64,000 nt of DNA, from the NCBI GenBank assembly GCA_965220625.1, contig CBDCQN010000001.1, positions 156,930 to 220,929 of the forward strand, read 5' to 3'. Origin of the DNA: Dehalococcoidia bacterium. GTDB taxonomy: Bacteria > Chloroflexota > Dehalococcoidia > Lucifugimonadales > UBA3495. The position numbers and the translations under genes were made by a program. The notes below the pieces were generated by a model. That model ran no database searches. It was not told the DNA's origin and was given only the letters and a program-made list of their open reading frames with translations. Below are positions 1-64,000 of this stretch, piece by piece; position 1 is the stretch's first letter; every line of letters starts with the position of its first letter.

Positions 1-901
1 GCGGCATCACCGGGGCCACGTCGACCAAGCCGGTGGTGTAGGCCGCCGCAAGCACATGCTCGTCGCCTTGGGAAAAAGCGTCCTGTCTGATCACCGCGAT
101 GCGAAGCTCATCCAGGAAGGGCAGGCCGTCTTCGAAGTAGTCGTGGTTGCGTAGCAGCACGGTGCCCTTGCCGGGCTCCGACGACTCCCAGGTCCAAGGG
201 CCCGTCCCGATCACCGGGCTGTCTTTGAGGTCGCCGTACCGTTCCACCACCTCTGGAGCTACGATCTTGCTGTGCCCGTCAGCCAAGGCCACCAAGACAT
301 CGGCGTCGGCGATGGCCAGGTCCACCCGCAGGGTCCGGTCGTCCAGCGCGGTGATGGCCCCCAACGACGACAGCAGCGCCGCGTTGGGCCACCCCGGAGT
401 ACGCATACGATCGTAGCTAAAGACCAGGTCGGCGGCCACCAAGGGCCGTCCATACAAGGGCGCTATATCCTGCCAGCGGACGTCGGGCCGCAGCTTGAAC
501 TCGTAGACGAGATCTCTGGTCAGCTCCCAGCTTTCGCACAGGTCGCATTCCAGCAACAGGTGGGGCTGCTCCAGGTCCTCTCCGGAGCGCAGCCGCAACA
601 GCCGGCTGTAGGCCATGCCCGGACCCAATGCCGCCAAAGACTGTTGGACTTCTTGATGGACGTCCCGGTGAAGAACGTCCGCGGTGGCGGCCACTGTAAG
701 CGAGCCGCCGTTGGTCCCTTGGGGAGACGGAAACACGACCGGGGTGGGGGTGGGCGCCGGCGTGGCAGTCGGGGGCGCCGGCGTGGGGGTGGGCGACGGT
801 GTCGCCGTGGGTGTCGGCGCCGCTTGGCACGCCGCCAGCAAGCATAGCAAGGCCGCCAGCGCCGCCAAGTAGAAGACTCGTGTGGTCCGAAGGAGTTTCA
901 T
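1..901 (-). CDS. ABC-transporter substrate-binding lipoprotein, family 5 (peptide/nickel type), 3'-partial at window edge
   Basis: Hand translation from ATG (901-899, minus) gives MKLLRTTRVFYLAALAALLCLLAACQAAPTPTATPSPTPTP. That is a signal peptide with an LLAAC lipobox and a Pro/Thr linker, followed by an SBP-5-like core (GTGPWTWESSEPGKGTVLLRNHDYFEDGLPFLDEL). The frame stays open to position 1. It is missing from the ORF track because it runs off the edge. Confidence 0.7.
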   Translation of the reverse strand, partial: MKLLRTTRVFYLAALAALLCLLAACQAAPTPTATPSPTPTPAPPTATPAPTPTPVVFPSPQGTNGGSLTVAATADVLHRDVHQEVQQSLAALGPGMAYSRLLRLRSGEDLEQPHLLLECDLCESWELTRDLVYEFKLRPDVRWQDIAPLYGRPLVAADLVFSYDRMRTPGWPNAALLSSLGAITALDDRTLRVDLAIADADVLVALADGHSKIVAPEVVERYGDLKDSPVIGTGPWTWESSEPGKGTVLLRNHDYFEDGLPFLDELRIAVIRQDAFSQGDEHVLAAAYTTGLVDVAPVMP

Positions 902-1172
902 TATCAACCCGTCCCCATCACCCCGCATCACCTTGAATTATAGAGGCCTGGACCGGGAGTTTAAACGATGATGGCTGCGAGAACCGGCGGTTTTTCGTCC
1001 TGGGGTTTTTCGATTAGAATCTCCCTCCATCGCCGGTAATCGAATCTCGGGTGTATCATACGGTTGCGGCCCAGAAGCATTCGCCCGAGTTTATGCGCTT
1101 GGACCATTAGCCCGAAATACCCGCCGGAAGTATGGCCCTGAACCAACTGCCTGAATTATTCGGAGGAACACC

Positions 1173-1688
1173 GTGACGCTTAACCGGTTTATTGAAGACG
1201 CATTCCAAAAGGAGCATGAGTCCCTCATGGACGCTCTCAGCGGCCTCACCTCCGAGGAACAGGCCTGGCGGGCCGGTCCCGACGCCAATTCCATCACCTG
1301 GATTCTGTGGCACATGCTCCGCGTCGAAGACATGTGGTTCCAGTTCTTCATCCAGCGCAAAAGCGAAATCTGGGAGAGGGACGGCTGGAACGAGAAGTTC
1401 GGCCTGCCCACCCGCGACAACGGCTTCGGCCACACGTCCGAGCAGGTGGCCGCTTTCCCCACCCTGGACCTGGCCGAGTTGATCGGCTACGGCGACGCCG
1501 TTCGCGCTGAGACCCTGGACTACCTCTGCGGCGTCACTCAGGAGGAGTTCGAGCGGGTCCCCCGCGAGCAGCGCCCCGAGATGTCGGTGGCGGCCATCTT
1601 CCGCCAGGTCATCGGCGAGGTCTACCAGCACCAAGGCCACATAGCCTACCTAAAAGGCCTCCTCCGCTCGGGGTCGGGGACCGGTTAA
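1173..1688 (+). CDS. DinB-family (DinB_2-like) metal-dependent protein
   Basis: 171 aa. A GGAGG sits 6 nt upstream of the GTG start. Helical-bundle DinB pattern with spaced His residues (WILWHMLRVED ... VYQHQGHIAYL). Confidence 0.7.
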   Translation: MTLNRFIEDAFQKEHESLMDALSGLTSEEQAWRAGPDANSITWILWHMLRVEDMWFQFFIQRKSEIWERDGWNEKFGLPTRDNGFGHTSEQVAAFPTLDLAELIGYGDAVRAETLDYLCGVTQEEFERVPREQRPEMSVAAIFRQVIGEVYQHQGHIAYLKGLLRSGSGTG

Positions 1689-1775
1689 ACGCAGAGAGCG
1701 CCGAGACCACAGAGTTCTTTGAGGTTTCCTGAAATCCTCTGCGCTCTCTGCGGTAAATAACATTCTGGAGGCACC

Positions 1776-2834
1776 ATGGCCGATAGCCTGATTACGCCTG
1801 AGGTCCTGGCCCTTGTCGGGACCGAGACCCCGCCGGAACGCAACCGCTTTCCCATCAGCGAGGAGATGGCCTTTGACGTCGCAGACGCCATCGAAGACGC
1901 CAATCCCCTCTACGTGGACCGCACGGCGGCGGAGGCCAGCCGGTTCCACGGCCTCCTCTGCCCGCCCTTGGCCACCTGGAAAGACATCGCGCCGCCCATC
2001 GGCTACTTCGGCGCGGGCCAGGAGTCCCACTTCGAGGTGCCCCTCCCTTTCAACAGCTACGGCCTGAACGGCGGCAGCGACTGGCAGTTCCTGCGTCCTC
2101 CTTACGTTGGAGACTGGGTCACCCGCCAGTTCCGCATCCTGGACATCTACCAGAAGCAGGGCCGCTCCGGCCCGTTGGTGTTCGTCGAGCGGCTGGAGAC
2201 CCAGACCAACCAGAACGGCCACGTCATGTCATTGGCCCGCCGCACCAGCATCCACCGCTCGCGGCCCCCGGAGCAGGAGGTGGTCAACAGCCAGGAGGAC
2301 CTGCGCCGGGTAAACATCTCCCCTCCGGGCCCAGGCGAGGCGGTGGCCCGTCCCCGGCCCTCCTCCCGCCCCCAACTGCGCTTCGAGGACGCCGCGGTGG
2401 GCATGGAGCTGGAGCCCGTGGTGAAGGGCCCTCTCACCACCACCCACCTCGTGCGCTGGGCCGCCGCCAACGGCAACTACGCCCGCATCCACTGGGACTT
2501 CCCCTTTGCCCAGACCCATCAGGGCCTGGAGAACGTGGTGGTCAACGGCTCCCTCAAGAACCAATACCTGGGCCAGTTGCTGATCGATTTCGCCGGCGCA
2601 GAAGGCTGGTTCAGGCGCTTCTACGTGGAACACCGGGGCATGGACTACCCCGGCGACGTCCTGACCGCCTCCGGGCGCGTTACCGCCGTCCGTCAAGACG
2701 GCGACTATGGCCTCGTGGACTGCGAGGTCGCCCTCCGCAACAGCCGCGGCCACGAGACCGCCTCCGGTCGCGCCACCGTGGTCCTCCCCCGCCTCGGGCA
2801 GCAGCTACCCCTGATCTGGCCCGCCGAGGACTAG
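1776..2834 (+). CDS. Double hot-dog fold MaoC-like (R)-hydratase/dehydratase (fused N- and C-terminal MaoC domains)
   Basis: 352 aa with GGAGG before the ATG. The N-terminal half resembles MaoC_dehydrat_N (DANPLYVD, GLLCPPL). The C-terminal half is MaoC-like (RIHWDFPFAQ, GDVLTASGRV), joined by a Pro-rich linker. Confidence 0.65.
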   Translation: MADSLITPEVLALVGTETPPERNRFPISEEMAFDVADAIEDANPLYVDRTAAEASRFHGLLCPPLATWKDIAPPIGYFGAGQESHFEVPLPFNSYGLNGGSDWQFLRPPYVGDWVTRQFRILDIYQKQGRSGPLVFVERLETQTNQNGHVMSLARRTSIHRSRPPEQEVVNSQEDLRRVNISPPGPGEAVARPRPSSRPQLRFEDAAVGMELEPVVKGPLTTTHLVRWAAANGNYARIHWDFPFAQTHQGLENVVVNGSLKNQYLGQLLIDFAGAEGWFRRFYVEHRGMDYPGDVLTASGRVTAVRQDGDYGLVDCEVALRNSRGHETASGRATVVLPRLGQQLPLIWPAED

Positions 2835-2873
2835 ACTCCGCCCGCCTGTGCGAGCCGAAACGCCGCCGTCCGG

Positions 2874-4085
2874 CTAGAGCCAGGGCATTCTCTTGGAGCG
2901 GTCTTTCTGGGAGGTGGCCGCGGCGATTCCCTGCCTTGCCAAGGAGTCGGTCAACATCCGCCGGAAGGCCCTGCGGTCGGAGCCAGTGACCACCGCCTGT
3001 TCGTGGGACTCCGATATCGCCACTGGGTACCCCTGTCCCCGCTGGCACTGGTCCCAGAGCAGCCCATGGGTCAGGGACAGCAGTCCCTCGTCATGGGCGA
3101 CCCAAGCCGGCACCTCGACGCGTCCGATCTCCTCTCCCGCATTCAGATAGAAGAAATAGACCTGCTGGGCTTCGCCGTAATAGTCGCGAGGCACCGACGA
3201 ATTGGTCTGGTACACGGGAGAGCGCCAGCCGGGTTGCAGCAGGACCTCGAACAGGTCCCGGTCCAGGAAGTCATCAGCTTGGGAACACGGCCCCAGAGCG
3301 GACCGGCGGTTGTTGCATGATTTGACGCAGACGCTCTGGGTATGGGGGCACAAAACGCAGCGTACGGCGTTCACTACCTCGGTGCTGCGAGGATAAGAAA
3401 CGTAAGCGGCGGTGGCCACGGCGCGCCGGGCAGCCACGGCCTCGAGCCGCTCCAAGGCCGGCAGTAGCCCATCCCGGATGATGGCGTCCCTCACGAAGGG
3501 GCGGTACCCTTGGCCCGACAGTCCCCAAAGGACCAGCGAGCCGTCTACCAGCGCCAACACCGGGTTGTCCCCTTCCAACACCTCGACGGTGTCCGCCAGG
3601 GTTTCCAACTCCTTGACGGTGCGGACCAGGCCCAGCAACGGCCCGCTCACAGTTTCCTCTCCGTTCGGATTCCGGGAGTCGACTATATAAAGGTCCGGCG
3701 GCTCGGAATGCAGGCTGGCCCGGCTGAAGAAATCGGCCCGGGCATCGGCGCCGTAGGTCAGGACACAACCGCCGAAGTTGAGCAGGAAGCAGTGCACCGG
3801 CAGATGGCGGTCAACGTCGATATGGGAGCCGTCCACCGCTGCCACGGACCACGCCGGTGGAAGGTCCGGCGGCTGGTACGCGCCCAACAGTGCGCCGGTC
3901 ACCCGGGCCGCCAGGAAGGGCCGTTCCGGCGGACCGGCGGTGCGTTTCGCGGCTTCCGCGTTCGATATACCGGCCGCAGCCTCAAGCAAAGACGAAAGCC
4001 TCGTTTCCCTGGCTCCGGCGGCTTCCCGCACCGACTGGGAAAGATGGTCAAACTGCTGGACTATCTCGACCAGGTCCAGCGGCAC
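2874..4085 (-). CDS. NurA-domain nuclease-like protein (orphan, no HerA nearby)
   Basis: 403 aa. NurA-type motifs AAVDGSHIDVD, LALVDGSLVLWGL and GYPVAISESHEQAVV. The GTG start lies 4 nt after the selB stop, with GAGG inside the selB 3' end. Confidence 0.55.
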   Translation of the reverse strand: MPLDLVEIVQQFDHLSQSVREAAGARETRLSSLLEAAAGISNAEAAKRTAGPPERPFLAARVTGALLGAYQPPDLPPAWSVAAVDGSHIDVDRHLPVHCFLLNFGGCVLTYGADARADFFSRASLHSEPPDLYIVDSRNPNGEETVSGPLLGLVRTVKELETLADTVEVLEGDNPVLALVDGSLVLWGLSGQGYRPFVRDAIIRDGLLPALERLEAVAARRAVATAAYVSYPRSTEVVNAVRCVLCPHTQSVCVKSCNNRRSALGPCSQADDFLDRDLFEVLLQPGWRSPVYQTNSSVPRDYYGEAQQVYFFYLNAGEEIGRVEVPAWVAHDEGLLSLTHGLLWDQCQRGQGYPVAISESHEQAVVTGSDRRAFRRMLTDSLARQGIAAATSQKDRSKRMPWL

Positions 4086-4089
4086 TACG

Positions 4090-5955
4090 CTACCTCAAGA
4101 CCCGCTCGTCACCGGAGCGGCGGGTAATTTGTTGCTGGTCCATATATTCGAGTAGGGGGAGGACGTACTTGCGGCTGGTGTCGAACATCGTCCGGGCCTC
4201 GCCCACAGTGATGCTGCCCTCGCTCTTCAGGTGCTCCACTATCCGGCGGGTCATTTCCTGATAGGCGGCGGCGGCGAACACCACCGCGTCCGTCACTCGC
4301 ACCACCAGACCTTGGTCGATCAGCACTCCCAACAGTTCCGGGTCCAGCGGCTGGTCGCCCGGCGGGGAATAGGGATTGCTGTCGAGGGCTCCCAGGTATC
4401 GTCCGGTCTGCCGCTCCATCTCGGGGGTCAAGGTAACCTCGTGCTCCGGCAATCGCACCGATTGGCGTTCCTCAACCAGGGACCCTTGGTCTTCCAGCAT
4501 CGAGAGAACTCGCTGGTAGACCGGTTGCGAGAGGCCCAGCCGGCTACGGAGTTCCGGCGCCGGGGCCCCGCGCCGCAGGGGGTACTGGTTGTGGTAGGTG
4601 CGGAGGATGGTAAAGGACCTGCTCTTCAGCACCTGCCAGCCTTGGGACGAGTAGACCACCGCGTCGGCGTCAGTGCCCATAGAGCCCAGCATCACCAGCT
4701 GGCCGTCGTCGACCAACCGCCTCACCCGCTCCAAGACCTCATCCAAGGGCAGGTTGGCCCGCCGGGACAGGGTCGTCAGATCGCAGGGTCCGGCCTGCTC
4801 GGCCACGCTGACGATCACGTCCTCCCCGGTGCCTTGGTCCAGTGTCATCAGCCGTTCTACAATGTCGACGTCGAACCGCCGGTAGCGGCGCCTCGGCTTG
4901 GGGTCCACGACTTGGCCGCCACCCAATGTGTCTTCGGCGGACCGGAGGACGAAGAAGTCCCCCTTCACCGCCGGCAGGGGCTCCGCCAGCAGGATTTGCA
5001 CCCACCCTTCCTCGCCGGCGGACAACCGGTCGGCGTCCAAGAGCCTTACCCGGGCAGACGATTCGCTGGTAAACAGGTGAAAGGTCACGCCTTCATTGTG
5101 TTTCAGGGGGTGGGGAGCCCCTTTCACCATCCGGAGGTGGGCGTCAATGCGATAGGTGGGGTCCAGCCAACCCGGTGAGGTGAGAATCTCCCCACGCTCC
5201 ACTTCGTCCCGGGAGAGGCCGGAGAGATTAACGGCCAAGCGCACGCCGGGGCCGGTGCTGTCCACCTTTGTCTTGTGCGTCTGCAGGCCGCGAACCCGGG
5301 CCCGCTGCCCCGAACCCGCCAGCGCAACCTCCTGCCCGACTGCCAGGGAGCCGTCGATGAGAGTGCCGGTGACGACGGTGCCGAAGCCGGAAATGGTGAA
5401 GCAACGATCGATGGGGAGCCGGGGACGGCCCAGATCGCGGCGGGCTTCGGTCTCGTCCAAGACCGAGTCGATAGCGGACTTCAGTTCCTCCAACCCCTCG
5501 CCGGTATAGGCCGACACGCCGATCATGGGGCAACCCTCGAAGGACGTCCCCCTTAGCGTGTCCTCGACCTCCGCCTTGACCAGTTCCACCAGCTCTTCGT
5601 CCACCAGGTCGGCCTTGGTAACGACCACCAGGCCGCGGGTGATCTGCAGGATGTCCAGGATGGCGAGGTGTTCCCGGGTTTGGGGCATGACGCTTTCGTC
5701 GGCGGCCACGATGAGCATTGCCAGGTCGATGGCCCCAACCCCGGCCAGCATGTTCTTGATGAACCGCTCGTGGCCCGGCACGTCGACAATGCTGACCTCG
5801 CGGCCGCTGGGCAGCGTCATCCAAGCGAAACCCAGGTCGACGGTCATCTCCCGCTCCTTCTCTTCGGGGAGACGGTCGGGATCGATGTCGGTCAGGGCCT
5901 TCACCAAGGTCGATTTGCCGTGATCGACGTGTCCGGCAGTGCCTATGACGTACAT
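4090..5955 (-). CDS. selB: Selenocysteine-specific translation elongation factor SelB
   Basis: 621 aa. N-terminal GTPase (GTAGHVDHGKSTL, DVPGHERF, TKADL) followed by long winged-helix C-terminal domains typical of bacterial SelB. Confidence 0.9.
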   Translation of the reverse strand: MYVIGTAGHVDHGKSTLVKALTDIDPDRLPEEKEREMTVDLGFAWMTLPSGREVSIVDVPGHERFIKNMLAGVGAIDLAMLIVAADESVMPQTREHLAILDILQITRGLVVVTKADLVDEELVELVKAEVEDTLRGTSFEGCPMIGVSAYTGEGLEELKSAIDSVLDETEARRDLGRPRLPIDRCFTISGFGTVVTGTLIDGSLAVGQEVALAGSGQRARVRGLQTHKTKVDSTGPGVRLAVNLSGLSRDEVERGEILTSPGWLDPTYRIDAHLRMVKGAPHPLKHNEGVTFHLFTSESSARVRLLDADRLSAGEEGWVQILLAEPLPAVKGDFFVLRSAEDTLGGGQVVDPKPRRRYRRFDVDIVERLMTLDQGTGEDVIVSVAEQAGPCDLTTLSRRANLPLDEVLERVRRLVDDGQLVMLGSMGTDADAVVYSSQGWQVLKSRSFTILRTYHNQYPLRRGAPAPELRSRLGLSQPVYQRVLSMLEDQGSLVEERQSVRLPEHEVTLTPEMERQTGRYLGALDSNPYSPPGDQPLDPELLGVLIDQGLVVRVTDAVVFAAAAYQEMTRRIVEHLKSEGSITVGEARTMFDTSRKYVLPLLEYMDQQQITRRSGDERVLR

Positions 5956-6000
5956 TGACTGATCCGGCCCAAAGGTTGGTCAGGCTATCCAGGCCGCTCT

Positions 6001-6819
6001 CTAGTAGTAGACCGCTGTGCCGGTACCCCCACCGGCGGCGATAACCTCGCCGGTGACCGCCCAGGCCTTGTCCGAAGCCAGGTATGCGGTGAGGTAGGCG
6101 ATTTCCTCGGAGTCCACCATGCGGCATATGGCGTTGCCCCCGGGCGAGTCGGGGGCGAAGTCTTTAGACTCTATCTCCTCGGCCGTTATCCCCAGCTGGG
6201 CCGCCCTGGCCTCCAGCATTCCGGGAGTGCGTTCGGTGCGTGTGGTGCCGGGGTGGATGCAATTGACCGTGATGCCGAACCGGCCCATCTGGTTGGAGAG
6301 AGTCTTGGTCAGATGGACCATGGCGACGTTGCGCGCCCCGCCGCTGAGGTTGCCGGCGGTACGGCCGTTGCCTCCGCTGATGTTGACTATGCGGCCCCAG
6401 CCATGCTCCTTCATGAAGGGAATCGCGGCGCGGGCGCAGCGAAGGGCCCCTGCATACTTGACGTCGAAGTCGTTGATCAAATCGTCTTCGTTGACGGTGT
6501 CAATGGGACCGACGGCCGATGCCGAGCCGCCGGGCAGAGAAGCGCTGTTGACCAGGATGTGCAGGCCGCCCATGCGTTCGGCGGCTGCGGCCACCACCCG
6601 GTCGACCTGTGCCCGGTCGGTTACATCCACCGCCATGGCGGTGACGGACTGCCCGGTCTCCTCAGCTATCTCTTGGGCCGACCTCTCCAACTCCTCGAGA
6701 GTGCGCGAAACGATCACCACGTCGGCCCCTTCCCGGGCCAGCTCCCTTGCAATGGCCTTGCCGATGCCCCGGCCGCCGCCCGCAACCAGAGATTTCTTGC
6801 CAGCGAGTCCCAAGTCCAT
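6001..6819 (-). CDS. SDR-family oxidoreductase
   Basis: 272 aa. Rossmann motif VAGGGRGIGKAIA and a classical SDR length and layout. Confidence 0.85.
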   Translation of the reverse strand: MDLGLAGKKSLVAGGGRGIGKAIARELAREGADVVIVSRTLEELERSAQEIAEETGQSVTAMAVDVTDRAQVDRVVAAAAERMGGLHILVNSASLPGGSASAVGPIDTVNEDDLINDFDVKYAGALRCARAAIPFMKEHGWGRIVNISGGNGRTAGNLSGGARNVAMVHLTKTLSNQMGRFGITVNCIHPGTTRTERTPGMLEARAAQLGITAEEIESKDFAPDSPGGNAICRMVDSEEIAYLTAYLASDKAWAVTGEVIAAGGGTGTAVYY

Positions 6820-6900
6820 ATCTCAGCCGCCTCCTGACGTTCACAAACCAACATTTACTGAACAAGAACTCGTTCAGCCGTTGTATACTGCCACACTCCG

Positions 6901-8811
6901 GTGATAAATTCATCCTACTCACCCAACACTCCGAAACCATACCTGATTTTGTACGACTACGGACTGATAGGCGACATGTCTTCGGCGGCGCTTGTTGGAA
7001 CCGACGGCTCCGTAGACTGGTGTTGCTTTCCGCGGTTCGACTCTCCCAGCGTATTCGCCGCCGTCTTGGACCAAGAGGCCGGGGGCCGTTTCCGGATCAG
7101 CCCCGCCGGCCGGACCCTCGAGGCCCGGCAGGACTACGAGACCGATACCAACATTCTGGACACCACCTTTACAACCGCCGGGGGCGTCGTCCGCGTCACG
7201 GACTTCATGCCTGTCGCCGATCACGACGACATCCCGGAGACACCGCCGCTTTCCCACCACGAAATCCACCGCATCGTTACCTGCCTCTCCGGGGAGGTCG
7301 AACTGCGCTGCGATTTTCAGCCGAGACCCGACTACGCCCGCGCCTCGCCGGAATTTCGCCCGCTGCGCGGCGACCCGGGCGGCGGGGTGGTCCTCGCTCG
7401 CGGAGGCCGGCAAACCCTGACCCTCCTGGCCAGCGTCCCCCTTGAGATTGACGACCGGGGGGCCAACAGCCAAGCGGTCAACTGCGCCTTCACCCTGTCC
7501 CAAGGCCAGACCGCGACCTTTGTCCTGGCGTACGGCCACCGCCGTCCCGCAAGCCTCAACCGGTACCATACCGCCGAGAAACTCGACCACACGCGGCGCT
7601 ACTGGCTGGAAATGGTAGCCCGAATGAACTACGACGGCCTGTGGCGGGACACGGTGGTCCGCTCCTTCCTGGTCCTTCATCTCATGATGTACCAGCGCAC
7701 CGGGGCCATCGTCGCCGCGCCCACGACCAGCCTGCCTGAGACCATCGGAGGCTCCCGCAACTGGGACTACCGGTTTTCCTGGCTGCGCGACGCCAGCTTC
7801 ACCGTGGACGTCCTCTACCGATTGGGTAACGTTTACGGCGCCGGCCACTACATAGACTGGCTGCTGGAAAAGTGCCAACTGGACCATCGCAAGACACGCA
7901 TCGTGTATGGGGTCAGCCCCAACTCGTCACTCAAAGAATACACGCTCGACCATCTGCGAGGATACGAGGGGTCCAGCCCGGTACGCGTTGGCAACGCCGC
8001 CGACGCGCACCTTCAACTCGACGTCTTCGGAGAAGTCATCCTTTGCATCCACTCCCTGTTCCTGCTTCAAGGAGGGATAGCGGCTGAAGCCTGGGAACTG
8101 GTGCACGCTATGGCCGAAGCCGTTATGGCCAACTGGCAGCGGAAGGACCGGGGTGTTTGGGAAGTCCGAGGCGACGAGCAGCACTTCGTGTATTCCAAGG
8201 TAATGTGCTGGTGCGCCCTGGACCGGGCCGCCGATATCGCCGCCGCCACGGGAAACCGGCAAACGTCGCGCCGCTGGGCTCGGACCGCAGCCCGGATAAA
8301 GTCCGAAATACTGGACTTGGGATGGAGCTCGGAAAAGCAGGCGTTCCGCCAACGATACGGCAGCGAAGCTCTGGATGCTTCTAACCTGGTGATACCCTTC
8401 CTGGGCTTGGTCCCGCGCGACGACCCTCGCCTCCGCCAGAACGTGGACGCCATCGAACGAGAACTGACTGACGGCCCGCTGGTATGGCGCTATCTCCCGG
8501 AAGAGACGGACGACGGGCTGGGAGGCCAGCCGGAGGGCGCCTTCATCCTGCTCAGCTTCTGGCTAATCGGGAACCTGATCTACACTGGTCAGACCGACCG
8601 CGCTTTAGACTACTTCCACGAAATGATTACGAGACAGGCCAACCACCTCGGCTTGTTCGCCGAGATGTTCGACCTGGTCTCCAACCGCCAGCTCGGCAAC
8701 TTTCCGCAGGCATATTCCCACATCGGGCTGATTCACACCGCCCTGAACCTCTCCGGATTCATCGCCGATACCCCCACCAGACGCAGGAGACGCACTGGCC
8801 GCTCCCGATAG
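6901..8811 (+). CDS. Glycoside hydrolase family 15 (glucoamylase/trehalase-like)
   Basis: 636 aa. N-terminal YGLIGDMSSAALVGTDGSVDWCCFPRFDSPSVFAA and the (alpha/alpha)6 region RNWDYRFSWLRDASF are characteristic of GH15. Confidence 0.85.
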   Translation: MINSSYSPNTPKPYLILYDYGLIGDMSSAALVGTDGSVDWCCFPRFDSPSVFAAVLDQEAGGRFRISPAGRTLEARQDYETDTNILDTTFTTAGGVVRVTDFMPVADHDDIPETPPLSHHEIHRIVTCLSGEVELRCDFQPRPDYARASPEFRPLRGDPGGGVVLARGGRQTLTLLASVPLEIDDRGANSQAVNCAFTLSQGQTATFVLAYGHRRPASLNRYHTAEKLDHTRRYWLEMVARMNYDGLWRDTVVRSFLVLHLMMYQRTGAIVAAPTTSLPETIGGSRNWDYRFSWLRDASFTVDVLYRLGNVYGAGHYIDWLLEKCQLDHRKTRIVYGVSPNSSLKEYTLDHLRGYEGSSPVRVGNAADAHLQLDVFGEVILCIHSLFLLQGGIAAEAWELVHAMAEAVMANWQRKDRGVWEVRGDEQHFVYSKVMCWCALDRAADIAAATGNRQTSRRWARTAARIKSEILDLGWSSEKQAFRQRYGSEALDASNLVIPFLGLVPRDDPRLRQNVDAIERELTDGPLVWRYLPEETDDGLGGQPEGAFILLSFWLIGNLIYTGQTDRALDYFHEMITRQANHLGLFAEMFDLVSNRQLGNFPQAYSHIGLIHTALNLSGFIADTPTRRRRRTGRSR

Positions 8812-9111
8812 CTAGCTGGCCCCAAGGGGCGCCCGCTCCAGCCAGTCGGTGGCGATCAGTTCGGTGATTCCCCGGTCTATCGTTACATAATAGGTAACGA
8901 TACTATTAGGCGGGAACTCCAGCTTGGTGCCGGCCCAGTCGTCGGTCTGTTGCGGCGCAATGGTGCCGAAGCCGCCTTTGGCGCTTTCCGGCGGCGGCCG
9001 GTGCCCACTGCCGCCCGCCTGCTTGATACGAACACGTTGGTTGACGTCGAATGTATAGAGTCCGGCCATCACCGCCTCCTCGCCCCCATAATATACCAGC
9101 AACGGGTTCAC
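8812..9111 (-). CDS. Hypothetical small protein
   Basis: 99 aa ORF abutting the GH15 stop in convergent orientation. No recognisable motif, and the start is uncertain (an internal MAGLY is possible). Confidence 0.3.
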   Translation of the reverse strand: MNPLLVYYGGEEAVMAGLYTFDVNQRVRIKQAGGSGHRPPPESAKGGFGTIAPQQTDDWAGTKLEFPPNSIVTYYVTIDRGITELIATDWLERAPLGAS

Positions 9112-9246
9112 CGCAGCGAACCCAAGGGCCGCAGGGGATTTCTTTCTAAGTGTTCAGATTCGGTGTGACACGTCCTCCAACCCTGAACACTTACTAGCCG
9201 TCGTCGGAACGGGGGCGTACAATTCGATCATGCAGGAGGAAATCCC

Positions 9247-9636
9247 ATGAGCACCGTCACCGGCATCAACTCTTCCGGCGAGATTCCCCAGTTGGATCTG
9301 TCTCCGGAATCGCTGCCCCTGACGACCAACGAGTTTGGGGTCGTGAGGATCACCGGAACCCGGATAGGATTGGACGTATTGGTTGAAGCTTACCGCTTGC
9401 ATGGACGCACTCCCGACCAGATCGCATACGATTACAGGCTGAAGCTGGGAATCGTGTATACGCTGATAGGCTTCTACCTGCGGCGAAAACCGGAAGTCGA
9501 TGAGTACATAAACGGTTTGTATAGGCACGCAGAAAACACGTTCGCTGAGCTGGAAGCAAAAGGGCTCTCGTCACCCGATTGGGAAGAGCGCCTTCACGCC
9601 CGAGCAAAGGCCGATCAGTCCCGCATCGGGGATTAG
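9247..9636 (+). CDS. DUF433-domain protein (antitoxin-like partner)
   Basis: 129 aa. Core RITGTRIGLDVLVEAYRLHGRTPDQIAYDY...IVYTLIGFYLRRKPEVDEYI matches the DUF433 helix-turn-helix pattern. Lies directly upstream of a DUF5615 gene. Confidence 0.6.
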   Translation: MSTVTGINSSGEIPQLDLSPESLPLTTNEFGVVRITGTRIGLDVLVEAYRLHGRTPDQIAYDYRLKLGIVYTLIGFYLRRKPEVDEYINGLYRHAENTFAELEAKGLSSPDWEERLHARAKADQSRIGD

Positions 9637-9642
9637 GCGCCG

Positions 9643-10005
9643 GTGCCCAGCTTCTTGGCCGACGAAAACATCGAACCGAGCATCATCGAAGGACTTAAGC
9701 GCCTACTCCCGGCGGTCGATATCGTTACGGTAAGTGAAATTGGCTTGGCTGCGATAGACGATCGGATAATTCTTGAATGGGCAGCGGTAAGCGGACGTAT
9801 CGTAGTTACTCGTGATGTTGACAGCATGATCGGCTACGCCCGAGACCGTGTCAGCGCAGGCCTGTCGATGCCCGGCATGGTTGTCATATCATCATCAAGG
9901 TCATTTGCTTCCATTATAGGGTCCGTGTTTAATATGGCCGAATATGGACTGCCTGGAGAATGGGAAGGACAAATATTGTATGCAGGGTCCAAGCCGATTG
10001 GATAG
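9643..10005 (+). CDS. DUF5615 / PIN-like (Mut7-C-like) nuclease-fold protein (toxin-like partner)
   Basis: 120 aa starting MPSFLADENI, the hallmark FLADENI N-terminus, with VVTRDVD later. There is a 6 nt gap after the DUF433 gene. Confidence 0.6.
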   Translation: MPSFLADENIEPSIIEGLKRLLPAVDIVTVSEIGLAAIDDRIILEWAAVSGRIVVTRDVDSMIGYARDRVSAGLSMPGMVVISSSRSFASIIGSVFNMAEYGLPGEWEGQILYAGSKPIG

Positions 10006-10037
10006 CTGCGCGATGCTGGAGTGAATAAGGAGTTAAC

Positions 10038-11015
10038 ATGGCTACGCTCGTAACTGGCGGTACCGGGTTCGTTGGGGCGAATATCGTCAGAGAGTTGGCG
10101 CGGGCCGGCCACCAGGTGGTGTGCTACGACCTGGTTCCCGCCAGCGCTCTTGTTCAGGATTTTGTCCAGGATTGCGCGGACAGCATCACGTTCGTCCAAG
10201 GAGACATCCTGGACAAAGACGCGGTGGCTGGGCTGGCGGGCCCCCATTCCATCGACAAAATCGTTCACGCCGCCGTCTACACAGTGAACGATCTCAGCTT
10301 GGAGACGGAACGCGGCAACGTAATCGTCGACATCAATTTCGCCGGCACCGCCAACATGCTCGAATTGGCCCGCGGCGTATCGCCCGGCCGTTTCGTTTAC
10401 GTCAGCTCCGGTTCAGCCTACGGGTCGGCGGCGGGCAGCGACCAGACGTTCAACGAAGAACTGCGGGTCGCGCCCGACAATCTGTACGGGATCACCAAAT
10501 ACGCCAGCGAGTTGATAACCCGCCGTTACGGCGAACTGTACGGTTTCTCCACCGCCAGCGTCCGGCTCAGCACCCCCTACGGCCCCATGGAACGGGTCAC
10601 CGGCCACCGGGCGGTAATGTCGGCTCCCTACCAATGGACCCGGCAGGCGGTGCGGGGCGAAGACCTGATTTCCCACGACCTCGGTGAGGGACGGGACTAC
10701 ACCTACGTGGCGGACATCGCCAACGGTATCCGGACCGTTCTGGATGCCCCAACCCTGCCTCATGACCTCTATAACCTGACCAATGGCACGTGGTACACCT
10801 TCGGGCAGATAATCGACACCATCCGGGACCTCTCACCCGGCTCCAGCGTGGTCGAAGTCCCTCCCTCGGAAGCGGTCCCTGACTCCGGAACGCCCCGCGG
10901 CCCCCTTTCCGGCCACCGCTTGTACCATGACTTGGGCTGGACCCCCAGCTACGACCTGCGCTCCGGCCTCGCCGACTACCTGGAATGGCGCCGCAACTCC
11001 GGCTTCCTCGACTGA
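10038..11015 (+). CDS. NAD-dependent epimerase/dehydratase family protein
   Basis: 325 aa with AAGGAG before the ATG. TGGTGFVGANIVREL Rossmann motif and a YGITK (YxxxK) catalytic motif. Confidence 0.85.
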   Translation: MATLVTGGTGFVGANIVRELARAGHQVVCYDLVPASALVQDFVQDCADSITFVQGDILDKDAVAGLAGPHSIDKIVHAAVYTVNDLSLETERGNVIVDINFAGTANMLELARGVSPGRFVYVSSGSAYGSAAGSDQTFNEELRVAPDNLYGITKYASELITRRYGELYGFSTASVRLSTPYGPMERVTGHRAVMSAPYQWTRQAVRGEDLISHDLGEGRDYTYVADIANGIRTVLDAPTLPHDLYNLTNGTWYTFGQIIDTIRDLSPGSSVVEVPPSEAVPDSGTPRGPLSGHRLYHDLGWTPSYDLRSGLADYLEWRRNSGFLD

Positions 11016-11081
11016 CCCGATTTGCCCGCCGAGAGAGCCGCGTTTATCCTTACTTCCCCTGCGGCCTCCGGGGTGTCCGCC

Positions 11082-11114
11082 GTCATACCGGCGAAAGCCG
11101 GTATCCACAGGGTG
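11082..11114 (+). repeat. REP-like palindromic element (ATACCGGCGAAAGCCGGTAT core)
   Basis: GTCATACCGGCGAAAGCCGGTATCCACAGGGTG. An inverted copy lies at 39889-39921 and a variant pair at 38001-38031 / 38120-38150. Confidence 0.7.
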
Positions 11115-11264
11115 CGGCGGGGCTTCTCACCGGGACTGACCAATTACGTACCAAACACCATTTGGTATTTCGTCACCAATACCCTCGTTCGGTTCCCCTC
11201 GGAGCTTTCCGAGGCTCTTCCTACGGGGTACAATCCATCAACCAACCCACCGATGAGGTGAGCC

Positions 11265-12992
11265 GTGCCCACCCTGGAGTTCAAAGGCAAGCAGATTGTC
11301 TACGCCCACCACCTGACCATCCCCTATCGCCCGCTGGTCCCCGACCCCGCCAAGTCGCTGAACCCCGCCGAAGCAGACGACAACCTCATCATCCACGGCG
11401 ATAACCTCAAGGCACTCAAAGCCCTGCTGCCCCGCTACGCCGGCCGCGTCAAATGCATCTACATCGACCCGCCCTACAACACCGGCAGCAACGAGGGCTG
11501 GGCCTACAACGATAGAGTGAACAGCCCGCTGATGAAAGAGTGGCTCCATCAGACGGTTGACAACGAAGACTTGGAACGCCACGACAAGTGGCTCTGCATG
11601 ATGTGGCCCCGCCTGCAACTGCTCCGCGAACTGCTGGACGACGACGGCATCATCTTCATTTCCATTGACGACAACGAACAGCATCACCTACGGCTGTTGA
11701 TGGATGAAGTATTCGGCGAAACCAATTTCATAGCATCTTTTGTATGGGAAGGAACAGCCAAGAATGATGCTAGGTTTGTATCTGTAGGGCATGACTATGT
11801 GCTTACCTATGCCAAGAGTTTCGACGATGTAAAAACAAACACGAAACGATGGCGCGTACTCAAAGAAGGCATCGACGACATTCAAAAGTGCGTTGAAACC
11901 TTGAAAGAACAGCATGGGGATGATTACGTAGCAATTTCAAGCGATCTAAAAGAATGGTACAGGTCTCTCCCGCGTAATCATAAGGCGTGGCAACACAGGC
12001 ATTACAATTGGGTCGACGAGAATGGGGTTTATTTTCCAAGCGACATATCATGGCCAGGTGGCGGCGGGCCCAGATATGAAGTACTACACCCAATTTCGGC
12101 GAAACCCGTGACAGTGCCCGCCAGGGGATGGGTATTCCCACATAAACAGACAATGGATGACGCTGTCCAAGCAAATCGCGTTCATTTCGCAGGTGACGAG
12201 AACGGCGTCCCAAATTTGAAACGCTACCTTCACGAAACAAGCGAACAAGTAGTAACCAGTGTTTTTTATCAAGATAGGAGAGCGGCCCATCAGAACCTAA
12301 GAAGGATCCTTGGTGATATCGAATTTGAATATCCAAAAGATGAAAGGGTCATTGGCAGACTAATAGATACTGTTTCCTCCGATGGGGACATCATCCTCGA
12401 CTCATTCGCTGGCTCCGGCACCACGGCTCACGCCGTCCTCGCTCTGAACAAAGAAGACGGCGGCAACCGCAAATTCATCCTGGCAGAGTGCGAAGACTAC
12501 GCTGACCGCATCACCGCCGAGCGGGTGCGCCGGATCATAAACGGCGTGCCGGGCGCCCGGGACGCCTCCCTTCGGGAAGGGCTGGGTGGCTCTTTCACCT
12601 ATTGCACCCTCGGCGACCCCATAGACATGGAAAAGATGCTGACAGGGGAGGCGCTGCCCGAATACCCGGCGCTGGCCGCTTACCTGTTGCATATCTCGGA
12701 CGGCATATCCGCCGGGGAATCGGTCCTGGCGCGTCGGAACGACGATGGTCTGTTCTACCGCGACGATAAGACGGCCTACTATCTGCTGTATGAACCGGAT
12801 ATAGCTTGGCTGGAAAGCAACGAGTCTATGCTGGACGAGCACCGGGCCGGGCGCATACGCGACGCCAACCGGACTGAAGGCCGGAAAGCCATCGTCTTCG
12901 GCGCAGGCAAGTACATGGGCCAGCGGTTCCTTACGGACATGGGCATCACCTTTTGCCAGTTGCCCTATGAAATGCACCGGGCCGGGCAGTAG
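11265..12992 (+). CDS. mod: Type III restriction-modification methyltransferase (Mod), beta-class N6-adenine/N4-cytosine type
   Basis: 575 aa. Motif IV IYIDPPYNTG lies N-terminal and motif I LDSFAGSGTTAHAV lies C-terminal, with a variable region between them. Immediately followed by res. Confidence 0.9.
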   Translation: MPTLEFKGKQIVYAHHLTIPYRPLVPDPAKSLNPAEADDNLIIHGDNLKALKALLPRYAGRVKCIYIDPPYNTGSNEGWAYNDRVNSPLMKEWLHQTVDNEDLERHDKWLCMMWPRLQLLRELLDDDGIIFISIDDNEQHHLRLLMDEVFGETNFIASFVWEGTAKNDARFVSVGHDYVLTYAKSFDDVKTNTKRWRVLKEGIDDIQKCVETLKEQHGDDYVAISSDLKEWYRSLPRNHKAWQHRHYNWVDENGVYFPSDISWPGGGGPRYEVLHPISAKPVTVPARGWVFPHKQTMDDAVQANRVHFAGDENGVPNLKRYLHETSEQVVTSVFYQDRRAAHQNLRRILGDIEFEYPKDERVIGRLIDTVSSDGDIILDSFAGSGTTAHAVLALNKEDGGNRKFILAECEDYADRITAERVRRIINGVPGARDASLREGLGGSFTYCTLGDPIDMEKMLTGEALPEYPALAAYLLHISDGISAGESVLARRNDDGLFYRDDKTAYYLLYEPDIAWLESNESMLDEHRAGRIRDANRTEGRKAIVFGAGKYMGQRFLTDMGITFCQLPYEMHRAGQ

Positions 12993-13004
12993 GGCAGGCG
13001 CGGC

Positions 13005-15545
13005 ATGGAAATGAAAGAATACCAGGGCAACGCCCTCGACGCCTTCACCCGCTGGCTGGACACGCTGGCCGAGGCGCAAAGGCAGTCGGAGGCCGCTGTC
13101 GCCGCCCTGCAAAACGTCCCCGGCGTCGCCATCCCCGGCGAGATCCGCAACTATCCCAAGACCGCTTGGGAACAGTTAAAGCAATCGGGAGGGGTGGCCG
13201 AGAACGCTGGCCCTTACGTTGACCGCACCGACGAGGCTGGGCGGCCCATTCCCCACGTCTGCTTCAAGGTTCCCACCGGCGAGGGCAAGACGCTGCTGGC
13301 CGCCGCCGCCCTGAAGCGGCTGCACCGGCAGACCGGCCTGGTCCTCTGGATAATGCCGACCAACGCCATCTATGAACAGACCAAGAGAGACCTGAAGAAC
13401 AAGGAACATCCCTACCGGCAGCTATTGGAGATAGCCAGCGGCGGGCGCGTCAAGCTGATGGAGAAGGACGACCCGTTCACCCAGGCCGACACCGCCAACT
13501 CCCTCTGCGTGATGCTGCTCAGCCTGCCCGCGGCCAACCGGCACAGAAACCGCGAGTTTTTGCGAATGTTCCGCGACTCCGGGCGCTACCCCACGTTCTT
13601 TCCCGATAACGACGACGCTTTGGGGGACGGTAAGCTGCTGAGCGACTGCCCGGACCTGGAGCGGACTTCCGAGGGCGGTCCGGTGAAGCACAGCCTGTTC
13701 AACATATTCAAGATGCTGCGCCCCGTGGTAGTTCTGGACGAGGCGCACAAAGCCTATGGCGCCCGCAAGCCGGAGGCCAACGAAGAATTCGCCCGCGCCG
13801 TGAGCCGGCTCGACCCCAGCCTCGTGATCGAGTTGTCGGCAACGCCGAATCGCGGCATCAGCAACTTGCTGGTGGACATACCGGGCCCGGTGCTGAAAGA
13901 TGCGGAAATGATCAAGGCCCCGGTTAGGGTGACATCCTATCCAACTGCCGATTGGCAGAACACATTGAGCGAAGCCGCTGAACGGCTGGACACCCTGGAA
14001 ACTGAAGCGCGGTCTCTGCAAAACAACGGCGGAGACTACATCCGGCCCATCGGCGTCGTGCGCGTGGAACGAACCGGCAACGACCAGCAGGACGGTGACC
14101 ATATCCATGCCGAAGATGTTCGCCGGTTTCTTGTGCAAAATTTGGCCGTTCCCGAAGACGCTGTACGGGTGAAATCCAGCTACAACGATGAGTTACGCGG
14201 CGAAAATCTGCTGTCGGAATTTTCGCCAGTGCGTTGGATAATCACCAAAAATGCCTTGATGGAGGGCTGGGACTGCTCATTCGCCTACGTCCTGGTGATG
14301 CTGGACAACACCCAGGCCCAACGCGCCATCACCCAACTGGTGGGGCGGGTGCTGCGGCAGCCCTACGCCCGGCGTACACACAGAGAACCCCTTGACCAGT
14401 GTTATGTGTACTGCTGGAACACCGATGTAAGCGTCGCTGTAACTCAAGTCAAGAACGGGCTTGAGCAGGAGGGCTTGAGCGGCTTGGGCGACAACGTGAT
14501 TGGGGCGTCAGCCAACCTGATGCAGGTCATGGTAGAAAGGCGGGAGAAGTTTCGCGGCCAGAACATATTCTTGCCGCTGGTGCTCCACAGGGACGGGGAC
14601 AATTGGACGGACTTGGATTATCAACGCCACATTTTGCCGAAGATCTCTTGGGATGCCATCGCGGAACTCGACCCGCAAAGCTCTTTGCCAGATCCGGCCA
14701 AAAGGCAAACAGCATCGGTAGACGTTGGCGACACATTACCGGTTTTTCATGATTCCCAGGAACTGAATATTGATAAGGTCGTCGATGTGTCATGGTTCGC
14801 CCGACGCCTGTCTGATATAACTCCCAATGCGTGGCAGGCATCCCGCATGGCTGAAAAGTTAATGGAACGGCTCCGGACAGCCGGAGAATCTGATGAGCAG
14901 ATTTACGACCGTCGCTCTTATCTCTCATATGCGCTACGCGAGCACGTCAAGGATGAAGTAGAATCGCGGGCGGAGCGGATTTTCCACGATAAAATGCGGC
15001 AGGGAGAAATCCGCTTTGACCTGGAGACCGGGCTGCCCAACTACCAAATGAAAGAGTCTTACGAAATCTCAGTGCCGGACACCTATGGGTTAATGATCGG
15101 GAATGGCGGCCGTCAACTCCAGCTTAATCTGTTTGAGCCGTTATACACCCAACAGTTCGACTCTCCTCTTGAGCGTAACTTCGCCCGCTACTTGGACGAG
15201 GTTAAGGCGTTGCAGTGGTGGCACCGGGTAGCAGCGCGACAGGCCGGGGATTATTTCCTTCGAGGCTGGAAGCAAAACCGCATTTGGCCCGATTTTATAG
15301 CCATGGCAGGCAGCACAGCGGGCAAACCTCACATCTTGGTATTCGAGACCAAAGGGGAAGGTTTTAGCGGCAACCCGGACACCGAGTACAAACGCAAGGT
15401 CCTCGAAACCCTCGAAGGCGCATTCAACGCCGTAGGAACAATGGAAATTTGCGACGGCCCGGCCAAAGGCACTTTCCGCCTCGTGTTCAGCGAGGAAGAG
15501 TTCTCCCAAGCCTTGGTCAACCTGCAATGGGTTTACACCACCTGA
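13005..15545 (+). CDS. res: Type III restriction enzyme Res subunit (SF2 helicase + PD-ExK nuclease)
   Basis: 846 aa. Walker A-like KVPTGEGKT and DEAH box VVLDEAHKA. C-terminal nuclease motif WPDFIAM...ILVFETKGE. Confidence 0.9.
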   Translation: MEMKEYQGNALDAFTRWLDTLAEAQRQSEAAVAALQNVPGVAIPGEIRNYPKTAWEQLKQSGGVAENAGPYVDRTDEAGRPIPHVCFKVPTGEGKTLLAAAALKRLHRQTGLVLWIMPTNAIYEQTKRDLKNKEHPYRQLLEIASGGRVKLMEKDDPFTQADTANSLCVMLLSLPAANRHRNREFLRMFRDSGRYPTFFPDNDDALGDGKLLSDCPDLERTSEGGPVKHSLFNIFKMLRPVVVLDEAHKAYGARKPEANEEFARAVSRLDPSLVIELSATPNRGISNLLVDIPGPVLKDAEMIKAPVRVTSYPTADWQNTLSEAAERLDTLETEARSLQNNGGDYIRPIGVVRVERTGNDQQDGDHIHAEDVRRFLVQNLAVPEDAVRVKSSYNDELRGENLLSEFSPVRWIITKNALMEGWDCSFAYVLVMLDNTQAQRAITQLVGRVLRQPYARRTHREPLDQCYVYCWNTDVSVAVTQVKNGLEQEGLSGLGDNVIGASANLMQVMVERREKFRGQNIFLPLVLHRDGDNWTDLDYQRHILPKISWDAIAELDPQSSLPDPAKRQTASVDVGDTLPVFHDSQELNIDKVVDVSWFARRLSDITPNAWQASRMAEKLMERLRTAGESDEQIYDRRSYLSYALREHVKDEVESRAERIFHDKMRQGEIRFDLETGLPNYQMKESYEISVPDTYGLMIGNGGRQLQLNLFEPLYTQQFDSPLERNFARYLDEVKALQWWHRVAARQAGDYFLRGWKQNRIWPDFIAMAGSTAGKPHILVFETKGEGFSGNPDTEYKRKVLETLEGAFNAVGTMEICDGPAKGTFRLVFSEEEFSQALVNLQWVYTT

Positions 15546-15569
15546 TAGCCGGAACGGGAAGCCCCGCCG

Positions 15570-15680
15570 GGCCTTGCGACACTTGTCCCTTCCCAACGCT
15601 GGGAACGATGCTTCACCATAGTGCCTTTCCAGAATAGTGCAATCCTGATTCTGAATCTAAATTACACAGGGCCTCAAAAG
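15570..15680 (-). repeat. ~111 bp intergenic repeat, copy A (inverted relative to copy at 39954-40064)
   Basis: Hand alignment of the reverse complement with 39954-40064 gives about 13 mismatches in 111 nt. Contains GATTCAGAATC and TTGCAC-N16-TATGGT. Confidence 0.8.
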
Positions 15681-15708
15681 TCTTCCACCGTCTCCCTCCT
15701 CGGCCTCC

Positions 15709-15746
15709 GGGGTGAAAATGGGGGAAAATGAGCGGAAATGAGAGGG
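15709..15746 (-). repeat. Short intergenic repeat (CTCATTTCCGCTCATTTYC core), inverted copy at 37556-37591
   Basis: Reverse complement is CCCTCTCATTTCCGCTCATTTTCCCCCATTTTCACCCC, against CCTCCCATTTCCGCTCATTTCCGGCCATTTTGCCCC at 37556-37591. Confidence 0.7.
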
Positions 15747-15899
15747 AAACTAAAAAAACCGACGCGTTACCCAAAGGGCTCCAGTTGCCGGCGCGAAAAA
15801 ATCTGACTTAACACTCTCGGACACTCGCGGCAAAAACCCCGATTGACCGCTGGTTCACGAAAAATTAAAATGCGCTTATTCCCACACGGGAGAGGACTG

Positions 15900-17348
15900 A
15901 TGCAGGATACGAACATCGAATTGGTCGCCCATCTGCTGCGGCGGGCCGGGTTTGGGGCCAACCGCGACGAACTGGCCTCCCGCGCCTCCGATGGGTATGA
16001 GGCCACGGTGGAGGAATTGCTGAATCCCAAGGAGGAACAACGGATCAGCGACTACTTGGTGCGCCGTTTCCACCCGGAATTCTCGGGGATGATGGGCCCC
16101 TTCGCCCCCGGCGAGAACTGGCTGTACCGGATGGCCACCACCACGGCGCCCCTGCAGGAAAAGATGACCCTTTTCTGGCACGGGATATTCGCCACCGGAT
16201 ACAACAAGGTGACCCACGGCAAGGCGCTGTCCGACCAGACACGGATGTTCCGCCGCCACGCCATGGGCAGCTTCCGCACCCTGCTGTTGGAAATGTCCAG
16301 AGACCCGGCCATGATCATCTGGCTGGACAATCAAGACAACCACAAGGGCGCCATTAACGAGAATTTCGGCCGGGAGTTGCTCGAACTGTTCTCGATGGGA
16401 GTGGGCAACTACACCGAAGCGGACATCAAGGAGTGCGCCCGCGCCTTCACCGGCTGGACCATCGCCAACCGCCAGTACATGGAACTGCGCTCTCAAAGGG
16501 ACTCCGACTGGCCCTACGGCCGCATCTCTTGGCACTTCGAGTTTCACCCCGAAGACCATGACGACGGCGAGAAGGAGTTCTTGGGGGAGCGAGGTAACTT
16601 CAACGGCGGCGACATCGTCGACATCATTTGCAGGCAGCCAGCCACCGCCCGGTTCATCGCCCGCCACCTGTACAGCTTCTTCGTGGCCGACGAACCCCCG
16701 GTGCCGGAGTGGCCCTACACCCCGCCGCAGGACCCCGAAGCCATCGAAACGCTGGTGCGGGCCTACTTCGACAACGACTACAACATCGGCGCGGTGTTGC
16801 GGGCGCTGTTCAACTCCGGCTTCTTCCAGTCCTCCGAGGCCCGGTACGCCAAGGTCAAGAGCCCGGTGGAGCTGGTCGCCGGGGTGCTTCGCCTGACCGG
16901 CGAATTCGACCGGCCCCGCTACGAAATCCTGGAACGGTTCAACCAGGCGTCGTACATGGGCCAGATACTCAACAATCCGCCCAGCGTGGAAGGATGGCAC
17001 CAAGGCACCGAGTGGCTGGACAGCGGAACTCTGGTTGAGAGGATCAACTTCGCCAGCCAGCAGATAGGCGATACCGAAAAACCGGGCATCCAGGCGATGA
17101 TCGGCCGCATCGGGGCCGGCCTACTGCACGATCCGGTGGGGGAGACGACTTCCGCCGAACGTCTGGTGGACGCCTGCCTGGAGGAGGTGGGGGCGCTGTC
17201 GGTGAAAGAAGACACCCGGAGGGTGCTGGTGGACTTCGCCGCCCACGGCTCGGCTCAACAATCCGGCCAAGGCGCCAACACAGACCGCCAGCACATCGCC
17301 GACGTTCTCCAGATGGTGGCCGCCACCCAGGAATTCCAGCGGTCGTAG
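15900..17348 (+). CDS. DUF1800-domain protein
   Basis: N-terminus VAHLLRRAGFGANRDEL plus FWHGIFAT, both typical of DUF1800. Start placed at ATG 15900 (GGGAGAGG upstream). The ORF track starts at TTG 15843. Confidence 0.8.
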   Translation: MQDTNIELVAHLLRRAGFGANRDELASRASDGYEATVEELLNPKEEQRISDYLVRRFHPEFSGMMGPFAPGENWLYRMATTTAPLQEKMTLFWHGIFATGYNKVTHGKALSDQTRMFRRHAMGSFRTLLLEMSRDPAMIIWLDNQDNHKGAINENFGRELLELFSMGVGNYTEADIKECARAFTGWTIANRQYMELRSQRDSDWPYGRISWHFEFHPEDHDDGEKEFLGERGNFNGGDIVDIICRQPATARFIARHLYSFFVADEPPVPEWPYTPPQDPEAIETLVRAYFDNDYNIGAVLRALFNSGFFQSSEARYAKVKSPVELVAGVLRLTGEFDRPRYEILERFNQASYMGQILNNPPSVEGWHQGTEWLDSGTLVERINFASQQIGDTEKPGIQAMIGRIGAGLLHDPVGETTSAERLVDACLEEVGALSVKEDTRRVLVDFAAHGSAQQSGQGANTDRQHIADVLQMVAATQEFQRS

Positions 17349-17385
17349 TCAGTCCGCTCTCCCTCCGGGAGGCCGGCATAAGCAG

Positions 17386-17422
17386 TCCCCTCTCCCTCGG
17401 GGAGACGGTTACGGTGAGGGCG
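17386..17422. repeat. REP-like hairpin element (CCTCTCCCTCGGGGAGA...GGTGAGGGCG)
   Basis: About 80 percent similar by eye to 54521-54560. Lies in the DUF1800/Uma2 intergenic gap. Confidence 0.6.
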
Positions 17423-17456
17423 TCCCACTCAAGCCAGTCAGGTAGGTGTTGTCCCA

Positions 17457-18107
17457 GTGGCCACTCAGAGCTTGAAACCGCGACAGGGTTCGACGCAGAC
17501 ACTGCCGGAGCCTTATGGTCCCATCGTACTTCGGCTAGCCCCCGCCGTGCGGATAACCAGCGAACAGTTGGAAGAGATCTGTGCGCTGAACCGTGATATT
17601 CGCATAGAGCGCAACGCCGAAGGAGATTTGGAGCTGATGCCCCCTACCCTCCCAGTTACCGGGAACCAGGACGCCAACATTACTGCCGATTTGGCTCATT
17701 GGGCGAGGGCAGACGGCAGGGGCGTAGCCTTCAGCTCTGCAGCAGGTTTCACGCTGCCCAATGGAGCGCTGCGTTCCCCCGACGCCTCGTGGATCCTCAA
17801 GTCCCGCCTGACGGAATTGACCGCCGAAGAGAAGCGCGGGTTTTCTCGTATTTGCCCCGACTTCGTTATCGAATTGCGCTCCAGTTCCGATAGACTGAGC
17901 GTGCTGCGCCGCAAGATGGAAGAGTACATGGAAAACGGAGCGCGGCTGGGCTGGCTGATAGACCCGCTTGACCCTCTGCGCCGAGTGTACGTCTACCGTC
18001 CCGGCGCCGAAGTCGAGATACTGGAGCGTCCGGAAACCCTTTCCGGAGAGCCGGAGTTGCCGGGCTTCAAGCTGGACCTGAAACCCGTCTGGGAGCCGGC
18101 TTTCTGA
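17457..18107 (+). CDS. Uma2-family (DUF820) putative endonuclease
   Basis: 216 aa. PD-ExK-like CPDFVIELRSSSD and the C-terminal LPGFKLDL motif typical of Uma2. Confidence 0.75.
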   Translation: MATQSLKPRQGSTQTLPEPYGPIVLRLAPAVRITSEQLEEICALNRDIRIERNAEGDLELMPPTLPVTGNQDANITADLAHWARADGRGVAFSSAAGFTLPNGALRSPDASWILKSRLTELTAEEKRGFSRICPDFVIELRSSSDRLSVLRRKMEEYMENGARLGWLIDPLDPLRRVYVYRPGAEVEILERPETLSGEPELPGFKLDLKPVWEPAF

Positions 18108-18155
18108 CTAACGCTCAGGCCGGCTCCCGCGAAAACCAGATGCCGAGGCGCAACT

Positions 18156-19169
18156 ATGACCACTGCACAGAAGACGAATTTCCTGGAATATGACCGGACC
18201 ATGGGCATGACGGTCATGGAGGGCCGCGGCTTTTATTACCCCGTGGATACCGCGGTGGGCAAGGACGACCGTCTCTACGTGATCAGCCGCAGCAAAGAGG
18301 AGACGACACGCGGCATTCGCGTCACCATGTGCGACGTGGACAGCGGCTATTTCGGCAACTTCGGCGCCTACGGCTACGCAGGCGGGCAGTTCGTCTGGCC
18401 CGCCTGCGGGGCGGTCGACAACCGGGGCCGGTTCTTCATCAGCGATGAGAAGCTCAACCGGGTCACAGCCTACGACGATACCGGCAACTACCTGTTCCAT
18501 TGGGGCGAGTCAGGCTCCGGCCCAGGAGAATTGGATACCCCGTCTGGCTTGGCGTTCGATAGGGAGAACAATATCTACGTCGCCGATACATACAACAACC
18601 GGGTGCAAAAATTCACCGCCGACGGCCGCTTCCTGCTTGCCATCGGCGAACACGGAAGCGAAGGCGTCAGCCTTCCTTGGGGACTGGCCACGGATACCCG
18701 GAACAACGTGTACGCCGCCGACTTCGGCAACGACTGTATCAAGAAATATTCCTCCCAAGGTGAATTCCTGGCTGCGTTCGGCTCATCGGGCCGCGGCGAC
18801 GGCGAGTTCACCCGCCCGGCCTCAGTGGCGGTGGACCATGACGGCTACATCTACGTAGCCGACTGGGGCAACGAACGGGTGCAGGTGTTGGACTCCGAGG
18901 GCAATTTCGTGACGAAACTGCGGGGCGAGGCGACACTGTCTCAATGGGCGTCCAACTTCCTTAGCATCAACGTAGAGGAAGCCGCCGCCCGGGGCACTGC
19001 CGACCTCGACATGGAAATCGATTACGTCGTCGACGACCCACACGAAGAATCGTCCCACATAGAGAAATACTTCTGGTGCCCGGTTTCGGTTAAACTGGAC
19101 AGCCAAGGCCGTCTGTACGTGACCGAGACCAACCGGCACCGGCTCCAGGTATACCGTAGGAGCGGGTGA
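18156..19169 (+). CDS. NHL-repeat beta-propeller protein
   Basis: 337 aa with six repeats ending in YVADxxNxRVQxF-type strands (DTYNNRVQKF, DFGNDCIKKY, DWGNERVQVL, ETNRHRLQVY). Confidence 0.8.
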   Translation: MTTAQKTNFLEYDRTMGMTVMEGRGFYYPVDTAVGKDDRLYVISRSKEETTRGIRVTMCDVDSGYFGNFGAYGYAGGQFVWPACGAVDNRGRFFISDEKLNRVTAYDDTGNYLFHWGESGSGPGELDTPSGLAFDRENNIYVADTYNNRVQKFTADGRFLLAIGEHGSEGVSLPWGLATDTRNNVYAADFGNDCIKKYSSQGEFLAAFGSSGRGDGEFTRPASVAVDHDGYIYVADWGNERVQVLDSEGNFVTKLRGEATLSQWASNFLSINVEEAAARGTADLDMEIDYVVDDPHEESSHIEKYFWCPVSVKLDSQGRLYVTETNRHRLQVYRRSG

Positions 19170-19227
19170 CGCTCCAGGCCTGAAAACGGACCAAGGACCA
19201 CCAACTCAATCCTGAAGGAGCAGGAAA

Positions 19228-20361
19228 ATGGTATCGACAAAGAAAGACCGTTCACTGGTTGTCATCGAACTCGCCGGCGGTAACGACGCCCTGAATACTC
19301 TGGTCCCCTACAACAACGGCCTTTACTACGACTACCGCCCCAGCATTGGAATCCAGCAGGGGGACGTACTGGCGATCAACGGCGAGTACGGCTTCAACCC
19401 CAACATGCAGGCGGTTAAGGACCTGTGGGACCGGGGGGAACTGGCCATCATCAACGGGATCGGCTATCCCCAGCCCAACCGCTCCCACTTCCGTTCCAGG
19501 GACATCTGGTATACCGCCGAGCCGGAGAGCATCGGCAATCAGGGTTGGCTGGGCGCGGCCATTCGCGACTTGGACGCCAAGGGCGAGAACGTCCTGACCG
19601 GCGTCAACTTCGGCCGGGGCCTTCCCCGTGCGCTGGTCTGCCGGGGCGTGCCGGTTGCCTCAGTGGGCAACCTTGAGACCTACGGCCTGCTCCCCGACAT
19701 GAGCGACGAGAACGTACGGCACAATGCCCTGGACGCCTTGGGCCGCATGTACGGCCCCGCTGGCGGCAGGGACATTGTGGCCCAGACGCTGGCCGAGAAC
19801 GGCTCCCAGGCCCTGATGGGCGCGGACATCCTGCGCACCGCTCCCGAACGCTACTCCTCCAGCATCGAGTACGCCGATACCCCCATTTCCCAGAGCTTGA
19901 AGAGTGCCGCCCAAGTGATGAGCGCCGGTTTGGGGACCAGGGTGCTATATGCCCAGCACGGTAGCTTCGACACCCACAGCAACGAGCTTCAGTCCCATGC
20001 CAAGCTGTGGCAGGACGCTTCTGCCGCCATTGCCGACTTCACTGAGGACCTGAAGGAACAGGGCCTGTGGGAAGAAACGCTGGTGCTGGTGTGGTCCGAG
20101 TTCGGGCGCCGCGTGCGTGACAACGGCACCGGCTGCGACCACGGCTCCGGCGGAGTCGCGTTCGTCTTAGGCGGTTCGGTGGCGGGCGGCCTCTACGGCC
20201 AGTACCCATCGCTAAGGGATGCGGACCTCTCTGAAGGCGATATGGCCTACACCACGGACTTCCGGACCACCTATGCCACCGTCTTGGACCGCTGGCTGGG
20301 CCTGGACCCGGACCCCATAGTCCACGGCCAGTTCGAGCAGTTCGAGTTTATTACCCGTTAA
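19228..20361 (+). CDS. DUF1501-domain (sulfatase-fold) protein
   Basis: 377 aa with AAGGAG upstream. Motifs LAGGNDALNTLVPY, RSHFRSRDIW, HGSFDTHS and GTGCDHG. Confidence 0.85.
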   Translation: MVSTKKDRSLVVIELAGGNDALNTLVPYNNGLYYDYRPSIGIQQGDVLAINGEYGFNPNMQAVKDLWDRGELAIINGIGYPQPNRSHFRSRDIWYTAEPESIGNQGWLGAAIRDLDAKGENVLTGVNFGRGLPRALVCRGVPVASVGNLETYGLLPDMSDENVRHNALDALGRMYGPAGGRDIVAQTLAENGSQALMGADILRTAPERYSSSIEYADTPISQSLKSAAQVMSAGLGTRVLYAQHGSFDTHSNELQSHAKLWQDASAAIADFTEDLKEQGLWEETLVLVWSEFGRRVRDNGTGCDHGSGGVAFVLGGSVAGGLYGQYPSLRDADLSEGDMAYTTDFRTTYATVLDRWLGLDPDPIVHGQFEQFEFITR

Positions 20362-20388
20362 CCGTCTGGTTCACCTCCGTGAACAAAG

Positions 20389-20423
20389 AAACCGCCGGGG
20401 GCTTGAACAGCCCTCGGCGGTTT
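20389..20423. terminator. Bidirectional hairpin between convergent genes
   Basis: AAACCGCCGGGGGC-TTGAACA-GCCCTCGGCGGTTT, a 14 bp stem with one mismatch. It lies between the DUF1501 stop and the LLM oxidoreductase stop. Confidence 0.5.
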
Positions 20424-20451
20424 CTGCGCTCATGGTGCTTGTATATAGGGG

Positions 20452-21720
20452 CTATCTGCCGGCTGGCACGGCCAAGGGGCGGGAGCCCGGCAGACGCTCG
20501 TAGGGGCCGGGGAGTTCCAGCTCTTCGGATATGCTGCGCATCGCCGGGAGGACCTCTTCGCCCAAGAGCCGGATGCTGGTCATACGGTCCTCGTGGCTGA
20601 CCGGGCCGTGGTGGTGCCACATGGCGAAGATACCGGGGCGGACCGTCTCCAGGATATGACGGATTTTGGGGATGATGCTGTCCGGCGTACCGCAAATCAG
20701 TTGCATGTTGTCTTGCTCGCCTTGGAACCGACTGTAAATCTGTTCCCGGCTGGCCTGTATTCCTTCCGGTGTATCGGTGGGCTTCAGGACAAACGCTTCT
20801 TCCCCGCTGTTGGGGTCAACGGAGACCCGGGCCAAGCGCCGGGTGGCCGCCTTGGAGTTGTAGCCCGGAGGGAACATCCACTCGGGACGGGCGAAGGCGT
20901 TAATGCCGCCGCCGTACATGAAGGCCCGGCCCATCTCCTGGGCCTTTTCTTCTGTTTCAGCTACTACCACTCGTTGCAGGTAGCCGAAGTTCTCGGGGCC
21001 AAATTCGTAGCCCTCTTCGGCCGCCGTATCTTTGTACAGCTTCACCATTTCCATGGTCGGTTCAAGGAAGGTGGCCAAGGCCAGGTAGGGATAACGGTGG
21101 CGGGCGCACCAGATAACTGTTTCCGGGCTCACCAGCCCTGGGATCCACATCTGAGGGTAGGGCTTCTGTACCGGCAACACCCACGGGTTCACGTGGCGGT
21201 AGTGGTAGTGCTTGCCTTCGAAGCGGAATGGGCCGGGAGTGGTCCAGGCCTTGACGACGAAGTCGTGGGCCTCGTTGAACAGCTCCCGGTTGTAGGCGGG
21301 GTTGGCATTGTTGTAAATCGACTCGCTGCCGGCGCCCCTGACCCAACCGGGTACCAGACGGCCACCGGAAATCATGTCGATCATAGCCAGTTCTTCGGCC
21401 AACCGCAGGGGGTCGGCCACCGGCAGCGGGTTGCCCAACAGCACTATCTTGGCCCGCTCCGTGATTCTGGCCAGCACAGCTGCCTCAATGTTCATCACGG
21501 AGCCCATGCAGAACGGAGTGCCGTGATGCTCGTTCAGCATCACCCCGTCAAAGCCAACCTTTTCGGCGTAGACAGCCTCGTCAAAATAGGAATTGTAGAG
21601 CTGGCCGCCCACTTCCGGATTGAGATGTTCGTTGGGTATGCCGAAATAACCGGCGTTCTTGATGATCTCGTCTTCCGGAACATCGTAATAGGGGCGCTCG
21701 GTGAACATCATGATGTGCAT
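20452..21720 (-). CDS. LLM-class (luciferase-like) flavin-dependent oxidoreductase
   Basis: 422 aa with AGGAGG upstream. GFDGVMLNEHHGTPF and the TIM-barrel LLM layout. Confidence 0.85.
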   Translation of the reverse strand: MHIMMFTERPYYDVPEDEIIKNAGYFGIPNEHLNPEVGGQLYNSYFDEAVYAEKVGFDGVMLNEHHGTPFCMGSVMNIEAAVLARITERAKIVLLGNPLPVADPLRLAEELAMIDMISGGRLVPGWVRGAGSESIYNNANPAYNRELFNEAHDFVVKAWTTPGPFRFEGKHYHYRHVNPWVLPVQKPYPQMWIPGLVSPETVIWCARHRYPYLALATFLEPTMEMVKLYKDTAAEEGYEFGPENFGYLQRVVVAETEEKAQEMGRAFMYGGGINAFARPEWMFPPGYNSKAATRRLARVSVDPNSGEEAFVLKPTDTPEGIQASREQIYSRFQGEQDNMQLICGTPDSIIPKIRHILETVRPGIFAMWHHHGPVSHEDRMTSIRLLGEEVLPAMRSISEELELPGPYERLPGSRPLAVPAGR

Positions 21721-21744
21721 GGCGATGCCTCCTGAGTTTTACTC

Positions 21745-22542
21745 TTACTCCAAGAATCCTCGGAGCCGGCTTAGGAACTGGGATGTTTGCTCAGTCTCCG
21801 GACGGTGGCCGCAGTCGTCAATGACCGCCAACTCGGAGCCCGATATGGACTTGTTATAGAGATGACCGGCCGCCAGCGGGACAATAGCGTCGTCCCGGCC
21901 CCAGATAACCAACGTGGGCAGTCCTTCCACTCCCTCGAGCAGCGGTCCCAGGCTGGGGTTGTGCATGTAGGGTTTCCAGGCCAAACGTGACGCCTCGGCC
22001 CGGGCGTCTTCCCAAGCCTCGAACTGTTCGGCCGTCTCGTCGCCTCCGTAGAGGGACTGGAATTCCGGGTTGGCAGCGGCATCGCGGACGCTGGCGTTCA
22101 GATAGTTGCGCGCCGTCACCACGAACAGGTCCATAATCTCGCCTTCCGGCGGCCTGAGGCCGGTGGGCGCCACCAAGACCATTCGATCGAACTGGCCCGC
22201 GTCCGCCGCAGCCATCTCAGCGGCGATCCAACCGCCCAATGAGAAGCCGATTACATCAACCGGGCCCAACGCCAAATCCCGCAACATCCGCGAGTAGAAC
22301 CCGGCCAGGTCCCTCACGCCGCTGATCCAATCGATCCGGGGCAGCGCTCCGAATCCAGGGTGTACCGGTATCAAGAGTTGATGGTCTTGGGACAAGTCGG
22401 CGTGCCAGGCCAACCAACCGGGATGACCCAACTCTTCATGCAGGACCAAGACCGGCCGACCGGTACCGCCCTTATACATAAGGACGCTGCCGCCGCCTAC
22501 GTTGATTGTGCTTTCGGTATACCCATTGGAGGAAACTGGCAT
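21745..22542 (-). CDS. Alpha/beta-fold hydrolase
   Basis: Nucleophile elbow GFSLGG and HELGHPGW near the N-terminus. Start moved to ATG 22542, which has GGAGAGG upstream. The ORF track start is 22608. Confidence 0.8.
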   Translation of the reverse strand: MPVSSNGYTESTINVGGGSVLMYKGGTGRPVLVLHEELGHPGWLAWHADLSQDHQLLIPVHPGFGALPRIDWISGVRDLAGFYSRMLRDLALGPVDVIGFSLGGWIAAEMAAADAGQFDRMVLVAPTGLRPPEGEIMDLFVVTARNYLNASVRDAAANPEFQSLYGGDETAEQFEAWEDARAEASRLAWKPYMHNPSLGPLLEGVEGLPTLVIWGRDDAIVPLAAGHLYNKSISGSELAVIDDCGHRPETEQTSQFLSRLRGFLE

Positions 22543-22806
22543 ATTACGACGCCTCTCCAGTTGAGTTAGGGAAGATGTGCTGACCGGAAGTCTGGATGCG
22601 CACACCATTCTCGAACTAACCCGTCACAGTGTCAAGTACCTCCATCGAGAGGAATGTCACTCAGGATGGCCGAAAAAGGCACAAATAGTATTCTGATTCG
22701 TAGAATCGTTGAGGATTGCCGTGTCTCCAGTCATCAAATCGCAGGACAACCGGGAACCCCGGCATGTGTTACCATCGGGGAGTCAAACCCAGTCCAGAGG
22801 CCTGAC

Positions 22807-23538
22807 ATGACCCACGCGAAACTGGCCCACGACCCCCAGGCGGCCATTGACTACGAAAGCCTGTCCTTCAACCCCGATGAACCGGAGCCGCTGCCGGACG
22901 CCATGTTTCAATACCCTGTCTTCGAAGAAATCCTCCACCTCCTGGGCACCCACCTGACCGACCTGTACTCGCCCGAAGAGGTGTTCCGCAGCAGCAACAC
23001 CTTCATCTGCTACGACCCAACCGACCTGAACGTCCGGGTCGGTCCCGACTACTACTTCGCCTTCGGCGTAGACGCCCAGGCGATCGAGCAGGCCAAGCTC
23101 TACCTCCCTTGGGTTGTGGGCAAGCCCCCTGATTTCGTGTTGGAAATCGCCTCGGAAAGCACGGCGAAGAATGACGTGACCAACAAACGCCGGCTCTACG
23201 CTGACATCGGCGTCCCCGAATACTGGCGCTTCGACCGCACCGGGGGAGACTTCTACGGGGCGCCTCTGGCCGGAGACATTCTCGCAAACGGCGTCTACCA
23301 GCCCGTGGACCTGACCACGGAGCCAGATGGTATCCTCAAGGGAAACAGCCCGGCGTTGAGACGAAGCCTGTGCTGGGCGGACCGGATGCTGACGTTCTAC
23401 AACCCGGAGACCAACCAATATATGCGAAACCTGAGAGCCGAGCGGGCGCGGGCCGACGCGGAACGAACTGCCAAAGAAGCGGCGGAATCGCAGTTAGAAG
23501 CGCTGGGCGCCGAGTTGCGTCGGCTGCGGGGTGAATGA
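22807..23538 (+). CDS. Uma2-family putative endonuclease, long subtype with C-terminal coiled-coil tail
   Basis: Paralogue of 60482-61282, sharing EPEPLP, NTFICYD, LNVRVGPD, GKPPDFVLEIASEST and VPEYWRFD. The C-terminus is AERARADAERTAKEAAESQLEALGAELRRLRGE. Start set at ATG 22807; the ORF track start is 22654. Confidence 0.75.
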   Translation: MTHAKLAHDPQAAIDYESLSFNPDEPEPLPDAMFQYPVFEEILHLLGTHLTDLYSPEEVFRSSNTFICYDPTDLNVRVGPDYYFAFGVDAQAIEQAKLYLPWVVGKPPDFVLEIASESTAKNDVTNKRRLYADIGVPEYWRFDRTGGDFYGAPLAGDILANGVYQPVDLTTEPDGILKGNSPALRRSLCWADRMLTFYNPETNQYMRNLRAERARADAERTAKEAAESQLEALGAELRRLRGE

Positions 23539-23593
23539 CCTCGAACAAAGCCACGCAATCCTGCCAAGCGGACCCTGAAATTCCACGGAAACT

Positions 23594-23626
23594 AAACGCC
23601 GGTGAACGTCACCGGCGTTTTCTTTT
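23594..23626 (+). terminator. Rho-independent terminator after Uma2 gene
   Basis: AAACGCCGGTGA-ACG-TCACCGGCGTTT, a perfect 12 bp stem followed by a TCTTTTG tract. Confidence 0.7.
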
Positions 23627-23647
23627 GCCAGCCCAAGCCCCCATTGA

Positions 23648-25336
23648 GATTGCCCAATCCTTCTTACCTCATGGAGTCGACCGGGTATCAGTGCGGGAAC
23701 ATCAGGATTCGCAGTACCGGCTACTCCGGCCCCGGTAGCTCAGCCCAAAATTACACGGGTGAGCATGGTCAACACCGTCCCCCTCAACGAGAGTAACCGC
23801 ATCTGGGTCGGCGGCTGGCCCAACCTCGTGCAGAACGACCCTTACGGCGAGACCCTGATCGAAAACCACGAGATCACGTCCGAGCCGGTCCCGGCCTTGG
23901 CCAACAGCTGGGTAGTCGACGCCGGGTTCAACACTTGGACTTTCCAATTGAACGAAGGCATTCCCTGGCATTTCGGCTACGGCGAATTCACTGCGGCCGA
24001 CGTGGCTCACACCTGGATGTTGGTTTCTCAAGAGGAAAGCAACAGCACCTTCAAGTCAATTTGGACGACTACCTACCCCGAGGTACACGACGACTACAGC
24101 ATCTCCTTTCATTTCGAAAACCCTCAGTTGACCGGAGGGCGGCTTTTCTCCCGGCTTCAAGGCGATCTCGTAATCCAGAGCAAAGCACAATGGGACGAAG
24201 CTGGCGGCGACCCGTCCGCGTATGACGATAGACCCACCGGTACTGGCTCCTACCAATACGGCGGCCGGGAATTGGCCGCCAGCGTTTGGTACGAAAAGAT
24301 CGACTACGACCACTGGGCCGGTGAAAACCCGGACTTTCAGGAACTGGAATGGATCTGGGCGGCCAAGCAGTTTACCCGCTTATCCATGTTGCTGGCTAGC
24401 GAGGTACAAGGCGCGGACCTGTCCCGAGAAGTACAGGTAGACGCCAAGGCCCGGGGGATGAAGGTCGTTTCGTCCAACAACGAAAACAACCAGTCCTACG
24501 GCTTCTTCGGAGGGACCTATCTAAGCACGGTCGACAGTAACCTGGAACCTTGGCCGGACGGCAACCACCCCCACTATTTGGGGGAAGAACCGTGGCACAA
24601 TCCCTTGGTGCGAGAGGCCTTTAACGTCGCGGTAGACCGTCAAGCCATCATCGACGAGGTATACTTCGGCAATGCCAGCTCGGTATACGTACCAGTGTTC
24701 GCTCCATTTACCGAGGGTTGGAGCGACCGTTGGGTGGACCAGTTCGACGATCAGTACGGCTACAACCCCGATCGCGCCGTCGAACTGCTGGCTGAGGCCG
24801 GCTACGGACCCGGAGACATCTCCATCGACATGTCCTCTACGGTAATTCCGGGCAACCCCGAGATCCCGCAATTGATCGAAATACTCTCCACCATGTGGGA
24901 GGCCGTAGGGGTCGACACCAACATCATAGACGTGGAGTTTGGCGCTTGGGCGGAAACTCTCTTCAACCATGACATTCACGAAACGTTCGTTATTCTTCGG
25001 AACACCCCCATCAGGACCACCCAGGAGGGTCTCCGTGTTTTCTGGGTATCCGCGCCCGACGGCTTGCTCTACGGGTGGGAGTCAGACTCCATCAACGAGC
25101 AGTACGATTGCTTGGAGCAATCATTGGACGTCGCGGAACGGGAGCAGTGCGCCCGCGACGCCGGCGACGAGATGTTCGATGATTTCCTGACGCTTCCGTT
25201 ATTCCAGACCACCTTCGACATGACCATAGACCCCGAATTCATCTCCGGATGGGTGTACCCTGGAGTCGGATCGGCCCACCCGACTCACGTTCACAACATA
25301 AAGGCCTGTCCGGTTGGCACGGAACGGTGCGACTAA
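23648..25336 (+). pseudogene. Family-5 substrate-binding protein, 5'-truncated (no signal peptide or lipobox)
   Basis: Paralogue of 40196-42298. Similarity to that gene (AVPAT...QPxIxRV...ESNRxWVGGW) continues upstream of the GTG 23759 start, as far as the in-frame stop at 23645-23647. The signal, lipobox and linker regions are absent. Confidence 0.5.
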
Positions 25337-25407
25337 GCCACTCAAGCCTTTTGCCATTGAGCCACAACCAGGCCCCAGCGGTTTTGCGCTTGCCGCGCAC
25401 CATAAAG

Positions 25408-25436
25408 AAAGACCCTCCGGCAATGGAGGGTCTTTT
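25408..25436 (+). terminator. Rho-independent terminator after SBP gene
   Basis: AAAGACCCTCC-GGCAAT-GGAGGGTCTTTT. Confidence 0.65.
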
Positions 25437-25457
25437 CGATGCGCCTACGAAGATATA

Positions 25458-25505
25458 GCAGGAGCGGCAGGATTCGAACCCGCGACCACTGGTTTTGGAG
25501 ACCAG
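25458..25505 (-). repeat. 48 bp copy of the 3' half of tRNA-Trp (att-like direct repeat)
   Basis: Identical over 48 nt to 31387-31434, spanning the anticodon stem through the first C of CCA of the intact tRNA-Trp. Same orientation. Confidence 0.9.
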
Positions 25506-25951
25506 GTCTTGAGGAGTCCTGGGGGTATTTGGAGCTGTTTGGAGGTTGGCTTCGTAGCTAATTGTCGGCTCTCACTTGTCGTGAGCCTCATCTAGCCTCT
25601 TAGAAGATTGACATTTTGGGATGGCGAATTAGCCTGCAAGATACCTGCATCGTTTCATCGATACCATCAAGCAGGCGTCGGACACGGGCCGGGAGTTGCC
25701 GGTCGCCTGAGGCGGCATTTCCTCAAAAACCGGAAACACGCTGGCGACCAATACCCATAGGTGACCCGGTCTTTGCGTTAGGCTCGTAACATGCTACCGG
25801 CCTGGTTTACGCCACATTTTCGAGCAGGCCCCGTGCACTGAACTGGAGACTGGTCCGGCAGCCGAAATTTTAAGGCCCCGTTGGCTTTCTATTATCACCG
25901 GGTGATGAATAGAAGTGTCGGGGCCTTGATAGATTTGGCGGTACGGGGTTG

Positions 25952-26713
25952 TCAGGCTGTCGCGGTCGCCGGTTGATGGGTCTTCAGGAAACGCCGGGCG
26001 TGGGATACGACCTCGTCGATGTGCTCCTGCGAGTCCTTCCAAGGGAAAATGGTCACCTCGGAGTTAGGGGCGAGACTGGCAACCTCCATCGCGCACTCGT
26101 AAGGGTGCGCCGGCACATCGTCGGGCGCTATCAGCAGCGGTGTCTGCAGCGTACGCACGAAATCGCGGGAAACGGTGAAAACGAAGTCGGCGCGGTTGGT
26201 ATACATGCTGGTCAGGAAGTCATGGACCATGTCCATTGTAATTTCCGGACGCTTCTCGCAAAGGGGCGGCCCCCACCCGGCTGTATTGTTCTGGTAGAAA
26301 ATATCAGGAATCTCCGGCCTGAACCCGCTCGGTTGCATCAACGCCGCTGCCACAATGCGCTCCGGGGCCAGCCTCAGCAGGTTGTGGATCATCGGCCCGC
26401 CGATGCAGAAGCCCATGACCAGGAACTCCTTGAGGCCGAGGTGGTCCATCAGCCCGAGTTGGTCATCAGAGTAGGCATCCCACGGGCGGTCGATCTCCAG
26501 TGGGCCACTGGACTGGCCCAGATTGGCGTTGCGTAAGTCGGCGGCGATACAGCGGAAGTCGTTTTGGTAGGTCTCCATCGGGTTGAAGGGCACCGACGTG
26601 TTCAAGGATGCCACGGTGGAATTAAGCCCGCCACCCGGAATGATCAGCAGCGGGAATCCCGAACCGACCTCTTCATAGTAGATACGGTTGGGACCTCTTT
26701 CGTAGAACGGCAT
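25952..26713 (-). CDS. Alpha/beta-fold hydrolase
   Basis: 253 aa with GGAGG upstream. GFPLLIIPGGG near the N-terminus and a MGFCIGG nucleophile elbow variant. Confidence 0.7.
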   Translation of the reverse strand: MPFYERGPNRIYYEEVGSGFPLLIIPGGGLNSTVASLNTSVPFNPMETYQNDFRCIAADLRNANLGQSSGPLEIDRPWDAYSDDQLGLMDHLGLKEFLVMGFCIGGPMIHNLLRLAPERIVAAALMQPSGFRPEIPDIFYQNNTAGWGPPLCEKRPEITMDMVHDFLTSMYTNRADFVFTVSRDFVRTLQTPLLIAPDDVPAHPYECAMEVASLAPNSEVTIFPWKDSQEHIDEVVSHARRFLKTHQPATATA

Positions 26714-26923
26714 GACGATTTTCCTCCATCAGCGAATTGCAAGGCTAACTTGATGTCGAATGAGCGGGCAGGCCGGAATATTCGGCCCAAGTCTTGCCCC
26801 TGCTCGAGGGCGAGGCCGCCGGCAGGCTGGAAGTACCGGCGAACCGCCTACTACGTCAAAGCGGAGACTACGGCCGGGCCGGAGGGGTCATCGGCGTTGG
26901 TCATGTCGAATCTTTCCGCACTG

Positions 26924-27901
26924 TTATTGTGGAATGGGAGCGTAATCAGGTATGAGACCTTCGTAGCGTAGCTCCTGCCACAGTGCGACGGGGATGGGAT
27001 GCGCCATCATCTGGAAGTTCTCTTCCGCTTCCGCTACAGACTGCGGGCCCGGTATCACTGCCGCAACGGCGGAATGACCAAAAACGAACTGAAGAGCAGC
27101 GGCCTTGAGAGGCACGCCGTGCCGGTCGCAGACCGCTTTACAACGCCTTGCTTGCTCCAAGATTTGGGCCGGGGCCGGCAGGTAATTGAAGGTCGCATTC
27201 TCTGTCAGGTCGGAGGCCAAAATACCGCTGTTGTACGGGCCGCCGATGATTACACTAATATTTTTCTCTTGGCACAGAGGAAGGAATTCGGAAAGCGCGG
27301 AATGGTCAAGAAGGGTGTACCGTCCCGCCAGCAGGAAGCAATCGAAGTCTCCCTCCCGAGCCAAACGGGCCTCCATTTCCCATTGGTTCATGCCGGCGCC
27401 GATGGCGGAAATTACCCCTTGGGAACGCAACTCTGAAAGGGCTTTGTAGGCCCCGTCCATCGCCTGGTCGAAATGGTTGTCCGGGTCGTGGATCAAAAGG
27501 ATGTCGACGTAGTCTAGATTCAGCCGTTTGAGACTCCCCTCGAAAACCCTCATGACGGTGTCGTAGTCGTATATGTAAGGCATATCGTTAGCCGCGTTCG
27601 GTCCGATTACCGCTCCCACCGGAGCAGGCGGGGCTGATTCCAATAACCTGCCTACTTTGGTGGAAATCGTGAAACTGGAACGCGGGATTTCAGAGAGAAC
27701 CTTCCCGTAGCGTTGCTCGCTAACGCCTCCGCCATATACCGGCGCCGTGTCAAAGTAGCTGACGCCAAGTTCGATGCATTTGCTGAGAGTTGTGGCGGCC
27801 TCGTCTTCGGTCGTAGACCGGCCCAACGCCACGCCGCCGACCCCCAGCCGTGATACTTTGAGCCCCGTACTTCCAATCTCGACCAATTCCAGCGGATCCA
27901 T
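26924..27901 (-). CDS. Aldo/keto reductase
   Basis: 325 aa. LGVGGVALG, YFDTAPVYGGG, DILLIHDPD and GAGMN motifs of the AKR family. Confidence 0.85.
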   Translation of the reverse strand: MDPLELVEIGSTGLKVSRLGVGGVALGRSTTEDEAATTLSKCIELGVSYFDTAPVYGGGVSEQRYGKVLSEIPRSSFTISTKVGRLLESAPPAPVGAVIGPNAANDMPYIYDYDTVMRVFEGSLKRLNLDYVDILLIHDPDNHFDQAMDGAYKALSELRSQGVISAIGAGMNQWEMEARLAREGDFDCFLLAGRYTLLDHSALSEFLPLCQEKNISVIIGGPYNSGILASDLTENATFNYLPAPAQILEQARRCKAVCDRHGVPLKAAALQFVFGHSAVAAVIPGPQSVAEAEENFQMMAHPIPVALWQELRYEGLIPDYAPIPQ

Positions 27902-28200
27902 CCCTTTCTCCTGACGGGCTGCGGCCCCAGACTGCCCGCGATGATACTTACGGGCCTTTCTAGTGTCAAATTGAGTTTAACAAACTCAGAGTCCGCCGAT
28001 GCCGCCATTGATTCCCCTCCGAAAACCTATCCGAGATAAGTGCCGGGATTCCGGATGATGGACCAGCCGCATTTCCTGTGCCAAGCTTAGAGCGAGTTTT
28101 GCCAGGACACGAAAAAGGCGTAGAGCTTGCCGGCGACGAACCAACTTCCTCGCTGTCCGCATTACATCCTCGCAGCCCCTGTGATAATCTGGAGCGTATT

Positions 28201-29019
28201 ATGAGAATACCGATTACGATGTGCCACGGAATCCGCCCCACTGCCGCTGGCGCCCTCCGCAATCCCTTGCCGGAGGAGCGGTTCGACATGCTGATGAGGA
28301 CTGCGGCGGAAATGGGGTTCCAGTCGATAAACTACGACCAACTGGCAGCTTGGCGGCAGGGAACCTCCTCCCTGCCGGAACGGCCAATCATGATCGACTT
28401 CGACCATCCGGTTGTCTCGATGCGCCGTGAGGTATTCCAGACACTGGAGCGGTATGGGTTCAAAGGGAACCTGTTCATCTACACCTCACCCTACGACCCG
28501 GGCTATCCCCGCCCGCTGGCGCTGGCCCAGGTTCCCGAGCACATGCCCTGGTCGGAAATACGGGAACTTCGCGACCTCGGCTGGCATATCGGCGCCCACA
28601 CCATCAGCCATCCCAACCTGTCCAACCTGGCTGCGGAGGACCCGGAAGGAGAGGTGTTGCGGGAGGAGTTGGACCGGTGCAACCGGGTAATCGAAGAAAA
28701 CCTCGGCTTTGTCCCGCAGGACTTTGCGTTTACCGGCACCAGTTGGAGCAGTGCCGCAGAGACCGAGGTCAAGAAAAGGTACCGGTTTGGCCGGCTGTGG
28801 ATAGTAGGGTCCGAATACGAGGTCGACGGCAAGCCGATGCGCTATGCCGAACTAGCCGGTTCGTCGGAACCCGATGAGGCCGACGGCGGCCCGCCCCACA
28901 GCACAAGATATATTACCGAACGCACCGACCCACACCGCCTGCCATCCATGGAACTTCAGGCTCTCATCAATGACCCTGACGCCTTCCGCTCGTACTTGGA
29001 AGGCGCGGCGGAAGATTAG
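28201..29019 (+). CDS. Polysaccharide deacetylase (NodB-like) family protein
   Basis: IMIDFDHP and GAHTISHPNLSNL resemble the NodB motifs. Start set at ATG 28201; the ORF track start is 28078. Confidence 0.6.
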   Translation: MRIPITMCHGIRPTAAGALRNPLPEERFDMLMRTAAEMGFQSINYDQLAAWRQGTSSLPERPIMIDFDHPVVSMRREVFQTLERYGFKGNLFIYTSPYDPGYPRPLALAQVPEHMPWSEIRELRDLGWHIGAHTISHPNLSNLAAEDPEGEVLREELDRCNRVIEENLGFVPQDFAFTGTSWSSAAETEVKKRYRFGRLWIVGSEYEVDGKPMRYAELAGSSEPDEADGGPPHSTRYITERTDPHRLPSMELQALINDPDAFRSYLEGAAED

Positions 29020-29253
29020 GGTCAGCGGCCCCGATGCCCTGACCTGAGCCGGGCCGCTGCCGAAAGGCCCTGGCATGACCTGAGGTCCGTCGGCCCCAGG
29101 TCATGCTCGAAGCCGTTCACCCGGAAATGTTCGCCGTCTTGGCAACGGGCCGGATCCTGGTTTCCGTAGTTGCCTGTTCGCCGCTCGACGAACCCACGCC
29201 ACCTCTGCGCCTCCGGCTCCGTACCGTTCAGGGAACACTTGTCCTCTTCGCGC

Positions 29254-30030
29254 CTACTGTGCCACGAACGACGTGACCGTGTCGGAATTGACGCGAACTG
29301 TGTACTCCTCGCCGGGCTCAAAGCCCGGTCCCAGAGGGACGTTCGTCTCCACTATGGGAAAATCGGCGGTACAGACGACGAGTTGGTCGGCGACCTCGTG
29401 GTGGGTAACGACCACCTCGATCTCATTCGATTCTCTCCGCCGGACTTCGTAGCCGTTGAACTGGGAACAGCCGCTGCCCTTGGGGAGACCGGAGACGACG
29501 AGAAGTTGGTACTGGGGTGGGAAGCTTTCGAGTATAGCGACCTCCGCGCTTTGAATCGGCGATTCGGCTACGAAGGTGTCGCGAAGGCTGGCCCTCGGCA
29601 GGCTGAACGAGGCCGTTGCCGAGTCGTTTACGATCACGCGGTAGGTCTCGCCCGGTTCAAGTGATGCCTTTATCGGCTCAACGGCGTCGAGTTCCACCAC
29701 CTGCTCGTCGCAGGGAATCGCCCAAGCTGTGGGAGGAGGTTGCACGAGCGTTATCGTCGCGACTATGTCAGTACCTTTCACTTCCAGACTCTGGCTGCCG
29801 GGGCGCGCGCAGCCTTCTATCGTTGACTGGTAGTAGCCGATGCGCAGTAAGTGTTCTCGCTCGTTCGGTATCAGGTTGGCCCAGCTTATCTTGGCCGGGA
29901 CCTCGATCCATTTCCGCCAGTCAACACCTTCATCGACCTGGTCGGGCGGCGGCTGAACGAGCACCAAGACCATGTCCACCTTGATAAAGCGGCACACCCC
30001 GCGGACGGCCCGAACAGGATCCCCACTCAA
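29254..30030 (-). CDS. Hypothetical protein with two tandem beta-rich modules
   Basis: 258 aa. Two modules end in EPGETYRVIVNDSATASFSL and EPGEEYTVRVNSDTVTSFVAQ, each with a Cys pair. No clear signal peptide. Confidence 0.4.
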   Translation of the reverse strand: MSGDPVRAVRGVCRFIKVDMVLVLVQPPPDQVDEGVDWRKWIEVPAKISWANLIPNEREHLLRIGYYQSTIEGCARPGSQSLEVKGTDIVATITLVQPPPTAWAIPCDEQVVELDAVEPIKASLEPGETYRVIVNDSATASFSLPRASLRDTFVAESPIQSAEVAILESFPPQYQLLVVSGLPKGSGCSQFNGYEVRRRESNEIEVVVTHHEVADQLVVCTADFPIVETNVPLGPGFEPGEEYTVRVNSDTVTSFVAQ

Positions 30031-30179
30031 AACAGGTTGACGTACGGAGCAGAGAAAGTTTGGATCTTCATCTGAGGTGGACCCAGGGCCTTTCGATTAT
30101 TCGTGAGAAACAGGAGAATAAGGAAGGCCACCCGCACCGGGGGAGCGGTTCCCGCGAGCCGCCGACTTCTTCACAGACC

Positions 30180-31340
30180 CTACCTTTCCACGTTCACGTA
30201 GTTGGAGCGCGGCCCGACGCCGGCGGCGTTGATGGCCTTGACGCGGTACACGTAGAGTTCTCCCGCTTGGACGTCTTCGTCCGTGTAGGTGGTGGCGGTC
30301 GTGCCCGTGTCGGATTCGTAGACCAGCAGCGTGTTCTCGTTCTGCCGCGGCATGCGTCGCACGATCTGGTAGCCCGTGATGTGTTCGTCGTCGGGCGCGG
30401 TCCAGCTGAGGACGACGTGGCCGTCATCGTTGACCGTGTAGGTCAGGTTCTGGGGCGCTGGCGGCGGCGACGTGGGCCCGGCGGGTTCGACCGCCGCCGT
30501 GGCCGCGCTGGTCAGACTCTCGGAGTTGCCGTTGTCGTCCGTGAACGATACCCGCACCTTGATGGCCTTGCCTTCTCGGTCGTCCGTGAGTTCAAGGCTG
30601 GAGCCGGTGGCATCGGTTATCTCGGCGTCGTCAGCCAGCCAGCGGTAGGCGTAGGAGACGTCGTCGAGTCCGTCAGCGTCGCTGATGCCGCTGACGGAGG
30701 TGGAGAGCGTCTCTCCGACCTGGGTCGTCCCCGTGATGGTCGGCTGACCGGTGGCGGCCGTGTTGGCCCTCCGGACCGTGGCCGTCACCGCGCTTTCCAG
30801 CGACCGGCCGTCCGGCGTGTTCACCGCGCCCGCGGGCAGGGTAATCGTCACCGCCCAGCGGCCGTCGGGCTCGATATGGATGGTCCAGTTCTGGTTCTGC
30901 CCTTTCGTCTGTCGCTCCGCGGTCGTCACGTTCCCGTGGGTGAGGTTGAAGGCGTCGCGGAGCGTCAGGTAGCTCAGCCCGTTGACGTCTTCGCTGAACT
31001 GCAGCGTGAACGTGAACGTGTTGGCGCCATCGTGGGATACGGGAACGTTCTGGACGCTCGCCGTCAGGGCTGGGAGCGTTTGAGTTTCGCTGTTCCTGAT
31101 GGTGCCGGTCGCTTCGGCGTCGCCGAGTGCGGCGACGGTCGGGTTGCTCAGCGTCAGCGTACGCCAGCCGAAACGGGTCGCCGCGGCCTGCGGGGGGTCC
31201 TTGGCTCTGCTTCCCGCGAACAGGGTTGTCGTTGGGGTGGCAGGGTCGTTGCCGGTACCAGAACTTCGAGCACAACGCGCGAAGCGAGGGAACGGGATTA
31301 AACAAGTCGTTAGCTCCTTGCTGCCGTTTATCCAATCCAT
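30180..31340 (-). CDS. Ig-like/fibronectin type III repeat protein, probably a 5'-truncated fragment of a larger surface protein
   Basis: C-terminal FN3 domain (PPAPQNLTYTV...LSWTAPDDEHITGYQIVRR...YVYRVKAINAAGVGPRS). Upstream Ig-like repeat (GQPTITGTTQVGETLSTSVSGISDADGLDDVSYAYRW). No signal peptide. The ORF-track N-terminus reads through the tRNA-Trp and was trimmed to ATG 31340. Confidence 0.45.
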   Translation of the reverse strand: MDWINGSKELTTCLIPFPRFARCARSSGTGNDPATPTTTLFAGSRAKDPPQAAATRFGWRTLTLSNPTVAALGDAEATGTIRNSETQTLPALTASVQNVPVSHDGANTFTFTLQFSEDVNGLSYLTLRDAFNLTHGNVTTAERQTKGQNQNWTIHIEPDGRWAVTITLPAGAVNTPDGRSLESAVTATVRRANTAATGQPTITGTTQVGETLSTSVSGISDADGLDDVSYAYRWLADDAEITDATGSSLELTDDREGKAIKVRVSFTDDNGNSESLTSAATAAVEPAGPTSPPPAPQNLTYTVNDDGHVVLSWTAPDDEHITGYQIVRRMPRQNENTLLVYESDTGTTATTYTDEDVQAGELYVYRVKAINAAGVGPRSNYVNVER

Positions 31341-31384
31341 GGTCGTCAAGCGCGCATGCACCGGCTGGCGACCTATCTGTAATT

Positions 31385-31462
31385 TGGCAGGAGCGGCAGG
31401 ATTCGAACCCGCGACCACTGGTTTTGGAGACCAGCGCTCTGGCCAGACTGAGCTACGCTCCT
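31385..31462 (-). tRNA. trnW: tRNA-Trp (anticodon CCA), CCA end encoded
   Basis: Hand-folded cloverleaf: AGGAGCG TA GCTC AGTCTGGCCA GAGC G CTGGT CTCCAAA ACCAG TGGTC GCGGG TTCGAAT CCTGC CGCTCCT G CCA. Confidence 0.9.
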
Positions 31463-31618
31463 GCGTCACCGGCCTGATTTAGGCCGTTTTCGTAAAGCCC
31501 GGCCGATTCAGCCGGACTCGCCAGAGTAATTCGATTTTAGAGCAATCTCGTCCCTTTGAACAGTGAGAGACATTCCCGATTGGAGTTGGAGTGCCGCCGA
31601 CTTAGGGTTCCTGCCGGT

Positions 31619-32410
31619 CTATGGACTGCCAGCCGAGCTGCCACCATCAACCATGTATACACCGCCGGTGCAAAAGCTGCTTTCGTCACTGGCAAGAAAC
31701 AGCATCAAATTGGCCACTTCCTCAGGGTTTCCGTATCGCTGAAGCGGGATGCGCACGGCAAAGGACTGCTTCGCCTGCTCAACGGTAACCGCGGAGTCGT
31801 CCAACCCCGCGACACGCATTTCCTCGATCGAGCGCATCATCCGTGTTTCAATCGGGGCGGGATTGACAGTGTTGACCCGAATACCCACTGGCGCGCCCTC
31901 CAGCGCGGCGGTGCGCATCAGGCCGATAACCGCATGTTTGCTGGTGACATATGCCGACATATCCGCCGTCCCCCGGATTCCGGCAGCAGAAGACGTAATC
32001 ACGATGCTGCCGCCTCCCCGTGCACTCATTACGGGGGTCACGTACTTGATCCCCAGCCATACTCCGCGCACGTTGACCGCCATCACCCGGTCGAATACGT
32101 CGATGGGGTAGTCCGGTATGGAAGATACGGAACCTTCGATTCCGGCGTTGGCCAAGAATATATCGACCCCGCCCCAACGGTCTATCGCCGCGTTGACGTA
32201 AGCCTGGACCTGTTCCGGCTGGGTGACGTCCGCAACCGCATAGCTGGCCCTTTCTTCGCCAATCGTTCGGACCGCGGCTTGGAGCGCCGCCTCGTCAAGG
32301 TCGATCAACACGACCCTGGCGCCTTCATCGGCAAACAGCCTTGCGGCAGCCTGGCCAATCCCACCGGTTGCGCCCGTAATCAAGGCTATCTTCCCTTCCA
32401 AGCGGACCAT
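31619..32410 (-). CDS. SDR-family oxidoreductase
   Basis: 263 aa with AAGGAG upstream. TGATGGIGQAAA and the YVTSKHAV (YxxxK) catalytic motif. Confidence 0.85.
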   Translation of the reverse strand: MVRLEGKIALITGATGGIGQAAARLFADEGARVVLIDLDEAALQAAVRTIGEERASYAVADVTQPEQVQAYVNAAIDRWGGVDIFLANAGIEGSVSSIPDYPIDVFDRVMAVNVRGVWLGIKYVTPVMSARGGGSIVITSSAAGIRGTADMSAYVTSKHAVIGLMRTAALEGAPVGIRVNTVNPAPIETRMMRSIEEMRVAGLDDSAVTVEQAKQSFAVRIPLQRYGNPEEVANLMLFLASDESSFCTGGVYMVDGGSSAGSP

Positions 32411-32563
32411 TCGCCTCTCCTTTCACCTTTTTTGGCCGTTAATTGGAAACGGGGCCAATATGGGCCAACATATCGTTAATTAGCAACTGCCCGGTCAAAA
32501 GCGAGTCTGCGGGATTATCAGGTCCTGCGTGGAATCAAGAAACCTTGAGAACGAAGAAGTGAG

Positions 32564-32639
32564 TGGTACCCCTGGAGGGACTCGAACCCCCGACGCGCGA
32601 CTTAGGACGCCGCCGCTCTATCCTCTGAGCTACAGGGGC
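32564..32639 (-). tRNA. tRNA-Arg (anticodon CCT)
   Basis: 76 nt cloverleaf: GCCCCTG TA GCTC AGAGGATA GAGC G GCGGC GTCCTAA GTCGC GCGTC GGGGG TTCGAGT CCCTC CAGGGGT A CCA. Confidence 0.9.
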
Positions 32640-32643
32640 AGGT

Positions 32644-32719
32644 TGGTGGAGATAGGGGGGGTCGAACCCCCAACCTCGGCATTGCGAACGCCGCGCTCTC
32701 CCAATTGAGCTATATCCCC
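32644..32719 (-). tRNA. tRNA-Ala (anticodon CGC)
   Basis: 76 nt cloverleaf with the G3:U70 identity pair: GGGGATA TA GCTC AATTGGGA GAGC G CGGCG TTCGCAA TGCCG AGGTT GGGGG TTCGACC CCCCC TATCTCC A CCA. Confidence 0.9.
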
Positions 32720-32879
32720 ACGGCGGGCCGGAAAGATGACCCTACTCGAATCGTAAGACCAGCCCGTCGCAACTGTCAAGGCGGCCCTCTGCAGACCCCC
32801 GCCCTTTCGTCGCCCCTTTTTGTTAAAATCCCCCCAAACCGGCCCCATGAACACACAGGATACTCGAAGGAGGAACGCA

Positions 32880-33218
32880 ATGGGCATTGCCAGACTGTAC
32901 ACCGGAGACGACGGCCAGTCCCACATCGAAGAAATGGACCTGGACTCTCACCCCGAGCTTACGTCGCTCCAGTCCACCACCGGGATTGTCTTCCGCACCT
33001 TTGAGGTCGGTTACTTCAGCGACTGGCACTGCGCCCCGCGCCGCCAGTTCGTCATTTCCTTGGACGGCGAAGTCGAAATCGGGCTGGGCGACGGCACGCT
33101 GCACCGCTTCGGCCCCGGCCAAGCGATGCTGGCCGAAGATTTGACCGGCCATGGCCATACGACCCGCGCCGTCGGCGACCGGCCCCGCTTGACCGCCACG
33201 GTGCCTCTGGACGGTTAA
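32880..33218 (+). CDS. Small cupin-like protein
   Basis: ATG 32880 is preceded by AAGGAGG. Beta-rich sequence with GxxHxH-like GHGHTT. The call is tentative. Confidence 0.5.
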   Translation: MGIARLYTGDDGQSHIEEMDLDSHPELTSLQSTTGIVFRTFEVGYFSDWHCAPRRQFVISLDGEVEIGLGDGTLHRFGPGQAMLAEDLTGHGHTTRAVGDRPRLTATVPLDG

Positions 33219-33316
33219 GACTGCTAGAATAGGCCTTCCCCGGTCCGGCGCCTGCGGCAGCCTCATCAAGGTCCCGCATGGGGATTGACCTGGACGCAGC
33301 AATGGAGGACCCACCA

Positions 33317-34444
33317 ATGACCAGCACCCATCAAGACCCCGTTCTGGTTGTCATACAAGTCACCGGCGGCAACGATTACATGAACACCGTGGTCCCCTAC
33401 GCCGACCCGCTGTACCAGGACAACCGGCCCACGGTGGGCGTTCCCGTGGATGAAGTCCTTCCCATAGACGAACGTTTCGGGTTCAATCCCGCCTTGGCCC
33501 CGCTAAAGGACCTCTACGACGACGGCCGGGTGGCGGTGATCAACGGCATCGGCTACCCCAACCCCAACCGTTCCCACTTTCGGGCCATGGACATCTGGCA
33601 CACGTGCGAGCCCGAACGCATCGCCACCGAGGGCTGGTTGGGCCGGGTGGTCCGCGACCTCGACCCGGCGGCCGAGAACGTCCTCACCGCAGTCAACTTC
33701 GGTCGCGGGCTGCCCCGAGCCCTCTCCCTTCCCGGTGTCCCGGTGGCTTCCGTGGCCGTACTGGAGAACTACGGCGTCTTGAACGCCATCACCAGCGAGG
33801 AGCAACGGGCCAGGGCCCTGGACGTTTTTGCCCGGATGTACGCTCCCGCGATCGGGACCGGGCCTACGATGGACTACCTCGGCCAGACGGGGCTCGACGC
33901 GCTGAAGGGGGCCGACCTCCTCAAGTCGGCCGGTGACGGCTACACTTCTACGGTGGAGTACGCCGCCACGCCGATCGCCCAGAACCTGAAGGGCATCGCC
34001 AAGGTGCTGCTGGCCGGTCTGGGAACGCGGGTCTTCTACACGCTGCAAGCTGGCTACGACACCCACTCCGGCCAGGTACAGGTGCAACCCCAGTTGCTCT
34101 CGGAGCTGGCGGGCGGCATCGCCGGCTTCTACGCCGACCTGCAAGAACACCACGCGTCCGAAAACGTCCTGATGCTGGTGTTCACCGAGTTCGGCCGCCG
34201 GGTGAGGGACAATGGCAACGGCACCGATCACGGTTCGGGAGGGGCCGCCTTCGTCATCGGCGACCGGGTCGCCGGGGGAATGCACGGCATGTATCCCTCG
34301 CTGAAGGAAGAAGACCTCCTGGACGGCGACCTCCATTTCCAGGTCGACTTCCGCAGCGTCTACAGCACCATCGTCGAGGGCTGGCTGGAGTTGGACGCCC
34401 AACCCATCGTTGGCGGCAACTACGAGCGCCTGAATTTCCTGTAG
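33317..34444 (+). CDS. DUF1501-domain (sulfatase-fold) protein, second paralogue
   Basis: Same motifs as 19228-20361 (TGGNDYMNTVVPY, RSHFRAMDIW, GYDTHS, GTDHG). Start set at ATG 33317 with GGAGG upstream. Confidence 0.85.
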   Translation: MTSTHQDPVLVVIQVTGGNDYMNTVVPYADPLYQDNRPTVGVPVDEVLPIDERFGFNPALAPLKDLYDDGRVAVINGIGYPNPNRSHFRAMDIWHTCEPERIATEGWLGRVVRDLDPAAENVLTAVNFGRGLPRALSLPGVPVASVAVLENYGVLNAITSEEQRARALDVFARMYAPAIGTGPTMDYLGQTGLDALKGADLLKSAGDGYTSTVEYAATPIAQNLKGIAKVLLAGLGTRVFYTLQAGYDTHSGQVQVQPQLLSELAGGIAGFYADLQEHHASENVLMLVFTEFGRRVRDNGNGTDHGSGGAAFVIGDRVAGGMHGMYPSLKEEDLLDGDLHFQVDFRSVYSTIVEGWLELDAQPIVGGNYERLNFL

Positions 34445-34501
34445 GGACAGCTCGAGTCCATCCGACATTGACCGACTGGACCGCTTGGCCGACGCAGTCG
34501 C

Positions 34502-35224
34502 CTAGCTGAAGCCCAGGCGCGATTCGTTCATGCTGACGAAGCGGCTGGCGCTTCCGATGACTATGTGGTCCATTACCTCGATGCCCAGCATCTTCCCCGA
34601 GGCGATCAGCTCGCGGGTGACGGCGACGTCGGGCGCGCTGGGGGTGGGGTCGCCCGAGGGGTGATTGTGCACCACTATCAGTGCCGGGGCGTTTTCCCTG
34701 ATGGCGGGCCGGAACACCTCCGCGCCCCGCACCACGGAATGGTTCACCGTGCCGACGTAGAGTTGGTGAGTCGAAAGCACCGCGTTCCGGGTGTTGAGCA
34801 GCACCACCCGGAGGTGCTCCTGCTCCAGCGTAGCCATGTCCGCGCCGAGCAGGTTGGCCACGTCCTGGGGCGAATTGATGGTAGGTCTCTCCTCGGGGGC
34901 TAACGAAACGAACCGGCGCCCCAACTCCATCGCCGCCAGAAGCTGGCAGGCCTTCGCCTCGCTGAGGCCTTTCTCCCGGCAGAGATCAGTGTAGTCCGCC
35001 CGGCCCAAGCCAGCCAAACCGCCGAAGCGGGCCAGCACCCGGGACGCCACCGACAGCACGTTTTCTCCCACCACACCCGTGCGGAGCAATATCGCAACCA
35101 GTTCGGTGTTGCTGAGGTTCCTTGGGCCGTACTCCACCAACCGCTGGCGCGGCCGCTCGCCGGTGGGCAGGTCTCGGACCATCGGATGGCCGCCGGGGTT
35201 GGCGGTTTCGCTCTTCGTAGCCAC
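34502..35224 (-). CDS. radC: RadC-family JAB-domain protein
   Basis: ERPRQRL, NTELVAILLRTG and the JAMM-like HNHPSGDPTPSAPD motif. The start is ambiguous (GTG 35224 or ATG 35182). Confidence 0.85.
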   Translation of the reverse strand: MATKSETANPGGHPMVRDLPTGERPRQRLVEYGPRNLSNTELVAILLRTGVVGENVLSVASRVLARFGGLAGLGRADYTDLCREKGLSEAKACQLLAAMELGRRFVSLAPEERPTINSPQDVANLLGADMATLEQEHLRVVLLNTRNAVLSTHQLYVGTVNHSVVRGAEVFRPAIRENAPALIVVHNHPSGDPTPSAPDVAVTRELIASGKMLGIEVMDHIVIGSASRFVSMNESRLGFS

Positions 35225-35325
35225 GCGGGTATTTCAACCCACCCGCCGGGACGGTTCAAGGGGCAACTGTCAGTGGAACAGCGTAACCGGCCTCGATGCC
35301 CCCCGCCGTCTCCCAATGGGCGCAA

Positions 35326-36963
35326 TCAGAACTTGGAGAATTCGCCCTCGTCCCGGGTGATGAACTCCAGCACCACCGGCCGGCCGGAGTTGGTGGCCTC
35401 CAGCCCGCGGTTGATGGCCGGGACGATCTCACCGGGGTCGGTCACCTTTTCGCTATAGGCCCCCATCGCTTGGGCCACCTCGGCGAACTGTCCCGAAAGC
35501 TCCTTTACGTTGTACCGTTCCAAGGCTACGGGAAACCGCAGATTGTCGTAGATCGACATGTAGGAGTTGTTGTTCACGACGGTCATGATGGGGATGTCGC
35601 ACCGCACGGCCGTTTCAATGTCGAGCCCGACAGTGCTGAAGGCCATATCGCCCATCACGTTGATGACCTGCTTTTCTGGAAAGGCCATCTTGGCTCCCAT
35701 GGCCAGCCCCAGGCTGTAGCCCAACTGGGTGGACTTGCCCCAGCCGATGAAGCTGCGGGGCGCCCGGGCCTCCCAGAAGGGCACCATGTATTCACGGGAG
35801 CTGCCCGACTCGTGGGTGACGATAGTATTGTCCAAGTCCACCGTGTGCATCAGGTCCCACACCACCCGGTAGGGGTTGATGGGGGTTTCGGAAGACGTGA
35901 GCTTGGGCATCCATTGAGCCAGCCAGGCTTCCTTGACGGACCTGATATCGGCCTGCAGCGCTTGGTTCCGCGGCCGGGCGCTCCCGGCCAAGTCTTTCAG
36001 TTCACCCAACAATTGCCGGAGCACCAGCTTGGTGTCGCCCAGAATCGGGTAGTCGCACTTGTACTCTCGGCCGATGGCGTCCTCATCGTTGGTGGTATGT
36101 ATCATCGTTTTGTCGGCGGCAATCAGCGGGGCGAAGAAGGACTTGGCGAAGCTGCAACCCGCGCCGAACACGAGGTCGGCCCCGTTCAGGTACTTGTTCA
36201 CCGCGGCGGTGGTGCTGGGCCCCGCGGCGCCCAAGGCCAGCGGATGATTCTCCGGAAAGGCGCTCTTGCCCGGCAGGGTGGTCATGACCGGGGCCTGCAA
36301 AAACTCGGCAAGCTCCACAAGCTCGTCGGAGGCCTCCGCGTACAGAACGCCTTGGCCCGCATGAATTACCGGCCGTTCGGCGGCCAAGAGGGCGGCGGCC
36401 GCCCGGCTCACGTCGGCCGGGTCGCCCTGCTGCCGCACCGCCCGCGGAGCTTCGTAGTTGAACAGCTCCTCGGGCAACTCGGCGGTGGCGATGTCTTGGG
36501 GGATTTCCAGCAACACCGGGCCGGGCCTCCCGCTGCGCAGCTTGCCGAAGGCCCGGCGCATCAGGTCTGGAATCGTCTCCACAATGTTCATCTCGGCGGA
36601 CCATTTGGTGATGGTCTCGTAGCTACGGGTGGGATAGAAATTGGGGTGTACGCCCCTCTTGTCCCGCGGCATCCCGGCGGGCAGAAGGAGGATGGGCACC
36701 GATTCCGAGAACGCTTGGGCCACGCCGCCGAAGGCGTTCTCCGCGCCGGGGCCGTTCTGCATCATGAATACGCCCAACCGCTTCCCGTTGGTCACCCGTG
36801 AGTAGCCGTCGACCATGTGGATGCCGGTACTCTCTTGGCGGAAAATCAAAGGCCGGATGCCAGCGATAGCCGCCGCCTCCAGCAGCGGTTGGTAGGGAAC
36901 ACACCCGACAAACTCCACGCCTTCCATGCGCAGGATGTTGGCGATGGCCGTAACTCCGTCCAC
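35326..36963 (-). CDS. Thiamine-pyrophosphate-dependent enzyme (acetolactate synthase large-subunit-like)
   Basis: 545 aa with a GTG start and GAGGAG upstream. N-terminal TPP-pyrimidine domain (QESTGIHMVDGYSRV, NGPGAENA). C-terminal TPP-binding region GDMAF...NNNSY. Confidence 0.85.
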   Translation of the reverse strand: MDGVTAIANILRMEGVEFVGCVPYQPLLEAAAIAGIRPLIFRQESTGIHMVDGYSRVTNGKRLGVFMMQNGPGAENAFGGVAQAFSESVPILLLPAGMPRDKRGVHPNFYPTRSYETITKWSAEMNIVETIPDLMRRAFGKLRSGRPGPVLLEIPQDIATAELPEELFNYEAPRAVRQQGDPADVSRAAAALLAAERPVIHAGQGVLYAEASDELVELAEFLQAPVMTTLPGKSAFPENHPLALGAAGPSTTAAVNKYLNGADLVFGAGCSFAKSFFAPLIAADKTMIHTTNDEDAIGREYKCDYPILGDTKLVLRQLLGELKDLAGSARPRNQALQADIRSVKEAWLAQWMPKLTSSETPINPYRVVWDLMHTVDLDNTIVTHESGSSREYMVPFWEARAPRSFIGWGKSTQLGYSLGLAMGAKMAFPEKQVINVMGDMAFSTVGLDIETAVRCDIPIMTVVNNNSYMSIYDNLRFPVALERYNVKELSGQFAEVAQAMGAYSEKVTDPGEIVPAINRGLEATNSGRPVVLEFITRDEGEFSKF

Positions 36964-37162
36964 GTTCGGGCTCCTCGACTGTAAGATTTCAGGTGTAAGA
37001 TTTGGGGCGCACCAAGGGCGGCGCCCGGTCTCCGTGGTATCGTTCGAGTGGGAAGTTTACCGGTTTCCCTTTCGCGCGGCTAGTGCTTGTCGGGCCGATT
37101 GTCTTGAACTGTGATTCGTTTGATTTGGATGATTTATGTGATTCGGGTGACTGGTTTCGTCC

Positions 37163-37486
37163 CTAGCAGAACCTGGGAGGGGGATAGTCCTGGGACCAGG
37201 GGATGAGGGCGTGGAGGAGGTCTTCGCGGTCGGGGAGGGAGTTGTTGGCGCGGCACCGCTCCAGGTATTTATGGACCGCCATGAAGGAGGGGAGCCGGAA
37301 GCCAGCGGAGGCTACCCGGCGGATGAACGCATGGGACCCGGGAGGGGGTTGGCGGCCGGCGCGGGCCACGGACGAATGGAAGCAATGCTCCTCGGCCAAG
37401 CGGCGGAGCCGGAGGGCGGCGAGTTCGGGGGCCAATTTTCGTTGGAGGGCGCGGACGCGGGCGCTCAGGGCGCTCAGAGTATCCAT
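37163..37486 (-). CDS. Hypothetical protein
   Basis: 107 aa helical ORF in a repeat-rich, mostly non-coding 1.2 kb region. No motif recognised, and it may not be a real gene. Confidence 0.25.
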   Translation of the reverse strand: MDTLSALSARVRALQRKLAPELAALRLRRLAEEHCFHSSVARAGRQPPPGSHAFIRRVASAGFRLPSFMAVHKYLERCRANNSLPDREDLLHALIPWSQDYPPPRFC

Positions 37487-37555
37487 ATGGGGTTCACCTC
37501 ATGAAGTTTACTTGGGAGTTTACTTGACGATGGGGGAGCCGAAATTTTCTATTTT

Positions 37556-37814
37556 CCTCCCATTTCCGCTCATTTCCGGCCATTTTGCCCCGGTGGTGGA
37601 TTCCCGGAATGACCAGGTGGCGTATGGGACTGTCCGGTTTAGGCGCGAATTTTTGGTCATTGGATGCCACGGATGCCGGATGCCACGGATGCCGCGCCGC
37701 TTCAGTGACGTGGCCGAATTTGGTCCGCTCAGGATTAAGGGCGGGACGCCGCGCCGGACAGGTACTATGCTAGCGTAGGGTCTCAAGGATTGGGAACGGG
37801 CAAGTGTCAGGGCC
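37556..37814 (+). repeat. Divergent composite copy of the 15570-15746 repeat (inverted orientation)
   Basis: 37556-37591 matches the reverse complement of 15709-15746. 37788-37814 (GATTGGGAACGGGCAAGTGTCAGGGCC) matches the end of the 111 bp repeat. Confidence 0.55.
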
Positions 37815-38000
37815 TCTTCATGCGGGGAGGGGCGGCCACAAGGGAGGGGGCGGCCACAAATGCCGCTCCTACATATTCATTTTCGTGGCCAAGGCTAGGT
37901 GGGGCCACCGGAGGGGTAGAGTGAAAAGCCCTGGGCTTGACGCCGTCTTCTCGCCAGGCGCACGAATAAACCCGGCCCTGCGGGGATGATGGCGTCCCTT

Positions 38001-38150
38001 TCGTCTTTCCGGCGAACGCCGGAATCCACGTAACCCCAACCCTCAGGGACAGCAGGTTTAACTCCAGCCTAAGGGCGACTCCTACACCAACTCGCGGGCA
38101 TACAGACGCCGGGGAGGAGACGTGGATTCCGGCGTTCGCCGGAAAGACGA
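38001..38150. repeat. Pair of REP-like elements forming a perfect 31 bp inverted repeat
   Basis: TCGTCTTTCCGGCGAACGCCGGAATCCACGT at 38001-38031, with its exact reverse complement at 38120-38150. The spacer is 88 bp. Confidence 0.85.
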
Positions 38151-38196
38151 GATGTCTGTGAAAGCAGCGGTGTGGCGGCCGGGTGAAAGCTTCCCA

Positions 38197-38628
38197 TTAC
38201 TCCGGAAGGAAGCTCCACGGGACGAAACGCTCGGGCACGATCTTGATTATCGGGCTTTCGGAAAGGTCCATCTCCCGGTATTGGGGGTATTTCTCCCGCA
38301 ATAATTCCATCGCCGACGCCCATTCGTCCCCGGAGTCCAGGAGCCCGGCCCGCCCAAGCACCAACACGTACCAAAGGCGATGCCAGTCTTCCTCGTAGTG
38401 GTCCACCACCAGCGAGACCTGTGGATTGGCCAGTATATTCCGGACCCGGCGCAATCGGGTCACCGCCGTGCTCTTGGGCTTCCGGTCCAGCACCGAGAAC
38501 ACCGACTCGCCGTCGAAGGTGAAGCACACCGGAATGACGTGGGGATGCCCCTCCGGGCTGGCCGTGGCCAGATGGCCCACCCGCGCGGACCGGAGTAGTT
38601 GATCGGCGTTGGCAGTCAGTTGGGCCAC
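38197..38628 (-). CDS. PPOX-class (pyridoxamine 5'-phosphate oxidase-like) probable F420-dependent oxidoreductase
   Basis: 143 aa. ARVGHLATASPEGHPHVIPVCF and the split-barrel pattern. Confidence 0.7.
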   Translation of the reverse strand: MAQLTANADQLLRSARVGHLATASPEGHPHVIPVCFTFDGESVFSVLDRKPKSTAVTRLRRVRNILANPQVSLVVDHYEEDWHRLWYVLVLGRAGLLDSGDEWASAMELLREKYPQYREMDLSESPIIKIVPERFVPWSFLPE

Positions 38629-38727
38629 AATTAAACTAAGGAACCTCTGAACAAGTTATGGTCATTGAGGCGAAAGCCGAAATCTCGGAGGAGAGCTTAA
38701 CAGTATTAGCTATCAAATGAGCGTCGG

Positions 38728-38766
38728 CACCCCCATCCTAACCTTCCCCCATCGGGGGGAAGGGAC
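38728..38766. repeat. REP-like hairpin element (CCCAYCCTAACCYTCCCCCA-N-TGGGGGRAGGGAC)
   Basis: CACCCCCATCCTAACCTTCCCCCATCGGGGGGAAGGGAC. A second copy lies at 54599-54637. Confidence 0.7.
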
Positions 38767-38838
38767 TTGTTCAGATGTTCCCTAAACCTACAGGCAAACT
38801 AACCGGACAAGTAAACTAAACGGACAGGCGGCGCCGGA

Positions 38839-39762
38839 TCAGGAGCCCGATGCGAACCCCAACGGGTCTTCCAAGAATTCGATATTCTCCAGCTCGGCCT
38901 TGGCGGCGTCCTCAAAGGCGGCGTCACCTTCGCTCACACAGTTCAGCAGCGCCCTCTTGGCCAGCGGTCCGCCGATTTTCCCGAGGGCTGCAATTCCGGC
39001 CAGTTGGACCTGGTAGTCCTCATCCCGCAACAACTCAATGAGGTAGAGCACCGCATCATCTTCCCCCAGTTCACCGCAGGCGTGGGCGGTCTCATACCTG
39101 ACCGACGGGTCCGGGCTCTGCAACTCGCTGATCAGGATCGGCAGCCAGGCAACTTCGCCCGTCCGGCCCATGGCGTAGATGGAACTGGACTTCAGGTCCT
39201 CGTCTTCGCTGGAGTAGGCCCATTCGACAAAGTTCTGGATGGCCTCGGTATTGAACGGCGCCACCGATTCAAGGCACCGCCGTCTCACCGTGATGTCTTC
39301 GTCTTCGTCTTCGAGGGTCTCCATCAGGCTGCGGTGGACCAGCTCTCCATCCTTGGCCAACAGCTTGCTCTCTTGGGCGAGCAGAGAGAACTTGCCCAAC
39401 CCGAGAGCCGCCGCAACCCGTACGCGAGTCCCCTTGGTCGATTGGAGCACCTCCACCAACGCGGGGATGATCGAGCGGTCTTCGTGCTCCCACAGTCCCT
39501 CGATGGCCGCTTCCAGCACATCTTCGTCGCTGATTCTGAGGCACATTTTGAACACCGCATTGAAGTCCAATTCGGCGTTTTCTTCGGCCAGCTGCGCCAT
39601 GGCAGAGACGATTTCCAACTGGCGCTCTTCAGAGATATCCAGCCAAGCCCTGGCGAATTGGCCCATTTCTTCGGGTGAGAGGTCTGAGACCTCGTGGAAG
39701 GCGGACGACGGCATTTCCGTAGAGGTGTCGTCCATAATTTCGAGAAACTGTTCGACGGACAT
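38839..39762 (-). CDS. HEAT-repeat protein
   Basis: Repeated HEAT-like helices (VRVAAALGLGKF, VRYETAHACGELGD, VQLAGIAALGKIG). Start set at ATG 39762; the ORF track start is 39891. Confidence 0.6.
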   Translation of the reverse strand: MSVEQFLEIMDDTSTEMPSSAFHEVSDLSPEEMGQFARAWLDISEERQLEIVSAMAQLAEENAELDFNAVFKMCLRISDEDVLEAAIEGLWEHEDRSIIPALVEVLQSTKGTRVRVAAALGLGKFSLLAQESKLLAKDGELVHRSLMETLEDEDEDITVRRRCLESVAPFNTEAIQNFVEWAYSSEDEDLKSSSIYAMGRTGEVAWLPILISELQSPDPSVRYETAHACGELGEDDAVLYLIELLRDEDYQVQLAGIAALGKIGGPLAKRALLNCVSEGDAAFEDAAKAELENIEFLEDPLGFASGS

Positions 39763-39888
39763 CGGGAAGTGTGCCTGTTCGGGCAGGATGGCGGGTGTGG
39801 GATTCGTGACCCATACAGTATAGAGGCAACACCTGTCGTGTTCCAACGGGCGAGCGTAAGTGTTCAGTCCACGTGAGGAGCCCCCGCC

Positions 39889-39921
39889 CACCCTGTGGAT
39901 ACCGGCTTTCGCCGGTATGAC
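39889..39921 (-). repeat. REP-like palindromic element, inverted copy of 11082-11114
   Basis: CACCCTGTGGATACCGGCTTTCGCCGGTATGAC is the reverse complement of the 11082-11114 element. Confidence 0.75.
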
Positions 39922-39953
39922 GGGAGATGGGCTGCGGCGGGGGGCGGGTGGGA

Positions 39954-40064
39954 TTTTTGAGGTCCGGTGTTATTTAGATTCAGAATCAGGATTGCACTAT
40001 TCTGGGAAGTCACTATCGTGAAGCACCGTTACCGGCGTTGGAAAGGTACAAGTGTCACAAGGCC
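39954..40064 (+). repeat. ~111 bp intergenic repeat, copy B
   Basis: About 88 percent identical by hand alignment to the reverse complement of 15570-15680. Contains palindrome GATTCAGAATC (39977-39987) and TTGCAC-N16-TATCGT (39992-40019). Confidence 0.8.
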
Positions 40065-40195
40065 AGCCACAGAGGACTGAACAACCACCGCTTCCACAAG
40101 AAGTGTGCTTCCACAATATTCCCCTTATTCGAGATTCGTAAGAATCCGGGACCGGGAGTATTTGATCGAAAGCCACCGGCTTAACCGGCTCCCTT

Positions 40196-42298
40196 TTATT
40201 GGACCGCTTTGATGTTGTGGAAATGGGTGATCCCGGCCGAAGACAGGCCCGGGTACACCCAGCCGGCGATAAACTCGGGGTTGACTGTCATGTCGTGGGT
40301 GAGTTCGAACATCGGAATGTCAGCGTAGTTGTCGTAGAGGTAGTTGCCCAATTCCAGGGCGCAGGTATTCCTGATGTCCCGTTGCGATTGGGTAAGGAGG
40401 CATTGGTTCCTCTGGTTGACGTAGTCGTCAGCGAAACCCCAGAAGAAACCGGTGTCCGCGTAGAAGATGTGCGTGCCCAGTTGGGTAGTCCTGATGGGGG
40501 TGTTCCTGATGACGACCACGGTGTTGTGCCACTGATGGGTACGATTTTGATTTAACCAATCGCCGAAGCCAACTTCCGTGACGTTCATTTCGACGTCCAC
40601 GTCGGCGTACATGATCTGGATTGCTTCGGTAACGTCGTGCAACTCAGGACTTCCCGGAATGACCGTGGTCGCCGATTTGATCTTGAGGGGGTTGTCAGGC
40701 CCGTACCCCTCTAAGGCCAGCAGACGCCTGGCTTCATCCGGATCGTAGCCGTACGCCTCGTCGAACCGCTCCACCCATTCCGGGTTCCAGCCCTCGTTAA
40801 GCGGATTGAACACGTAGCGGGCGACTGGGGTTGCCCTTCCCAGGTAAATCTCGTTCCGGATGGCTTCCCGGTTAATGGCGACGTTCAGCGCTTTCCGGAC
40901 ATTGAGCTTTTCGAAAGGCAGGTCCGGGATGTAATGGTCGGGAAACCGCTCGGTGTTTTCGAAGTACATACCGCCGAACATCAGGGCCACCTGGACGCTG
41001 GGAACGGTGCTGGATATGACCTTCATGCCCCGTACCTCGGCGTCAGGTTGCAGCGTTCTTTCAACCGACGAGATATGGGCTTCGTCGCTCAGGAGCATCG
41101 CCATCCGGGTCAAGCTGTCCGCCGCCCAGACGAACTCGAAGTTGTCGAAATCTACGTCGTAGAGCCAGTGGCCTTCCGGTACCCTTTCGTAGGAGAGGCC
41201 CACGCCCAACTGCCGGCCGGTCAGCTGGTACGGGCCGGTCCCGGCGGTCTGTATGTTGTCGAAGGCGTTCATTCCTTCGGCTTCGAACTGGGCGCTGCTC
41301 ACGATGATCAGGTCCCCGGCGTGGCGGGAGAACAGCCTCGTGCCGTCCAGGTACGGCCACTCGAAGTGGAATTTGATGTTTTGGTCATCCACGACCTCGG
41401 GAGTAACCGTCTCCCACACCGATCTCAACGACGCCAGGCTGTCCTCTCTGATCAGCTGTTTGTAGGTGTGCAGAACGTCAGCACTGCTAACGTCTCCCCA
41501 GCCGTGCTGGAAGGGCATCCCCTCCCGTAGGGTGAAAGACCACTCGGTGAAATCGGCGTTCGTCTCCCATCTCTCGGCCAGTAACGGGAACGGCTGGCCG
41601 GTGGTCTCGTCGTTGCCCAGCAGCGTCTCGGCAAAAACGTCGTGTTGGAAGAGGTGCCGCCAGCCGCCTACCCAGGTGCGGTTGCTTTCAACGTCGGGCG
41701 GGGGGTTGGCGATTCTGACAATGGGCTGCCTGACTCTCCCTACCGCCGCGGTGGGGCGGGGGACCGCCGTCGCCGGAACGGCCGTGGGGGTCGGAACCGG
41801 AGTCAGGATAGCCGCCCGCACGATCCGGTCGATGTCCGCTTCCGACAGCATTTCCGGCGCAGTGGCCGCCGCTTCGTCTAAGGCGCCCTCGAACAGTTGA
41901 CGTATCTGGGACTCGGAAAGGGCCTCCGGAAATTGAATTCCCGCAATGGCGTCGGCTATCGTCTGTTGCAGGTCCGCTTCCGACAGCATTTCCGGCGCAG
42001 TGGCCGCCGCTTCGTCTAAGGCGCCCTCGAACAGTTGACGTATCTGGGACTCGGAAAGGGTCTCCGGAAATTGAATTCCCGCAATGGCGTCGGCTATCGT
42101 CTGTTGCAGTTCCGAAGTGATGGCGGCCACATTGACCGGTGTGGGCGTTGGCGCCGGGGTCGCTGTCGGGGGCACGATGACTTCGGCGGCCGGTGCAGGC
42201 GCACTGTCATCGCCGCACGCTACCCCAACTATCACCAACGCCGCAACCAGCGGCGCCAGCAGGAGCCACGTGCGATTCTTCATCCATTGACCGATCAT
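40196..42298 (-). CDS. ABC-transporter substrate-binding lipoprotein, family 5, with duplicated N-terminal helical module
   Basis: Signal peptide and lipobox (LLLAPLVAALVIVGVAC), Pro/Thr linkers and a 2 x 46 aa repeat, then an SBP-5 core. Start set at ATG 42298; the ORF track start is 42349. Confidence 0.8.
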   Translation of the reverse strand: MIGQWMKNRTWLLLAPLVAALVIVGVACGDDSAPAPAAEVIVPPTATPAPTPTPVNVAAITSELQQTIADAIAGIQFPETLSESQIRQLFEGALDEAAATAPEMLSEADLQQTIADAIAGIQFPEALSESQIRQLFEGALDEAAATAPEMLSEADIDRIVRAAILTPVPTPTAVPATAVPRPTAAVGRVRQPIVRIANPPPDVESNRTWVGGWRHLFQHDVFAETLLGNDETTGQPFPLLAERWETNADFTEWSFTLREGMPFQHGWGDVSSADVLHTYKQLIREDSLASLRSVWETVTPEVVDDQNIKFHFEWPYLDGTRLFSRHAGDLIIVSSAQFEAEGMNAFDNIQTAGTGPYQLTGRQLGVGLSYERVPEGHWLYDVDFDNFEFVWAADSLTRMAMLLSDEAHISSVERTLQPDAEVRGMKVISSTVPSVQVALMFGGMYFENTERFPDHYIPDLPFEKLNVRKALNVAINREAIRNEIYLGRATPVARYVFNPLNEGWNPEWVERFDEAYGYDPDEARRLLALEGYGPDNPLKIKSATTVIPGSPELHDVTEAIQIMYADVDVEMNVTEVGFGDWLNQNRTHQWHNTVVVIRNTPIRTTQLGTHIFYADTGFFWGFADDYVNQRNQCLLTQSQRDIRNTCALELGNYLYDNYADIPMFELTHDMTVNPEFIAGWVYPGLSSAGITHFHNIKAVQ
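41834..42109. repeat. 2 x 138 bp near-identical tandem duplication inside the SBP gene
   Basis: Unit 41834-41971 is repeated at 41972-42109. I found a single difference by eye (GGGCCTCC vs GGGTCTCC). Confidence 0.9.
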
Positions 42299-42487
42299 GG
42301 GCCTCCCTTCATCTATCTCAATTGAAATCCAATGACGTTTTAGCGTCACTCAGAGGAACAAAAACACCGGAGAAGCAATCAGTTTATTGCAGACCTGTCA
42401 ATCTAATGGTATCCAGCCCTATCCAGCCCTGGATAACCGCGAAGTGTCAAGTATTTGAACGGCCTATACCAATGGACTTCCTGACGG

Positions 42488-44059
42488 CTACCGCCCGTCC
42501 CGCAGGCGGCGCATCGCCTCCGGCAGGGCGGCCAGCAGGTCCGAGGCGGCCAGCCCGGCGTTTCCCAACCTGCCGGTCACACTCAGGGCGGCCATGCCGT
42601 GAAGGTACACCCCGCAGCAGGCGGCGTCATACGGGCCGAGACCCTGGGCCAAGAGACTCACAATCACTCCGCTCAACACGTCGCCCGTGCCGCCGGTGGC
42701 CAAGCCGGGGTTAGCGAAGGGGGCGACCGCCACCGGTTGGCCGGGAGCCGCGATCACGGTATGGGCTCCCTTCAATACCACGCAGGCGCCCCATCGCTGG
42801 GCCCATTTCTTGGCAACGGCCTCCCGATACGTTTGAATCTGGGCTACGGTAAGGCCCGTCAGGGTGGACATCTCCCCCGGATGGGGGGTGAGCACCAAAG
42901 GGGCGGTAACCCTCCGGGGCCAGTCCGCCACTTGGGACAGGTTGTTGAGCCCGTCGGCGTCTACAAGAATGGGCAGAGTGGGCAGCGCCGGGGCCGCCTC
43001 GCACAACAACCGTTCCACGAAAGCGGTCGTTCCCGCCGACCACCCGAGGCCGCAGCCTACCGCCAGAGCGGAGTACCGGCGGGCCGATTCGCGGACGACC
43101 AAAGCGGCTTCCGGGCTGGTGCGGCCATCCGCATCCTCCGGCAACGGCAGATGTATCGCCTCGACGCTGCCGGAGGCGACGATGGGGTGGACGCCAACTG
43201 GGCTCGCCAGCGTGGTCAGTCCCGCCCCGGTGCGCACCGATGCTTGAGACGACAGGCAGGCCGCGCCGACGTAATTCCGGGAGCCCGCGACGATCAGGGC
43301 GTGGCCGTAGGTCCCCTTGTGGGAATCGAGCGGGCGCTCCGGCAAACGGGCGCTCACCCACTCGGGCGTCAGCAACTCCAACCCGACCGCTTGCTCCTCG
43401 GACAAGCCGGGAGGCAGGCCGATGTCCAGCACTTGCAACCGTCCGACGTGTGCCGCCCCAGGGAAACGAAACATTCCCGTTTTGGGGAACCCCAAGGCCA
43501 GCGTGCAGTCGACGAAGGGACACGCCGGGTCTGCCTCACCGCTGTCGGCGTTCAGACCGGTGGGCAGGTCCAGAGCCATGATTGCCGGACCGCCGGCGAC
43601 CCTTCGAGCTTCGCGGAGCATCAACATCGCGTCTTTGACCGCCCCTTCCAACGGCCTGGCCCGTCCTGTTCCCAAGACAGCGTCAATCACCAACGTCGAT
43701 CGTCCGAGAAGAAGGCCTAACCGGCGCAGGCCGGGATCGTCAGCCGCCCGGAGCACGGCAACGCCGTATTCCAGGGCAAGGTCCAGCTTGGGATCGATTT
43801 CGGGCCTTGGGGTGACCAGGCAACAAGTGACCTCGCCGCCCCACCGCCGCAGATGGCGGGCCGCCACCAAACCATCGGCGCCGTTGTTGCCGGGGCCAGT
43901 GAGAACCACTACAGTCATGCCCGCGATGCCGCTCAAGACCTCCCGGACCGCCCGCGCGACCGCTAGCCCGGCATTTTCCATCAATACATCGGTACTGACC
44001 CCGGCCCGTTCCGAGGCCTGCTCGATGGCCGCCATCTGGGCGGCGGTGACGATCTTCAC
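42488..44059 (-). CDS. nnr: Bifunctional NAD(P)H-hydrate repair enzyme (epimerase + ADP-dependent dehydratase)
   Basis: 523 aa. N-terminal YjeF_N (LTGPGNNGADG) and a C-terminal carbohydrate-kinase-like domain (GTGDVLSG). The GTG start overlaps the acpS stop (GTGA). Confidence 0.9.
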   Translation of the reverse strand: MKIVTAAQMAAIEQASERAGVSTDVLMENAGLAVARAVREVLSGIAGMTVVVLTGPGNNGADGLVAARHLRRWGGEVTCCLVTPRPEIDPKLDLALEYGVAVLRAADDPGLRRLGLLLGRSTLVIDAVLGTGRARPLEGAVKDAMLMLREARRVAGGPAIMALDLPTGLNADSGEADPACPFVDCTLALGFPKTGMFRFPGAAHVGRLQVLDIGLPPGLSEEQAVGLELLTPEWVSARLPERPLDSHKGTYGHALIVAGSRNYVGAACLSSQASVRTGAGLTTLASPVGVHPIVASGSVEAIHLPLPEDADGRTSPEAALVVRESARRYSALAVGCGLGWSAGTTAFVERLLCEAAPALPTLPILVDADGLNNLSQVADWPRRVTAPLVLTPHPGEMSTLTGLTVAQIQTYREAVAKKWAQRWGACVVLKGAHTVIAAPGQPVAVAPFANPGLATGGTGDVLSGVIVSLLAQGLGPYDAACCGVYLHGMAALSVTGRLGNAGLAASDLLAALPEAMRRLRDGR

Positions 44060-44430
44060 TCCCGGTCCTCGCGACTCACCACGACGAAAGCGACGGCGTA
44101 GTCCCGGGAGTGGGAGATGCTCAACGAAGTTTCCAGCACCCCCAACCGTTGCGCCCTCGACTCAGCCCGGCCGTGGTAAAGGACGCCCGGCGCGCCGCTG
44201 GGAGCCCGCACCACCTCGATGTCTTTCCAGCCGACTCCCCGAACGCCGGTGCCCAAGGCCTTCATGGCGGCCTCTTTGGCGGCGAACCGCGCCGCCAGGT
44301 TGGGGGCCCGGCCCCGGCAGTACGCGATCTCGCCGGCCGTGAATACACGGTCCAGGAAGCGTTGGCCGTAGCGGTCCAGCACGTCCCGGATACGCGAGAT
44401 TTCAATAATGTCGACGCCGGTAGTGAGCAT
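44056..44430 (-). CDS. acpS: Holo-[acyl-carrier-protein] synthase
   Basis: GVDIIEISRI, FAAKEAAMKALG and SLSISHSRDYAVAFVV. Start set at ATG 44430. Confidence 0.85.
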   Translation of the reverse strand: MLTTGVDIIEISRIRDVLDRYGQRFLDRVFTAGEIAYCRGRAPNLAARFAAKEAAMKALGTGVRGVGWKDIEVVRAPSGAPGVLYHGRAESRAQRLGVLETSLSISHSRDYAVAFVVVSREDRE

Positions 44431-44509
44431 TATTGAATTTGGAATGCGGAATTGGGAGTGTGGAAAGGGACCCGGCAAGTCCGCGCTCCTCGTTCCGCAC
44501 TCCCCATTC

Positions 44510-45388
44510 CTAACTCTTGGCGTGGCCGGGAAGAACCAGGTTGTCCAGTATCTTGGAGACCGAGTAACTGCGGTTCAACACGTAGAAGTGGACTCCGGGG
44601 ACCCCGGCCGCCCACAACCCTTCGACTTGGCGGGTGGCGTATTCGACTCCAATTTCCCTCGCGCCTTCGTCGTCTTCGGCGTACCGCACCAAGTGGCCTT
44701 CCAGGTCTTCGGGAATCCTGGAGCCGCAGAGAGTGGTAAACCGGCGGATTTGAGGTGCGCTGAGCACCGGCAGCACCCCCGGGATGATGGGGACGTTGAT
44801 ACCTGCGGCTTCGGCCCTTTCGACGAACCGGAAATAGTCGTCGTTGTCGTAGAAGAGCTGGGTAATCAGGAATTCCGCGCCGTTCTCGACCTTCAACCTG
44901 GCGTAGTCCAGGTCGGCGTCCAGGTCGACGGCCTCGGTGTGGCCCTCCGGGTAGCACGCGGCGGCGATGCCGAAGGCGTAATTGCCGCGGATGTGACTGA
45001 TCAGGTCCGAGGCGTGATGAAACCCGCCCTCGACCGGCACGAACTCCGTTTCCCCGCGGGGAGGGTCTCCCCTAAGGGCGATCACGTTCTCTATGGATGC
45101 CTCCTCCAACCGGCCGAGAACTCCGTCCAACTCCTCGACGGTCTGGCCGACGCAGGTGAGGTGGGCCATCACTTCCACGTCGGAAGTCCGTTTGGCCTGG
45201 ATGGTTATCTCTTCGGTAAAGGCCCGGGTGGAGCCGCCGGCGCCGTAGGTAACGGAAACGAACTCGGGCGAGTAGGCGGTCAGCTCCTCCAGGGTCGCGA
45301 GCACGTCCGGTATGCCTTCGGCGGCCCGTGGCGGGAAGAATTCGAAGGATATCGTGCGGCCTTCGCGCAGAATGTCTCGGATTTTCAA
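44510..45388 (-). CDS. metF: Methylenetetrahydrofolate reductase
   Basis: 292 aa with a TTG start. SFEFFPPR, VSVTYGAGGSTR, HLTCVG and ALRGDPP motifs. Confidence 0.9.
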   Translation of the reverse strand: MKIRDILREGRTISFEFFPPRAAEGIPDVLATLEELTAYSPEFVSVTYGAGGSTRAFTEEITIQAKRTSDVEVMAHLTCVGQTVEELDGVLGRLEEASIENVIALRGDPPRGETEFVPVEGGFHHASDLISHIRGNYAFGIAAACYPEGHTEAVDLDADLDYARLKVENGAEFLITQLFYDNDDYFRFVERAEAAGINVPIIPGVLPVLSAPQIRRFTTLCGSRIPEDLEGHLVRYAEDDEGAREIGVEYATRQVEGLWAAGVPGVHFYVLNRSYSVSKILDNLVLPGHAKS

Positions 45389-45493
45389 AACTCGCTTCCT
45401 GTACTCCTTGTGGCTGAAGGCAGCGCCTGGGCTGCCTCATCCTGACCCCGACGCATCGGGACTCCGCCAGCATCGGGGAGATTTCGGCCGCCG

Positions 45494-46273
45494 TTAAAAT
45501 TCCGGCGTCCTCTTCTCAATGAACGCCTGGACCCCTTCGGACGGATGGGTCGAAGTGGCGACGTACTGGGCGAAAGCCATTCCCTCCACCGCCACGCCGT
45601 CGCGCACCGAGAGGTCGCGCCCGCGGTTGGTAACCGATTTAATCCACCCCAAGCCGGGACGGCTCTTGGTGCGGAGAGGGGCGACCAGCTTCTCCAACTC
45701 TTCGTCGAGCTGGTCCATGGGCGCCGTTTTCAGGGCCAGTCCCCACTCGACGGCCTCCGCGCCGCTGAGCCAGCGGCCGGTGGTGAGCAGTTCCATGGCC
45801 CGCTGCGACCCAACCAACCGGGGCAGCCTTTGAGTGGAGCCGCCGCCGGGCATCAGTCCGAAGTTAACGTGCTGGTCGCCGATTCTGGCCGTCTCCTCCA
45901 CAACCACCATGTCGCAGGCCATCATCAACTCCAAGCCGCCAGCCAGCGCAAAACCGTGGACCACCGCGATTACCGGGACCGGAAGGCCTTCCAACTGGAA
46001 GAGCACGTCGTTAATCTCACGGATATAGCCGGGCAGATGGGCCGGGTCCTGGAACAGGCCTTCGAAGGTCTTGAGGTCGGCCCCGGCGCAGAAAGCCCGT
46101 CCATTGCCCCGCAGCACCAGCGCTTTCACCGACTCGTCGCCAGCAACGTCGTCCAAGGCTGAGGCGAGTTCGGCCAATAGCTCCCGCCCGAGGGCGTTCA
46201 TGGCATCGGGCCGGTCCAGCCTTATGGTGGCGATGCCAGCGTCTTTGGCAAGTTTGATGTTGGTATAATCCAC
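45494..46273 (-). CDS. Enoyl-CoA hydratase/isomerase (crotonase) family protein
   Basis: 259 aa. LDRPDAMNAL, FCAGADL and GFALAGGLEL motifs. Confidence 0.85.
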   Translation of the reverse strand: MDYTNIKLAKDAGIATIRLDRPDAMNALGRELLAELASALDDVAGDESVKALVLRGNGRAFCAGADLKTFEGLFQDPAHLPGYIREINDVLFQLEGLPVPVIAVVHGFALAGGLELMMACDMVVVEETARIGDQHVNFGLMPGGGSTQRLPRLVGSQRAMELLTTGRWLSGAEAVEWGLALKTAPMDQLDEELEKLVAPLRTKSRPGLGWIKSVTNRGRDLSVRDGVAVEGMAFAQYVATSTHPSEGVQAFIEKRTPEF

Positions 46274-46428
46274 CGGATGCTCCTTAAGGATTGTCCATGA
46301 AACCTAATATACTATACCCGAAAGGGCAGTTAACCACAGAGAACACAGGGGTCACAGGGGAGAAGAAATGAATGAACCCTCTGCGGCCTCTGTGCTCTCT
46401 GTGGTGAATAAAGGCAGCGCTTGAGCCG

Positions 46429-46902
46429 ATGCAGTACATGAACTTCAGCTGGGTTATCGACGGAGAGTTGGGCGGTTCGCAGGGTCCGGCAGCCTACCAC
46501 GACCTGTTCTTTCTCTACTCCCAAGGCGTCCGCGCCGTTATACGGATGGAAGAGCGGACCATTCCCGCCAGGGGCGAGGGCATGGCCGACTTGGTGGACA
46601 TGTTCGAGCCGGTGCCCGATTTCACGCCGCCCACAATGGAGCAAACGCGCCGGATGGTGGCCTTCATCGACGAACAGACCGCCGCTGGCAAACCGGTGGC
46701 CGTTAGCTGCTACGCCGGCGTCGGACGCACCGGCACCGTGCTGGCCTGCTACTTGGTACACCGGGGAGCCGCTCCGCAGGACGCAGTGCGACGGGTCCGG
46801 GAGTTGAGACCCGGCTCCATCCAGACACGGGAGCAAGAGGCGGCCGTCAACCAGTACGCGGAAGAGGAAGACCCCGGAGAGCACGGAGAGTCAAATAACT
46901 AA
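46429..46902 (+). CDS. Dual-specificity / tyrosine protein phosphatase
   Basis: 157 aa. CX5R P-loop VSCYAGVGRTGTV. Confidence 0.75.
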   Translation: MQYMNFSWVIDGELGGSQGPAAYHDLFFLYSQGVRAVIRMEERTIPARGEGMADLVDMFEPVPDFTPPTMEQTRRMVAFIDEQTAAGKPVAVSCYAGVGRTGTVLACYLVHRGAAPQDAVRRVRELRPGSIQTREQEAAVNQYAEEEDPGEHGESNN

Positions 46903-46952
46903 ACGCCTCCGTGGCCTCGGCGTTCTCCGCAGTTGGAAAAGGGAGGAACCCG

Positions 46953-47366
46953 GTGGTACGCATCGCGCGCAGCTTTGTGGAAGAAATGGTGGCCCACGCC
47001 AAGGACGATCTGCCCAACGAGTGTTGCGGCATTCTGGCGGGTCCGGAGGGCGAAGTCGCCAGGTCCTTCCGTATGACCAACGTAGAAGCCAGCCCGTTTC
47101 GCTTCTCCATGGACCCTGGAGAATTGGTGCGGGTGGACGGCGAGGCCGGTGACCAAGGCTGGGAACTGCTGGCCATCTATCACTCCCACACCGGCAGCAC
47201 GGCCTACCCGTCCGACACCGACGTGCGAATAGCCGGGGGGACGGCCGAGCTGTGGCCCGATACCCGCTACGTGCTGGTCTCGCTGATGGACCCCGAAACC
47301 CCCGACGTCCGCATCTTCCGGATCAGCGGCGGCGTGGTGACGGAGGAAGCGCTGGAGGTCGTCTGA
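46953..47366 (+). CDS. JAMM/MPN+ (Mov34) metalloprotease-family protein
   Basis: ECCGIL plus the HSHTGSTAYPSDTD JAMM motif. Start set at GTG 46953 with GGGAGG 6 nt upstream; the ORF track start is 46911. Confidence 0.75.
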   Translation: MVRIARSFVEEMVAHAKDDLPNECCGILAGPEGEVARSFRMTNVEASPFRFSMDPGELVRVDGEAGDQGWELLAIYHSHTGSTAYPSDTDVRIAGGTAELWPDTRYVLVSLMDPETPDVRIFRISGGVVTEEALEVV

Positions 47367-49672
47367 CTGTCCGCTGGCGCCGCTCCGCCGGACTGGCCCT
47401 GGCGGTCGCCGCGGCTTTGCTGGCCGTAGTTTCGGCGGCATGCGGAGAACGGCCGGCTCCTACGTTGGCGTTGGCGCCCAAGACCGGACAAACCGTGGCC
47501 CCCTCTCAGGTCCCGCCTCCGCCAGCCTCCCCTTTACCGTCGCGGGCGGCTATTCGCCCCGCACCCGGCGCCACGCAAACGGTCCCAACGGCAGTATCGT
47601 TGCCGCCCACTCCGCATCCCATTCCTCTGCCCACTCCGCATCCTCACAACTCTCCGTGGGCCAAAGAACGCCTCGATGCCATGGTCGCGCTCTACCGTCC
47701 CACTCCGGCCGGCGAGGCGCTGCTCCGCAGCCTCGACCTGCGGCATATGCGGGCGGAGCCCGGCTTCTTCGGCAGCTACGGGTTCGGTCTCTGGGCCGGC
47801 GTTGGAGAAGCCAAGCCCATAGGGGTGATGCACGAGTTGGGACACTCGTACTGGGGCGGCTTTCCGGTAATCGGGCGGCCGGAACTGGGTTGGGAGAAGG
47901 AAGACGGAGCAGAGATCGCGCCGGCCTTGGCCAGCTATCATCAAGACATCCTGGCCTTCATGGCACAACCGCCCGACGATTATGAATTTCTCCGGCAGCG
48001 GCTGCGTCGCCTGCCGGAAGTCTCCGGCGAGAACCCTGAGCCGCTCTTCCACAGCCTGGAGGCCGACCTACCCTATACCACCGGCGGCGACTTGGGTCTG
48101 GTTCCGCCGGTGCTGCGCAGGTACTGGGGACACTTCCTCGGCGAAGGACCGTTCGAGACATGGGAGCGGGCCGTCGGCTGGTTTCAGTCCCTGTCCCATG
48201 AAGAACGGGCCATCGCCGGCAAGTACCTGGGTTTCGAGCACCTGGACTTGCGTCAATATCCGGACCTTGCCCATTACCCGCCGCCGACCCGCTTGCTGGC
48301 CACGAGCGCCCGGGTGCTGGAGGTGGAGGAGCGCCAGCGCCTCACCGATTTAGCCGAGCAGTTCGACCTTCTGCTGGGCGACGCCCAATCGGAAGAGGAC
48401 TTCCGATTTTGGCGGGGCTATCTCCAAGACAAAGTGGCCCTTTACCGCTCTCACCCCGGCCACTTGGAATCGCTGGACCTGCCCTGGGCCAGCGACCTCG
48501 CTGACGCACTGAAATTTTTGTCCAGCCTGTACGGCAGTCCCGCGAGCCGGGCACTAATGCTGGCCGACCGGATTTCCGTCCAGCCGTTCTTGGTGAACTT
48601 CCTGCCCGCAGTGGACAACCAAATATTGGTCAGGCTGTTCGCAGCCAGCCCTCGGTTTCCCCCAGCGGCAACCCTCCAGGCAACGGCGAGCTTCGTGGAG
48701 CGGCTCCAGCGTTTCGGCGCGGTGGTAGACGACATCGCCGTCGCGGGAGGGGAGTCGCCGGAGGCCGGCGCGCGGGCGCTGGAGGAATTCCTGGCCGACA
48801 CCGGCTTGGAGCAAGAACACGACCTGAAGCTGTTTTCCGACCTGTTCCGGGATAACGACCCGCCGCTGGCCCGCCGGATAATGTCGGCCGTCGACCCGGC
48901 TACGGTTCGGGCGTTGATGGTCCCTGTTCCGGTGCAGTTGCGTTCGATATTCGAACCGGAAGGTCTGCTGGGGAAGCTGGACGTGACCGCCGACGCCTCG
49001 GAGGCCGACTTGATACGGGGTATTACCCTGCTCATCGAGGAGCCCTCCGGAAATTACCTGATCGACGGGCCTTTCTTGGAGCGCCTCTACGCGGTGATGG
49101 CCCAACGGGCTCGGACGGTCCCGACGGAGACACTCCTGGTCATGGCCGAAACACCGTTCCCGCTGGAAGGGATGATTATCGGCCAGCCCTCGGCCGCCTC
49201 TGCCGCGCTGTCCAGCGACCGCAGCCTCGCGGTCAAGCTGGTCAAGGACAGCGACGCGGTCCTGGCGCCGCCCGCCCGCATCATCTACCGGCTGATTGCG
49301 TCCGATCCCGACCTGGCCGCCGAGCTTGTGGCCGCCCTGGACTCGGTTGGAGAGGGCCGGTTGGTTGCCGAATCCTTGTCCTATTTCGCCTACGACAAGG
49401 CCAGGTCAGAAAAATTTCCGGAGCTCCCCATTTCGGTGAGCCAAGACGGCGCATTCCTGGAATCGTTGTTGGAACGCCAAGGAACCGGATGGCTGCAATC
49501 GCGGCTCGCCGGCGCCGTGGAGCTCTACCGGGCCCGAGTAGCGGCCGGGGAGGTCGCGCCAAACTTCCTGGACCGTTACCGCGAGACGCTGGAAGCCGCC
49601 GCCGGGACACTGGGGGCAAGCGATGGAGAACGCCTTATGGCGGTCATACGCCCCGCGTTCAACCCAGTATAA
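47252..49672 (+). CDS. Large hypothetical lipoprotein with HExxH motif (putative zinc metallopeptidase-like)
   Basis: RWRRSAGLALAVAAALLAVVSAAC (RR motif plus lipobox), a Pro-rich linker and VMHELGHSYWG. The only in-frame ATG/GTG/TTG upstream of the signal is GTG 47252, which overlaps the JAMM gene by 115 nt. Confidence 0.55.
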   Translation: MARYPLRAGLADGPRNPRRPHLPDQRRRGDGGSAGGRLTVRWRRSAGLALAVAAALLAVVSAACGERPAPTLALAPKTGQTVAPSQVPPPPASPLPSRAAIRPAPGATQTVPTAVSLPPTPHPIPLPTPHPHNSPWAKERLDAMVALYRPTPAGEALLRSLDLRHMRAEPGFFGSYGFGLWAGVGEAKPIGVMHELGHSYWGGFPVIGRPELGWEKEDGAEIAPALASYHQDILAFMAQPPDDYEFLRQRLRRLPEVSGENPEPLFHSLEADLPYTTGGDLGLVPPVLRRYWGHFLGEGPFETWERAVGWFQSLSHEERAIAGKYLGFEHLDLRQYPDLAHYPPPTRLLATSARVLEVEERQRLTDLAEQFDLLLGDAQSEEDFRFWRGYLQDKVALYRSHPGHLESLDLPWASDLADALKFLSSLYGSPASRALMLADRISVQPFLVNFLPAVDNQILVRLFAASPRFPPAATLQATASFVERLQRFGAVVDDIAVAGGESPEAGARALEEFLADTGLEQEHDLKLFSDLFRDNDPPLARRIMSAVDPATVRALMVPVPVQLRSIFEPEGLLGKLDVTADASEADLIRGITLLIEEPSGNYLIDGPFLERLYAVMAQRARTVPTETLLVMAETPFPLEGMIIGQPSAASAALSSDRSLAVKLVKDSDAVLAPPARIIYRLIASDPDLAAELVAALDSVGEGRLVAESLSYFAYDKARSEKFPELPISVSQDGAFLESLLERQGTGWLQSRLAGAVELYRARVAAGEVAPNFLDRYRETLEAAAGTLGASDGERLMAVIRPAFNPV

Positions 49673-49720
49673 AGGAAAAATGCTGCATCTATCAGGCGAA
49701 ACTCGACACTGCCCTGCTTC

Positions 49721-50599
49721 TTAAGGTCCGTTCCAACCAGTGGGGTCAGCATACCGCCGAGTCAAGTGCCAATTGCCTCCGGCGAGTTCTATCAACCCCT
49801 GACGTCTCAGATTTACTTGAGCGCCCCTTACCCGGTGTTTCCATTCCCTGCCGAACCGTACGCCATTGATAACTCGGTCGATCCTATCATCACACAAATC
49901 AGGATGAATCATGCTGATAAGGGGATGGATATCCCTCGTCGCCAATGGCCCGTCTCTGAGAATGTAAACGATCGTCCGGGCGAAGATCGAGTTCGTACTT
50001 TCCCCTGGTTTGGCCCTAAGTAATCTCAGGGACTCTACCGTAACTTCCAATTGTTGTTCGAACTCGTCCTTGAATCTCTTTTGAGCCGAGTTTAACGCTT
50101 CCGAATATTTGGCCTTAAGCGATTCAGAAATCTCGGCCAGGCCGTCCAATTCATCGATTGAAACCTGGGTTCCAAGCCGCCCGTAGGCTACCAGGTCGCT
50201 AGCAATTCTTCGCACCGCAGCGGGATCGTCAACTTGAATGCCATATTCGTAATTCTGGAACAGGGAACTGCTCGTTAAATTCCCAGAGGTGACTATCGCG
50301 GTGTGTTCATCGGCGACGTAGGATTTTGCATGTAGACCCGGAAGGTGTCGTACAGTTATTTCGGGGAATTCTTTGCAAAATTTGGCGACCGCCTTAGTGT
50401 CCAGGGATCCTTGGAGCATACTGCCCGGTGCCAAATTAGTAAGAAGAACGACATGCGGGGGGGTTCTCCCCTGCAACAGAGAAGTGAACCGCAGCAATGG
50501 CTCCTCCGTAATGAACGGCGAAACAATAATGGCTCGCTGACGGACCGACCTCACAAAGCTATCAAACGTCTTCGCCCAGGGGGATCTGACGGTTTGCAT
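49721..50599 (-). CDS. PLD-family (single HKD motif) nuclease with C-terminal Mrr_N-like winged-helix domain
   Basis: HKD motif GLHAKSYVADEHTAIVTSGNLT. C-terminal ILRDGPLATRDI...WKHRVRGAQVNLRRQGLIELAGGNWHLT resembles the Mrr N-terminal wHTH. ATG 50599 lies 1 nt after the upstream stop; an alternative TTG start is at 50641. Confidence 0.65.
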   Translation of the reverse strand: MQTVRSPWAKTFDSFVRSVRQRAIIVSPFITEEPLLRFTSLLQGRTPPHVVLLTNLAPGSMLQGSLDTKAVAKFCKEFPEITVRHLPGLHAKSYVADEHTAIVTSGNLTSSSLFQNYEYGIQVDDPAAVRRIASDLVAYGRLGTQVSIDELDGLAEISESLKAKYSEALNSAQKRFKDEFEQQLEVTVESLRLLRAKPGESTNSIFARTIVYILRDGPLATRDIHPLISMIHPDLCDDRIDRVINGVRFGREWKHRVRGAQVNLRRQGLIELAGGNWHLTRRYADPTGWNGP

Positions 50600-50600
50600 A

Positions 50601-52025
50601 TCAGGCCAAGAGAGAACTGAAGCCGATTTGTACAGGAGCAATTTGAAGGGGATCCCCCAGCCGAAGCCTTTTCGTGTTCATAACGTGGCGGGCTTCGCGG
50701 GTAAACACATCAACAATTGCCGCTGGATTCTGGCTTACCAGGACGATGTCGCTACTGTCTAACATTACAATGCAGATATTAGTATCGATCATAACCTGGT
50801 CCGCGTATCTACGGGCTTTCCCATCTATTTCTCCCGTTGACACCATGACGATTTTACTGGTCTCAAGGAAGCGTGTTAGTCCCACTTCCTTAGCCACATC
50901 GTCGAGAGACAAACTGACTGTATTCTTGCACTGTACCTGCCACCGGGAGAATCCGGGCCAAGCACCCTTGAAGACTAAATCTACTTCAGTACCGTCAGTT
51001 GCACTCCCCCGAAGTCGGGTAGCAACATAAGTGAGTCCGGTGAGACCCATCAGCTTGAATGCCAAGGCCTCAAGTGCTAGACCTCGGACATGTGGATTCT
51101 CGGAATCTAGCTCATTGCGAATTTCGGTGATTGTCCGCCTCAACAAAGGACGCAAATCCCTATGCGTCTGTTGCTCTAGCTGCTCGACCAAAGGCGCAAT
51201 AACGTCAACCGTTAGCTTGGATGTAGCTGTAACTAGGAATGGTTTGGCGCCTCGCCCGGCTTGCTTGGTGCCACGTTCAAGAGTCAGATAGCCAGTGTCG
51301 CGCAAACGATACAGAACTTGCTTAGGCAAATTTTTCTCGTTAAACAGGATGCCGTATGTTGCGGTGGCGAGCTTTTCGATATCGTTAGAAAAATGGGGTC
51401 CACCACCGCCCATGTTGGCGAGCGTCTTCAGATAGGCTCGTTGCTCGGCTGTGAAAGTTGCAAGCGCCTCGACCTCTTGCATCCTTACACCGAGAAGCTC
51501 GTCTAAACATCCGTTATCAACCCGGTATCCGGAAACGAAGACACCGGCCTTCTCGAGCCATAAGCGTAGGGTGCTCATGTGTTTTCCGCCACGCGGAACA
51601 TTGATGCCACGCTCAATGAGCCAACCCCGAAGACGCGTTAGATCGATCTCTTCGCCTGCGGATTGCATATCGAGTATGCATTGCACGAAATTCATGCCCT
51701 GGCAATTCATCAGGATGTGTCTTCCGAAAGCCTTGTGGAAGGCCGGCCCGTCGCCTCTTAACTCATAGAGAGCATTACCAACTGATGTGAGCGTAGCGTC
51801 CTTCTCTCCGATGAGCCCATAAGCACGAAGGGCCAGCTTGCTATTGTTGGCCAGCTTGGATTTGTTGTAGTCGGACGTTTCGTGCTGGTCAAAATAGCGG
51901 TCCCGGACCGCAGCCTCAAAGGCCTTCCAGTCGGCGCCGTGCGTGTTAGCGAAGTCCAAGAGGACCCTAACGTCGACCTGTGCGGGAGAGAATTCGCTCC
52001 CAAATGGCAAGTCACTACGAGGCAT
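50601..52025 (-). CDS. Mrr-catalytic-domain restriction endonuclease-like protein with N-terminal helical/wHTH region
   Basis: 474 aa. C-terminal TDGTEVDLVFKG...RWQVQCKNT matches the Mrr_cat D...(Q/E)xK core. About 330 aa of N-terminal region has unassigned function. Confidence 0.65.
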   Translation of the reverse strand: MPRSDLPFGSEFSPAQVDVRVLLDFANTHGADWKAFEAAVRDRYFDQHETSDYNKSKLANNSKLALRAYGLIGEKDATLTSVGNALYELRGDGPAFHKAFGRHILMNCQGMNFVQCILDMQSAGEEIDLTRLRGWLIERGINVPRGGKHMSTLRLWLEKAGVFVSGYRVDNGCLDELLGVRMQEVEALATFTAEQRAYLKTLANMGGGGPHFSNDIEKLATATYGILFNEKNLPKQVLYRLRDTGYLTLERGTKQAGRGAKPFLVTATSKLTVDVIAPLVEQLEQQTHRDLRPLLRRTITEIRNELDSENPHVRGLALEALAFKLMGLTGLTYVATRLRGSATDGTEVDLVFKGAWPGFSRWQVQCKNTVSLSLDDVAKEVGLTRFLETSKIVMVSTGEIDGKARRYADQVMIDTNICIVMLDSSDIVLVSQNPAAIVDVFTREARHVMNTKRLRLGDPLQIAPVQIGFSSLLA

Positions 52026-52179
52026 AACGTCCCGCTGGCGCTGAGGGTAGAACGTACCGCGTATTCATGCTGGTAATGTGGACATACTGGCACAAGCTGT
52101 CAACACCTGTTTGACAGCACACCACCAAGCCGCCGCTTGGCCATCAGCGATTGATGGACTCTGATAATTCTCTAATGGG

Positions 52180-53238
52180 CTACCCGTCCTCGCCGATCCG
52201 GGCCGAGGGCGAACGCGCCTCGGTCTCCTCTGAACCGGCGGCCCCCAGTGTGACAACCGCTATCGCGCCCGCGATATAGCCGGCGGCCATCAACGACAGC
52301 AGGCCTGCGGCGATTGCCGCTCGTATCTTTTCGCGGAACATGATCAGCACGAAGCCCACCAGCATCAGGCCTATGGCCATTCCGCCCGCGACGAAGTGCG
52401 CGGGCTCGGTCTGCAGCCCCAGGATGCCGCCACGGTAGAAGATGTCGGCATAAAACAGGATAGTAATGTTAAAAGCGCAGCTACCGTAGAGCCCGGCCAC
52501 CCCCAAGTCCATTGCCCCGATGCGGGCGGCGGCGATTGTGGAAGCCGCCTCTGGCATGGTGGTAACCAGCGACACCAACAGGATCCCCAGGGTGCTGGAC
52601 GCAACACCGGTAATGTCCGCGATCCGGTCTGTGCTCCACGCCAGGAAGAATCCGGCAACGACCACGCCGGCCGACACCAGGAGGAACAGGACCCAAGCCC
52701 GGCGCAGGGTCATTCCAGGGTCGTCGGAACCCTCGTCGTCGCTAGCCGGGCGGGTTGCGTAGACCCAATACATTCCGGCCAGGAACACGCCGAGGAGAAT
52801 GACGGACGACAGCCCGATTTGGAAGGCGCTCACCCCGAACTGGGTGGCCCCGAAGATCAGGGCAAGCCCCGTAAGCAGAGCTGCGACGACTATCAAATAG
52901 CCCTGCTGCGGCGCAACGCGCTGCAGGAAGCGCTTTCCCCCGAAGGCCAGAGCCACCGCCGCAAAGGTGAACATGTTCAACATGTTGGCGCCGAACACGT
53001 TGCCCACCGCCAGTTCGGGGTTGGGGGGGTCCAGTTGCACCGCCGATATGTTGGTGGCCAGTTCCGGCAACGACGTGGCCAAGGCAATCAGGATGCTCCC
53101 CACGAACAACCGCCCCCAGCCGGTGAGCGTGGCCAGAGCGTCGCCGTAGACCGCCAGCCGCGTGCCAAAGAATATGACGGCAGCGGCGCTGCCAAGGAAA
53201 ACAAGGATGGCAATGGAGAGGCTGGTGAGTTCTGCCAT
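52180..53238 (-). CDS. Ca2+/cation antiporter (CaCA, Na+/Ca2+ exchanger-type) membrane protein
   Basis: 352 aa polytopic protein. Two alpha-repeat signatures (SLPELATN...GNVFGANMLN and TMPEAAST...GSCAFN). Confidence 0.8.
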   Translation of the reverse strand: MAELTSLSIAILVFLGSAAAVIFFGTRLAVYGDALATLTGWGRLFVGSILIALATSLPELATNISAVQLDPPNPELAVGNVFGANMLNMFTFAAVALAFGGKRFLQRVAPQQGYLIVVAALLTGLALIFGATQFGVSAFQIGLSSVILLGVFLAGMYWVYATRPASDDEGSDDPGMTLRRAWVLFLLVSAGVVVAGFFLAWSTDRIADITGVASSTLGILLVSLVTTMPEAASTIAAARIGAMDLGVAGLYGSCAFNITILFYADIFYRGGILGLQTEPAHFVAGGMAIGLMLVGFVLIMFREKIRAAIAAGLLSLMAAGYIAGAIAVVTLGAAGSEETEARSPSARIGEDG

Positions 53239-53298
53239 CGTCGACTAAACCACGGCGCGGGCCATTGAAGAGATTCTGAAAACTCTGCGCTTCTGCGG

Positions 53299-54402
53299 TT
53301 AGTCTGCGCCGGTTTCGATGGCGGCGACTATCCGGTCGCCCATTTCGACGGTCCCGACGCTTTCCGCGCCGGCAACGCTGATGTCGGCGGTCCGGACGTT
53401 CTGGCCCAGGACCTGCTCGACCGCTCGTTCCACGGCCGCGGCCTCTTCGGTCAGGCCAAGGGAATAGCGCACCATCATAGCCGCGCTGAGTATGGAGCCT
53501 ATGGGGTTGGCGATACCCTGGCCCGCTATGTCGGGAGCGGTGCCGTGGATCGGCTCATACATTCCCTTGGAACGCTGCCCGGCAGTCGGAACACCGGACA
53601 GGCTGGCAGAGGGCAACACGCCCATGGACGCAGCCAGCACCGAGGCCTCGTCGGTCAGTATGTCGCCGAAGGTGTTTTCAGCCACGATGACGTCAAAGCG
53701 CGACGGCCGTTGGATTAGCTGCATCGCACAGGCGTCCACGAGCACATGTTCCAGCTCGACGTCGGGGTATTCCTCACCCAAACGGACGGCGATGGACCTC
53801 CAGAGCCGGGAGCACTCGAGAACGTTGGCCTTGTCCACCGAAGTGAGCTTGTAACGCCGGCCCCGTGCCAATTCGAACCCGATCCGCAGGACCCGCTCGA
53901 TCTCCCCTTCGGTGTACCTCATGGTGTCTTCCGCGATCATCCCGTTGGGAGTCTCCCGGCGTCCCCTGGGCTCGGCGTAGTAAAGCCCTCCCGTCAGTTC
54001 CCGGACGACAACCAAATCGACGTCCCGCACCACCTCCGGCTTGAGGACGCTGGACTCGATGAGCCAAGGATAGACCTTGACCGGCCGTATGTTGGCGAAC
54101 ACGCCCATGTGGGCCCGGATGGCCAACAGCCCCTGCTCCGGACGCACCGTCGCGCCGGGGTCATCCCACTTGGGGCCGCCAACCGCGCCGAAAAGAACAG
54201 CGTCGGCGGCATCGGTCATGGCGCGGACCTCTTCGGTGAACGGCACGCCGTGGTTGTCGATGGAAATGCCGCCGATGTCCCCGTAAGCGAGGTTGAAGCG
54301 GTGGCCGAAGCCACGGCCCACGGCTTCCAAAACGCGAACACCCTGATCGGTAACTTCCGGCCCGATGCCGTCCCCGCTCAAAACCGCGATGTCGAAGTCC
54401 AC
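53299..54402 (-). CDS. leuB: 3-isopropylmalate dehydrogenase
   Basis: 367 aa. LSGDGIGPEV, GAVGGPKWD, LYYAEPRG and NTFGDILTDEAS motifs. Confidence 0.9.
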   Translation of the reverse strand: MDFDIAVLSGDGIGPEVTDQGVRVLEAVGRGFGHRFNLAYGDIGGISIDNHGVPFTEEVRAMTDAADAVLFGAVGGPKWDDPGATVRPEQGLLAIRAHMGVFANIRPVKVYPWLIESSVLKPEVVRDVDLVVVRELTGGLYYAEPRGRRETPNGMIAEDTMRYTEGEIERVLRIGFELARGRRYKLTSVDKANVLECSRLWRSIAVRLGEEYPDVELEHVLVDACAMQLIQRPSRFDVIVAENTFGDILTDEASVLAASMGVLPSASLSGVPTAGQRSKGMYEPIHGTAPDIAGQGIANPIGSILSAAMMVRYSLGLTEEAAAVERAVEQVLGQNVRTADISVAGAESVGTVEMGDRIVAAIETGAD

Positions 54403-54520
54403 GCGTTCCTCCCGGATTCCGTGGTGTGGCCGGATCCCGTGGTGTGGAATGAACCGCCACAGTATACACCACGTTAAAGTACAGAGAACTCAAAGGCAGG
54501 TCCCGCGCAGGGTCTTTCAA

Positions 54521-54560
54521 TTCTCCCTCTCCCTCGAGGGAGAGGGTTGGGGCGAGGGTG
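54521..54560. repeat. REP-like hairpin element (CCTCTCCCTCGAGGGAGAGG...GGCGAGGGTG)
   Basis: Palindromic core CCCTCTCCCTCGAGGGAGAGGG. Related to 17386-17422. Confidence 0.65.
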
Positions 54561-54598
54561 AAATGCTGGCAATAACGATGGTCGCTCACGTTAGGGAA

Positions 54599-54637
54599 CG
54601 CCCCCACCCTAACCCTCCCCCAAATGGGGGAGGGGAC
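54599..54637. repeat. REP-like hairpin element, second copy of 38728-38766 type
   Basis: CGCCCCCACCCTAACCCTCCCCCAAATGGGGGAGGGGAC. Confidence 0.7.
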
Positions 54638-54713
54638 AATTAAATGACCCTGGGTCCCGCGTGTTAGCCTGCGTGTTAGAATGTTGCCCACCGGGGACAA
54701 ACACGGAGCGGAC

Positions 54714-55301
54714 ATGCAACGAGAGACAGTCGCCAAACGCCGGTTTATGACCGCTGAAGAGTTTCTGCTGATGCCGGAGGAGGATGGCAAACGGTATGAA
54801 CTCATTCACGGGGTACTCAGCGAGAAAGTAGGGCCGGGAGAGGGAATGGCTCCAGGACACATCCACGCCATCGTAGTAAGCCGGTTCGCTATGGCTATTT
54901 CTGTTTATTCTGACGAAAACAATACCGGGCAAACCTGCACCGGCGAGCCTGGCTACCGGCTGGCAAACGGCCCGGACATTGTGCGCGCGCCGGACGTGGC
55001 CTGGATTGCGCCTGGACGGGTGCCGGAAGGAACGCGGGGCTACCCCCAACTTGCCCCCGACCTGGTAGTCGAGGTGAAGTCGCCCAGCAATTCGTACGCG
55101 TCCTTGGCGGACAAGGCGGCGATGTGGCTAAGTCATGGTTCGCGAGCGGTCTGGGTGGGCGACCCGGACCACACCGACGTTACCGTATACCGGCCCGGCG
55201 CCTCGCCGATACTGCTGGGTGAGGATGACGTGTTGGACGGTGGAGACGTGCTTCCCGGCTTCAGCATCCCAGTGTGGCGCCTCTTTCGCCGGCAGCACTA
55301 G
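54714..55301 (+). CDS. Uma2-family putative endonuclease
   Basis: RYELIHGVL, PDVAWIAPGRVPEG and PDLVVEVKSPSN (PD-ExK), with LPGFSIPV at the C-terminus. Start set at ATG 54714. Confidence 0.8.
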   Translation: MQRETVAKRRFMTAEEFLLMPEEDGKRYELIHGVLSEKVGPGEGMAPGHIHAIVVSRFAMAISVYSDENNTGQTCTGEPGYRLANGPDIVRAPDVAWIAPGRVPEGTRGYPQLAPDLVVEVKSPSNSYASLADKAAMWLSHGSRAVWVGDPDHTDVTVYRPGASPILLGEDDVLDGGDVLPGFSIPVWRLFRRQH

Positions 55302-55420
55302 TACTCAGTCAACCGCGGAATCGGAAGGGTCTGGAAGCGAAGGGTCGGACCGATGGCCTTGGACCGTCCCTCCGCAAGTCGGTTTGGGTAATTGTTATTT
55401 GGCGGTTGACTGAGTACTAG
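55298..55420. repeat. Perfect 19 bp inverted repeat with 85 nt spacer, overlapping the Uma2 stop codon
   Basis: CTAGTACTCAGTCAACCGC at 55298-55316 and GCGGTTGACTGAGTACTAG at 55402-55420. Confidence 0.85.
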
Positions 55421-55471
55421 GGGCGGACCGGCACTGGCAAGCCCACCCGGCGTTAAGGCGGCAGACACAGG

Positions 55472-55616
55472 CCTCCCGGCGTCGCTTGGGCTCGGCGCAA
55501 TATAGCCCTCCCGCCAGTTCCCGGACGACAGCCGAATCGACATCCCGCACCACCTCCGGCTTGAGGACTCTGGACTCGATGAGCCAGGGATAAACCCTGA
55601 CCGGACGGATGTTGGC
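55472..55616 (-). pseudogene. 145 bp internal fragment of a leuB-like gene
   Basis: Gap-free hand alignment to leuB 53952-54096 gives 17 mismatches in 145 nt. Same orientation. No start, stop or flanking leuB sequence. Confidence 0.75.
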
Positions 55617-55681
55617 CCGCGCCGGGCGGAGGAGAGTACTGCCAGATGCTACAATAACCTCATATTCCCGGATGGCAGGAC

Positions 55682-56236
55682 ATGACGACTACAAGAGTAT
55701 TGTTGACCGCCGAGGACCTGCTGGCCCTTCCGCGGGATGGCAACAGGTACGAGCTCATCAGGGGAGTATTGGTCGGTAGGATGGGCACCGGAGACCCGCA
55801 CGCCATTACGGTGACCAGAACCGCTGGCCTCGTCTTCAACTATACCGAAGCCAACGACTACGGAGCGGTCCGCTCTGGCGAACCGGGTTACCATCTGGAC
55901 TTCGAGCCGGACACGGTGCGTTGCCCGGATGTGGCCTGGGTTGCTCCGGGCCGTGTGCCGGAGGGAACGCGGGGCTACCCCGAACTGGCCCCCGACCTGG
56001 CGATTGAGGTCAAGTCGCCCAGCAATTCCAACCCGGAGATGGCCGCCAAGGCGTGGATGTGGCTCAGCTACGGCTCGCGCCAAGTATGGATTGCCGACAC
56101 GGAGCGCCTGACTGTCACGGTCTACCGCCACGGTGTCGAACCGCTGACCCTCGGCGAGGACGACCTGATAGACGGGGGTGAGTTGCTGCCCGGCTTCTCC
56201 TGCCCCGTTTGGCAGTTCTTCCGCCGGCATCGGTAG
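55682..56236 (+). CDS. Uma2-family putative endonuclease (tandem paralogue)
   Basis: 184 aa. RYELIRGVL, PDVAWVAPGRVPEG, PDLAIEVKSPSN and LPGFSCPV. Roughly 60 percent identical by eye to 54714-55301. Confidence 0.8.
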   Translation: MTTTRVLLTAEDLLALPRDGNRYELIRGVLVGRMGTGDPHAITVTRTAGLVFNYTEANDYGAVRSGEPGYHLDFEPDTVRCPDVAWVAPGRVPEGTRGYPELAPDLAIEVKSPSNSNPEMAAKAWMWLSYGSRQVWIADTERLTVTVYRHGVEPLTLGEDDLIDGGELLPGFSCPVWQFFRRHR

Positions 56237-56261
56237 CCGGGGTCGTGCCGGGTAGGAGCCA

Positions 56262-57689
56262 ATGACATTCGCCCAATTCATCGCCGCCGTGCAGGCTGGT
56301 CTAGGCGAGGAGAACGTTGTCGTTCACCCCGATGACCTGCTGGTGTTCGAGTACGACGGTTCCATCGACCGAGGAATGCCTTCGGCGGTGGTGTTCCCGG
56401 CCAACACGTCCGATGTGAGCCGGGTTATGGCTTTGGCCTACGAGGCTGGCATCCCCGTTGTGGGGCGCGGTTCCGGCACGGGCCTCAGCGGCGGAGCCAT
56501 CTCACCGCCCGGCGGCGTTCAGATCGCCTTCACTCGAATGCAGGAGGTCCTGGAAGTCGACACCGAAAACCGCCACGCCGTGGTGGAGCCGGGCGTCGTC
56601 AACCTCGACCTCGATACCCACGTCCGCAAGTTCGGCTTCCGGTACGCTCCCGACCCGTCCAGCCAGCGGGCCTGCAGCCTGGGAGGCAACATCGCCGAAA
56701 ACGCCGGCGGCCCCCACTGCCTGGCCTACGGCACCACCACAAACCACGTGCTGGGCATGGAGGTCGTATTGGAGGACGGCTCGGTGGTCCACTTGGGCAG
56801 CATGGCCCGGGAGACCCCCGGCTACGACCTGAGGGGAGTATTCGTCGGCTCCGAAGGGACCTTCGGCATTGCCACCCGCATCGCCGTGCGGCTGCTGCCG
56901 GTCCCTGAGTCCGTCAAGACTTACCTGGGCATCTTCCCCGACGTCGATTCGGCCTGCACCGCCGTATCGGCGGTCATAGGCCACGGCATCATACCCGCCG
57001 CATTGGAAATGCTGGACGCCCTGAGCATCCAGGCCGTCCAGAACGTTACCGACGTGGGCTACCCCGACGACGCCGGCGCGGTGTTGCTAATCGAGCTCGA
57101 AGGGCTGGATGACGAAGTAAACGAGACCGGCCGCGACGTGGAGGCCGCCCTCTGGGACACCGGCGCCAGCGAAGTGCGGGCCGCCGAACAGGCTGAGGAG
57201 CGGGAGCAGCTCTGGGCTGGCCGGAAGGGGGCGTTGGGAGCGTTGGGCAGCCTGGCCCCCAATTACTACCTGGTGGATGGCGTGGTGCCCCGCACCCAGT
57301 TGGCTCCGGTGCTGCGCCGGGTCGCCGAGGTGGGGCGCAAATACGATATTCCCATCGCCAACGTCTTCCACGCCGGAGACGGCAACCTTCACCCCTGCCT
57401 CCTGTTCGACGAGCGCCAGCCCGGGGCGCTGGAGACCATCATGGAAGCCGGCGCCGAGGTCTTGGAGGTCTGCGTCGAAGCAGGCGGGACCCTGACCGGC
57501 GAACACGGCGTGGGTCTGGAGAAGAAGGAGCAGATGCCCTTGGTCTTCTCGCCGGAGGACATGGCGGCCATGCGGCTGGTGCGCGACGCCTTCGCCCCCG
57601 AAAACCGCATCAACCCAGGCAAGATTTTCCCGGACGGCCATCGCCACGCCCCAGCCGCCCATCGGCCGGCTCTCGGAATGTACGCCTGA
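56262..57689 (+). CDS. glcD: Glycolate oxidase subunit GlcD (FAD-linked oxidase)
   Basis: 475 aa. FAD_binding_4 region (VVGRGSGTGLSGGA) and a C-terminal FAD-oxidase domain (GTLTGEHGVGLEK). Followed by glcE- and glcF-like genes. Confidence 0.8.
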   Translation: MTFAQFIAAVQAGLGEENVVVHPDDLLVFEYDGSIDRGMPSAVVFPANTSDVSRVMALAYEAGIPVVGRGSGTGLSGGAISPPGGVQIAFTRMQEVLEVDTENRHAVVEPGVVNLDLDTHVRKFGFRYAPDPSSQRACSLGGNIAENAGGPHCLAYGTTTNHVLGMEVVLEDGSVVHLGSMARETPGYDLRGVFVGSEGTFGIATRIAVRLLPVPESVKTYLGIFPDVDSACTAVSAVIGHGIIPAALEMLDALSIQAVQNVTDVGYPDDAGAVLLIELEGLDDEVNETGRDVEAALWDTGASEVRAAEQAEEREQLWAGRKGALGALGSLAPNYYLVDGVVPRTQLAPVLRRVAEVGRKYDIPIANVFHAGDGNLHPCLLFDERQPGALETIMEAGAEVLEVCVEAGGTLTGEHGVGLEKKEQMPLVFSPEDMAAMRLVRDAFAPENRINPGKIFPDGHRHAPAAHRPALGMYA

Positions 57690-57750
57690 GATTCGGATAG
57701 TCATCCTGGATAGAGGAACCCTTACTTTCGCCTCCCAGCGGTGTTCTTCG

Positions 57751-59112
57751 TTGCAAACCCGATTCAGCGACCAATTGGCCGACCTGGTTGGCCTCGATGC
57801 TATAGCGCCGGACAGCGAACGGTCCCTTTACGCCATCGACGGGGTCACGCCGCAGGCAGTAGTCCGCCCGGCTGGCCGCGCCGGGCTGGCCGGCTTGCTG
57901 CGTCAGGCTTCGGCCGAGGGGCTGGCCGTGTTTCCACGGGGCGGAGGCACCCAGATGGCTTTGGGGAACCGCCCCGATCGCGTGGACTTGATAGTCGATC
58001 TTACCAGGATGCGCCGGGTGCTGGACTACCAACCAGCCGACATGACCGTGACCGTGGAATCGGGCATTACCTTGACCGCCCTTCAGGAGGAACTGGCATC
58101 GGCGGGCAAGTACGTGCCGCTGGAAGCGCCCTTCCCAAGACGGGCGACCGTCGGCGGTATCCTGTCCACCGCCTCGAGCGGGCCATTGGCCCACGCCTAC
58201 GGCCCGCCGCGAGACTGGCTTATCGGCATCGGCGTATTGAGCGCCGACGGCGTCGAGACCAAGGCCGGCGGCAAGGTGGTGAAGAACGTTACCGGCTACG
58301 ATTTGAACAAGCTCTACACCGGAGCGCTGGGCACTTTGGGGGTAATAGTCGAAGCGACGTTGAAGGTCGCTCCGCTGCAACCGGAGTCCGGCGCACTCGT
58401 TGGATATTTCCCGAGCCTGGACGCGGCAATAAAGGCTGGAACCGGTCTTCTGGACCTGCCCGCCGCCCCGATGGCCTACGTCGCCACCTGCCCTCAACGG
58501 GGGCGGCCCATCTACCGATTGGGCCATGAGTCCTCCGAGCTAGCGTATTTCGCTAGCCGCTTCCAACCCGGCACGGATGCCATTGCCGCCGGCTTTGCTT
58601 TCTACTCAGGCCGCGCTCAAGCCGCCAAACGCCGCATCGACGACTCCACCGCCTTCTTGAAGCAGGCTGGGGCCGTCGACGTGTCCTTAATGGACAGCGG
58701 CCAAGCCGATGCGGTCCGGCAATGGCTTACCGATATGGCATGGGACCCGGAATCACCCCCAACATTGGCTATGAAGATCGCCGCGCCGCGCCGCTCGATA
58801 GCGCGGTTGGCTGCGGCCTGCCTCGACATCGACGGCGCGGCGGTGGTGGCCGACCCCGGTTTCGGCGCGTTGAGATTGCTCTGGTGGAACGGGCCCGGCG
58901 GCGAATCCCTTCTGGCGTGCATACGGTCGGCCAGGGACGCGGCCCGCGCTCACGGCGGCACGGCCGTGGTGGAGCAATTGGCCGCGCCCCTCAAGGACGG
59001 CATCGACGTCTGGGGAGAGGAGCCCGACAGCATCGGCGTCATGCGCCGCATAAAACAGCAGTTCGATCCGGCGGGCCTGCTGAACCACGGCAGGTTCATA
59101 GGAGGTCTTTAG
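57751..59112 (+). CDS. glcE: Glycolate oxidase FAD-binding subunit GlcE-like
   Basis: 453 aa with a TTG start. FAD-binding PCMH-type region (VFPRGGGTQMALG, GGKVVKNVTGYDL). Longer than typical GlcE. Confidence 0.7.
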   Translation: MQTRFSDQLADLVGLDAIAPDSERSLYAIDGVTPQAVVRPAGRAGLAGLLRQASAEGLAVFPRGGGTQMALGNRPDRVDLIVDLTRMRRVLDYQPADMTVTVESGITLTALQEELASAGKYVPLEAPFPRRATVGGILSTASSGPLAHAYGPPRDWLIGIGVLSADGVETKAGGKVVKNVTGYDLNKLYTGALGTLGVIVEATLKVAPLQPESGALVGYFPSLDAAIKAGTGLLDLPAAPMAYVATCPQRGRPIYRLGHESSELAYFASRFQPGTDAIAAGFAFYSGRAQAAKRRIDDSTAFLKQAGAVDVSLMDSGQADAVRQWLTDMAWDPESPPTLAMKIAAPRRSIARLAAACLDIDGAAVVADPGFGALRLLWWNGPGGESLLACIRSARDAARAHGGTAVVEQLAAPLKDGIDVWGEEPDSIGVMRRIKQQFDPAGLLNHGRFIGGL

Positions 59113-60485
59113 TGGCCGGGCCTGATGATCACTCAACAGAAACCACGTTCGCGCCGCTGCCCCTGCTGGCAGGGTTCCAGGGTCCCGACGCCCCGGCGGA
59201 AGCCGACATGTACCGGTGTGTGCATTGCGGCCTGTGCCTGAGTTCCTGCCCGACCTACGTGGAGACCCGGATGGAGATGGAGTCGCCCCGCGGGCGCATC
59301 GCCCTGATGAAGGCAGTTAATGAGGGCCGCGTCGAGATAACCCCAAGGATCGTGTCCCACTGGGAGGCCTGCCTCCAATGCCGCGCCTGCGAGGCCGTTT
59401 GCCCGTCGGGCGTGCCCTACGGCCGCATGATGGAACACACCCGCGCCCAGGTGCGGGCCCACAACCGGCAATCGGCCGGACTCCGCAGAGTCAGCCGCCT
59501 GTTCCTGCGGGGCGCCCTGCTCCATCCCGGACGGCTCAGGTTCGGGGCGCGGCTCGTCCGCCTGTACCAGCGCTCCGGCGTCCAGTGGCTCTTGCGGCGC
59601 TCCCGTTTGCTACGGTTGCTCCCCGGAGGGCTGGCTGGGCTTGAATCCCAGTTGCCTCCGCTGAGCGGCCGCTTCTTCGGCCCTTCCGCGACCGTGTTCC
59701 CGGCCCAAGAGCCCAAGCGAATGACCGTGGCGTTGCTCTCCGGATGCGTCATGCCATTGATGCAGGGGCCCACCATGGAGGCGGCGGTGCGGGTGCTCGC
59801 CCGCAACGGCTGCGACGTGGCCGTGCCGATGGGACAGGGCTGTTGCGGCGCTCTCAACATGCACGCCGGCGATCTGGAAGGAGGCCGGGAAATGGCCCGC
59901 CGCAACATAGACGCGCTGCTGACGGCCGGTGTCGACCGCATCGTCACCGCCTCCGCCGGTTGCGGCTCCGCCATGAAGGAATACAACGACCTGTTGCGGG
60001 ATGACCCCGAATACCGGGCCAAGGCAGAGCGGTTCAGCGAACTCACGGTGGATATCACGGAGCTGCTGGCCAGCCTGCCCCTCCGGCCGCCCTCGCGGCC
60101 CCTGACCCGCCGGGTCACCTACCAAGACCCTTGCCACCTGGCCCATGCCCAGCGCATCACCCGAGCCCCCCGTACGGTCCTCAAAGCGATACCCGGGGTG
60201 GAGTTGGTGGAAATGGAAAATTCCAGCCGGTGCTGCGGCGGAGCCGGCATATACTCGATGGTACAGCCGGACCTTTCGGGAAGGCTGCTGCGCCGGAAGC
60301 TGGGATATATCGCCGACGCGGACGCGGACGAGGTGGCAACAGCCAACCCTGGTTGTACGCTGCAGTTGGAACAGGGCTTGCGGCAGCAGGGAAGCCCCTG
60401 CCGGGTGCGCCACGTAGTGGACCTTCTGGACGAGGCCTACCGGCTGGAGGGCCCAGCAGGGCCGAGAGGGCGTTTTACGGACTAA
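59112..60485 (+). CDS. glcF: Glycolate oxidase iron-sulfur subunit GlcF
   Basis: Two ferredoxin-type clusters (CVHCGLCLSSCP, CLQCRACEAVCP) plus two CCG domains. GTG 59112 overlaps the glcE TAG and has GGAGG 6 nt upstream. The ORF-track 5' extension from 58722 was rejected. Confidence 0.8.
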   Translation: MAGPDDHSTETTFAPLPLLAGFQGPDAPAEADMYRCVHCGLCLSSCPTYVETRMEMESPRGRIALMKAVNEGRVEITPRIVSHWEACLQCRACEAVCPSGVPYGRMMEHTRAQVRAHNRQSAGLRRVSRLFLRGALLHPGRLRFGARLVRLYQRSGVQWLLRRSRLLRLLPGGLAGLESQLPPLSGRFFGPSATVFPAQEPKRMTVALLSGCVMPLMQGPTMEAAVRVLARNGCDVAVPMGQGCCGALNMHAGDLEGGREMARRNIDALLTAGVDRIVTASAGCGSAMKEYNDLLRDDPEYRAKAERFSELTVDITELLASLPLRPPSRPLTRRVTYQDPCHLAHAQRITRAPRTVLKAIPGVELVEMENSSRCCGGAGIYSMVQPDLSGRLLRRKLGYIADADADEVATANPGCTLQLEQGLRQQGSPCRVRHVVDLLDEAYRLEGPAGPRGRFTD

Positions 60486-61282
60486 TCACCGCCACGCTGG
60501 CGGCGCAATTCTTCCTCAAGCCAGCGCACCCTGGCCTCTGCGGCCGCGCGGGCGGCTTCGGCCGCTTCTCGTGCCCCTTCGGCCAATTCTCGTGCCCCTT
60601 CGGCGGCTTCTCGTGCCCCTTCGGCGATTGCCAGGTCGGCTCGTATCTCCGGGTAGTTGCGAAGGTATTCCCCGGTGTCCGGGTCGTACAGGTACAGCCG
60701 CTGGTCGTTCCAACCTAGGCTGAGGCCCAGCGCCGGGCTGAAACCCTTGAGTACGCCGTCGGGCGCCGTCGTCAATTCAATGGGCTGGTATTCGCCCTCC
60801 ACCAGTCGCTCCCCGACCAGCGGACTGCCGTATAGCTCACCGCCGGTGGGGTCGTACCGCCAATATTCCGGCACGCCGACTTCGACGTAGATGCCCCGCT
60901 TCCGCCCGACGTCGTGCCGGGCGGTGGACGCGGATGCGACTTCCAACGCCAGGTCCGGCGGCTTGCCCGCTTCCCAAGGAAGGTAGAGCGCCCGTTCGCG
61001 GATGGCGCGGGCATCTACGCCGGTTGCGATGTAGAAGTCGGGGCCGACCCGGACGTTCAGGTTGCGGCGGTCGTAACAGATGAAGGTGTTGCTGTCGAGA
61101 AACACGTCCCGGCGGCCCTCATAGTGAGCGACCAGAATCGGGATGAAGTCGAACAGATATGGATTTTGAATCATGCCTTCCGGCAGCGGTTCGGGTTCAT
61201 ATGGGTCGAATTCAAGGCTGGCAAAGTCAATCTCGCCCTGCCGGTTGTAGGTCAGCATTTTGTGGGGTAGCTTCGTAGCCAT
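60482..61282 (-). CDS. Uma2-family putative endonuclease, long subtype with repeat-containing coiled-coil tail
   Basis: 266 aa paralogue of 22807-23538. C-terminal AEGAREAAEGARELAEGAREAAEAARAAAEARVRWLEEELRRQ. Its stop codon overlaps the glcF stop. Confidence 0.75.
   Translation of the reverse strand: MATKLPHKMLTYNRQGEIDFASLEFDPYEPEPLPEGMIQNPYLFDFIPILVAHYEGRRDVFLDSNTFICYDRRNLNVRVGPDFYIATGVDARAIRERALYLPWEAGKPPDLALEVASASTARHDVGRKRGIYVEVGVPEYWRYDPTGGELYGSPLVGERLVEGEYQPIELTTAPDGVLKGFSPALGLSLGWNDQRLYLYDPDTGEYLRNYPEIRADLAIAEGAREAAEGARELAEGAREAAEAARAAAEARVRWLEEELRRQRGGD
60566..60628. repeat. 3 x 21 bp tandem repeat (TTCTCGTGCCCCTTCGGCNNN) coding heptads AEGAREx
   Basis: Units at 60566-60586, 60587-60607 and 60608-60628 differ only in the last 3 nt. 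Confidence 0.9.
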
Positions 61283-61533
61283 CGTGACCTCTCCGCTCGA
61301 AAGCTAATATTACCAGCTTGTCGAAGGAGACTCCACCGCCGAGGCCGCAGTCCCGGCATCAATCCCCCGGTTCCAGCATCACCGTCAAAGTGTAGGTGCC
61401 AGTGCCCACGAGTCCCTCCACAGCGACGACGAAGATCTGCTCCCGGCCATCGGCAGACCAGGAAATGCTAGCGTCTAGCGAACGAGGGGGTCACGGGCTC
61501 CCGTCTGTCACCATCGGCGGAGAGGGCCGGCTG

Positions 61534-62730
61534 CTATTCGGAGAAAGTGACTAGGGCCCGCTGCGCGGCGGCGAGGCTCGCGCCGTAGGCGACTTCGTAC
61601 CCGTTTCTGCTGAGGATGGTCTCCAAGGCCGAGAGGAAGGCGAAGACGTTGGTCTCCCGGGCCGACTCCCCCATCAGGCCGATGCGCCAAGCGACGCCCC
61701 GGTACTCGCCAAGCCCGCCGCCGATTTCGATGTGGTAGTCATCCAGCAGCGCCCGCCGTACCTTGGCGTCGTCGACGCCCTCGGGCACCGCGACGGTGGT
61801 GAGCGGGTTCAGCCGGTGTTCCGGGTCGGCCAGCAGTTCCAGCCCCAACGCTTCCAGTCCGGACCGGAGCGATGCAGCCACGCGAGCGTGGCGTTGGATC
61901 TGGTTGTCGACGCCCTCCTCCATCATCATTCGCAGCGCCTCGCGCAGGGCGTAGGTCATCGAGATGGGCGCCGTGTGGTGATAGGCGCGGGTCTGGCTGC
62001 TCCAGTATCTCTCCAAGTCTTTGAGATTGAAGTAGAAGCTCTCGACCTCGGTCTCCCTGGAGTTCAGCACGTCCATGGCCGCGCCGCTCAGGGAGATGGG
62101 GGCCAGGCCGGGAGGCGCGCCCAAGCACTTCTGGGTCGCGCTGTAGCAAACGTCGATGCCCCAGTCGTCCATGCGCATATCGTGGCCGCCCAAGGAGGTT
62201 ACGGCGTCGACGATGGCCAACGCGCCGTGGCGGTGGATGACATCCACGATCTCCGGCATCGAGCTGAGCACTCCGGTGGAAGTCTCCGCGTGGACCACAC
62301 CAACGGCCTTCACCCGGGAGTGCCGGGACAACTCGTCGTCCAAGGCTTGCGGGTCCACCGGCCGTCCCCAGGGTGTGTCCACCACGTGCACGTCGGCCCC
62401 GCAGCGTTGAGCGATGTCGGCCAACCGGATGCCGAAGTAGCCGTTGCGGCAGACCACCATGGTGTCCCCGCGCTCCAGCACGTTGACGCAGGCGGTCTCC
62501 ATGGCGCCGGTGCCGGTGGACGAAATGGGCAGCGTCATGAAGTTGCCGGTGTGGTAGACCTCGCGGAGCATGTTCTTGACGTCTTCCATGATCTGAAAGA
62601 AGTCCGGGTCCAGATGACCCATGATCGGCATGGTCATCGCTTGGAGAACGCGGGGGTGTACCGAGCTGGGTCCGGCCCCAAGGAGGATTCGCTGGGGCGG
62701 TTGGAGTTCGCCAACGAAACGACTGGTCAC
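61534..62730 (-). CDS. Class-V aminotransferase (alanine/serine--glyoxylate aminotransferase family)
   Basis: 398 aa. LLGAGPSSVHPRVLQAM, SSTGTGAMET and CYSATQKCLGAPPG (PLP lysine region). Confidence 0.8.
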   Translation of the reverse strand: MTSRFVGELQPPQRILLGAGPSSVHPRVLQAMTMPIMGHLDPDFFQIMEDVKNMLREVYHTGNFMTLPISSTGTGAMETACVNVLERGDTMVVCRNGYFGIRLADIAQRCGADVHVVDTPWGRPVDPQALDDELSRHSRVKAVGVVHAETSTGVLSSMPEIVDVIHRHGALAIVDAVTSLGGHDMRMDDWGIDVCYSATQKCLGAPPGLAPISLSGAAMDVLNSRETEVESFYFNLKDLERYWSSQTRAYHHTAPISMTYALREALRMMMEEGVDNQIQRHARVAASLRSGLEALGLELLADPEHRLNPLTTVAVPEGVDDAKVRRALLDDYHIEIGGGLGEYRGVAWRIGLMGESARETNVFAFLSALETILSRNGYEVAYGASLAAAQRALVTFSE

Positions 62731-62732
62731 AC

Positions 62733-63530
62733 TTACACCACCGCCGACGCGCCGCCGTCCAGGTTGACCGCTATTCCGGTGAGGTAGCTGGCCCGCTCTG
62801 AAGCCAGGAACGCGATGACGTCGCCTGCCTCTTCGGGTTCGCCGACCCGTCCCAAGGGGACCGAACGACCCTTGGCCAACTGGTCATAGAAAGCGTCGAT
62901 GGACAGGTCCGGCTCGCTCTGCACACGGGCGTCGTACCCGGACTGGTGCTGGCCGCTTTTGATGAGCCCGATACAGACGGTGGACACCAGGATGTTGTCC
63001 GATGCGAGGTCCTTGGAAAGGCCCTTGGTGATGGCGATGCCGGCCGCCCGGGAGATGGAGGTGGGCATGGAGTTGGCTCCGGGGGTGCGCCCGCCCAGGT
63101 TGGTGACGTTGATGATCCGCCCGCCGCCGGCCTTGCGCATCTCCGGGACCGATTGCTGGATGAGCCGCACTGCGCCCCAGACCTTGAGCTCGAAGTCGGA
63201 CTCCCAGTCCTCTTGGCTGACCTGCTCGAAGTGCTTGGCCATGGCGACGCCGGCGTTGTTGACCAGAATGTCCAACCGGCCGAACCGGTCAATGGCCGTC
63301 TGCACGATCTTGTTGGCGCTGTCTGGCTCCATCACGTCGGCCGACAACGGCACGACGACTCCCTCGGTGGCAGTCCTGATCTCTTCGGCAGCCTGGTCCA
63401 GAACATTTTGCCGCCGGGCCACGATCACCACGTTCGCGCCTTCCTTGGCCATGCTGAGGGCCGCCGCCTTCCCGATGCCGTCACTGCCGCCGGTGACAAT
63501 AGCGACTTTGTCCTGGAGTCCCAGGTCCAT
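62733..63530 (-). CDS. SDR-family oxidoreductase
   Basis: TGGSDGIGKAAA and NNAG motifs. Start set at ATG 63530. The stop lies 2 nt before the aminotransferase start. Confidence 0.85.
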   Translation of the reverse strand: MDLGLQDKVAIVTGGSDGIGKAAALSMAKEGANVVIVARRQNVLDQAAEEIRTATEGVVVPLSADVMEPDSANKIVQTAIDRFGRLDILVNNAGVAMAKHFEQVSQEDWESDFELKVWGAVRLIQQSVPEMRKAGGGRIINVTNLGGRTPGANSMPTSISRAAGIAITKGLSKDLASDNILVSTVCIGLIKSGQHQSGYDARVQSEPDLSIDAFYDQLAKGRSVPLGRVGEPEEAGDVIAFLASERASYLTGIAVNLDGGASAVV

Positions 63531-63737
63531 AGCTCCTCTCAAAAACACAGGCCTAACGCGCAGGCCACGGTGCTGTAAATTGCTTGCCCATTATAGCAGG
63601 CTAGCAGCAGCCGCTTTTGCAGAATTGCTGCCAGTGCGACGAGGGGGTATATTCGGCGACGGGCACAAATCATAAACGGATGGCGTTGTTCGAGAATTTG
63701 CTGAGCGCATTGACCTGTAACTCCAAAGGGATTCGAC

Positions 63738-64000
63738 ATGACTCTTAACAAGAAACTGACCAATGAAGATAACGAGGCGTTGGCCCAAATGTTGTTGGAA
63801 GTTCACCAAAGGGACCCTGGGCGCCTGAGAAAGATATTGCCCCAAGTGGCGGATTTGCTTGAAGAGTTGATAACACACGCACCGGTCCGGGAAGGGCCGC
63901 AGAGTCCTTTCGGCTTAACCGAGCGGGAGCGCAATTTCCATAAAGAAGCTCTCGAAAATATCCTGAGCCGATTCAAGTCGCTGGCCCAAGCAGAAGCTGT
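63738..64000 (+). CDS. Hypothetical protein, 3'-partial at window edge
   Basis: Hand translation gives MTLNKKLTNEDNEALAQMLLEVHQRDPGRLRKILPQVADLLEELITHAPVREGPQSPFGLTERERNFHKEALENILSRFKSLAQAEA, open to the edge. No family recognised. Confidence 0.3.
   Translation, partial: MTLNKKLTNEDNEALAQMLLEVHQRDPGRLRKILPQVADLLEELITHAPVREGPQSPFGLTERERNFHKEALENILSRFKSLAQAEA

Follow-up and report, generated by a model that had tools for sequence, protein, structure and literature searches.

An exchanged target-recognition block in the mod gene of a predicted EcoP15I-type restriction-modification operon from a Dehalococcoidia bacterium

Described Type III systems and the mod-res operon

In Type III restriction-modification (R-M) systems, the central target-recognition domain (TRD) of the Mod subunit reads a short asymmetric DNA site and Mod methylates an adenine, while Res, a helicase-superfamily ATPase with a PD-ExK nuclease and without recognition of its own, cuts unmethylated DNA only when it is bound to Mod. 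ATP-dependent cleavage needs two inversely oriented unmethylated sites, and methylation is a hemimethylation of one strand. Exchange of the TRD is a known way for R-M systems to change the DNA sequence that they recognise. The principle of block exchange, low GC included, has been established since 2012 for the modA genes of Neisseria and Haemophilus influenzae, whose whole domains came in as blocks from other Type III systems, have a GC content below that of both flanks and are bordered by recombination scars (Gawthorne et al. 2012, PMC3311624). According to the account cited here, TRDs of Helicobacter pylori pass as units from one methyltransferase gene to another through recombination within conserved flanking sequences (Furuta & Kobayashi 2012, PMC3467074). 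R-M systems including Type III are described as enriched in sponge metagenomes and as transferred between distant lineages (Horn et al. 2016, PMC5099237; Robbins et al. 2021, PMC8163846); in the sections cited here, these two studies deal with whole genes or systems, without domain-level exchange or TRD composition.

The window analysed here, a 64-kb stretch of a Dehalococcoidia bacterium assembly, carries mod directly 5' of res on the same strand, with a 12-nt gap from the mod stop to the res ATG (Table 1). From their sequences, we assign the two genes to an intact two-gene Type III R-M operon of the EcoP15I type. Mod was also matched over its full length by the PADLOC models MTase_III PDLC03640 (E 3e-172) and PDLC03644, and it aligned over aa 37-411, TRD included, with the Mod of EcoP15I (4ZCF_A; E 8e-64), whose gene likewise precedes res. 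The beta-class order given in the preliminary description, DPPY followed by a variable region and FAGSGTT, was reproduced at the residues listed in Table 1, and the 3' conserved core began approximately 15 nt upstream of motif I in the junction alignment. Res was matched by PADLOC REase_III PDLC03653 (E 3e-189, aa 1-838), another REase_III model than that of EcoP15I and EcoP1I, with which it shares superfamily-2 helicase/ATPase motifs (GEGKT at aa 92, DEAH at aa 245, SATP at aa 278) and a C-terminal PD-(D/E)xK motif, here a putative nuclease motif found by pattern search only (PD at 762, ETK at 781-783). The operon is predicted to encode an active methylating and restricting enzyme. The same mod-then-res arrangement was found in six further loci of the family (L001, L002, L087, L089, L090 and L091). 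A PDB sequence search with Res gave no match, NCBIfam gave sub-threshold matches only, an exact look-up of the window Mod matched no contig, antisense ORFs overlapping mod and res had no Pfam match, and promoter and terminator scans stayed at chance level.

Table 1 Features of the mod-res locus, with coordinates in the window
Feature	Coordinates	Strand	Description	Evidence
mod	11265..12992	+	Type III beta-class N6-adenine DNA methyltransferase, 575 aa, intact	PF01555, E 6e-31
Motif IV	11466..11477	+	DPPY, aa 68-71, catalytic, within the 5' conserved core	translation; aligns with the EcoP15I IDPPYNTG block
Motif I	12405..12425	+	FAGSGTT, aa 381-387, AdoMet-binding	translation and junction alignment
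TRD cassette	11720..12388	+	aa ~153-375, 223 aa, GC 0.46, GC3 0.43	blastn junctions against relatives
Probable full exchanged tract	11601..12620	+	TRD plus diverged homologous core "scars"	unique-site counts
res	13005..15545	+	Type III restriction subunit, 846 aa, intact	PF04851, E 3e-14
GC-poorer 3' half of res	14100..15545	+	GC3 0.57-0.67	identity to L001/L087 without a break
13-mer GGCCTCCGGGGTG, upstream copy	11063..11075	+	part of a 23-nt direct repeat (83% identical)	
13-mer GGCCTCCGGGGTG, downstream copy	15702..15714	+		

Similar to modA, the window mod shows block exchange, a TRD with GC below that of its flanks, and flanking scars. Unlike modA, it has no sign of phase variation: neither a tandem repeat within mod nor a simple-sequence repeat tract, as expected of a phasevarion, was found, the only repeat arrays (14472-14490 and 15710-15742, approximately 2-3 copies) lying within res or downstream. 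Further differences are that modA hosts are human pathogens while the hosts here are uncultured environmental bacteria, probably sponge-associated, and that the window-type scaffold is common to many phyla, a host range that fits the distant transfer of R-M systems described, in the sections cited above, for sponge symbionts. As in the cited H. pylori account, the TRD moved as a unit, probably with recombination at conserved flanking sequence, but the exchange was seen between genomes rather than between non-orthologous genes within one genome. Within the 64-kb window, we saw no intragenomic TRD shuffling, since blastn and tblastn found no second mod or TRD copy and inverted repeats were only short and weak. 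Compared to P1-like plasmid Mods, TRD identity was only approximately 37%, so that their specificity cannot be transferred to the window enzyme.

A block exchange within mod

The DNA of two syntenic relatives, L001 and L087, was 89-96% identical to the window up to 11719 and again from 12389, while the block in between was unalignable and encoded a TRD of 188 aa in the relatives versus 223 aa in the window. Blastn similarity to these two loci and to the non-syntenic L088 and L089 stopped at 11719-11749 and restarted at 12389-12390, with the same junctions in all of them. For L001, identity reached 95.8% over 7344-11719 and 93.4% over 12389-22000, the unalignable block measured 564 bp (669 bp in the window), and the two TRDs shared 24% aa identity (E 2e-5). 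The TRD has been exchanged as a block between conserved mod ends, and the difference is an allelic one at a single chromosomal locus.

The relatives closest in the cores are not those closest in the TRD. While L001 and L087 carry the nearest cores, the nearest TRD was that of L002 (protein P0001; 94.0% nt and 95% aa identity, compared to 83.9% in the flanks; Fisher p 1.5e-10), whose operon is differently located and whose non-TRD parts are approximately 79-87% identical to the window. Similarly, L090 was 85% identical in the TRD versus 80% in the 5' core, 69% in the 3' core and 64-70% in res, and L002, L090, L091 and L003 each show, independently, the same TRD attached at identical positions to homologous cores. 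Core identity did not correlate with TRD identity among 202 family members (r = -0.05); the 54 members with cores at least 85% identical fell into 13 TRD clusters at the protein level, and TRD identity was below 40% in 1477 of the 2005 pairs with a core identity of at least 85%. TRD and core are therefore not congruent, and the family shows the mosaic known from modA, with unrelated centres among close relatives and the same domain on diverged scaffolds.

The traces of the exchange extend beyond the unalignable block. Counts of sites unique to the window, L001 and L002 were 7/4/40 at 11265-11600 and 9/11/46 at 12621-12992, as expected if the window and L001 are sisters, while this sister relationship was lost nearer to the TRD (10/13/7 at 11601-11719 and 26/17/9 at 12389-12620) and the window followed L002 from approximately 11665. 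As unique changes lie beside the junctions in the window as well as in L001, they favour neither direction of the swap. We propose that the TRD-coding block was exchanged as one unit, probably by homologous recombination, with crossovers within conserved methyltransferase motifs on the left (approximately 11600-11720) and on the right (approximately 12389-12620). This would leave a resident mod-res scaffold with a TRD allele differing from that of the closest relatives, the swap being placed on the window's lineage only presumptively, and would redirect methylation and restriction at once to another DNA sequence; such a change of specificity is predicted from the TRD sequences. An intact EcoP15I-kind operon whose TRD block was swapped by homologous recombination on a resident scaffold is, in our view, very probably the correct description of the locus.

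A donor closer than L002 was not found in protein, plasmid, phage, viral-contig or metagenome searches. Searched at the protein level, the TRD alone matched only fragmentary proteins, none closer than P0001; the best matches reached 46% aa identity among plasmids and 50% among phages, without a plausible donor or mobile reservoir; IMG/VR viral contigs had no TRD match; and exact-pattern scans of JGI metagenome contigs for the window-specific scar and for the TRD stretch shared with L002 gave no match.

Mobility of the operon and alternative origins of the mosaic

The preliminary description had spoken of an otherwise resident enzyme, which holds for the window's own lineage but not beyond it, as operons with cores of at least 85% identity were found in other genomic contexts and in other phyla. 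The mod-res operon itself moves between phyla, which makes it conceivable that the whole operon, not the TRD alone, is a recently acquired foreign element at this locus. In line with this, the stretch homologous to L002 (11239-15511) coincides exactly with the operon and lies in unrelated surroundings there, Latescibacterota, cyanobacteria, Alphaproteobacteria and Acidimicrobiales have cores of at least 83% identity, and repeats flank the operon on both sides, among them the 13-mer GGCCTCCGGGGTG, which has just two occurrences in the window (at least two matches arose in 4 of 100 shuffles). However, core GC3 (0.78-0.82) equals that of other window genes, and the operon occupies the same site in three relatives with chromosomal flanks 94-96% identical, so that its acquisition is older than the divergence of these relatives, with the TRD difference a later or separate event; we therefore regard a recent gain of the whole operon as unlikely. 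Considerably less probable is an assembly artefact in which the conserved mod cores served to join reads of two co-occurring strains. Metagenome assembly underlies the window as well as L001, L002 and L087, the L001 contig has 1x coverage, and 85-95% identical cores around a variable block are a classic assembler trap, but the mod reading frame is intact, the TRD-core joins recur independently in L002, L090, L091 and L003, four comparisons gave identical junctions, and the 26 window-unique sites at 12389-12620 do not fit a splice of L001-like and L002-like sequence. We give least credence of all to an explanation without exchange, in which a hypervariable TRD diverged in place under diversifying selection and owes its low GC to fast AT-biased mutation. 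The two alleles are distant homologues, which indicates a common fold and an ultimate ancestor, but flanks of 89-96% identity stand against 0% detectable DNA similarity within the block and a 105-bp length difference; base-sharp junctions around an unalignable block between close relatives cannot be explained by local divergence, and L002, with an operon otherwise more diverged, shares 94% identity with the window in the TRD. Short window-L002 matches of 94-97% identity outside the operon, considered as shared mobile repeats, proved to be tRNA genes.

Exchange of the TRD block on a resident scaffold would have consequences for the strains concerned. Between close relatives with one shared locus, the DNA motifs that are methylated and restricted probably differ, which would mean strain-level barriers to gene flow and differences in phage host range within an uncultured lineage. 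The family also looks like a good natural data set on how recognition modules pass between distant bacteria and why these modules stay AT-rich: it comprises hundreds of loci in at least 10 phyla, several of which share cores of at least 85% identity, and its TRD alleles number in the dozens.

Base composition of the recognition domain and of res

That the variable region of mod is GC-poor had been noted from hand counts, which were exact (0.417 at 11701-11760 and 0.467 at 12181-12240, against 0.600 at 11401-11460). The dip is deeper than expected by chance: among all 750-bp windows of the 64 kb (mean GC 0.616, sd 0.041), 11651-12400 was the minimum at 0.46, approximately 3.8 sd below the mean and followed by 0.501, and mod had the lowest 220-codon GC3 of 38 likely genes (0.43; runner-up 0.56). 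The profile was far from uniform, GC3 falling from 0.76-0.88 along mod to 0.34-0.50 across aa ~130-385 (from approximately 0.8 in both cores) at synonymous sites only, while GC1 and GC2 remained level, which excludes amino-acid composition as the cause of the dip. Nor does the protein demand low GC, because the same TRD type is encoded at GC3 0.82-0.85 in L004 and L008.

From this dip the preliminary description had concluded that the specificity domain was replaced by foreign DNA. The replacement stands as a block swap between the shared junctions 11719 and 12389, but the step from low GC to foreign origin is weaker than it seems. The L001 allele is just as poor in GC, a low GC3 marks almost every TRD of the family and, with the replaced allele and most of the family as AT-rich as the window's TRD, the low GC is no separate evidence of a recent import. 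It neither dates the swap nor points to a low-GC donor. An alternative explanation is that the swap is real while the low GC is a steady-state property of the family and not the footprint of a recent low-GC donor, which we consider a serious possibility, if a somewhat less than even one. Of 83 family loci, spread over many phyla, 71 had a TRD GC3 lower than either core by more than 0.1; the mean deficit was 0.24 (sd 0.10; Wilcoxon p 4e-15) and GC1+2 was unchanged; core GC3 equalled the host-typical value in three host-GC classes above 0.5, and TRD GC3 followed host GC at a constant offset (slope 0.94, r 0.68) that also held inside phylum-spanning TRD clusters, in Poribacteria (~45% GC) as in Dehalococcoidia (~63% GC). 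The low GC of the alternative L001 allele points the same way, as does the lack of an AT>GC excess in the window TRD (5 AT>GC versus 8 GC>AT polarised changes, too few to be decisive). A weaker form of this pattern was seen in plasmid mod genes of Rhodococcus and Pseudarthrobacter and has been reported for modA12 (PMC3311624). Against a steady state, TRD GC3 reached 0.74-0.85 in L004, L008, L026, L041 and L076, so amelioration does occur and the offset need not be present; the E. coli P1-like mod lacks it; and the host GC3 baseline is only rough, above all for low-GC hosts. As to a cause, a non-homologous cassette may be exempt from the GC-biased heteroduplex repair that acts on the conserved arms, or cassettes may resemble accessory DNA, whose AT content as a rule exceeds that of the host. 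More tentatively, the AT-rich TRD may belong to a cross-phylum pool of at least 28 cassettes swapped onto a highly conserved Type III scaffold, probably centred on sponge microbiomes, with a stable GC3 deficit of approximately 0.24 whatever the host GC and with GC-biased repair on the homology arms but not the cassette as one possible cause, a wider picture that we regard as doubtful.

The lower GC noted earlier for the C-terminal half of res was real but patchy, without sharp edges (GC3 0.83-0.86 elsewhere in the gene). This half, considered as a second swapped cassette, was rejected, as it was 94-100% identical to L001 and 96-100% to L087 without a break in identity to either syntenic relative. 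A comparable drop occurred in only 14 of 61 family loci.

Operon identity and the exchange at mod

Mod and Res are encoded by intact, co-directional genes 12 nt apart. PADLOC Type III methyltransferase models fitted Mod (PDLC03640, E 3e-172; PDLC03644 over its full length), and chain A of the EcoP15I Mod structure 4ZCF aligned with aa 37-411, central domain included (E 8e-64). The Mod translation displays the beta-class order given in the preliminary description, with DPPY at aa 68-71, a variable domain and FAGSGTT at aa 381-387. Res was fitted over aa 1-838 by PADLOC REase_III (PDLC03653, E 3e-189) and carries GEGKT (aa 92), DEAH (aa 245), SATP (aa 278) and, by pattern, a nuclease-type PD(762)...ETK(781-783). 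The mod-res region holds no simple-sequence tract of the phase-variation type, antisense ORFs of mod and res had no family match, and no second mod or TRD copy was present within the 64-kb window.

Features of the window in and around the mod-res operon
Feature	Coordinates	Strand	Product	Basis
mod	11265-12992	+	575 aa	ORF, PF01555 E 6e-31
TRD of mod	11720-12388	+		
C-terminal module of mod	12615-12989	+	aa 451-575	
res	13005-15545	+	846 aa	ORF, PF04851
DUF433/DUF5615 gene pair	9247-10005			
Uma2-family putative endonuclease gene	17457-18107			
tRNA genes (Trp-CCA, Arg-CCT, Ala-CGC)	31385-32719			
PLD-like and Mrr_cat genes	49721-52025	-	306 aa; 474 aa	

A full-length Mod homologue search followed by identity per region separated two classes of homologues, so that core and TRD have different closest relatives, as a separate comparison of the two had been proposed to reveal. 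In class 1 (P0040, P0042, P0044, P0078 and others), identity is 82-95% over the N-core (aa 1-130) and 77-94% over aa 386-450, but only 25-31% over aa 131-385; class 2 (P0001, P0002, P0005) has 84-95% identity over aa 131-385 and more diverged flanks. The P0040 contig (L001) is syntenic, with epimerase, mod, res, DUF1800 and DUF1501 in the same order as the window, and matched it by blastn at 95.8% over 7344-11719 and at 93.4% over 12389-22000; between 11719 and 12389, the window has 669 bp and L001 has 564 bp, and blastn detected no similarity between the two. The two alleles are remote homologues only (24% aa identity, E 2e-5). The same junctions recur in L087, another syntenic relative (mod, intact res, DUF1800, Uma2, NHL), and in the non-syntenic L088 and L089, whose cores are close: in all four loci similarity stops at 11719-11749 and restarts at 12389-12390. 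Highly similar flanks around an unalignable TRD at one locus, together with the incongruence of core and TRD, bear out the earlier proposal that the specificity domain of mod was replaced.

In L001, res is broken into three ORFs (5556-8091; 388, 385 and 79 aa) on a contig of 1x coverage, which may reflect sequencing error rather than a pseudogene. The Uma2 gene of the window, located between DUF1800 and an NHL-repeat gene, is present in L087, and a shorter Uma2 gene occupies the corresponding place in L001. Two small genes, one HicB-like antitoxin, lie between mod and res in L088 (7662-8447).

The nearest TRD belongs to the mod-res operon of L002 (P0001), which lies in unrelated surroundings and shows homology to the window over the operon only (11239-15511, 84.9%); identity is 94.0% in the TRD (629/669) versus 83.9% in the mod flanks (826/984; Fisher p 1.5e-10). 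A further mod-res operon, L090 (P0002), is 85% identical in the TRD, 80% in the 5' core, 69% in the 3' core and 64-70% in res. The tract was mapped by counting sites unique to window/L001/L002. The sisterhood of window and L001 holds in 11265-11600 (7/4/40) and 12621-12992 (9/11/46) and is lost in 11601-11719 (10/13/7) and 12389-12620 (26/17/9), which indicates an exchanged tract of about 1 kb comprising the non-homologous TRD flanked on both sides by diverged homologous sequence. The window begins to follow L002 instead of L001 at about 11665, and the right junction lies about 15 nt ahead of the FAGSGTT codons. The unique-site counts cannot set the lineage of the swap, as unique changes adjoin the junctions in the window as well as in L001. 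No TRD donor was found in a TRD-only protein search or in plasmids, phages, viral contigs and metagenome DNA scans. Sequences upstream of the L002 operon match the three tRNA genes of the window at 94-97%. The C-terminal ~125 aa of Mod form a second variable module, in which many homologues (P0046-P0055 and others) that are ~65% identical in N-core and TRD reach only 21-27%; this module may co-vary with Res.

Base composition of the recognition domain

The GC values counted by hand in the preliminary description were reproduced exactly (0.417, 0.467, 0.600), and the sharp drop reported for the variable region of mod is real. The 11651-12400 segment is the GC minimum among all 750-bp windows of the 64 kb (0.46 versus a mean of 0.616, sd 0.041; next lowest 0.501). 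GC1 and GC2 are flat along mod and the drop sits at third codon positions, with GC3 of 0.76-0.88 before aa ~125, 0.34-0.50 over aa ~130-385 and 0.70-0.82 thereafter; the lowest 220-codon GC3 among the 38 likely genes is that of mod (0.43; next 0.56). Two genes upstream of mod, the DUF433/DUF5615 pair lies within a lower-GC patch (0.50-0.56); both domains typically occur in toxin-antitoxin-like pairs. The second-lowest-GC region (0.50-0.53) encodes a PLD-like domain protein and a protein with an Mrr_cat restriction-endonuclease domain, and may be another defence islet.

The dip had been read as the footprint of foreign DNA. Dip and swap both stand, but the alternative allele of L001 is just as AT-rich, so low GC is no specific mark of this swap, and in 71 of 83 loci TRD GC3 falls short of both cores by more than 0.1 (mean deficit 0.24, sd 0.10; Wilcoxon p 4e-15; no difference in GC1+2). 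A single low-GC donor would give a flat TRD GC3; the observed values instead follow host GC with a constant offset (slope 0.94, r 0.68), which persists inside single allele clusters, in ~45%-GC Poribacteria and ~63%-GC Dehalococcoidia alike. Where host GC exceeds 0.5 (three classes), core GC3 equals the roughly estimated GC3 of host genes; where it is lower than 0.5, cores lie slightly above that estimate (0.57 and 0.51 versus 0.48). Nor is low GC demanded by the TRD protein, since the same TRD type is encoded at GC3 0.82 in L004 and 0.85 in L008, two related loci. One possibility is a faster turnover of TRDs than of cores, which would leave TRDs always less ameliorated; alternatively, TRDs may have a lower compositional equilibrium of their own, for example if GC-biased heteroduplex repair is confined to the homologous arms. 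Polarised substitutions in the window TRD comprise 5 AT>GC and 8 GC>AT and, over so few sites, give no sign of amelioration. Outside the family, the deficit is smaller in Rhodococcus and Pseudarthrobacter plasmid mod genes and absent in an E. coli P1-like mod.

Exchange across the family

Scanning one genome per species yielded at least 596 relatives; 80 loci, nearly all from MAGs, were retained. They are labelled Dehalococcoidia/Chloroflexota, Poribacteria, Latescibacterota, Spirochaetia, Acidimicrobiia, Binatia, Nitrospirales, cyanobacteria, Alpha-/Gammaproteobacteria and 'Spongiisociaceae'; the full-length homologue search added one protein of Cenarchaeum symbiosum. These taxon names suggest sponge microbiomes, in agreement with two reports of an enrichment of R-M systems in sponge symbionts, with lateral transfer between them (PMC5099237, PMC8163846). 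The window itself is probably from Dehalococcoidia, as its housekeeping flanks are 70-82% identical (nt) to two Dehalococcoidia MAGs. Across 202 sequences, pairwise identity in the core does not correlate with that in the TRD (r = -0.05), and TRD identity is below 40% in 1477 of the 2005 pairs with core identity of at least 85%. The core cluster of the window (54 members at ≥85%) holds 13 of the 28 TRD clusters, and single TRD clusters span phyla. One Poribacteria genome, OZ241845.1, carries two copies of the family with different TRD clusters (L016, L080), so that TRD exchange within a genome is possible in some hosts.

In Type III enzymes, Res relies on Mod for site recognition, and exchange of the TRD therefore alters methylation and restriction together. 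The exchange probably took place through homologous recombination within the conserved motif blocks, and the window and L001 alleles are predicted to recognise different sites. In modA of Neisseria and Haemophilus, the 5' and 3' regions are conserved, recognition domains were acquired as blocks from other species, and the domain has a GC below both of its scarred flanks (Gawthorne et al. 2012, PMC3311624); mod of the window shares all four features. Movement of recognition domains between mod genes is also described for H. pylori (Furuta and Kobayashi 2012, PMC3467074). Given these precedents, the swap is a known phenomenon, cleanly documented here; what may add to them is how widely it occurs, with dozens of alleles placed on a near-identical scaffold in many phyla, and the fact that the cassettes are GC-poor at synonymous sites whatever the host.

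The 3' part of res and flanking repeats

The C-terminal half of res had also been described as GC-poorer. Its lower GC3 is real (0.83, 0.86, 0.62, 0.77, 0.57 and 0.67 in six successive segments, without sharp boundaries), but it is no swapped cassette: the 3' half matches L001 at 94-100% and L087 at 96-100% without a break, and a comparable drop occurs in only 14 of 61 family loci. Against L087, identity is 79-89% over the mod 3' end and res 5' end (12465-13300), versus 96-100% in the res 3' half and 94% in the chromosomal flank, a pattern that suggests further recombination tracts within the operon but no specificity cassette in res.

In the intergenic DNA, 11080-11148 upstream of mod matches 39923-39855 at 88%, and 15570-15689 downstream of res matches 40064-39947 at 87.5%. 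At 39855-40064 the two pieces adjoin, downstream piece first, and are flanked by genes for SBP_bac_5 and HEAT-repeat proteins; either a dispersed repeat is present as a partial copy on each side of the operon, or this site resembles a joined-ends junction. The exact 13-mer GGCCTCCGGGGTG occurs in the window only at 11063 and 15702. A hairpin-forming element, CATACCGGCGAAAGCCGGTATCC, lies at 11080-11108 upstream of mod and again at 38002-38029 and 38122-38149; it looks like a REP-type intergenic repeat, and several MAG loci of Dehalococcoidia/Chloroflexota (L010, L012, L020, L033) carry it with 93-100% identity.

Follow-up and report, generated by a model that had tools for sequence, protein, structure and literature searches.

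The five Uma2 (COG4636/DUF820) genes, U1 to U5, found in the window (the 64,000-nucleotide stretch of Dehalococcoidia DNA analysed here) are probably functional, self-contained cassettes for predicted nucleases that move by population-level recombination and not by transposition of their own, a reading we hold with moderate confidence. The gain, loss and swapping of Uma2 genes seen among related strains give direct support to the selfish-DNA proposal made for this family in 2005, and most of the damage in their neighbourhood is not attributable to Uma2.

All five ORFs match PF05685 above its curated gathering cut-off of 27 bits (Pfam; U1, 130 bits, E=8e-38; U2, 48.2 bits, E=1e-12; U3, 97.4 bits, E=8e-28; U4, 94.5 bits, E=7e-27; U5, 52.1 bits, E=7e-14), and a search of the whole window with the family HMM returned exactly these five, as the first-pass annotation had placed them. 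Its division into two subtypes, the long one with a tail, is also upheld. U1, U3 and U4 are short (184-216 aa) and U2 and U5 long (243-266 aa), with short and long proteins alignable over only ~37 aa; identity reaches 56% between U3 and U4, the best paralogue pair in the window, and ~50% between U2 and U5. The PD-EXX-K-type catalytic motif is complete in each protein. Residues P81, D82, E114 and K128 of the long type are invariant in an alignment of 42 sequences, while U3 and U4 carry PD...EVK...K and U1 carries PD...ELR...K, both among the variants described for COG4636, namely PD-EXX-K (in which the Lys has migrated to the following helix), PD-EXK-K and PD-EXR-K (PMC551604). The AF2 model of U5, the sole protein modelled, has a pLDDT of 89.7 and terminates in a single 56-residue helix (residues 210-265). 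Its best Foldseek matches, 9y1l, 6okh, 3ot2 and 1wdj (E 1e-6 to 5e-5), point to the Uma2 restriction-endonuclease-like fold, and a sequence search with U3 matches the same structure entries.

U3, U4 and U5 each have their own extended -10 box upstream. The GC3 of the Uma2 genes is near that of core genes, and the dN/dS of their orthologues ranges from 0.15 to 0.38, compared to 0.06-0.19 in neighbouring genes. PADLOC gave only weak matches to the candidate PDC-S03 (E 1e-5 to 1e-10). The neighbours of the Uma2 genes are metabolic, and no conserved small partner ORF was found beside them; a type II toxin-antitoxin module was rejected because this adjacent antitoxin is missing. The literature on the family yielded no biochemical data for any member. 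Judging from their sequences, we infer that U1-U5 are solitary PD-EXX-K DNA nucleases of a selfish or defence type.

The comparison set consisted of 95 related loci (denoted L and a number), 1.88 Mb sampled in two genomic neighbourhoods. Across this set, each Uma2 locus appears as one gene cleanly inserted into a spacer, the flanking genes being adjacent in other genomes. The synteny comparison that had been proposed as a check revealed empty sites for U1, U3/U4 and U5, with clean filled and empty versions of the DUF1800-NHL, leuB-glcD and glcF-AGT gaps and also of the DUF1501-pentapeptide gap (L085 versus L087); the putative ancestral state of each site rests on parsimony. The sampled 1.88 Mb contains 38 Uma2 ORFs, mostly in the clade of the window, a lineage-specific expansion. 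The dS of U1, U2, U3 and U4 equals that of their own flanks, so vertical descent with occasional loss explains these four genes and transfer is not needed.

U1 (17457-18107, plus strand; short type, motif PD-ELR-K) is inserted between the DUF1800 gene and an NHL-propeller gene. Orthologues in L082, L085 and L087 are 89%, 74% and 59% identical, with a dN/dS of 0.20, and the gene is missing in L086, L088 and L089-91, where the DUF1800-NHL gap measures 9-52 bp. The DUF1800-U1 spacer contains a REP-like palindromic repeat (CCCTCTCCCTC..GAGACGGTTACGGTGAGGG, 17380-17425; four matches in a motif scan versus 0.19 expected), whose motif is also present in the empty DUF1800-NHL spacer of L089. U1 had been thought to split DUF1800 from its usual partner DUF1501. 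It is indeed inserted beside DUF1800, but the conserved NHL-propeller gene separates the two in all ten related loci, and DUF1800, NHL and DUF1501 are all intact.

U2 (22807-23538, plus strand; long type, alternative start at 22828, ORF open from 22654) is 92% identical to its orthologue in L082, with a dN/dS of 0.21, and does not occur at this position in L086 and L089. An intrinsic-terminator-like hairpin followed by a T run lies 3' of the gene (23595-23632, plus strand, AAACGCCGGTGAACGTCACCGGCGTTTTCTTTT) and is kept in L082. Comparison with this 95%-identical relative, and with a second assembly that carries the same truncation, shows that the 5' truncation of the neighbouring SBP_bac_5 gene (23759-25336, plus strand) is real: the surviving ORF encodes 525 aa, compared to 633 aa in L082 and L083. 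At the junction, 23685-23710 stands in place of ~508 bp of L082 (14453-14962), corresponding to a deletion of ~485 bp that removed the promoter, the lipoprotein signal peptide and the Pro/Ala/Thr linker of the 633-aa protein. The junction lies 147 bp past the U2 stop codon, and U2 also sits by an intact SBP gene in L082 and L083. The deletion is a later, strain-specific event, absent from these two relatives although U2 is present, and the SBP dN/dS of 0.17 against L082 indicates that it is probably recent.

The gap between leuB and glcD holds no Uma2 gene in ~25 relatives, where it measures 170-280 bp. It holds U3 as the sole Uma2 gene in L092 and L093 (94.6% DNA identity), giving a leuB-U3-glcD haplotype, and U4 in the leuB-U4-glcD haplotype of L005. 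In the window both are present, U3 at 54714-55301 (plus strand, extended -10 box TGTTAGAAT, dN/dS 0.33) and U4 at 55682-56236 (plus strand, extended -10 box TGCTACAAT at ~55647, dN/dS 0.28-0.38), each of the short type with a PD-EVK-K motif. Orthologues of U4 are 94% identical in L002, 93% in L003 and 80% in L005, and the gene is missing in L092 and L093. Upstream of U3, a 147 bp insert with two inverted REP-like repeats (54508-54654) is missing in L003 and L092, and many of the related loci carry its arms.

Downstream of U3, its native spacer (haplotype A, 55421-55472), 96.7% identical to L092 sequence that there continues into glcD, is joined at 55472/55473 to codon 150 of leuB. The leuB relic noticed earlier between the two genes is confirmed as a 144 bp piece (55473-55616, minus strand) covering codons 103-150 and cut at both ends, with 83% amino acid (tblastn) and 90% DNA identity to the intact resident leuB (53299-54402); it is shared with L002 and does not occur in L003 or L092. 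The first ~150 nt of glcD (56262-56411, plus strand) form a patch that travels with U4 and is 83% identical to L092, compared to 93-100% for the rest of glcD-glcF. In L003, the sequence across the U4-glcD junction (U4 3' end to glcD 5' end) recurs as a 75-nt copy 3' of U3, and among strains 98-99% identical in GlcD the U3-U4 interval takes three different structures. The most plausible reading of the leuB relic is a scar left by recombination that stacked the two alternative alleles, in an order of events that we infer.

Between U3 and U4 there is also an IS630-derived MITE of 118-122 bp (55299-55420) that the first-pass annotation had missed. Its target is the CTAG at the U3 stop codon. It has terminal inverted repeats of 16-18 bp (TAGTACTCAGTCAACCGC) that correspond to an IS630 end, a duplicated TA in CTAG and no ORF, and the sister strain L092 shows the empty site as the uninterrupted target CACTAGGGGCGG. 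These features place this element, and it only, among the IS630-family MITEs, from which it differs in being found as a single copy in the 1.88 Mb sampled. Its end is homologous to an IS630-family element of L002 (transposase match to NF033545, 7.7e-38). At the same CTAG, L002 has IS701 and IS630 copies, which bound the rearrangement in that locus.

U5 (60482-61282, minus strand; long type, with a PD-(D/E)XK core, a beta extension and the 56-residue C-terminal helix, in whose region 21-nt tandem repeats lie at 60549-60625) exemplifies allele replacement. Compared to L002 and L003, the block 60452-61556 is ~75% identical or unalignable, whereas its flanks are 96% identical DNA, and the dS of U5 is 1.09 versus 0.15 in the flanks. 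Homology to these two loci within glcF stops at 60451; from there an altered 3' end (60452-60485, plus strand) extends the gene by ~10 codons into the U5 stop, ending in ..LEGPAGPRGRFTD in the window and in ..LEG in L002 and L003. The stop codons of glcF and U5 overlap as described before (cTAa, 60482-60485). On the other side, the upstream spacer (61283-61556, minus strand) belongs to the swapped block, being unalignable with L002 and L003 and 81-93% identical to L092; likewise, U5 itself shares 65% identity with its counterparts in L002 and L003 and 94% with the one in L092. Of six U5-type alleles compared, four keep the extended -10 box of this spacer (TGGTAATAT, 61307-61315), and in L095 it is degenerate. 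The ORF fragment at 61359-61478, earlier taken for a possible gene relic of ~40 codons, lacks a start codon, no homologue of it was found, and 8 of 43 codons are altered in L092 at ~90% DNA identity.

Within one species-level clade, the U5 alleles are dimorphic, with 61-68% amino acid identity, while the flanking proteins are 96-99% identical, and the nearest homologues of U5 (94% and 73%) occupy the same site. Elsewhere the glcF-AGT gap is empty of U5 and 20-250 bp long (for example in L004, L021, L031, L036 and L037), holds a short-type Uma2 gene (L043, L048 and L066) or retains a decayed Uma2 fragment (L045). An 11-nt stretch matching the promoter region of U5 is still present in the "empty" site of L004, which may therefore be a deletion derivative.

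The first-pass annotation had suggested that the Uma2 genes behave as selfish or mobile cassettes or promote local rearrangement. Mobility is supported at the population level by the filled and empty sites, the replacement of the U5 allele and the independent occupation of one gap by unrelated subtypes in different lineages, but not in the form of autonomous transposition. Around all five genes, we found no TIRs, TSDs or conserved cassette ends, no repeats bracket any of them in answer to the suggested search for flanking motifs, and each cassette has one ORF. Near-identical copies at unrelated sites were not found in the two neighbourhoods compared. In the absence of TIRs, TSDs, a transposase and, within these neighbourhoods, near-identical copies, an insertion sequence or transposon was rejected. 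These observations make it very improbable that the genes are autonomous mobile elements or that cutting by Uma2 directly caused the neighbouring deletions, duplications and truncations, the stronger form of the earlier suggestion. The three U3-U4 structures in nearly identical strains would fit such activity, as would the count of structural differences from ~95%-identical strains: 4 of the 14 found in 45 kb (~1 per 3 kb) lie within 150 bp of a Uma2 gene versus ~1.5 expected. This window-scale test of enrichment at breakpoints is marginal (p≈0.055) and confounded by the restriction of tolerated indels to spacers; just one of the eight differences at 8-33 kb is near a Uma2 gene. Nor do the individual cases show that Uma2 promotes local rearrangement: the L002 event is bounded by IS701 and IS630, the window has a MITE at the same CTAG, and the SBP deletion is specific to the strain.

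The opposite explanation, in which ordinary, long-resident Uma2 paralogues happen to stand beside scars that are background variation of a very plastic genome, appears unlikely. It agrees with the co-inheritance of U1-U4 with their flanks, with the independent variation of a type III R-M system, Mrr/PLD genes and a tRNA-Trp-flanked segment, and with the density of structural differences, at which any gene has a better-than-even chance of one within 1 kb. Against it stand the dimorphism of U5 within a clade, the presence or absence of U4 among close strains, the different subtypes that have held the same gap and the expansion of the family in this lineage. Homing, in which the Uma2 nuclease would cut the cassette-free version of its own site and repair of the double-strand break would copy the cassette with short flanking tracts, was already proposed in PMC551604, and we regard it as quite unlikely here. 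Related alleles are faithful to their site across diverged genomes, one conserved site is present with or without the cassette in related genomes, the occurrence is patchy with a degenerate remnant in L045, divergent tracts beside swapped cassettes are limited to ~150 nt of the glcD 5', glcF 3' and AGT 3' ends, and the ectopic copy in L003 resembles break repair. However, crossovers fall in the flanks for any homologous allele swap, and divergent patches also occur away from cassettes, a comparable one lying in the SDR gene (62789-62987) far from any of them. The dS of U1-U4 is moreover no different from that of their flanks, and the unrelated short and long subtypes in one gap would need convergent target specificity.

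Under the preferred reading of population-level recombination, each cassette would occupy a spacer that separates conserved genes in this uncultured Dehalococcoidia lineage. Crossovers within the ends of the flanking genes could then, by homologous recombination, replace or remove it, as at U5, and occasional illegitimate joins would place two alternative alleles in tandem; the leuB fragment, truncated at both ends, would be the scar of such stacking of the leuB-U3-glcD and leuB-U4-glcD haplotypes. These permissive spacers would also gather IS630 MITEs, IS701/IS630 copies and REP-like repeats, and these elements, together with ordinary deletions, may account for most of the neighbouring damage. 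Deeply diverged Uma2 alleles would be retained in the gene pool.

Among known systems, the free-standing homing endonuclease genes of T4-like phages (seg, mob) are similar single predicted nuclease genes between conserved genes, and the patchy distribution, degenerate remnants and short divergent flanking tracts recall these genes and the gain, decay and loss of the homing cycle. The Uma2 genes differ in their mostly vertical inheritance and in the sharing of a site by unrelated subtypes. They also belong to another fold family, PD-(D/E)xK, whereas seg genes are GIY-YIG and mob genes HNH. Deep allelic divergence is typical of defence loci, and the Uma2 alleles are deeply diverged in the same way. 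Solitary accessory genes of a toxin or defence type include a "likely solo toxin" (Makarova et al. 2009, PMC2701414), PDC-S03 and the DUF820 genes interspersed in the cyanobacterial hox operon (PMC4963859); as in such genes, the cassettes are solo, partnerless, paralogous and wedged in metabolic clusters. Unlike defence and toxin systems, they give weak PADLOC matches, have no adjacent antitoxin or methylase and are scattered singly rather than grouped in an island. The Pfam match, the motif variants and the fold agree with COG4636/Uma2/DUF820 (PMC551604; structures 1WDJ, 3OT2, 6OKH and 9Y1L), to which the long subtype adds a beta extension and the 56-residue helix. The cassettes are not a new kind of element: Feder and Bujnicki (2005) already proposed that COG4636/Uma2 genes are selfish, recombinogenic elements (PMC551604), with the same lineage-specific proliferation, erratic context-free insertion and tandem pairs. 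The host here is an uncultured marine-type Dehalococcoidia (Chloroflexota) instead of cyanobacteria or Thermus, and, in contrast to that work, sites with and without a cassette, the replacement of alleles and their stacking are documented here at the nucleotide level.

All five ORFs that the first-pass annotation had assigned to the Uma2 family (DUF820/COG4636), designated here U1 (17457-18107), U2 (22807-23538), U3 (54714-55301), U4 (55682-56236), and U5 (60482-61282), match the Pfam family PF05685 with scores well over the curated cut-off. A family HMM built from U1-U5 also finds exactly five Uma2 genes in the 64 kb. A search of NCBIfam gave no model for these genes, and a PADLOC search returned weak candidate matches only. 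U1, U3, and U4 are of a short type (184-216 aa; U3/U4 56% and U1/U3 36% identical), while U2 and U5 are of a long type (243-266 aa; ~50% identical to each other), the two types being alignable across just ~37 residues surrounding the catalytic core. P81, D82, E114, and K128 are invariant among 42 aligned long-type proteins, matching the PD-EXX-K layout reported for COG4636 (PMC551604). U3 and U4 carry a PD-EXK-K variant and U1 a PD-EXR-K variant. The AlphaFold model of U5 (pLDDT 89.7) adds to its PD-(D/E)XK core both a beta extension and a single C-terminal helix of 56 residues, and its closest structural matches are the four solved Uma2/DUF820 proteins. The coiled-coil tail ascribed to the long subtype is therefore real; it is encoded with 21-nt tandem repeats, and its length differs among alleles.

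U1-U5 are maintained, long-resident genes, not debris. An extended -10 box is found about 30-40 nt 5' of U3, U4, and U5 (TGTTAGAAT, TGCTACAAT, and TGGTAATAT, respectively), and a canonical terminator lies behind U2. Pairs of Uma2 orthologues have dN/dS values of 0.15-0.38, compared with 0.06-0.19 in adjacent core genes. A recent foreign origin is ruled out by their GC3 of 0.69-0.79, which is near that of core genes (0.78-0.87), against 0.55 for the obviously foreign Mrr/PLD insert.

Synteny across 10 related loci defines a conserved DUF1800-NHL-DUF1501 triad, and it is the NHL gene, not U1 as first proposed, that separates DUF1800 from its DUF1501 partner. U1, a clean insert in the DUF1800|NHL spacer, occurs in the related loci L082-84, L085, and L087 with 89%, 74%, and 59% identity, a ranking shared by the flanks, and is missing from L086, L088, and L089-91, where the DUF1800|NHL gap measures 9-52 bp. 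An extra long-type Uma2 gene lies in L085 between DUF1501 and a pentapeptide gene, which adjoin in L087. The SBP gene beside U2 is truly 5'-truncated, as a second assembly agrees: relative to L082 and L083 (95% DNA identity), the window is without ~485 bp comprising an AT-rich promoter, a lipoprotein signal peptide (MKNTRQVRSFPFIVLCVITSLLLVAVAC), and a Pro/Ala/Thr linker. The truncation noted earlier thus stands. U2, however, occupies the same position beside an intact SBP gene in L082 and L083. The deletion junction lies 147 bp beyond the U2 stop, past the U2 terminator, and the surviving SBP ORF has a dN/dS of 0.17. This deletion is recent and strain-specific, with no demonstrable link to U2.

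The window derives from an uncultured member of the Dehalococcoidia (Chloroflexota). Its GlcD is 98-99% identical to that of two Dehalococcoidia MAGs, and positions 43299-60342 match an ENA contig, covered at about 7x, with 99.98% identity. Among 80 loci centred on glcD, the conserved order is NaCa-leuB(-)-glcD-glcE-glcF-AGT(-)-SDR(-), where AGT denotes glyoxylate aminotransferase. The leuB|glcD gap is merely 170-280 bp in ~25 relatives and the glcF|AGT gap 20-250 bp in many, the window's clade and a few others being the only ones in which Uma2 genes occupy them. One long-type allele (94% identical) is shared at glcF|AGT by the window, L092, and L093, while L002 and L003 carry a second long-type allele that is 61-68% identical to it, despite 96-99% identity of their AGT, GlcF, and GlcD proteins to those of the window. 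The dS between the two U5 alleles is 1.09, compared with 0.15 in the flanks. The swapped block extends from 60452, 34 nt before the glcF stop, to 61556, which lies 23 nt into AGT from its 3' end, and the raised divergence tapers across ~150 nt of AGT beyond it. Because the swap fused an extension of ~10 codons onto glcF of the window, the glcF and U5 stops overlap. The more distant clade of L043, L048, and L066 has a short-type Uma2 gene in this gap, 56-59% identical to U3, and in L045 only the last 31 codons of such a gene remain. The nearest database homologues of U5 (94% and 73%) all lie at glcF|AGT. The L004 locus, which belongs to the same chromosome as L086, is part of a genome where Uma2 is missing from every site examined. 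Its empty glcF|AGT gap retains, at about 14044-14058, AAGCTGGTAAC, which matches the promoter region upstream of U5-type genes, AAGCTGGTAATAT. Judging from this retained match, the cassette may have been lost from the L004 genome by deletion, rather than never having been present.

Several structures occur between leuB and glcD in the close relatives L092, L093, L002, and L003 and in L005, a more distant one. L092 and L093 have leuB, U3, 53 bp, and glcD, and L005 has leuB, a U4-like gene, and glcD. The window contains, in order, leuB, a 147 bp REP pair, U3, a MITE, 52 nt of the U3 spacer, leuB codons 150 to 103, 63 bp, U4, and glcD. Relative to L092, the 52-nt spacer shows 96.7% identity and ends 7 nt short of the position where glcD starts there; glcD of the window is only 83% identical to L092 over its first 150 nt, compared with 93-100% for the next 4 kb. 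The leuB relic reported between U3 and U4 (55473-55616, minus strand) is genuine, with 90% DNA identity to the resident leuB. A simple tandem duplication as the source of U3/U4 and of the relic is rejected on the 71% DNA identity of U3 and U4, against 90% for relic and leuB, and on the existence of single-allele haplotypes. Neither is the relic a recent copy of the resident leuB, from which it is 10% diverged, and it is also present in L002; the event that formed it would thus be older than these strains. We propose that a U3 haplotype took up, by recombination, a block of a U4 haplotype that ran from part of leuB through U4 to the glcD 5' end; the crossover would have been homologous at the glcD side and illegitimate at the other, and the duplicated leuB was probably trimmed later by deletion. 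L003 is without the relic and has, after U3, a 75-nt copy of the U4/glcD junction (30 nt from the end of U4, a 22-nt spacer, and 23 nt from the start of glcD), so that its U4 lies between direct repeats. This copy is evidence of recombination between paralogues.

The MITE (55299-55420) is 118-122 bp long, with terminal inverted repeats of 16-18 bp and a TA duplication, and sits inside the CTAG of the U3 stop; L092 has the uninterrupted version of the site. One MITE end matches an IS630-family element of L002. The very CTAG used by the MITE is occupied in L002 by an IS701 element plus two IS630 copies, and this strain has lost leuB and U3 from the upstream side. The sole real synteny break at this locus is therefore IS-mediated. 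L002 carries these two IS630-family and one IS701-family elements at 5011-9153, directly upstream of the leuB relic, each with recognisable terminal inverted repeats. REP-like palindromic repeats (CCCTCTCCCTC..GAGAGGGTTRGGGTGAGGG) recur at 17380-17425, 38730-38748, and 54525-54640, at L089 8870-8915, and at many other loci, scattered in both Uma2-filled spacers and an empty one.

The first-pass observation is largely correct, and its two readings fare differently. The mobile-cassette reading is supported in one sense, that of recombination-driven gain, loss, and replacement. No TIRs, TSDs, or shared motifs that would mark the ends of an element were found by repeat search and alignment of 130 nt upstream and 120 nt downstream of 23 Uma2 genes, whose aligned flanks share promoter-like extended -10 boxes only. 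The suggestion that Uma2 promotes rearrangement is not supported. The breakpoint in L002 is the IS701 end at the CTAG, which excludes Uma2 as its cause. Chained alignments of the window with L082 (8.2-33.5 kb) and L003 (44-63.5 kb) revealed 14 indels or replacements across ~45 kb, about one per 3 kb. Four of them fall <150 bp from a Uma2 gene, against ~1.5 expected from 10.7% of the sequence (binomial p≈0.055). This excess comes entirely from the glc locus, and it is confounded by the fact that spacers are where most indels are tolerated. A 40-codon relic proposed beside U5 was also discarded, having no match in 96 records or NCBIfam and substitutions relative to L092 that look non-coding.

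It seems rather unlikely that Uma2 genes are site-specific homing-type elements of bacterial chromosomes, whose putative nuclease would break the cassette-free intergenic allele, the cassette then being copied in by short-patch repair. Homing would explain why related alleles stay in one spacer, why recombination endpoints lie <= ~150 nt from the cassette, and why tandem pairs carry scraps of flanking genes, these being the window's leuB relic and the L003 junction copy. The close strains compared here show that ordinary recombination, with no transposase, can sustain cassette turnover, and if that is everything, the result would be a tidy confirmation in a new phylum and no discovery. The natural filled/empty allele pairs would be the target sites under homing, making that model testable, and are concrete candidate substrates for biochemistry.

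The other differences in the chained alignments involve a Type III restriction-modification allele, the low-GC Mrr/PLD insert, and segments by tRNA-Trp. The Type III pair (11265-15545; PADLOC MTase_III 3e-172, REase_III 3e-189) shares 62% (Mtase) and 83% (Res) aa identity with L082, compared with 95-98% for flanking genes, and L086 and L089 have a DUF433/DUF5615 pair in this neighbourhood instead. The 2.5 kb insert (49660-52178; 50-53% GC) carries a PLD/DrmC-like gene and an Mrr_cat-domain gene; L003 lacks it, and its two flanking genes abut there. A 53-nt copy (25453-25505, 96%) of the 3' end of tRNA-Trp(cca) (31385-31462, minus strand) lies 5.9 kb from the gene. This pair (25453-25505/31382-31462) encloses an a/b-hydrolase fragment, an aldo-keto reductase, a polysaccharide deacetylase, and fn3 proteins; 25498-26846 and 29027-31374 are missing from the 95%-identical L082. 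The pair looks like an att-type duplication left by an integrated element, although no integrase was seen. Elsewhere, a 138-nt segment is tandemly duplicated with 99% identity (41834-42109) inside a long ORF (40196-42349, minus strand). A protein of ~260 aa, found in L009 (11490-12278) and 23 other related loci, combines a repeat-rich coiled coil with a C-terminal 'SDIVIxG...YVALEVS' segment and has no relative in Pfam, PADLOC, NCBIfam, or PDB. In 19 relatives it occupies the glcD|glcE gap; it is seen in leuB|glcD and glcF|AGT gaps as well, and may represent another gap-filling cassette family.

Uma2/DUF820 is a very large family, reaching up to 2% of genes in one cyanobacterium, with four solved structures. 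Literature searches returned no report of Uma2 activity, and nothing that links the family to SAR202, defence islands, or PDC-S03. Feder and Bujnicki (2005) assigned COG4636/Uma2 to the PD-(D/E)XK nucleases, with a lysine that has migrated. They documented that the family is transferred horizontally and has proliferated massively in particular lineages, found its insertion 'virtually random' with tandem pairs in some cases, and suggested that it is a novel kind of selfish element, recombinogenic and homing-like (PMC551604). The first-pass interpretation is therefore the standing 'selfish element' hypothesis, now 20 years old. Makarova et al. (2009) regarded Uma2 as probably a solo toxin whose paralogues form cassettes (PMC2701414), and later papers report just expansions, or interspersion in the hox operon. 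To this picture the window adds a new phylum and nucleotide-level evidence on cassette turnover, from a lineage that provides natural experiments among close strains: one and the same spacer filled in some strains and empty in others, two deep alleles inside one species-level clade, and a stacked allele pair with a datable scar.

What the first reader, a model, noticed from the sequence alone, without database searches (positions are those of the whole stretch)
25458..31462. tRNA-Trp with a 48 bp direct repeat of its 3' half 5.9 kb away: integrase-less genomic islet
31387-31434 runs from the anticodon stem to the first C of CCA of the intact tRNA-Trp. It is repeated exactly at 25458-25505 in the same orientation. 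This is the classic attL/attR footprint of an element integrated into a tRNA 3' end.

The bounded segment encodes:
- an alpha/beta hydrolase
- an aldo-keto reductase
- a NodB-like deacetylase
- a two-module hypothetical protein
- a signal-less Ig/FN3 protein fragment abutting the tRNA

I could find no integrase or excisionase. A ~450 bp lower-GC non-coding stretch (25506-25951) sits next to the distal repeat and may be what remains of the recombination module.
Basis: partly seen in the sequence, partly recalled or inferred. Interest (0 to 1): 0.55.

Follow-up and report, generated by a model that had tools for sequence, protein, structure and literature searches.

The report
Decayed integrase-less island at tRNA-Trp
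A 5.9-kb stretch next to a tRNA-Trp gene in an uncultured Dehalococcoidia bacterium is the worn-down remnant of a mobile element that once inserted into that gene; this kind of relic is well known and ordinary.

Summary
An intact tRNA-Trp(CCA) gene lies at 31385-31462 (minus strand). An exact 48-nt direct copy of its 3' part, from the anticodon stem to the first C of CCA, lies at 25458-25505. That copy has no 5' half and is followed by an intrinsic terminator.

The repeat's geometry is the standard footprint of tyrosine-integrase insertion at the anticodon loop of a tRNA gene. Two other Dehalococcoidia genomes carry tyrosine integrases 63-70 nt from the same tRNA.

No integrase or remnant of one exists in the islet or anywhere in the 64-kb window. 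The 446-nt non-coding stretch is not a decayed recombination module.

Four other assemblies at 92-98% identity carry the same islet, and all lack an integrase. They show erosion:
- The window's FN3 "fragment" is an 865-aa secreted Calx-beta/FN3 gene that lost 1,473 nt internally.
- A further 494 nt is missing next to the tRNA.
- Other strains carry a YscW-like gene in that position, an IS66 insertion, or loss of the hydrolase gene.

Composition is host-like, and the cargo genes sit in other contexts in relatives. No empty site was found in close relatives.

Verdict: an old, immobilised, eroding tRNA-gene island. It is a new member of a known kind and of low interest.

The parts
31385..31462 (-). 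Intact tRNA-Trp(CCA) gene with encoded CCA. By inference it is a hybrid: the 5' part is from the host, and positions 26/27-76 were supplied by the inserted element.
   Evidence: ARAGORN. Rfam RF00005 at 68 bits. Identical in the four related assemblies.
31387..31434 (-). tRNA-proximal copy of the 48-nt repeat (attL core), lying inside the working gene.
25458..25505 (-). Displaced 3' fragment of tRNA-Trp (attR core). It is an exact 48-nt copy. In the window its CCA reads CTA. Relatives L029 and L059 keep CCA and one more base, giving 51 nt.
   Evidence: Not called as a tRNA.
25408..25435 (-). Intrinsic terminator hairpin (11 pairs, then a T-rich tail) just downstream of the displaced fragment. 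By inference it is the original terminator of the tRNA gene, possibly shared with the convergent solute-binding-protein gene 23759-25336.
   Evidence: Conserved in L029, L058 and L059.
25506..25951 (.). Non-coding distal end of the islet, GC 0.54. It contains a long imperfect hairpin (25874-25925) right after the hydrolase stop codon. There is no trace of a recombinase. It is the most variable part of the locus among strains.
   Evidence: IS66 inserted at the equivalent of 25592-25602 in L058. Deleted in L066.
25952..26713 (-). Alpha/beta hydrolase (253 aa), cargo gene.
   Evidence: Pfam Abhydrolase_1, 2.8e-11. Absent from L066.
26924..27901 (-). Aldo-keto reductase (325 aa), cargo gene. Homologues of 85-90% identity sit in unrelated contexts elsewhere, next to rpsL and cobalamin genes or next to an M24 peptidase.
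   Evidence: Pfam 1.4e-46..
28201..29019 (+). NodB-type polysaccharide deacetylase (272 aa), cargo gene. Homologues of 83-93% identity sit next to an M19 peptidase elsewhere.
   Evidence: Pfam Polysacc_deac_1..
29254..29973 (-). 239-aa two-module beta protein (precomputed Pfam ORF11_beta; weak fn3 match). Part of the tRNA-proximal variable segment.
   Evidence: Absent from L051, L058 and L066.
30180..31361 (-). Remnant of an 865-aa secreted Calx-beta/FN3 protein gene. A 1,473-nt internal deletion, with its junction near 31160-31162, removed the signal peptide and N-terminal half and shifted the frame relative to the original start near 31305.
   Evidence: Pfam fn3. Full-length gene in L059 at 5218-7815. 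Junction mapped.
31374..31384 (.). The 11 nt next to the tRNA 3' end that are shared by all strain variants. Immediately beyond them (31373/31374) is the scar of a 494-nt deletion relative to L059.

Best explanation
The segment 25506-31384 is the decayed remnant of a genetic element that entered the tRNA-Trp gene by tyrosine-integrase site-specific recombination, with the crossover in the anticodon loop.

The element carried its own copy of tRNA positions 26/27-76. That copy now completes the working gene. The host's original 3' part, with its terminator, was pushed 5.9 kb downstream (25458-25505 plus the terminator at 25408-25435).

The integrase, and any excision or transfer genes, were lost before the split of the five sampled strains (the window and four relatives), which are 92-98% identical. 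Since then the segment has been inherited with the chromosome. It has been eroding through deletions, an IS insertion, point mutations in the displaced fragment, and homologous exchange between strains.

On its own it can no longer move. Today it is a small accessory locus carrying a hydrolase, an aldo-keto reductase, a deacetylase and remnants of surface-protein genes.

Shown: the footprint, the absence of recombinase genes, the strain-to-strain erosion, and the use of this tRNA by integrases in the lineage. Inferred: the original integration event and the loss of the integrase.
For: 1. The footprint is exact. The repeat is a direct 48-nt copy (51 nt in L029 and L059). It ends at the tRNA's CCA terminus and begins at the 5' base of the anticodon stem. 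The intact gene lies upstream and the 3' fragment downstream on the tRNA strand. This is the island signature defined in PMC4383910.

2. The terminator follows the displaced fragment. No terminator-like hairpin is evident by eye in the sequence after the intact gene; the terminator scan was not run on that region.

3. Tyrosine integrases lie 63-70 nt from the 3' end of the identical tRNA-Trp in L033 (388 aa) and L003 (interrupted by an IS), and in metagenome locus L053.

4. More distant relatives L027 and L050 have tRNA-Trp 160-215 nt from the hydrolase gene homologous to window 21745-22608, with none of the intervening DNA. Across 51 loci the DNA downstream of this tRNA is highly variable.

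5. The cargo is a mosaic. Close homologues of the deacetylase and the reductase lie in unrelated neighbourhoods in other genomes.

6. The islet is in a different state of decay in each related assembly: L059, L058, L029+L051 and L066.
Against: - There is no integrase, excisionase or remnant in the islet or in the 64-kb window.
- No empty site (solute-binding gene, terminator, intact tRNA-Trp) was found in a close relative. An exact search for the outer junction in metagenome contigs found nothing.
- GC and tetranucleotide content of the islet are not unusual for the window: it ranks 79th of 117 windows.
- The cargo genes are typical of the lineage. Nothing resembles known phages or plasmids apart from the tRNA itself and a generic reductase match.
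- The sequence next to the intact tRNA does not resemble that of the two integrase-bearing elements.
- In the outgroups without the islet, the solute-binding and Uma2 genes are also missing. The comparison is therefore not a clean empty site.
Confidence: 0.72

Rival explanations
1. The islet is a cis- or trans-mobilisable element in the sense of CIMEs. It has lost its own integrase but keeps two working att sites. It can still be excised, or can ride along when an integrase-bearing element specific for tRNA-Trp enters the cell.
For: - Both 48-nt cores are identical in the window, L029 and L059, although the adjacent non-coding DNA differs by about 10-13% between these genomes.
- Integrases that target this same tRNA exist in the lineage.
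- The CIME definition (att sites kept, integration and transfer genes lost) fits (PMC6323972).
Against: - The fragment has 4 substitutions in L058 and is shortened to 41 nt with 1 substitution in L066, so it is not generally maintained.
- Islet and flanks diverge together across strains, which points to vertical inheritance.
- No excised circle, empty site or second location was found.
- The arm-side sequence differs from that of the L033 and L003 elements.
- The identity of the cores could equally come from chance over 48 nt or from conversion by the tRNA gene.
Confidence: 0.1
2. The repeat did not arise by site-specific integration. It is the leftover of a segmental duplication or homologous (Campbell-type) insertion that duplicated the tRNA gene, after which one copy lost its 5' half.
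For: Genome L039 has two complete tRNA-Trp genes 4.8 kb apart. Each has duplicated downstream flank, and together they bracket an ABC-transporter operon. So duplication of this tRNA region does occur in the lineage. The islet also has host-like composition and lineage-typical genes.
Against: - The repeat ends exactly at the tRNA's CCA terminus and starts exactly at the anticodon stem. Sequence is unrelated immediately outside on both sides in all strains.
- A duplication followed by deletion would not be expected to hit both of these boundaries.
- In L039 the repeat includes the whole gene plus about 400 nt of flank, which is a different pattern.
Confidence: 0.1
3. The 446-nt non-coding stretch 25506-25951 is the decayed integrase/excisionase module of the element.
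For: It is the only sizeable non-coding stretch in the islet, it lies next to an att core, and its GC is 0.54.
Against: - No protein-family match at E <= 10 in any frame.
- No tblastn match to lineage integrases, serine recombinases or transposases.
- 446 nt is far shorter than an integrase gene.
- Part of it is the hairpin after the hydrolase gene (read from the sequence).
- Lineage integrases at this tRNA sit at the other, tRNA-proximal end.
Confidence: 0.04
4. The repeat is an assembly artefact: a mis-join or collapsed repeat in a metagenome contig.
For: The window comes from a metagenome assembly at about 7x coverage, judging from the contig name.
Against: The same tRNA, islet and fragment arrangement is present in other assemblies from other samples, with strain-specific differences.
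Confidence: 0.01

Closest known systems
Genomic islands integrated in tRNA/tmRNA genes by tyrosine integrases (the Islander signature; PMC4383910)
   Same: An intact tRNA gene, a cognate 3' fragment in direct orientation, and the island between them. The repeat spans the anticodon stem to the 3' end, which from memory of Williams 2002 (Nucleic Acids Res 30:866; not held in the library) is the anticodon-loop sublocation class. The same tRNA is used by integrases in related genomes.
   Different: There is no integrase gene, which the Islander definition requires. The island is very small (5.9 kb). It carries no phage, conjugation or mobilisation genes, and its composition is host-like.
CIMEs, cis-mobilisable elements (defined in PMC6323972: integration and transfer genes lost, attL and attR retained)
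   Same: It is flanked by two sequence-identical att cores, and it lacks integration and transfer genes.
   Different: No parent ICE or IME is known. No mobilisation has been shown. The att fragment is decaying in two of the four related assemblies. CIMEs have been described mainly in streptococci, not in Chloroflexota.
Anchored or degenerate pathogenicity and fitness islands at tRNA genes in enterobacteria (from general knowledge; not tested here)
   Same: tRNA-adjacent accessory DNA whose mobility genes have decayed, fixed within a lineage, and variable between strains.
   Different: Those islands are usually tens of kilobases, compositionally atypical, and often retain integrase pseudogenes. 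Here no pseudogene is detectable.

Membership tests
tRNA-gene genomic island (Islander definition) | An intact tRNA gene plus a cognate 3' fragment of it on the same replicon, in direct orientation, with the fragment downstream of the gene | tested here: met
   The fragment lacks a 5' half.
tRNA-gene genomic island (Islander definition) | A tyrosine integrase gene inside the interval | tested here: not met
   Pfam and precomputed annotation show none. tblastn with lineage integrases gives E > 0.5. None in the whole window. None in the islets of L058, L059, L051 or L066.
tRNA-gene genomic island (Islander definition) | The interval is absent from related genomes (an empty site) | tested here: inconclusive
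   L027 and L050 (about 80% nucleotide identity) have tRNA-Trp 160-215 nt from the hydrolase gene homologous to 21745-22608, but they also lack the solute-binding and Uma2 genes. All close relatives carry the islet. The junction search in metagenomes found nothing.
tRNA-gene genomic island (Islander definition) | The target tRNA is used by integrases in the same lineage | tested here: met
   L033, L003 and L053 have integrases 63-70 nt from the same tRNA-Trp.
CIME (cis-mobilisable element) | Intact attL and attR | tested here: inconclusive
   The cores are 48/48 identical in the window. Whether the arm sites are intact is unknown. The fragment is mutated in L058 and truncated in L066.
CIME (cis-mobilisable element) | Loss of both integration and transfer genes | tested here: met
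CIME (cis-mobilisable element) | Excision or transfer together with an incoming integrative element | not testable with these tools
   This needs an experiment or population read data.
Prophage remnant | Phage structural, replication or lysis genes | tested here: not met
   PHROGs gives only generic Ig/FN3 and enzyme matches. No DNA similarity to 50,697 phage records apart from tRNA-Trp genes.
Second, degraded tRNA gene (pseudo-tRNA from gene duplication) | Residual 5' half, or flanks shared with the intact copy | tested here: not met
   Sequence is unrelated immediately beyond both ends of the repeat. This contrasts with the whole-gene duplication in L039.

The most novel reading that the evidence does not exclude
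The islet is still recombination-competent, as a CIME-like hitch-hiker. On this reading its two att cores are kept identical in several strains because it is periodically excised and re-integrated, or carried along in tandem, by tRNA-Trp-specific integrases supplied in trans by elements like those in L033 and L003. That would be the first integrase-less mobilisable island described in Dehalococcoidia/SAR202-type bacteria.
Probability: 0.08. Interest if true: 0.45.

Novelty: new member of a known kind. Interest (0 to 1): 0.18.

Why it matters
The main value is as a clean, well-documented example. It shows that the classic tRNA-gene integration footprint also occurs in uncultured Dehalococcoidia (SAR202-like) genomes. 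It also shows that such islands can persist as small integrase-less accessory loci. Five sampled strains record how one is taken apart step by step, through deletions, an IS insertion, mutation of the displaced fragment, and homologous exchange.

For annotation, it is a reminder that tools requiring an integrase gene will miss such relics. It also shows that a "gene fragment abutting a tRNA" can result from an internal deletion and need not mark the island boundary.

It does not open a new mechanism or answer an open question.

Tried and rejected
- **attP or empty-site forms.** The 48-mer has no match in viral contigs. The outer-junction pattern has no match in metagenome contigs.
- **Relatives of the L033 integrase with both island ends visible.** There were none in viral contigs. 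The single metagenome contig found is too short.
- **A third, degenerate tRNA-like copy inside the islet**, which would indicate a tandem array. None was found in the window, L029 or L051.
- **Repeats of the non-coding stretches elsewhere** in the window or loci. None were found.
- **A native TPP-enzyme/SDR/deacetylase/reductase cluster split by the tRNA region.** This was rejected because the TPP and SDR genes in L060 and L062 are only about 30% identical paralogues.
- **A single inversion linking the majority arrangement to the window.** The majority arrangement is solute-binding gene, tRNA-Trp, DUF1501. I could not make the orientations fit, so this was dropped (reasoning).
- **Compositional foreignness of the islet.** There is none.
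- **The Rfam sub-threshold hit "rnk_pseudo" at 25401-25487** (28 bits against a gathering score of 55). It is simply the terminator plus the tRNA fragment, so I treat it as chance.
- **Conservation of the fragment as a sign of function.** It is suggestive in three genomes but contradicted by L058 and L066.
Full report
**1. The observation**

ARAGORN finds three tRNA genes in the window. One is tRNA-Trp(CCA) at 31385-31462 on the minus strand, and Rfam confirms it at 68 bits.

The repeat finder reports one outstanding direct repeat. The block 25458-25505 is identical to 31387-31434 over 48 nt, and the match extends to 53 nt at 96%. A search allowing three mismatches finds just these two copies, and 100 shuffles give none.

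Read on the tRNA strand, the block runs from the 5' base of the anticodon stem to the first C of CCA. The distal copy has no tRNA 5' half beside it and is not called as a tRNA. It is followed after 22 nt by an 11-pair stem-loop with a T-rich tail, at 25435-25408 on the minus strand. Beyond that lies the 3' end of a convergent SBP_bac_5 gene.

**2. Source and relatives**

The window is part of a 361-kb metagenome contig, ENA ERZ25072076. The 48-mer occurs exactly in 51 loci of the species-representative genome collection. All are Dehalococcoidia, Chloroflexi or SAR202 genomes assembled from metagenomes.

In nearly all of these the 48-mer is part of a single complete tRNA-Trp. What lies downstream of that tRNA varies widely:
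- a DUF1501 gene in most genomes,
- an HpcH-type aldolase gene in several,
- the homologue of the window's hydrolase gene 21745-22608 in four (L019, L021, L027, L050),
- tyrosine integrases in two.

In L033 a 388-aa integrase (Phage_integrase plus SAM_3) ends 63 nt from the tRNA. In L003 an integrase that has been split by an IS ends about 70 nt from it. L053 is a metagenome copy of the L033 arrangement. This tRNA is therefore a real integration target in the lineage.

**3. Is there a recombinase here?**

No. The evidence:
- Pfam and precomputed annotation show none within 10 kb either side.
- The two lineage integrases find nothing in the window by tblastn (best E = 0.59).
- A panel of twelve integrases, serine recombinases, transposases and a primase-like protein from related loci finds nothing at E <= 0.1.
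- The six-frame pieces of 25506-25951 hit no family even at E <= 10.

That stretch starts with a long hairpin right after the hydrolase stop codon (read from the sequence). Its GC of 0.54 is within the range of other intergenic regions. It is interrupted by an IS66 in one strain and deleted in another. It is not a decayed recombination module.

**4. Sister strains show what happened**

Homologues of the aldo-keto reductase led to further assemblies of the same locus.

| Assembly | Identity to window | State of the islet |
|---|---|---|
| L059 (same sample, different contig) | ~98% | Intact tRNA and an exact fragment 7.9 kb apart. Complete 865-aa Calx-beta/FN3 gene with a signal peptide, followed by the ORF11_beta gene. 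|
| L029+L051 (one GenBank contig) | ~95% | About 0.5 kb carrying a YscW-like lipoprotein gene in place of the FN3/ORF11_beta segment. |
| L058 | ~95-97% | Same YscW-like variant. An IS66 transposase lies in the non-coding stretch, and the displaced fragment has four transitions. |
| L066 | ~92% | Only the deacetylase and reductase remain. The fragment is cut to 41 nt with one substitution. The solute-binding gene is truncated by IS elements. |

The window equals L059 minus two pieces:
- 494 nt, starting 11 nt after the tRNA;
- 1,473 nt inside the FN3 gene. This deletion removes the signal peptide and N-terminal half and shifts the frame relative to the original start.

The first ~65-80 nt after the tRNA are shared by L059, L051 and L058. 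One deletion per lineage from a longer ancestor, followed by two further deletions in the window, would explain the FN3 and YscW-like variants; L066 needs additional losses.

Islet genes and flanking genes differ by similar amounts between strains. None of the variants has an integrase inside the repeat pair. The islet was therefore already integrase-less in their common ancestor.

**5. Origin of the cargo**

The closest homologues outside this clade sit in other neighbourhoods:
- the deacetylase next to an M19 peptidase;
- the reductase next to the rpsL operon and cobalamin genes, or next to an M24 peptidase;
- the nearest FN3 homologue beside a large serine recombinase and IS genes.

The islet is thus a mosaic of lineage-typical genes. 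This fits its unremarkable GC and tetranucleotide content. It has no similarity to known phages or plasmids apart from the tRNA itself and a generic reductase match.

**6. Interpretation**

The geometry matches the island signature described for tRNA-gene islands (PMC4383910). The repeat is a 3' part of the tRNA in direct orientation. Its ends fall at the CCA terminus and at the anticodon stem. The terminator stays with the displaced fragment.

From memory, it also matches the anticodon-loop class of Williams 2002. That paper is not held in the library, so this point is not a tested result.

I conclude, with confidence about 0.7, that this is a relic of tyrosine-integrase insertion that has lost its mobility genes and is eroding. 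In definition it resembles a CIME, with att sites kept and integration and transfer genes lost (PMC6323972). Continued mobility is unlikely for two reasons. The fragment decays in two lineages, and the islet has co-diverged with its flanks.

A non-site-specific duplication origin is not excluded. L039 shows whole-tRNA duplication in this group. However, that origin does not explain why both ends of the repeat fall on tRNA landmarks.

**7. Limits**

- No empty site was found in a close relative.
- The outgroups that lack the islet also lack the two neighbouring genes.
- The integration event itself is therefore inferred, not observed.

**8. Verdict**

The main interpretation is supported by indirect evidence. 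The sub-claim about the non-coding stretch is rejected, and the FN3 "fragment" is explained by an internal deletion. This is a new member of a known kind and of low interest.

Noticed in passing
window 31463-32563 (SDR gene 31619-32410): A 1.1-kb block with a short-chain dehydrogenase gene sits exactly in the 3-nt spacer that separates tRNA-Arg and tRNA-Trp in other Dehalococcoidia. In L025, L040, L043 and L033 these tRNA genes are 3 nt apart. No tRNA-Arg fragment or other repeat flanks the block, so how it got there is unexplained.
   Followed up: partly
L039 1206-1283 and 5990-6067: One genome has two complete tRNA-Trp genes 4.8 kb apart. Each is followed by the 5' part of the DUF1501 gene, and together they bracket an operon of a solute-binding protein and two permeases. 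This is a whole-gene-plus-flank repeat, unlike an integrase footprint.
   Followed up: partly
L066 1-5098 (equivalent to window beyond 35275): In one strain a P4-type integrase (373 aa; Arm-DNA-bind_3, Phage_int_M, Phage_integrase) and a DUF5906 protein abut the RadC gene, where the window has the TPP-enzyme gene 35326-36963. This is a separate integrative element, and its attachment site was not identified because the contig ends.
   Followed up: no
window 30180-31361; L059 5218-7815; L054: The Calx-beta/FN3 repeat protein belongs to a very large family: 1,385 homologues at E <= 1e-5 among the 8,000 candidates scored, almost all from ENA metagenomes, with shuffled modules. Its nearest relative lies next to a 574-aa large serine recombinase and IS genes.
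   Followed up: partly
window 25500-29100 compared with L059: Two co-occurring strains from the same sample are nearly identical across the solute-binding gene and across FN3/ORF11_beta. They differ about 2% across the hydrolase-reductase-deacetylase block, and by up to 38 differences per 100 nt at 25800-25899. The edges of the divergent tract fall at the displaced tRNA fragment and in the deacetylase/ORF11_beta intergenic region, which looks like a homologous exchange tract.
   Followed up: partly
window 25458-25505 and equivalents in L029, L059, L058, L066: The displaced fragment is identical to the tRNA in three genomes even though the adjoining non-coding DNA differs by 10-13%. It carries four transitions in L058 and one in L066. 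This could reflect conversion by the tRNA gene, or chance; it was not resolved.
   Followed up: partly
window 19228-20361 and 33278-34444: Two DUF1501 paralogues, 53% identical at the protein level, lie either side of the tRNA region. In most related genomes the second one is the immediate downstream neighbour of tRNA-Trp, in the opposite relative orientation to the window. This implies rearrangements around this tRNA in the lineage.
   Followed up: partly
window 22606-22640: A short motif upstream of the hydrolase gene 21745-22608 (ATTCTYGA, then about 15 nt, then GTGTCAAG) is conserved in L019, L021, L027 and L050. It is possibly a promoter or operator.
   Followed up: no
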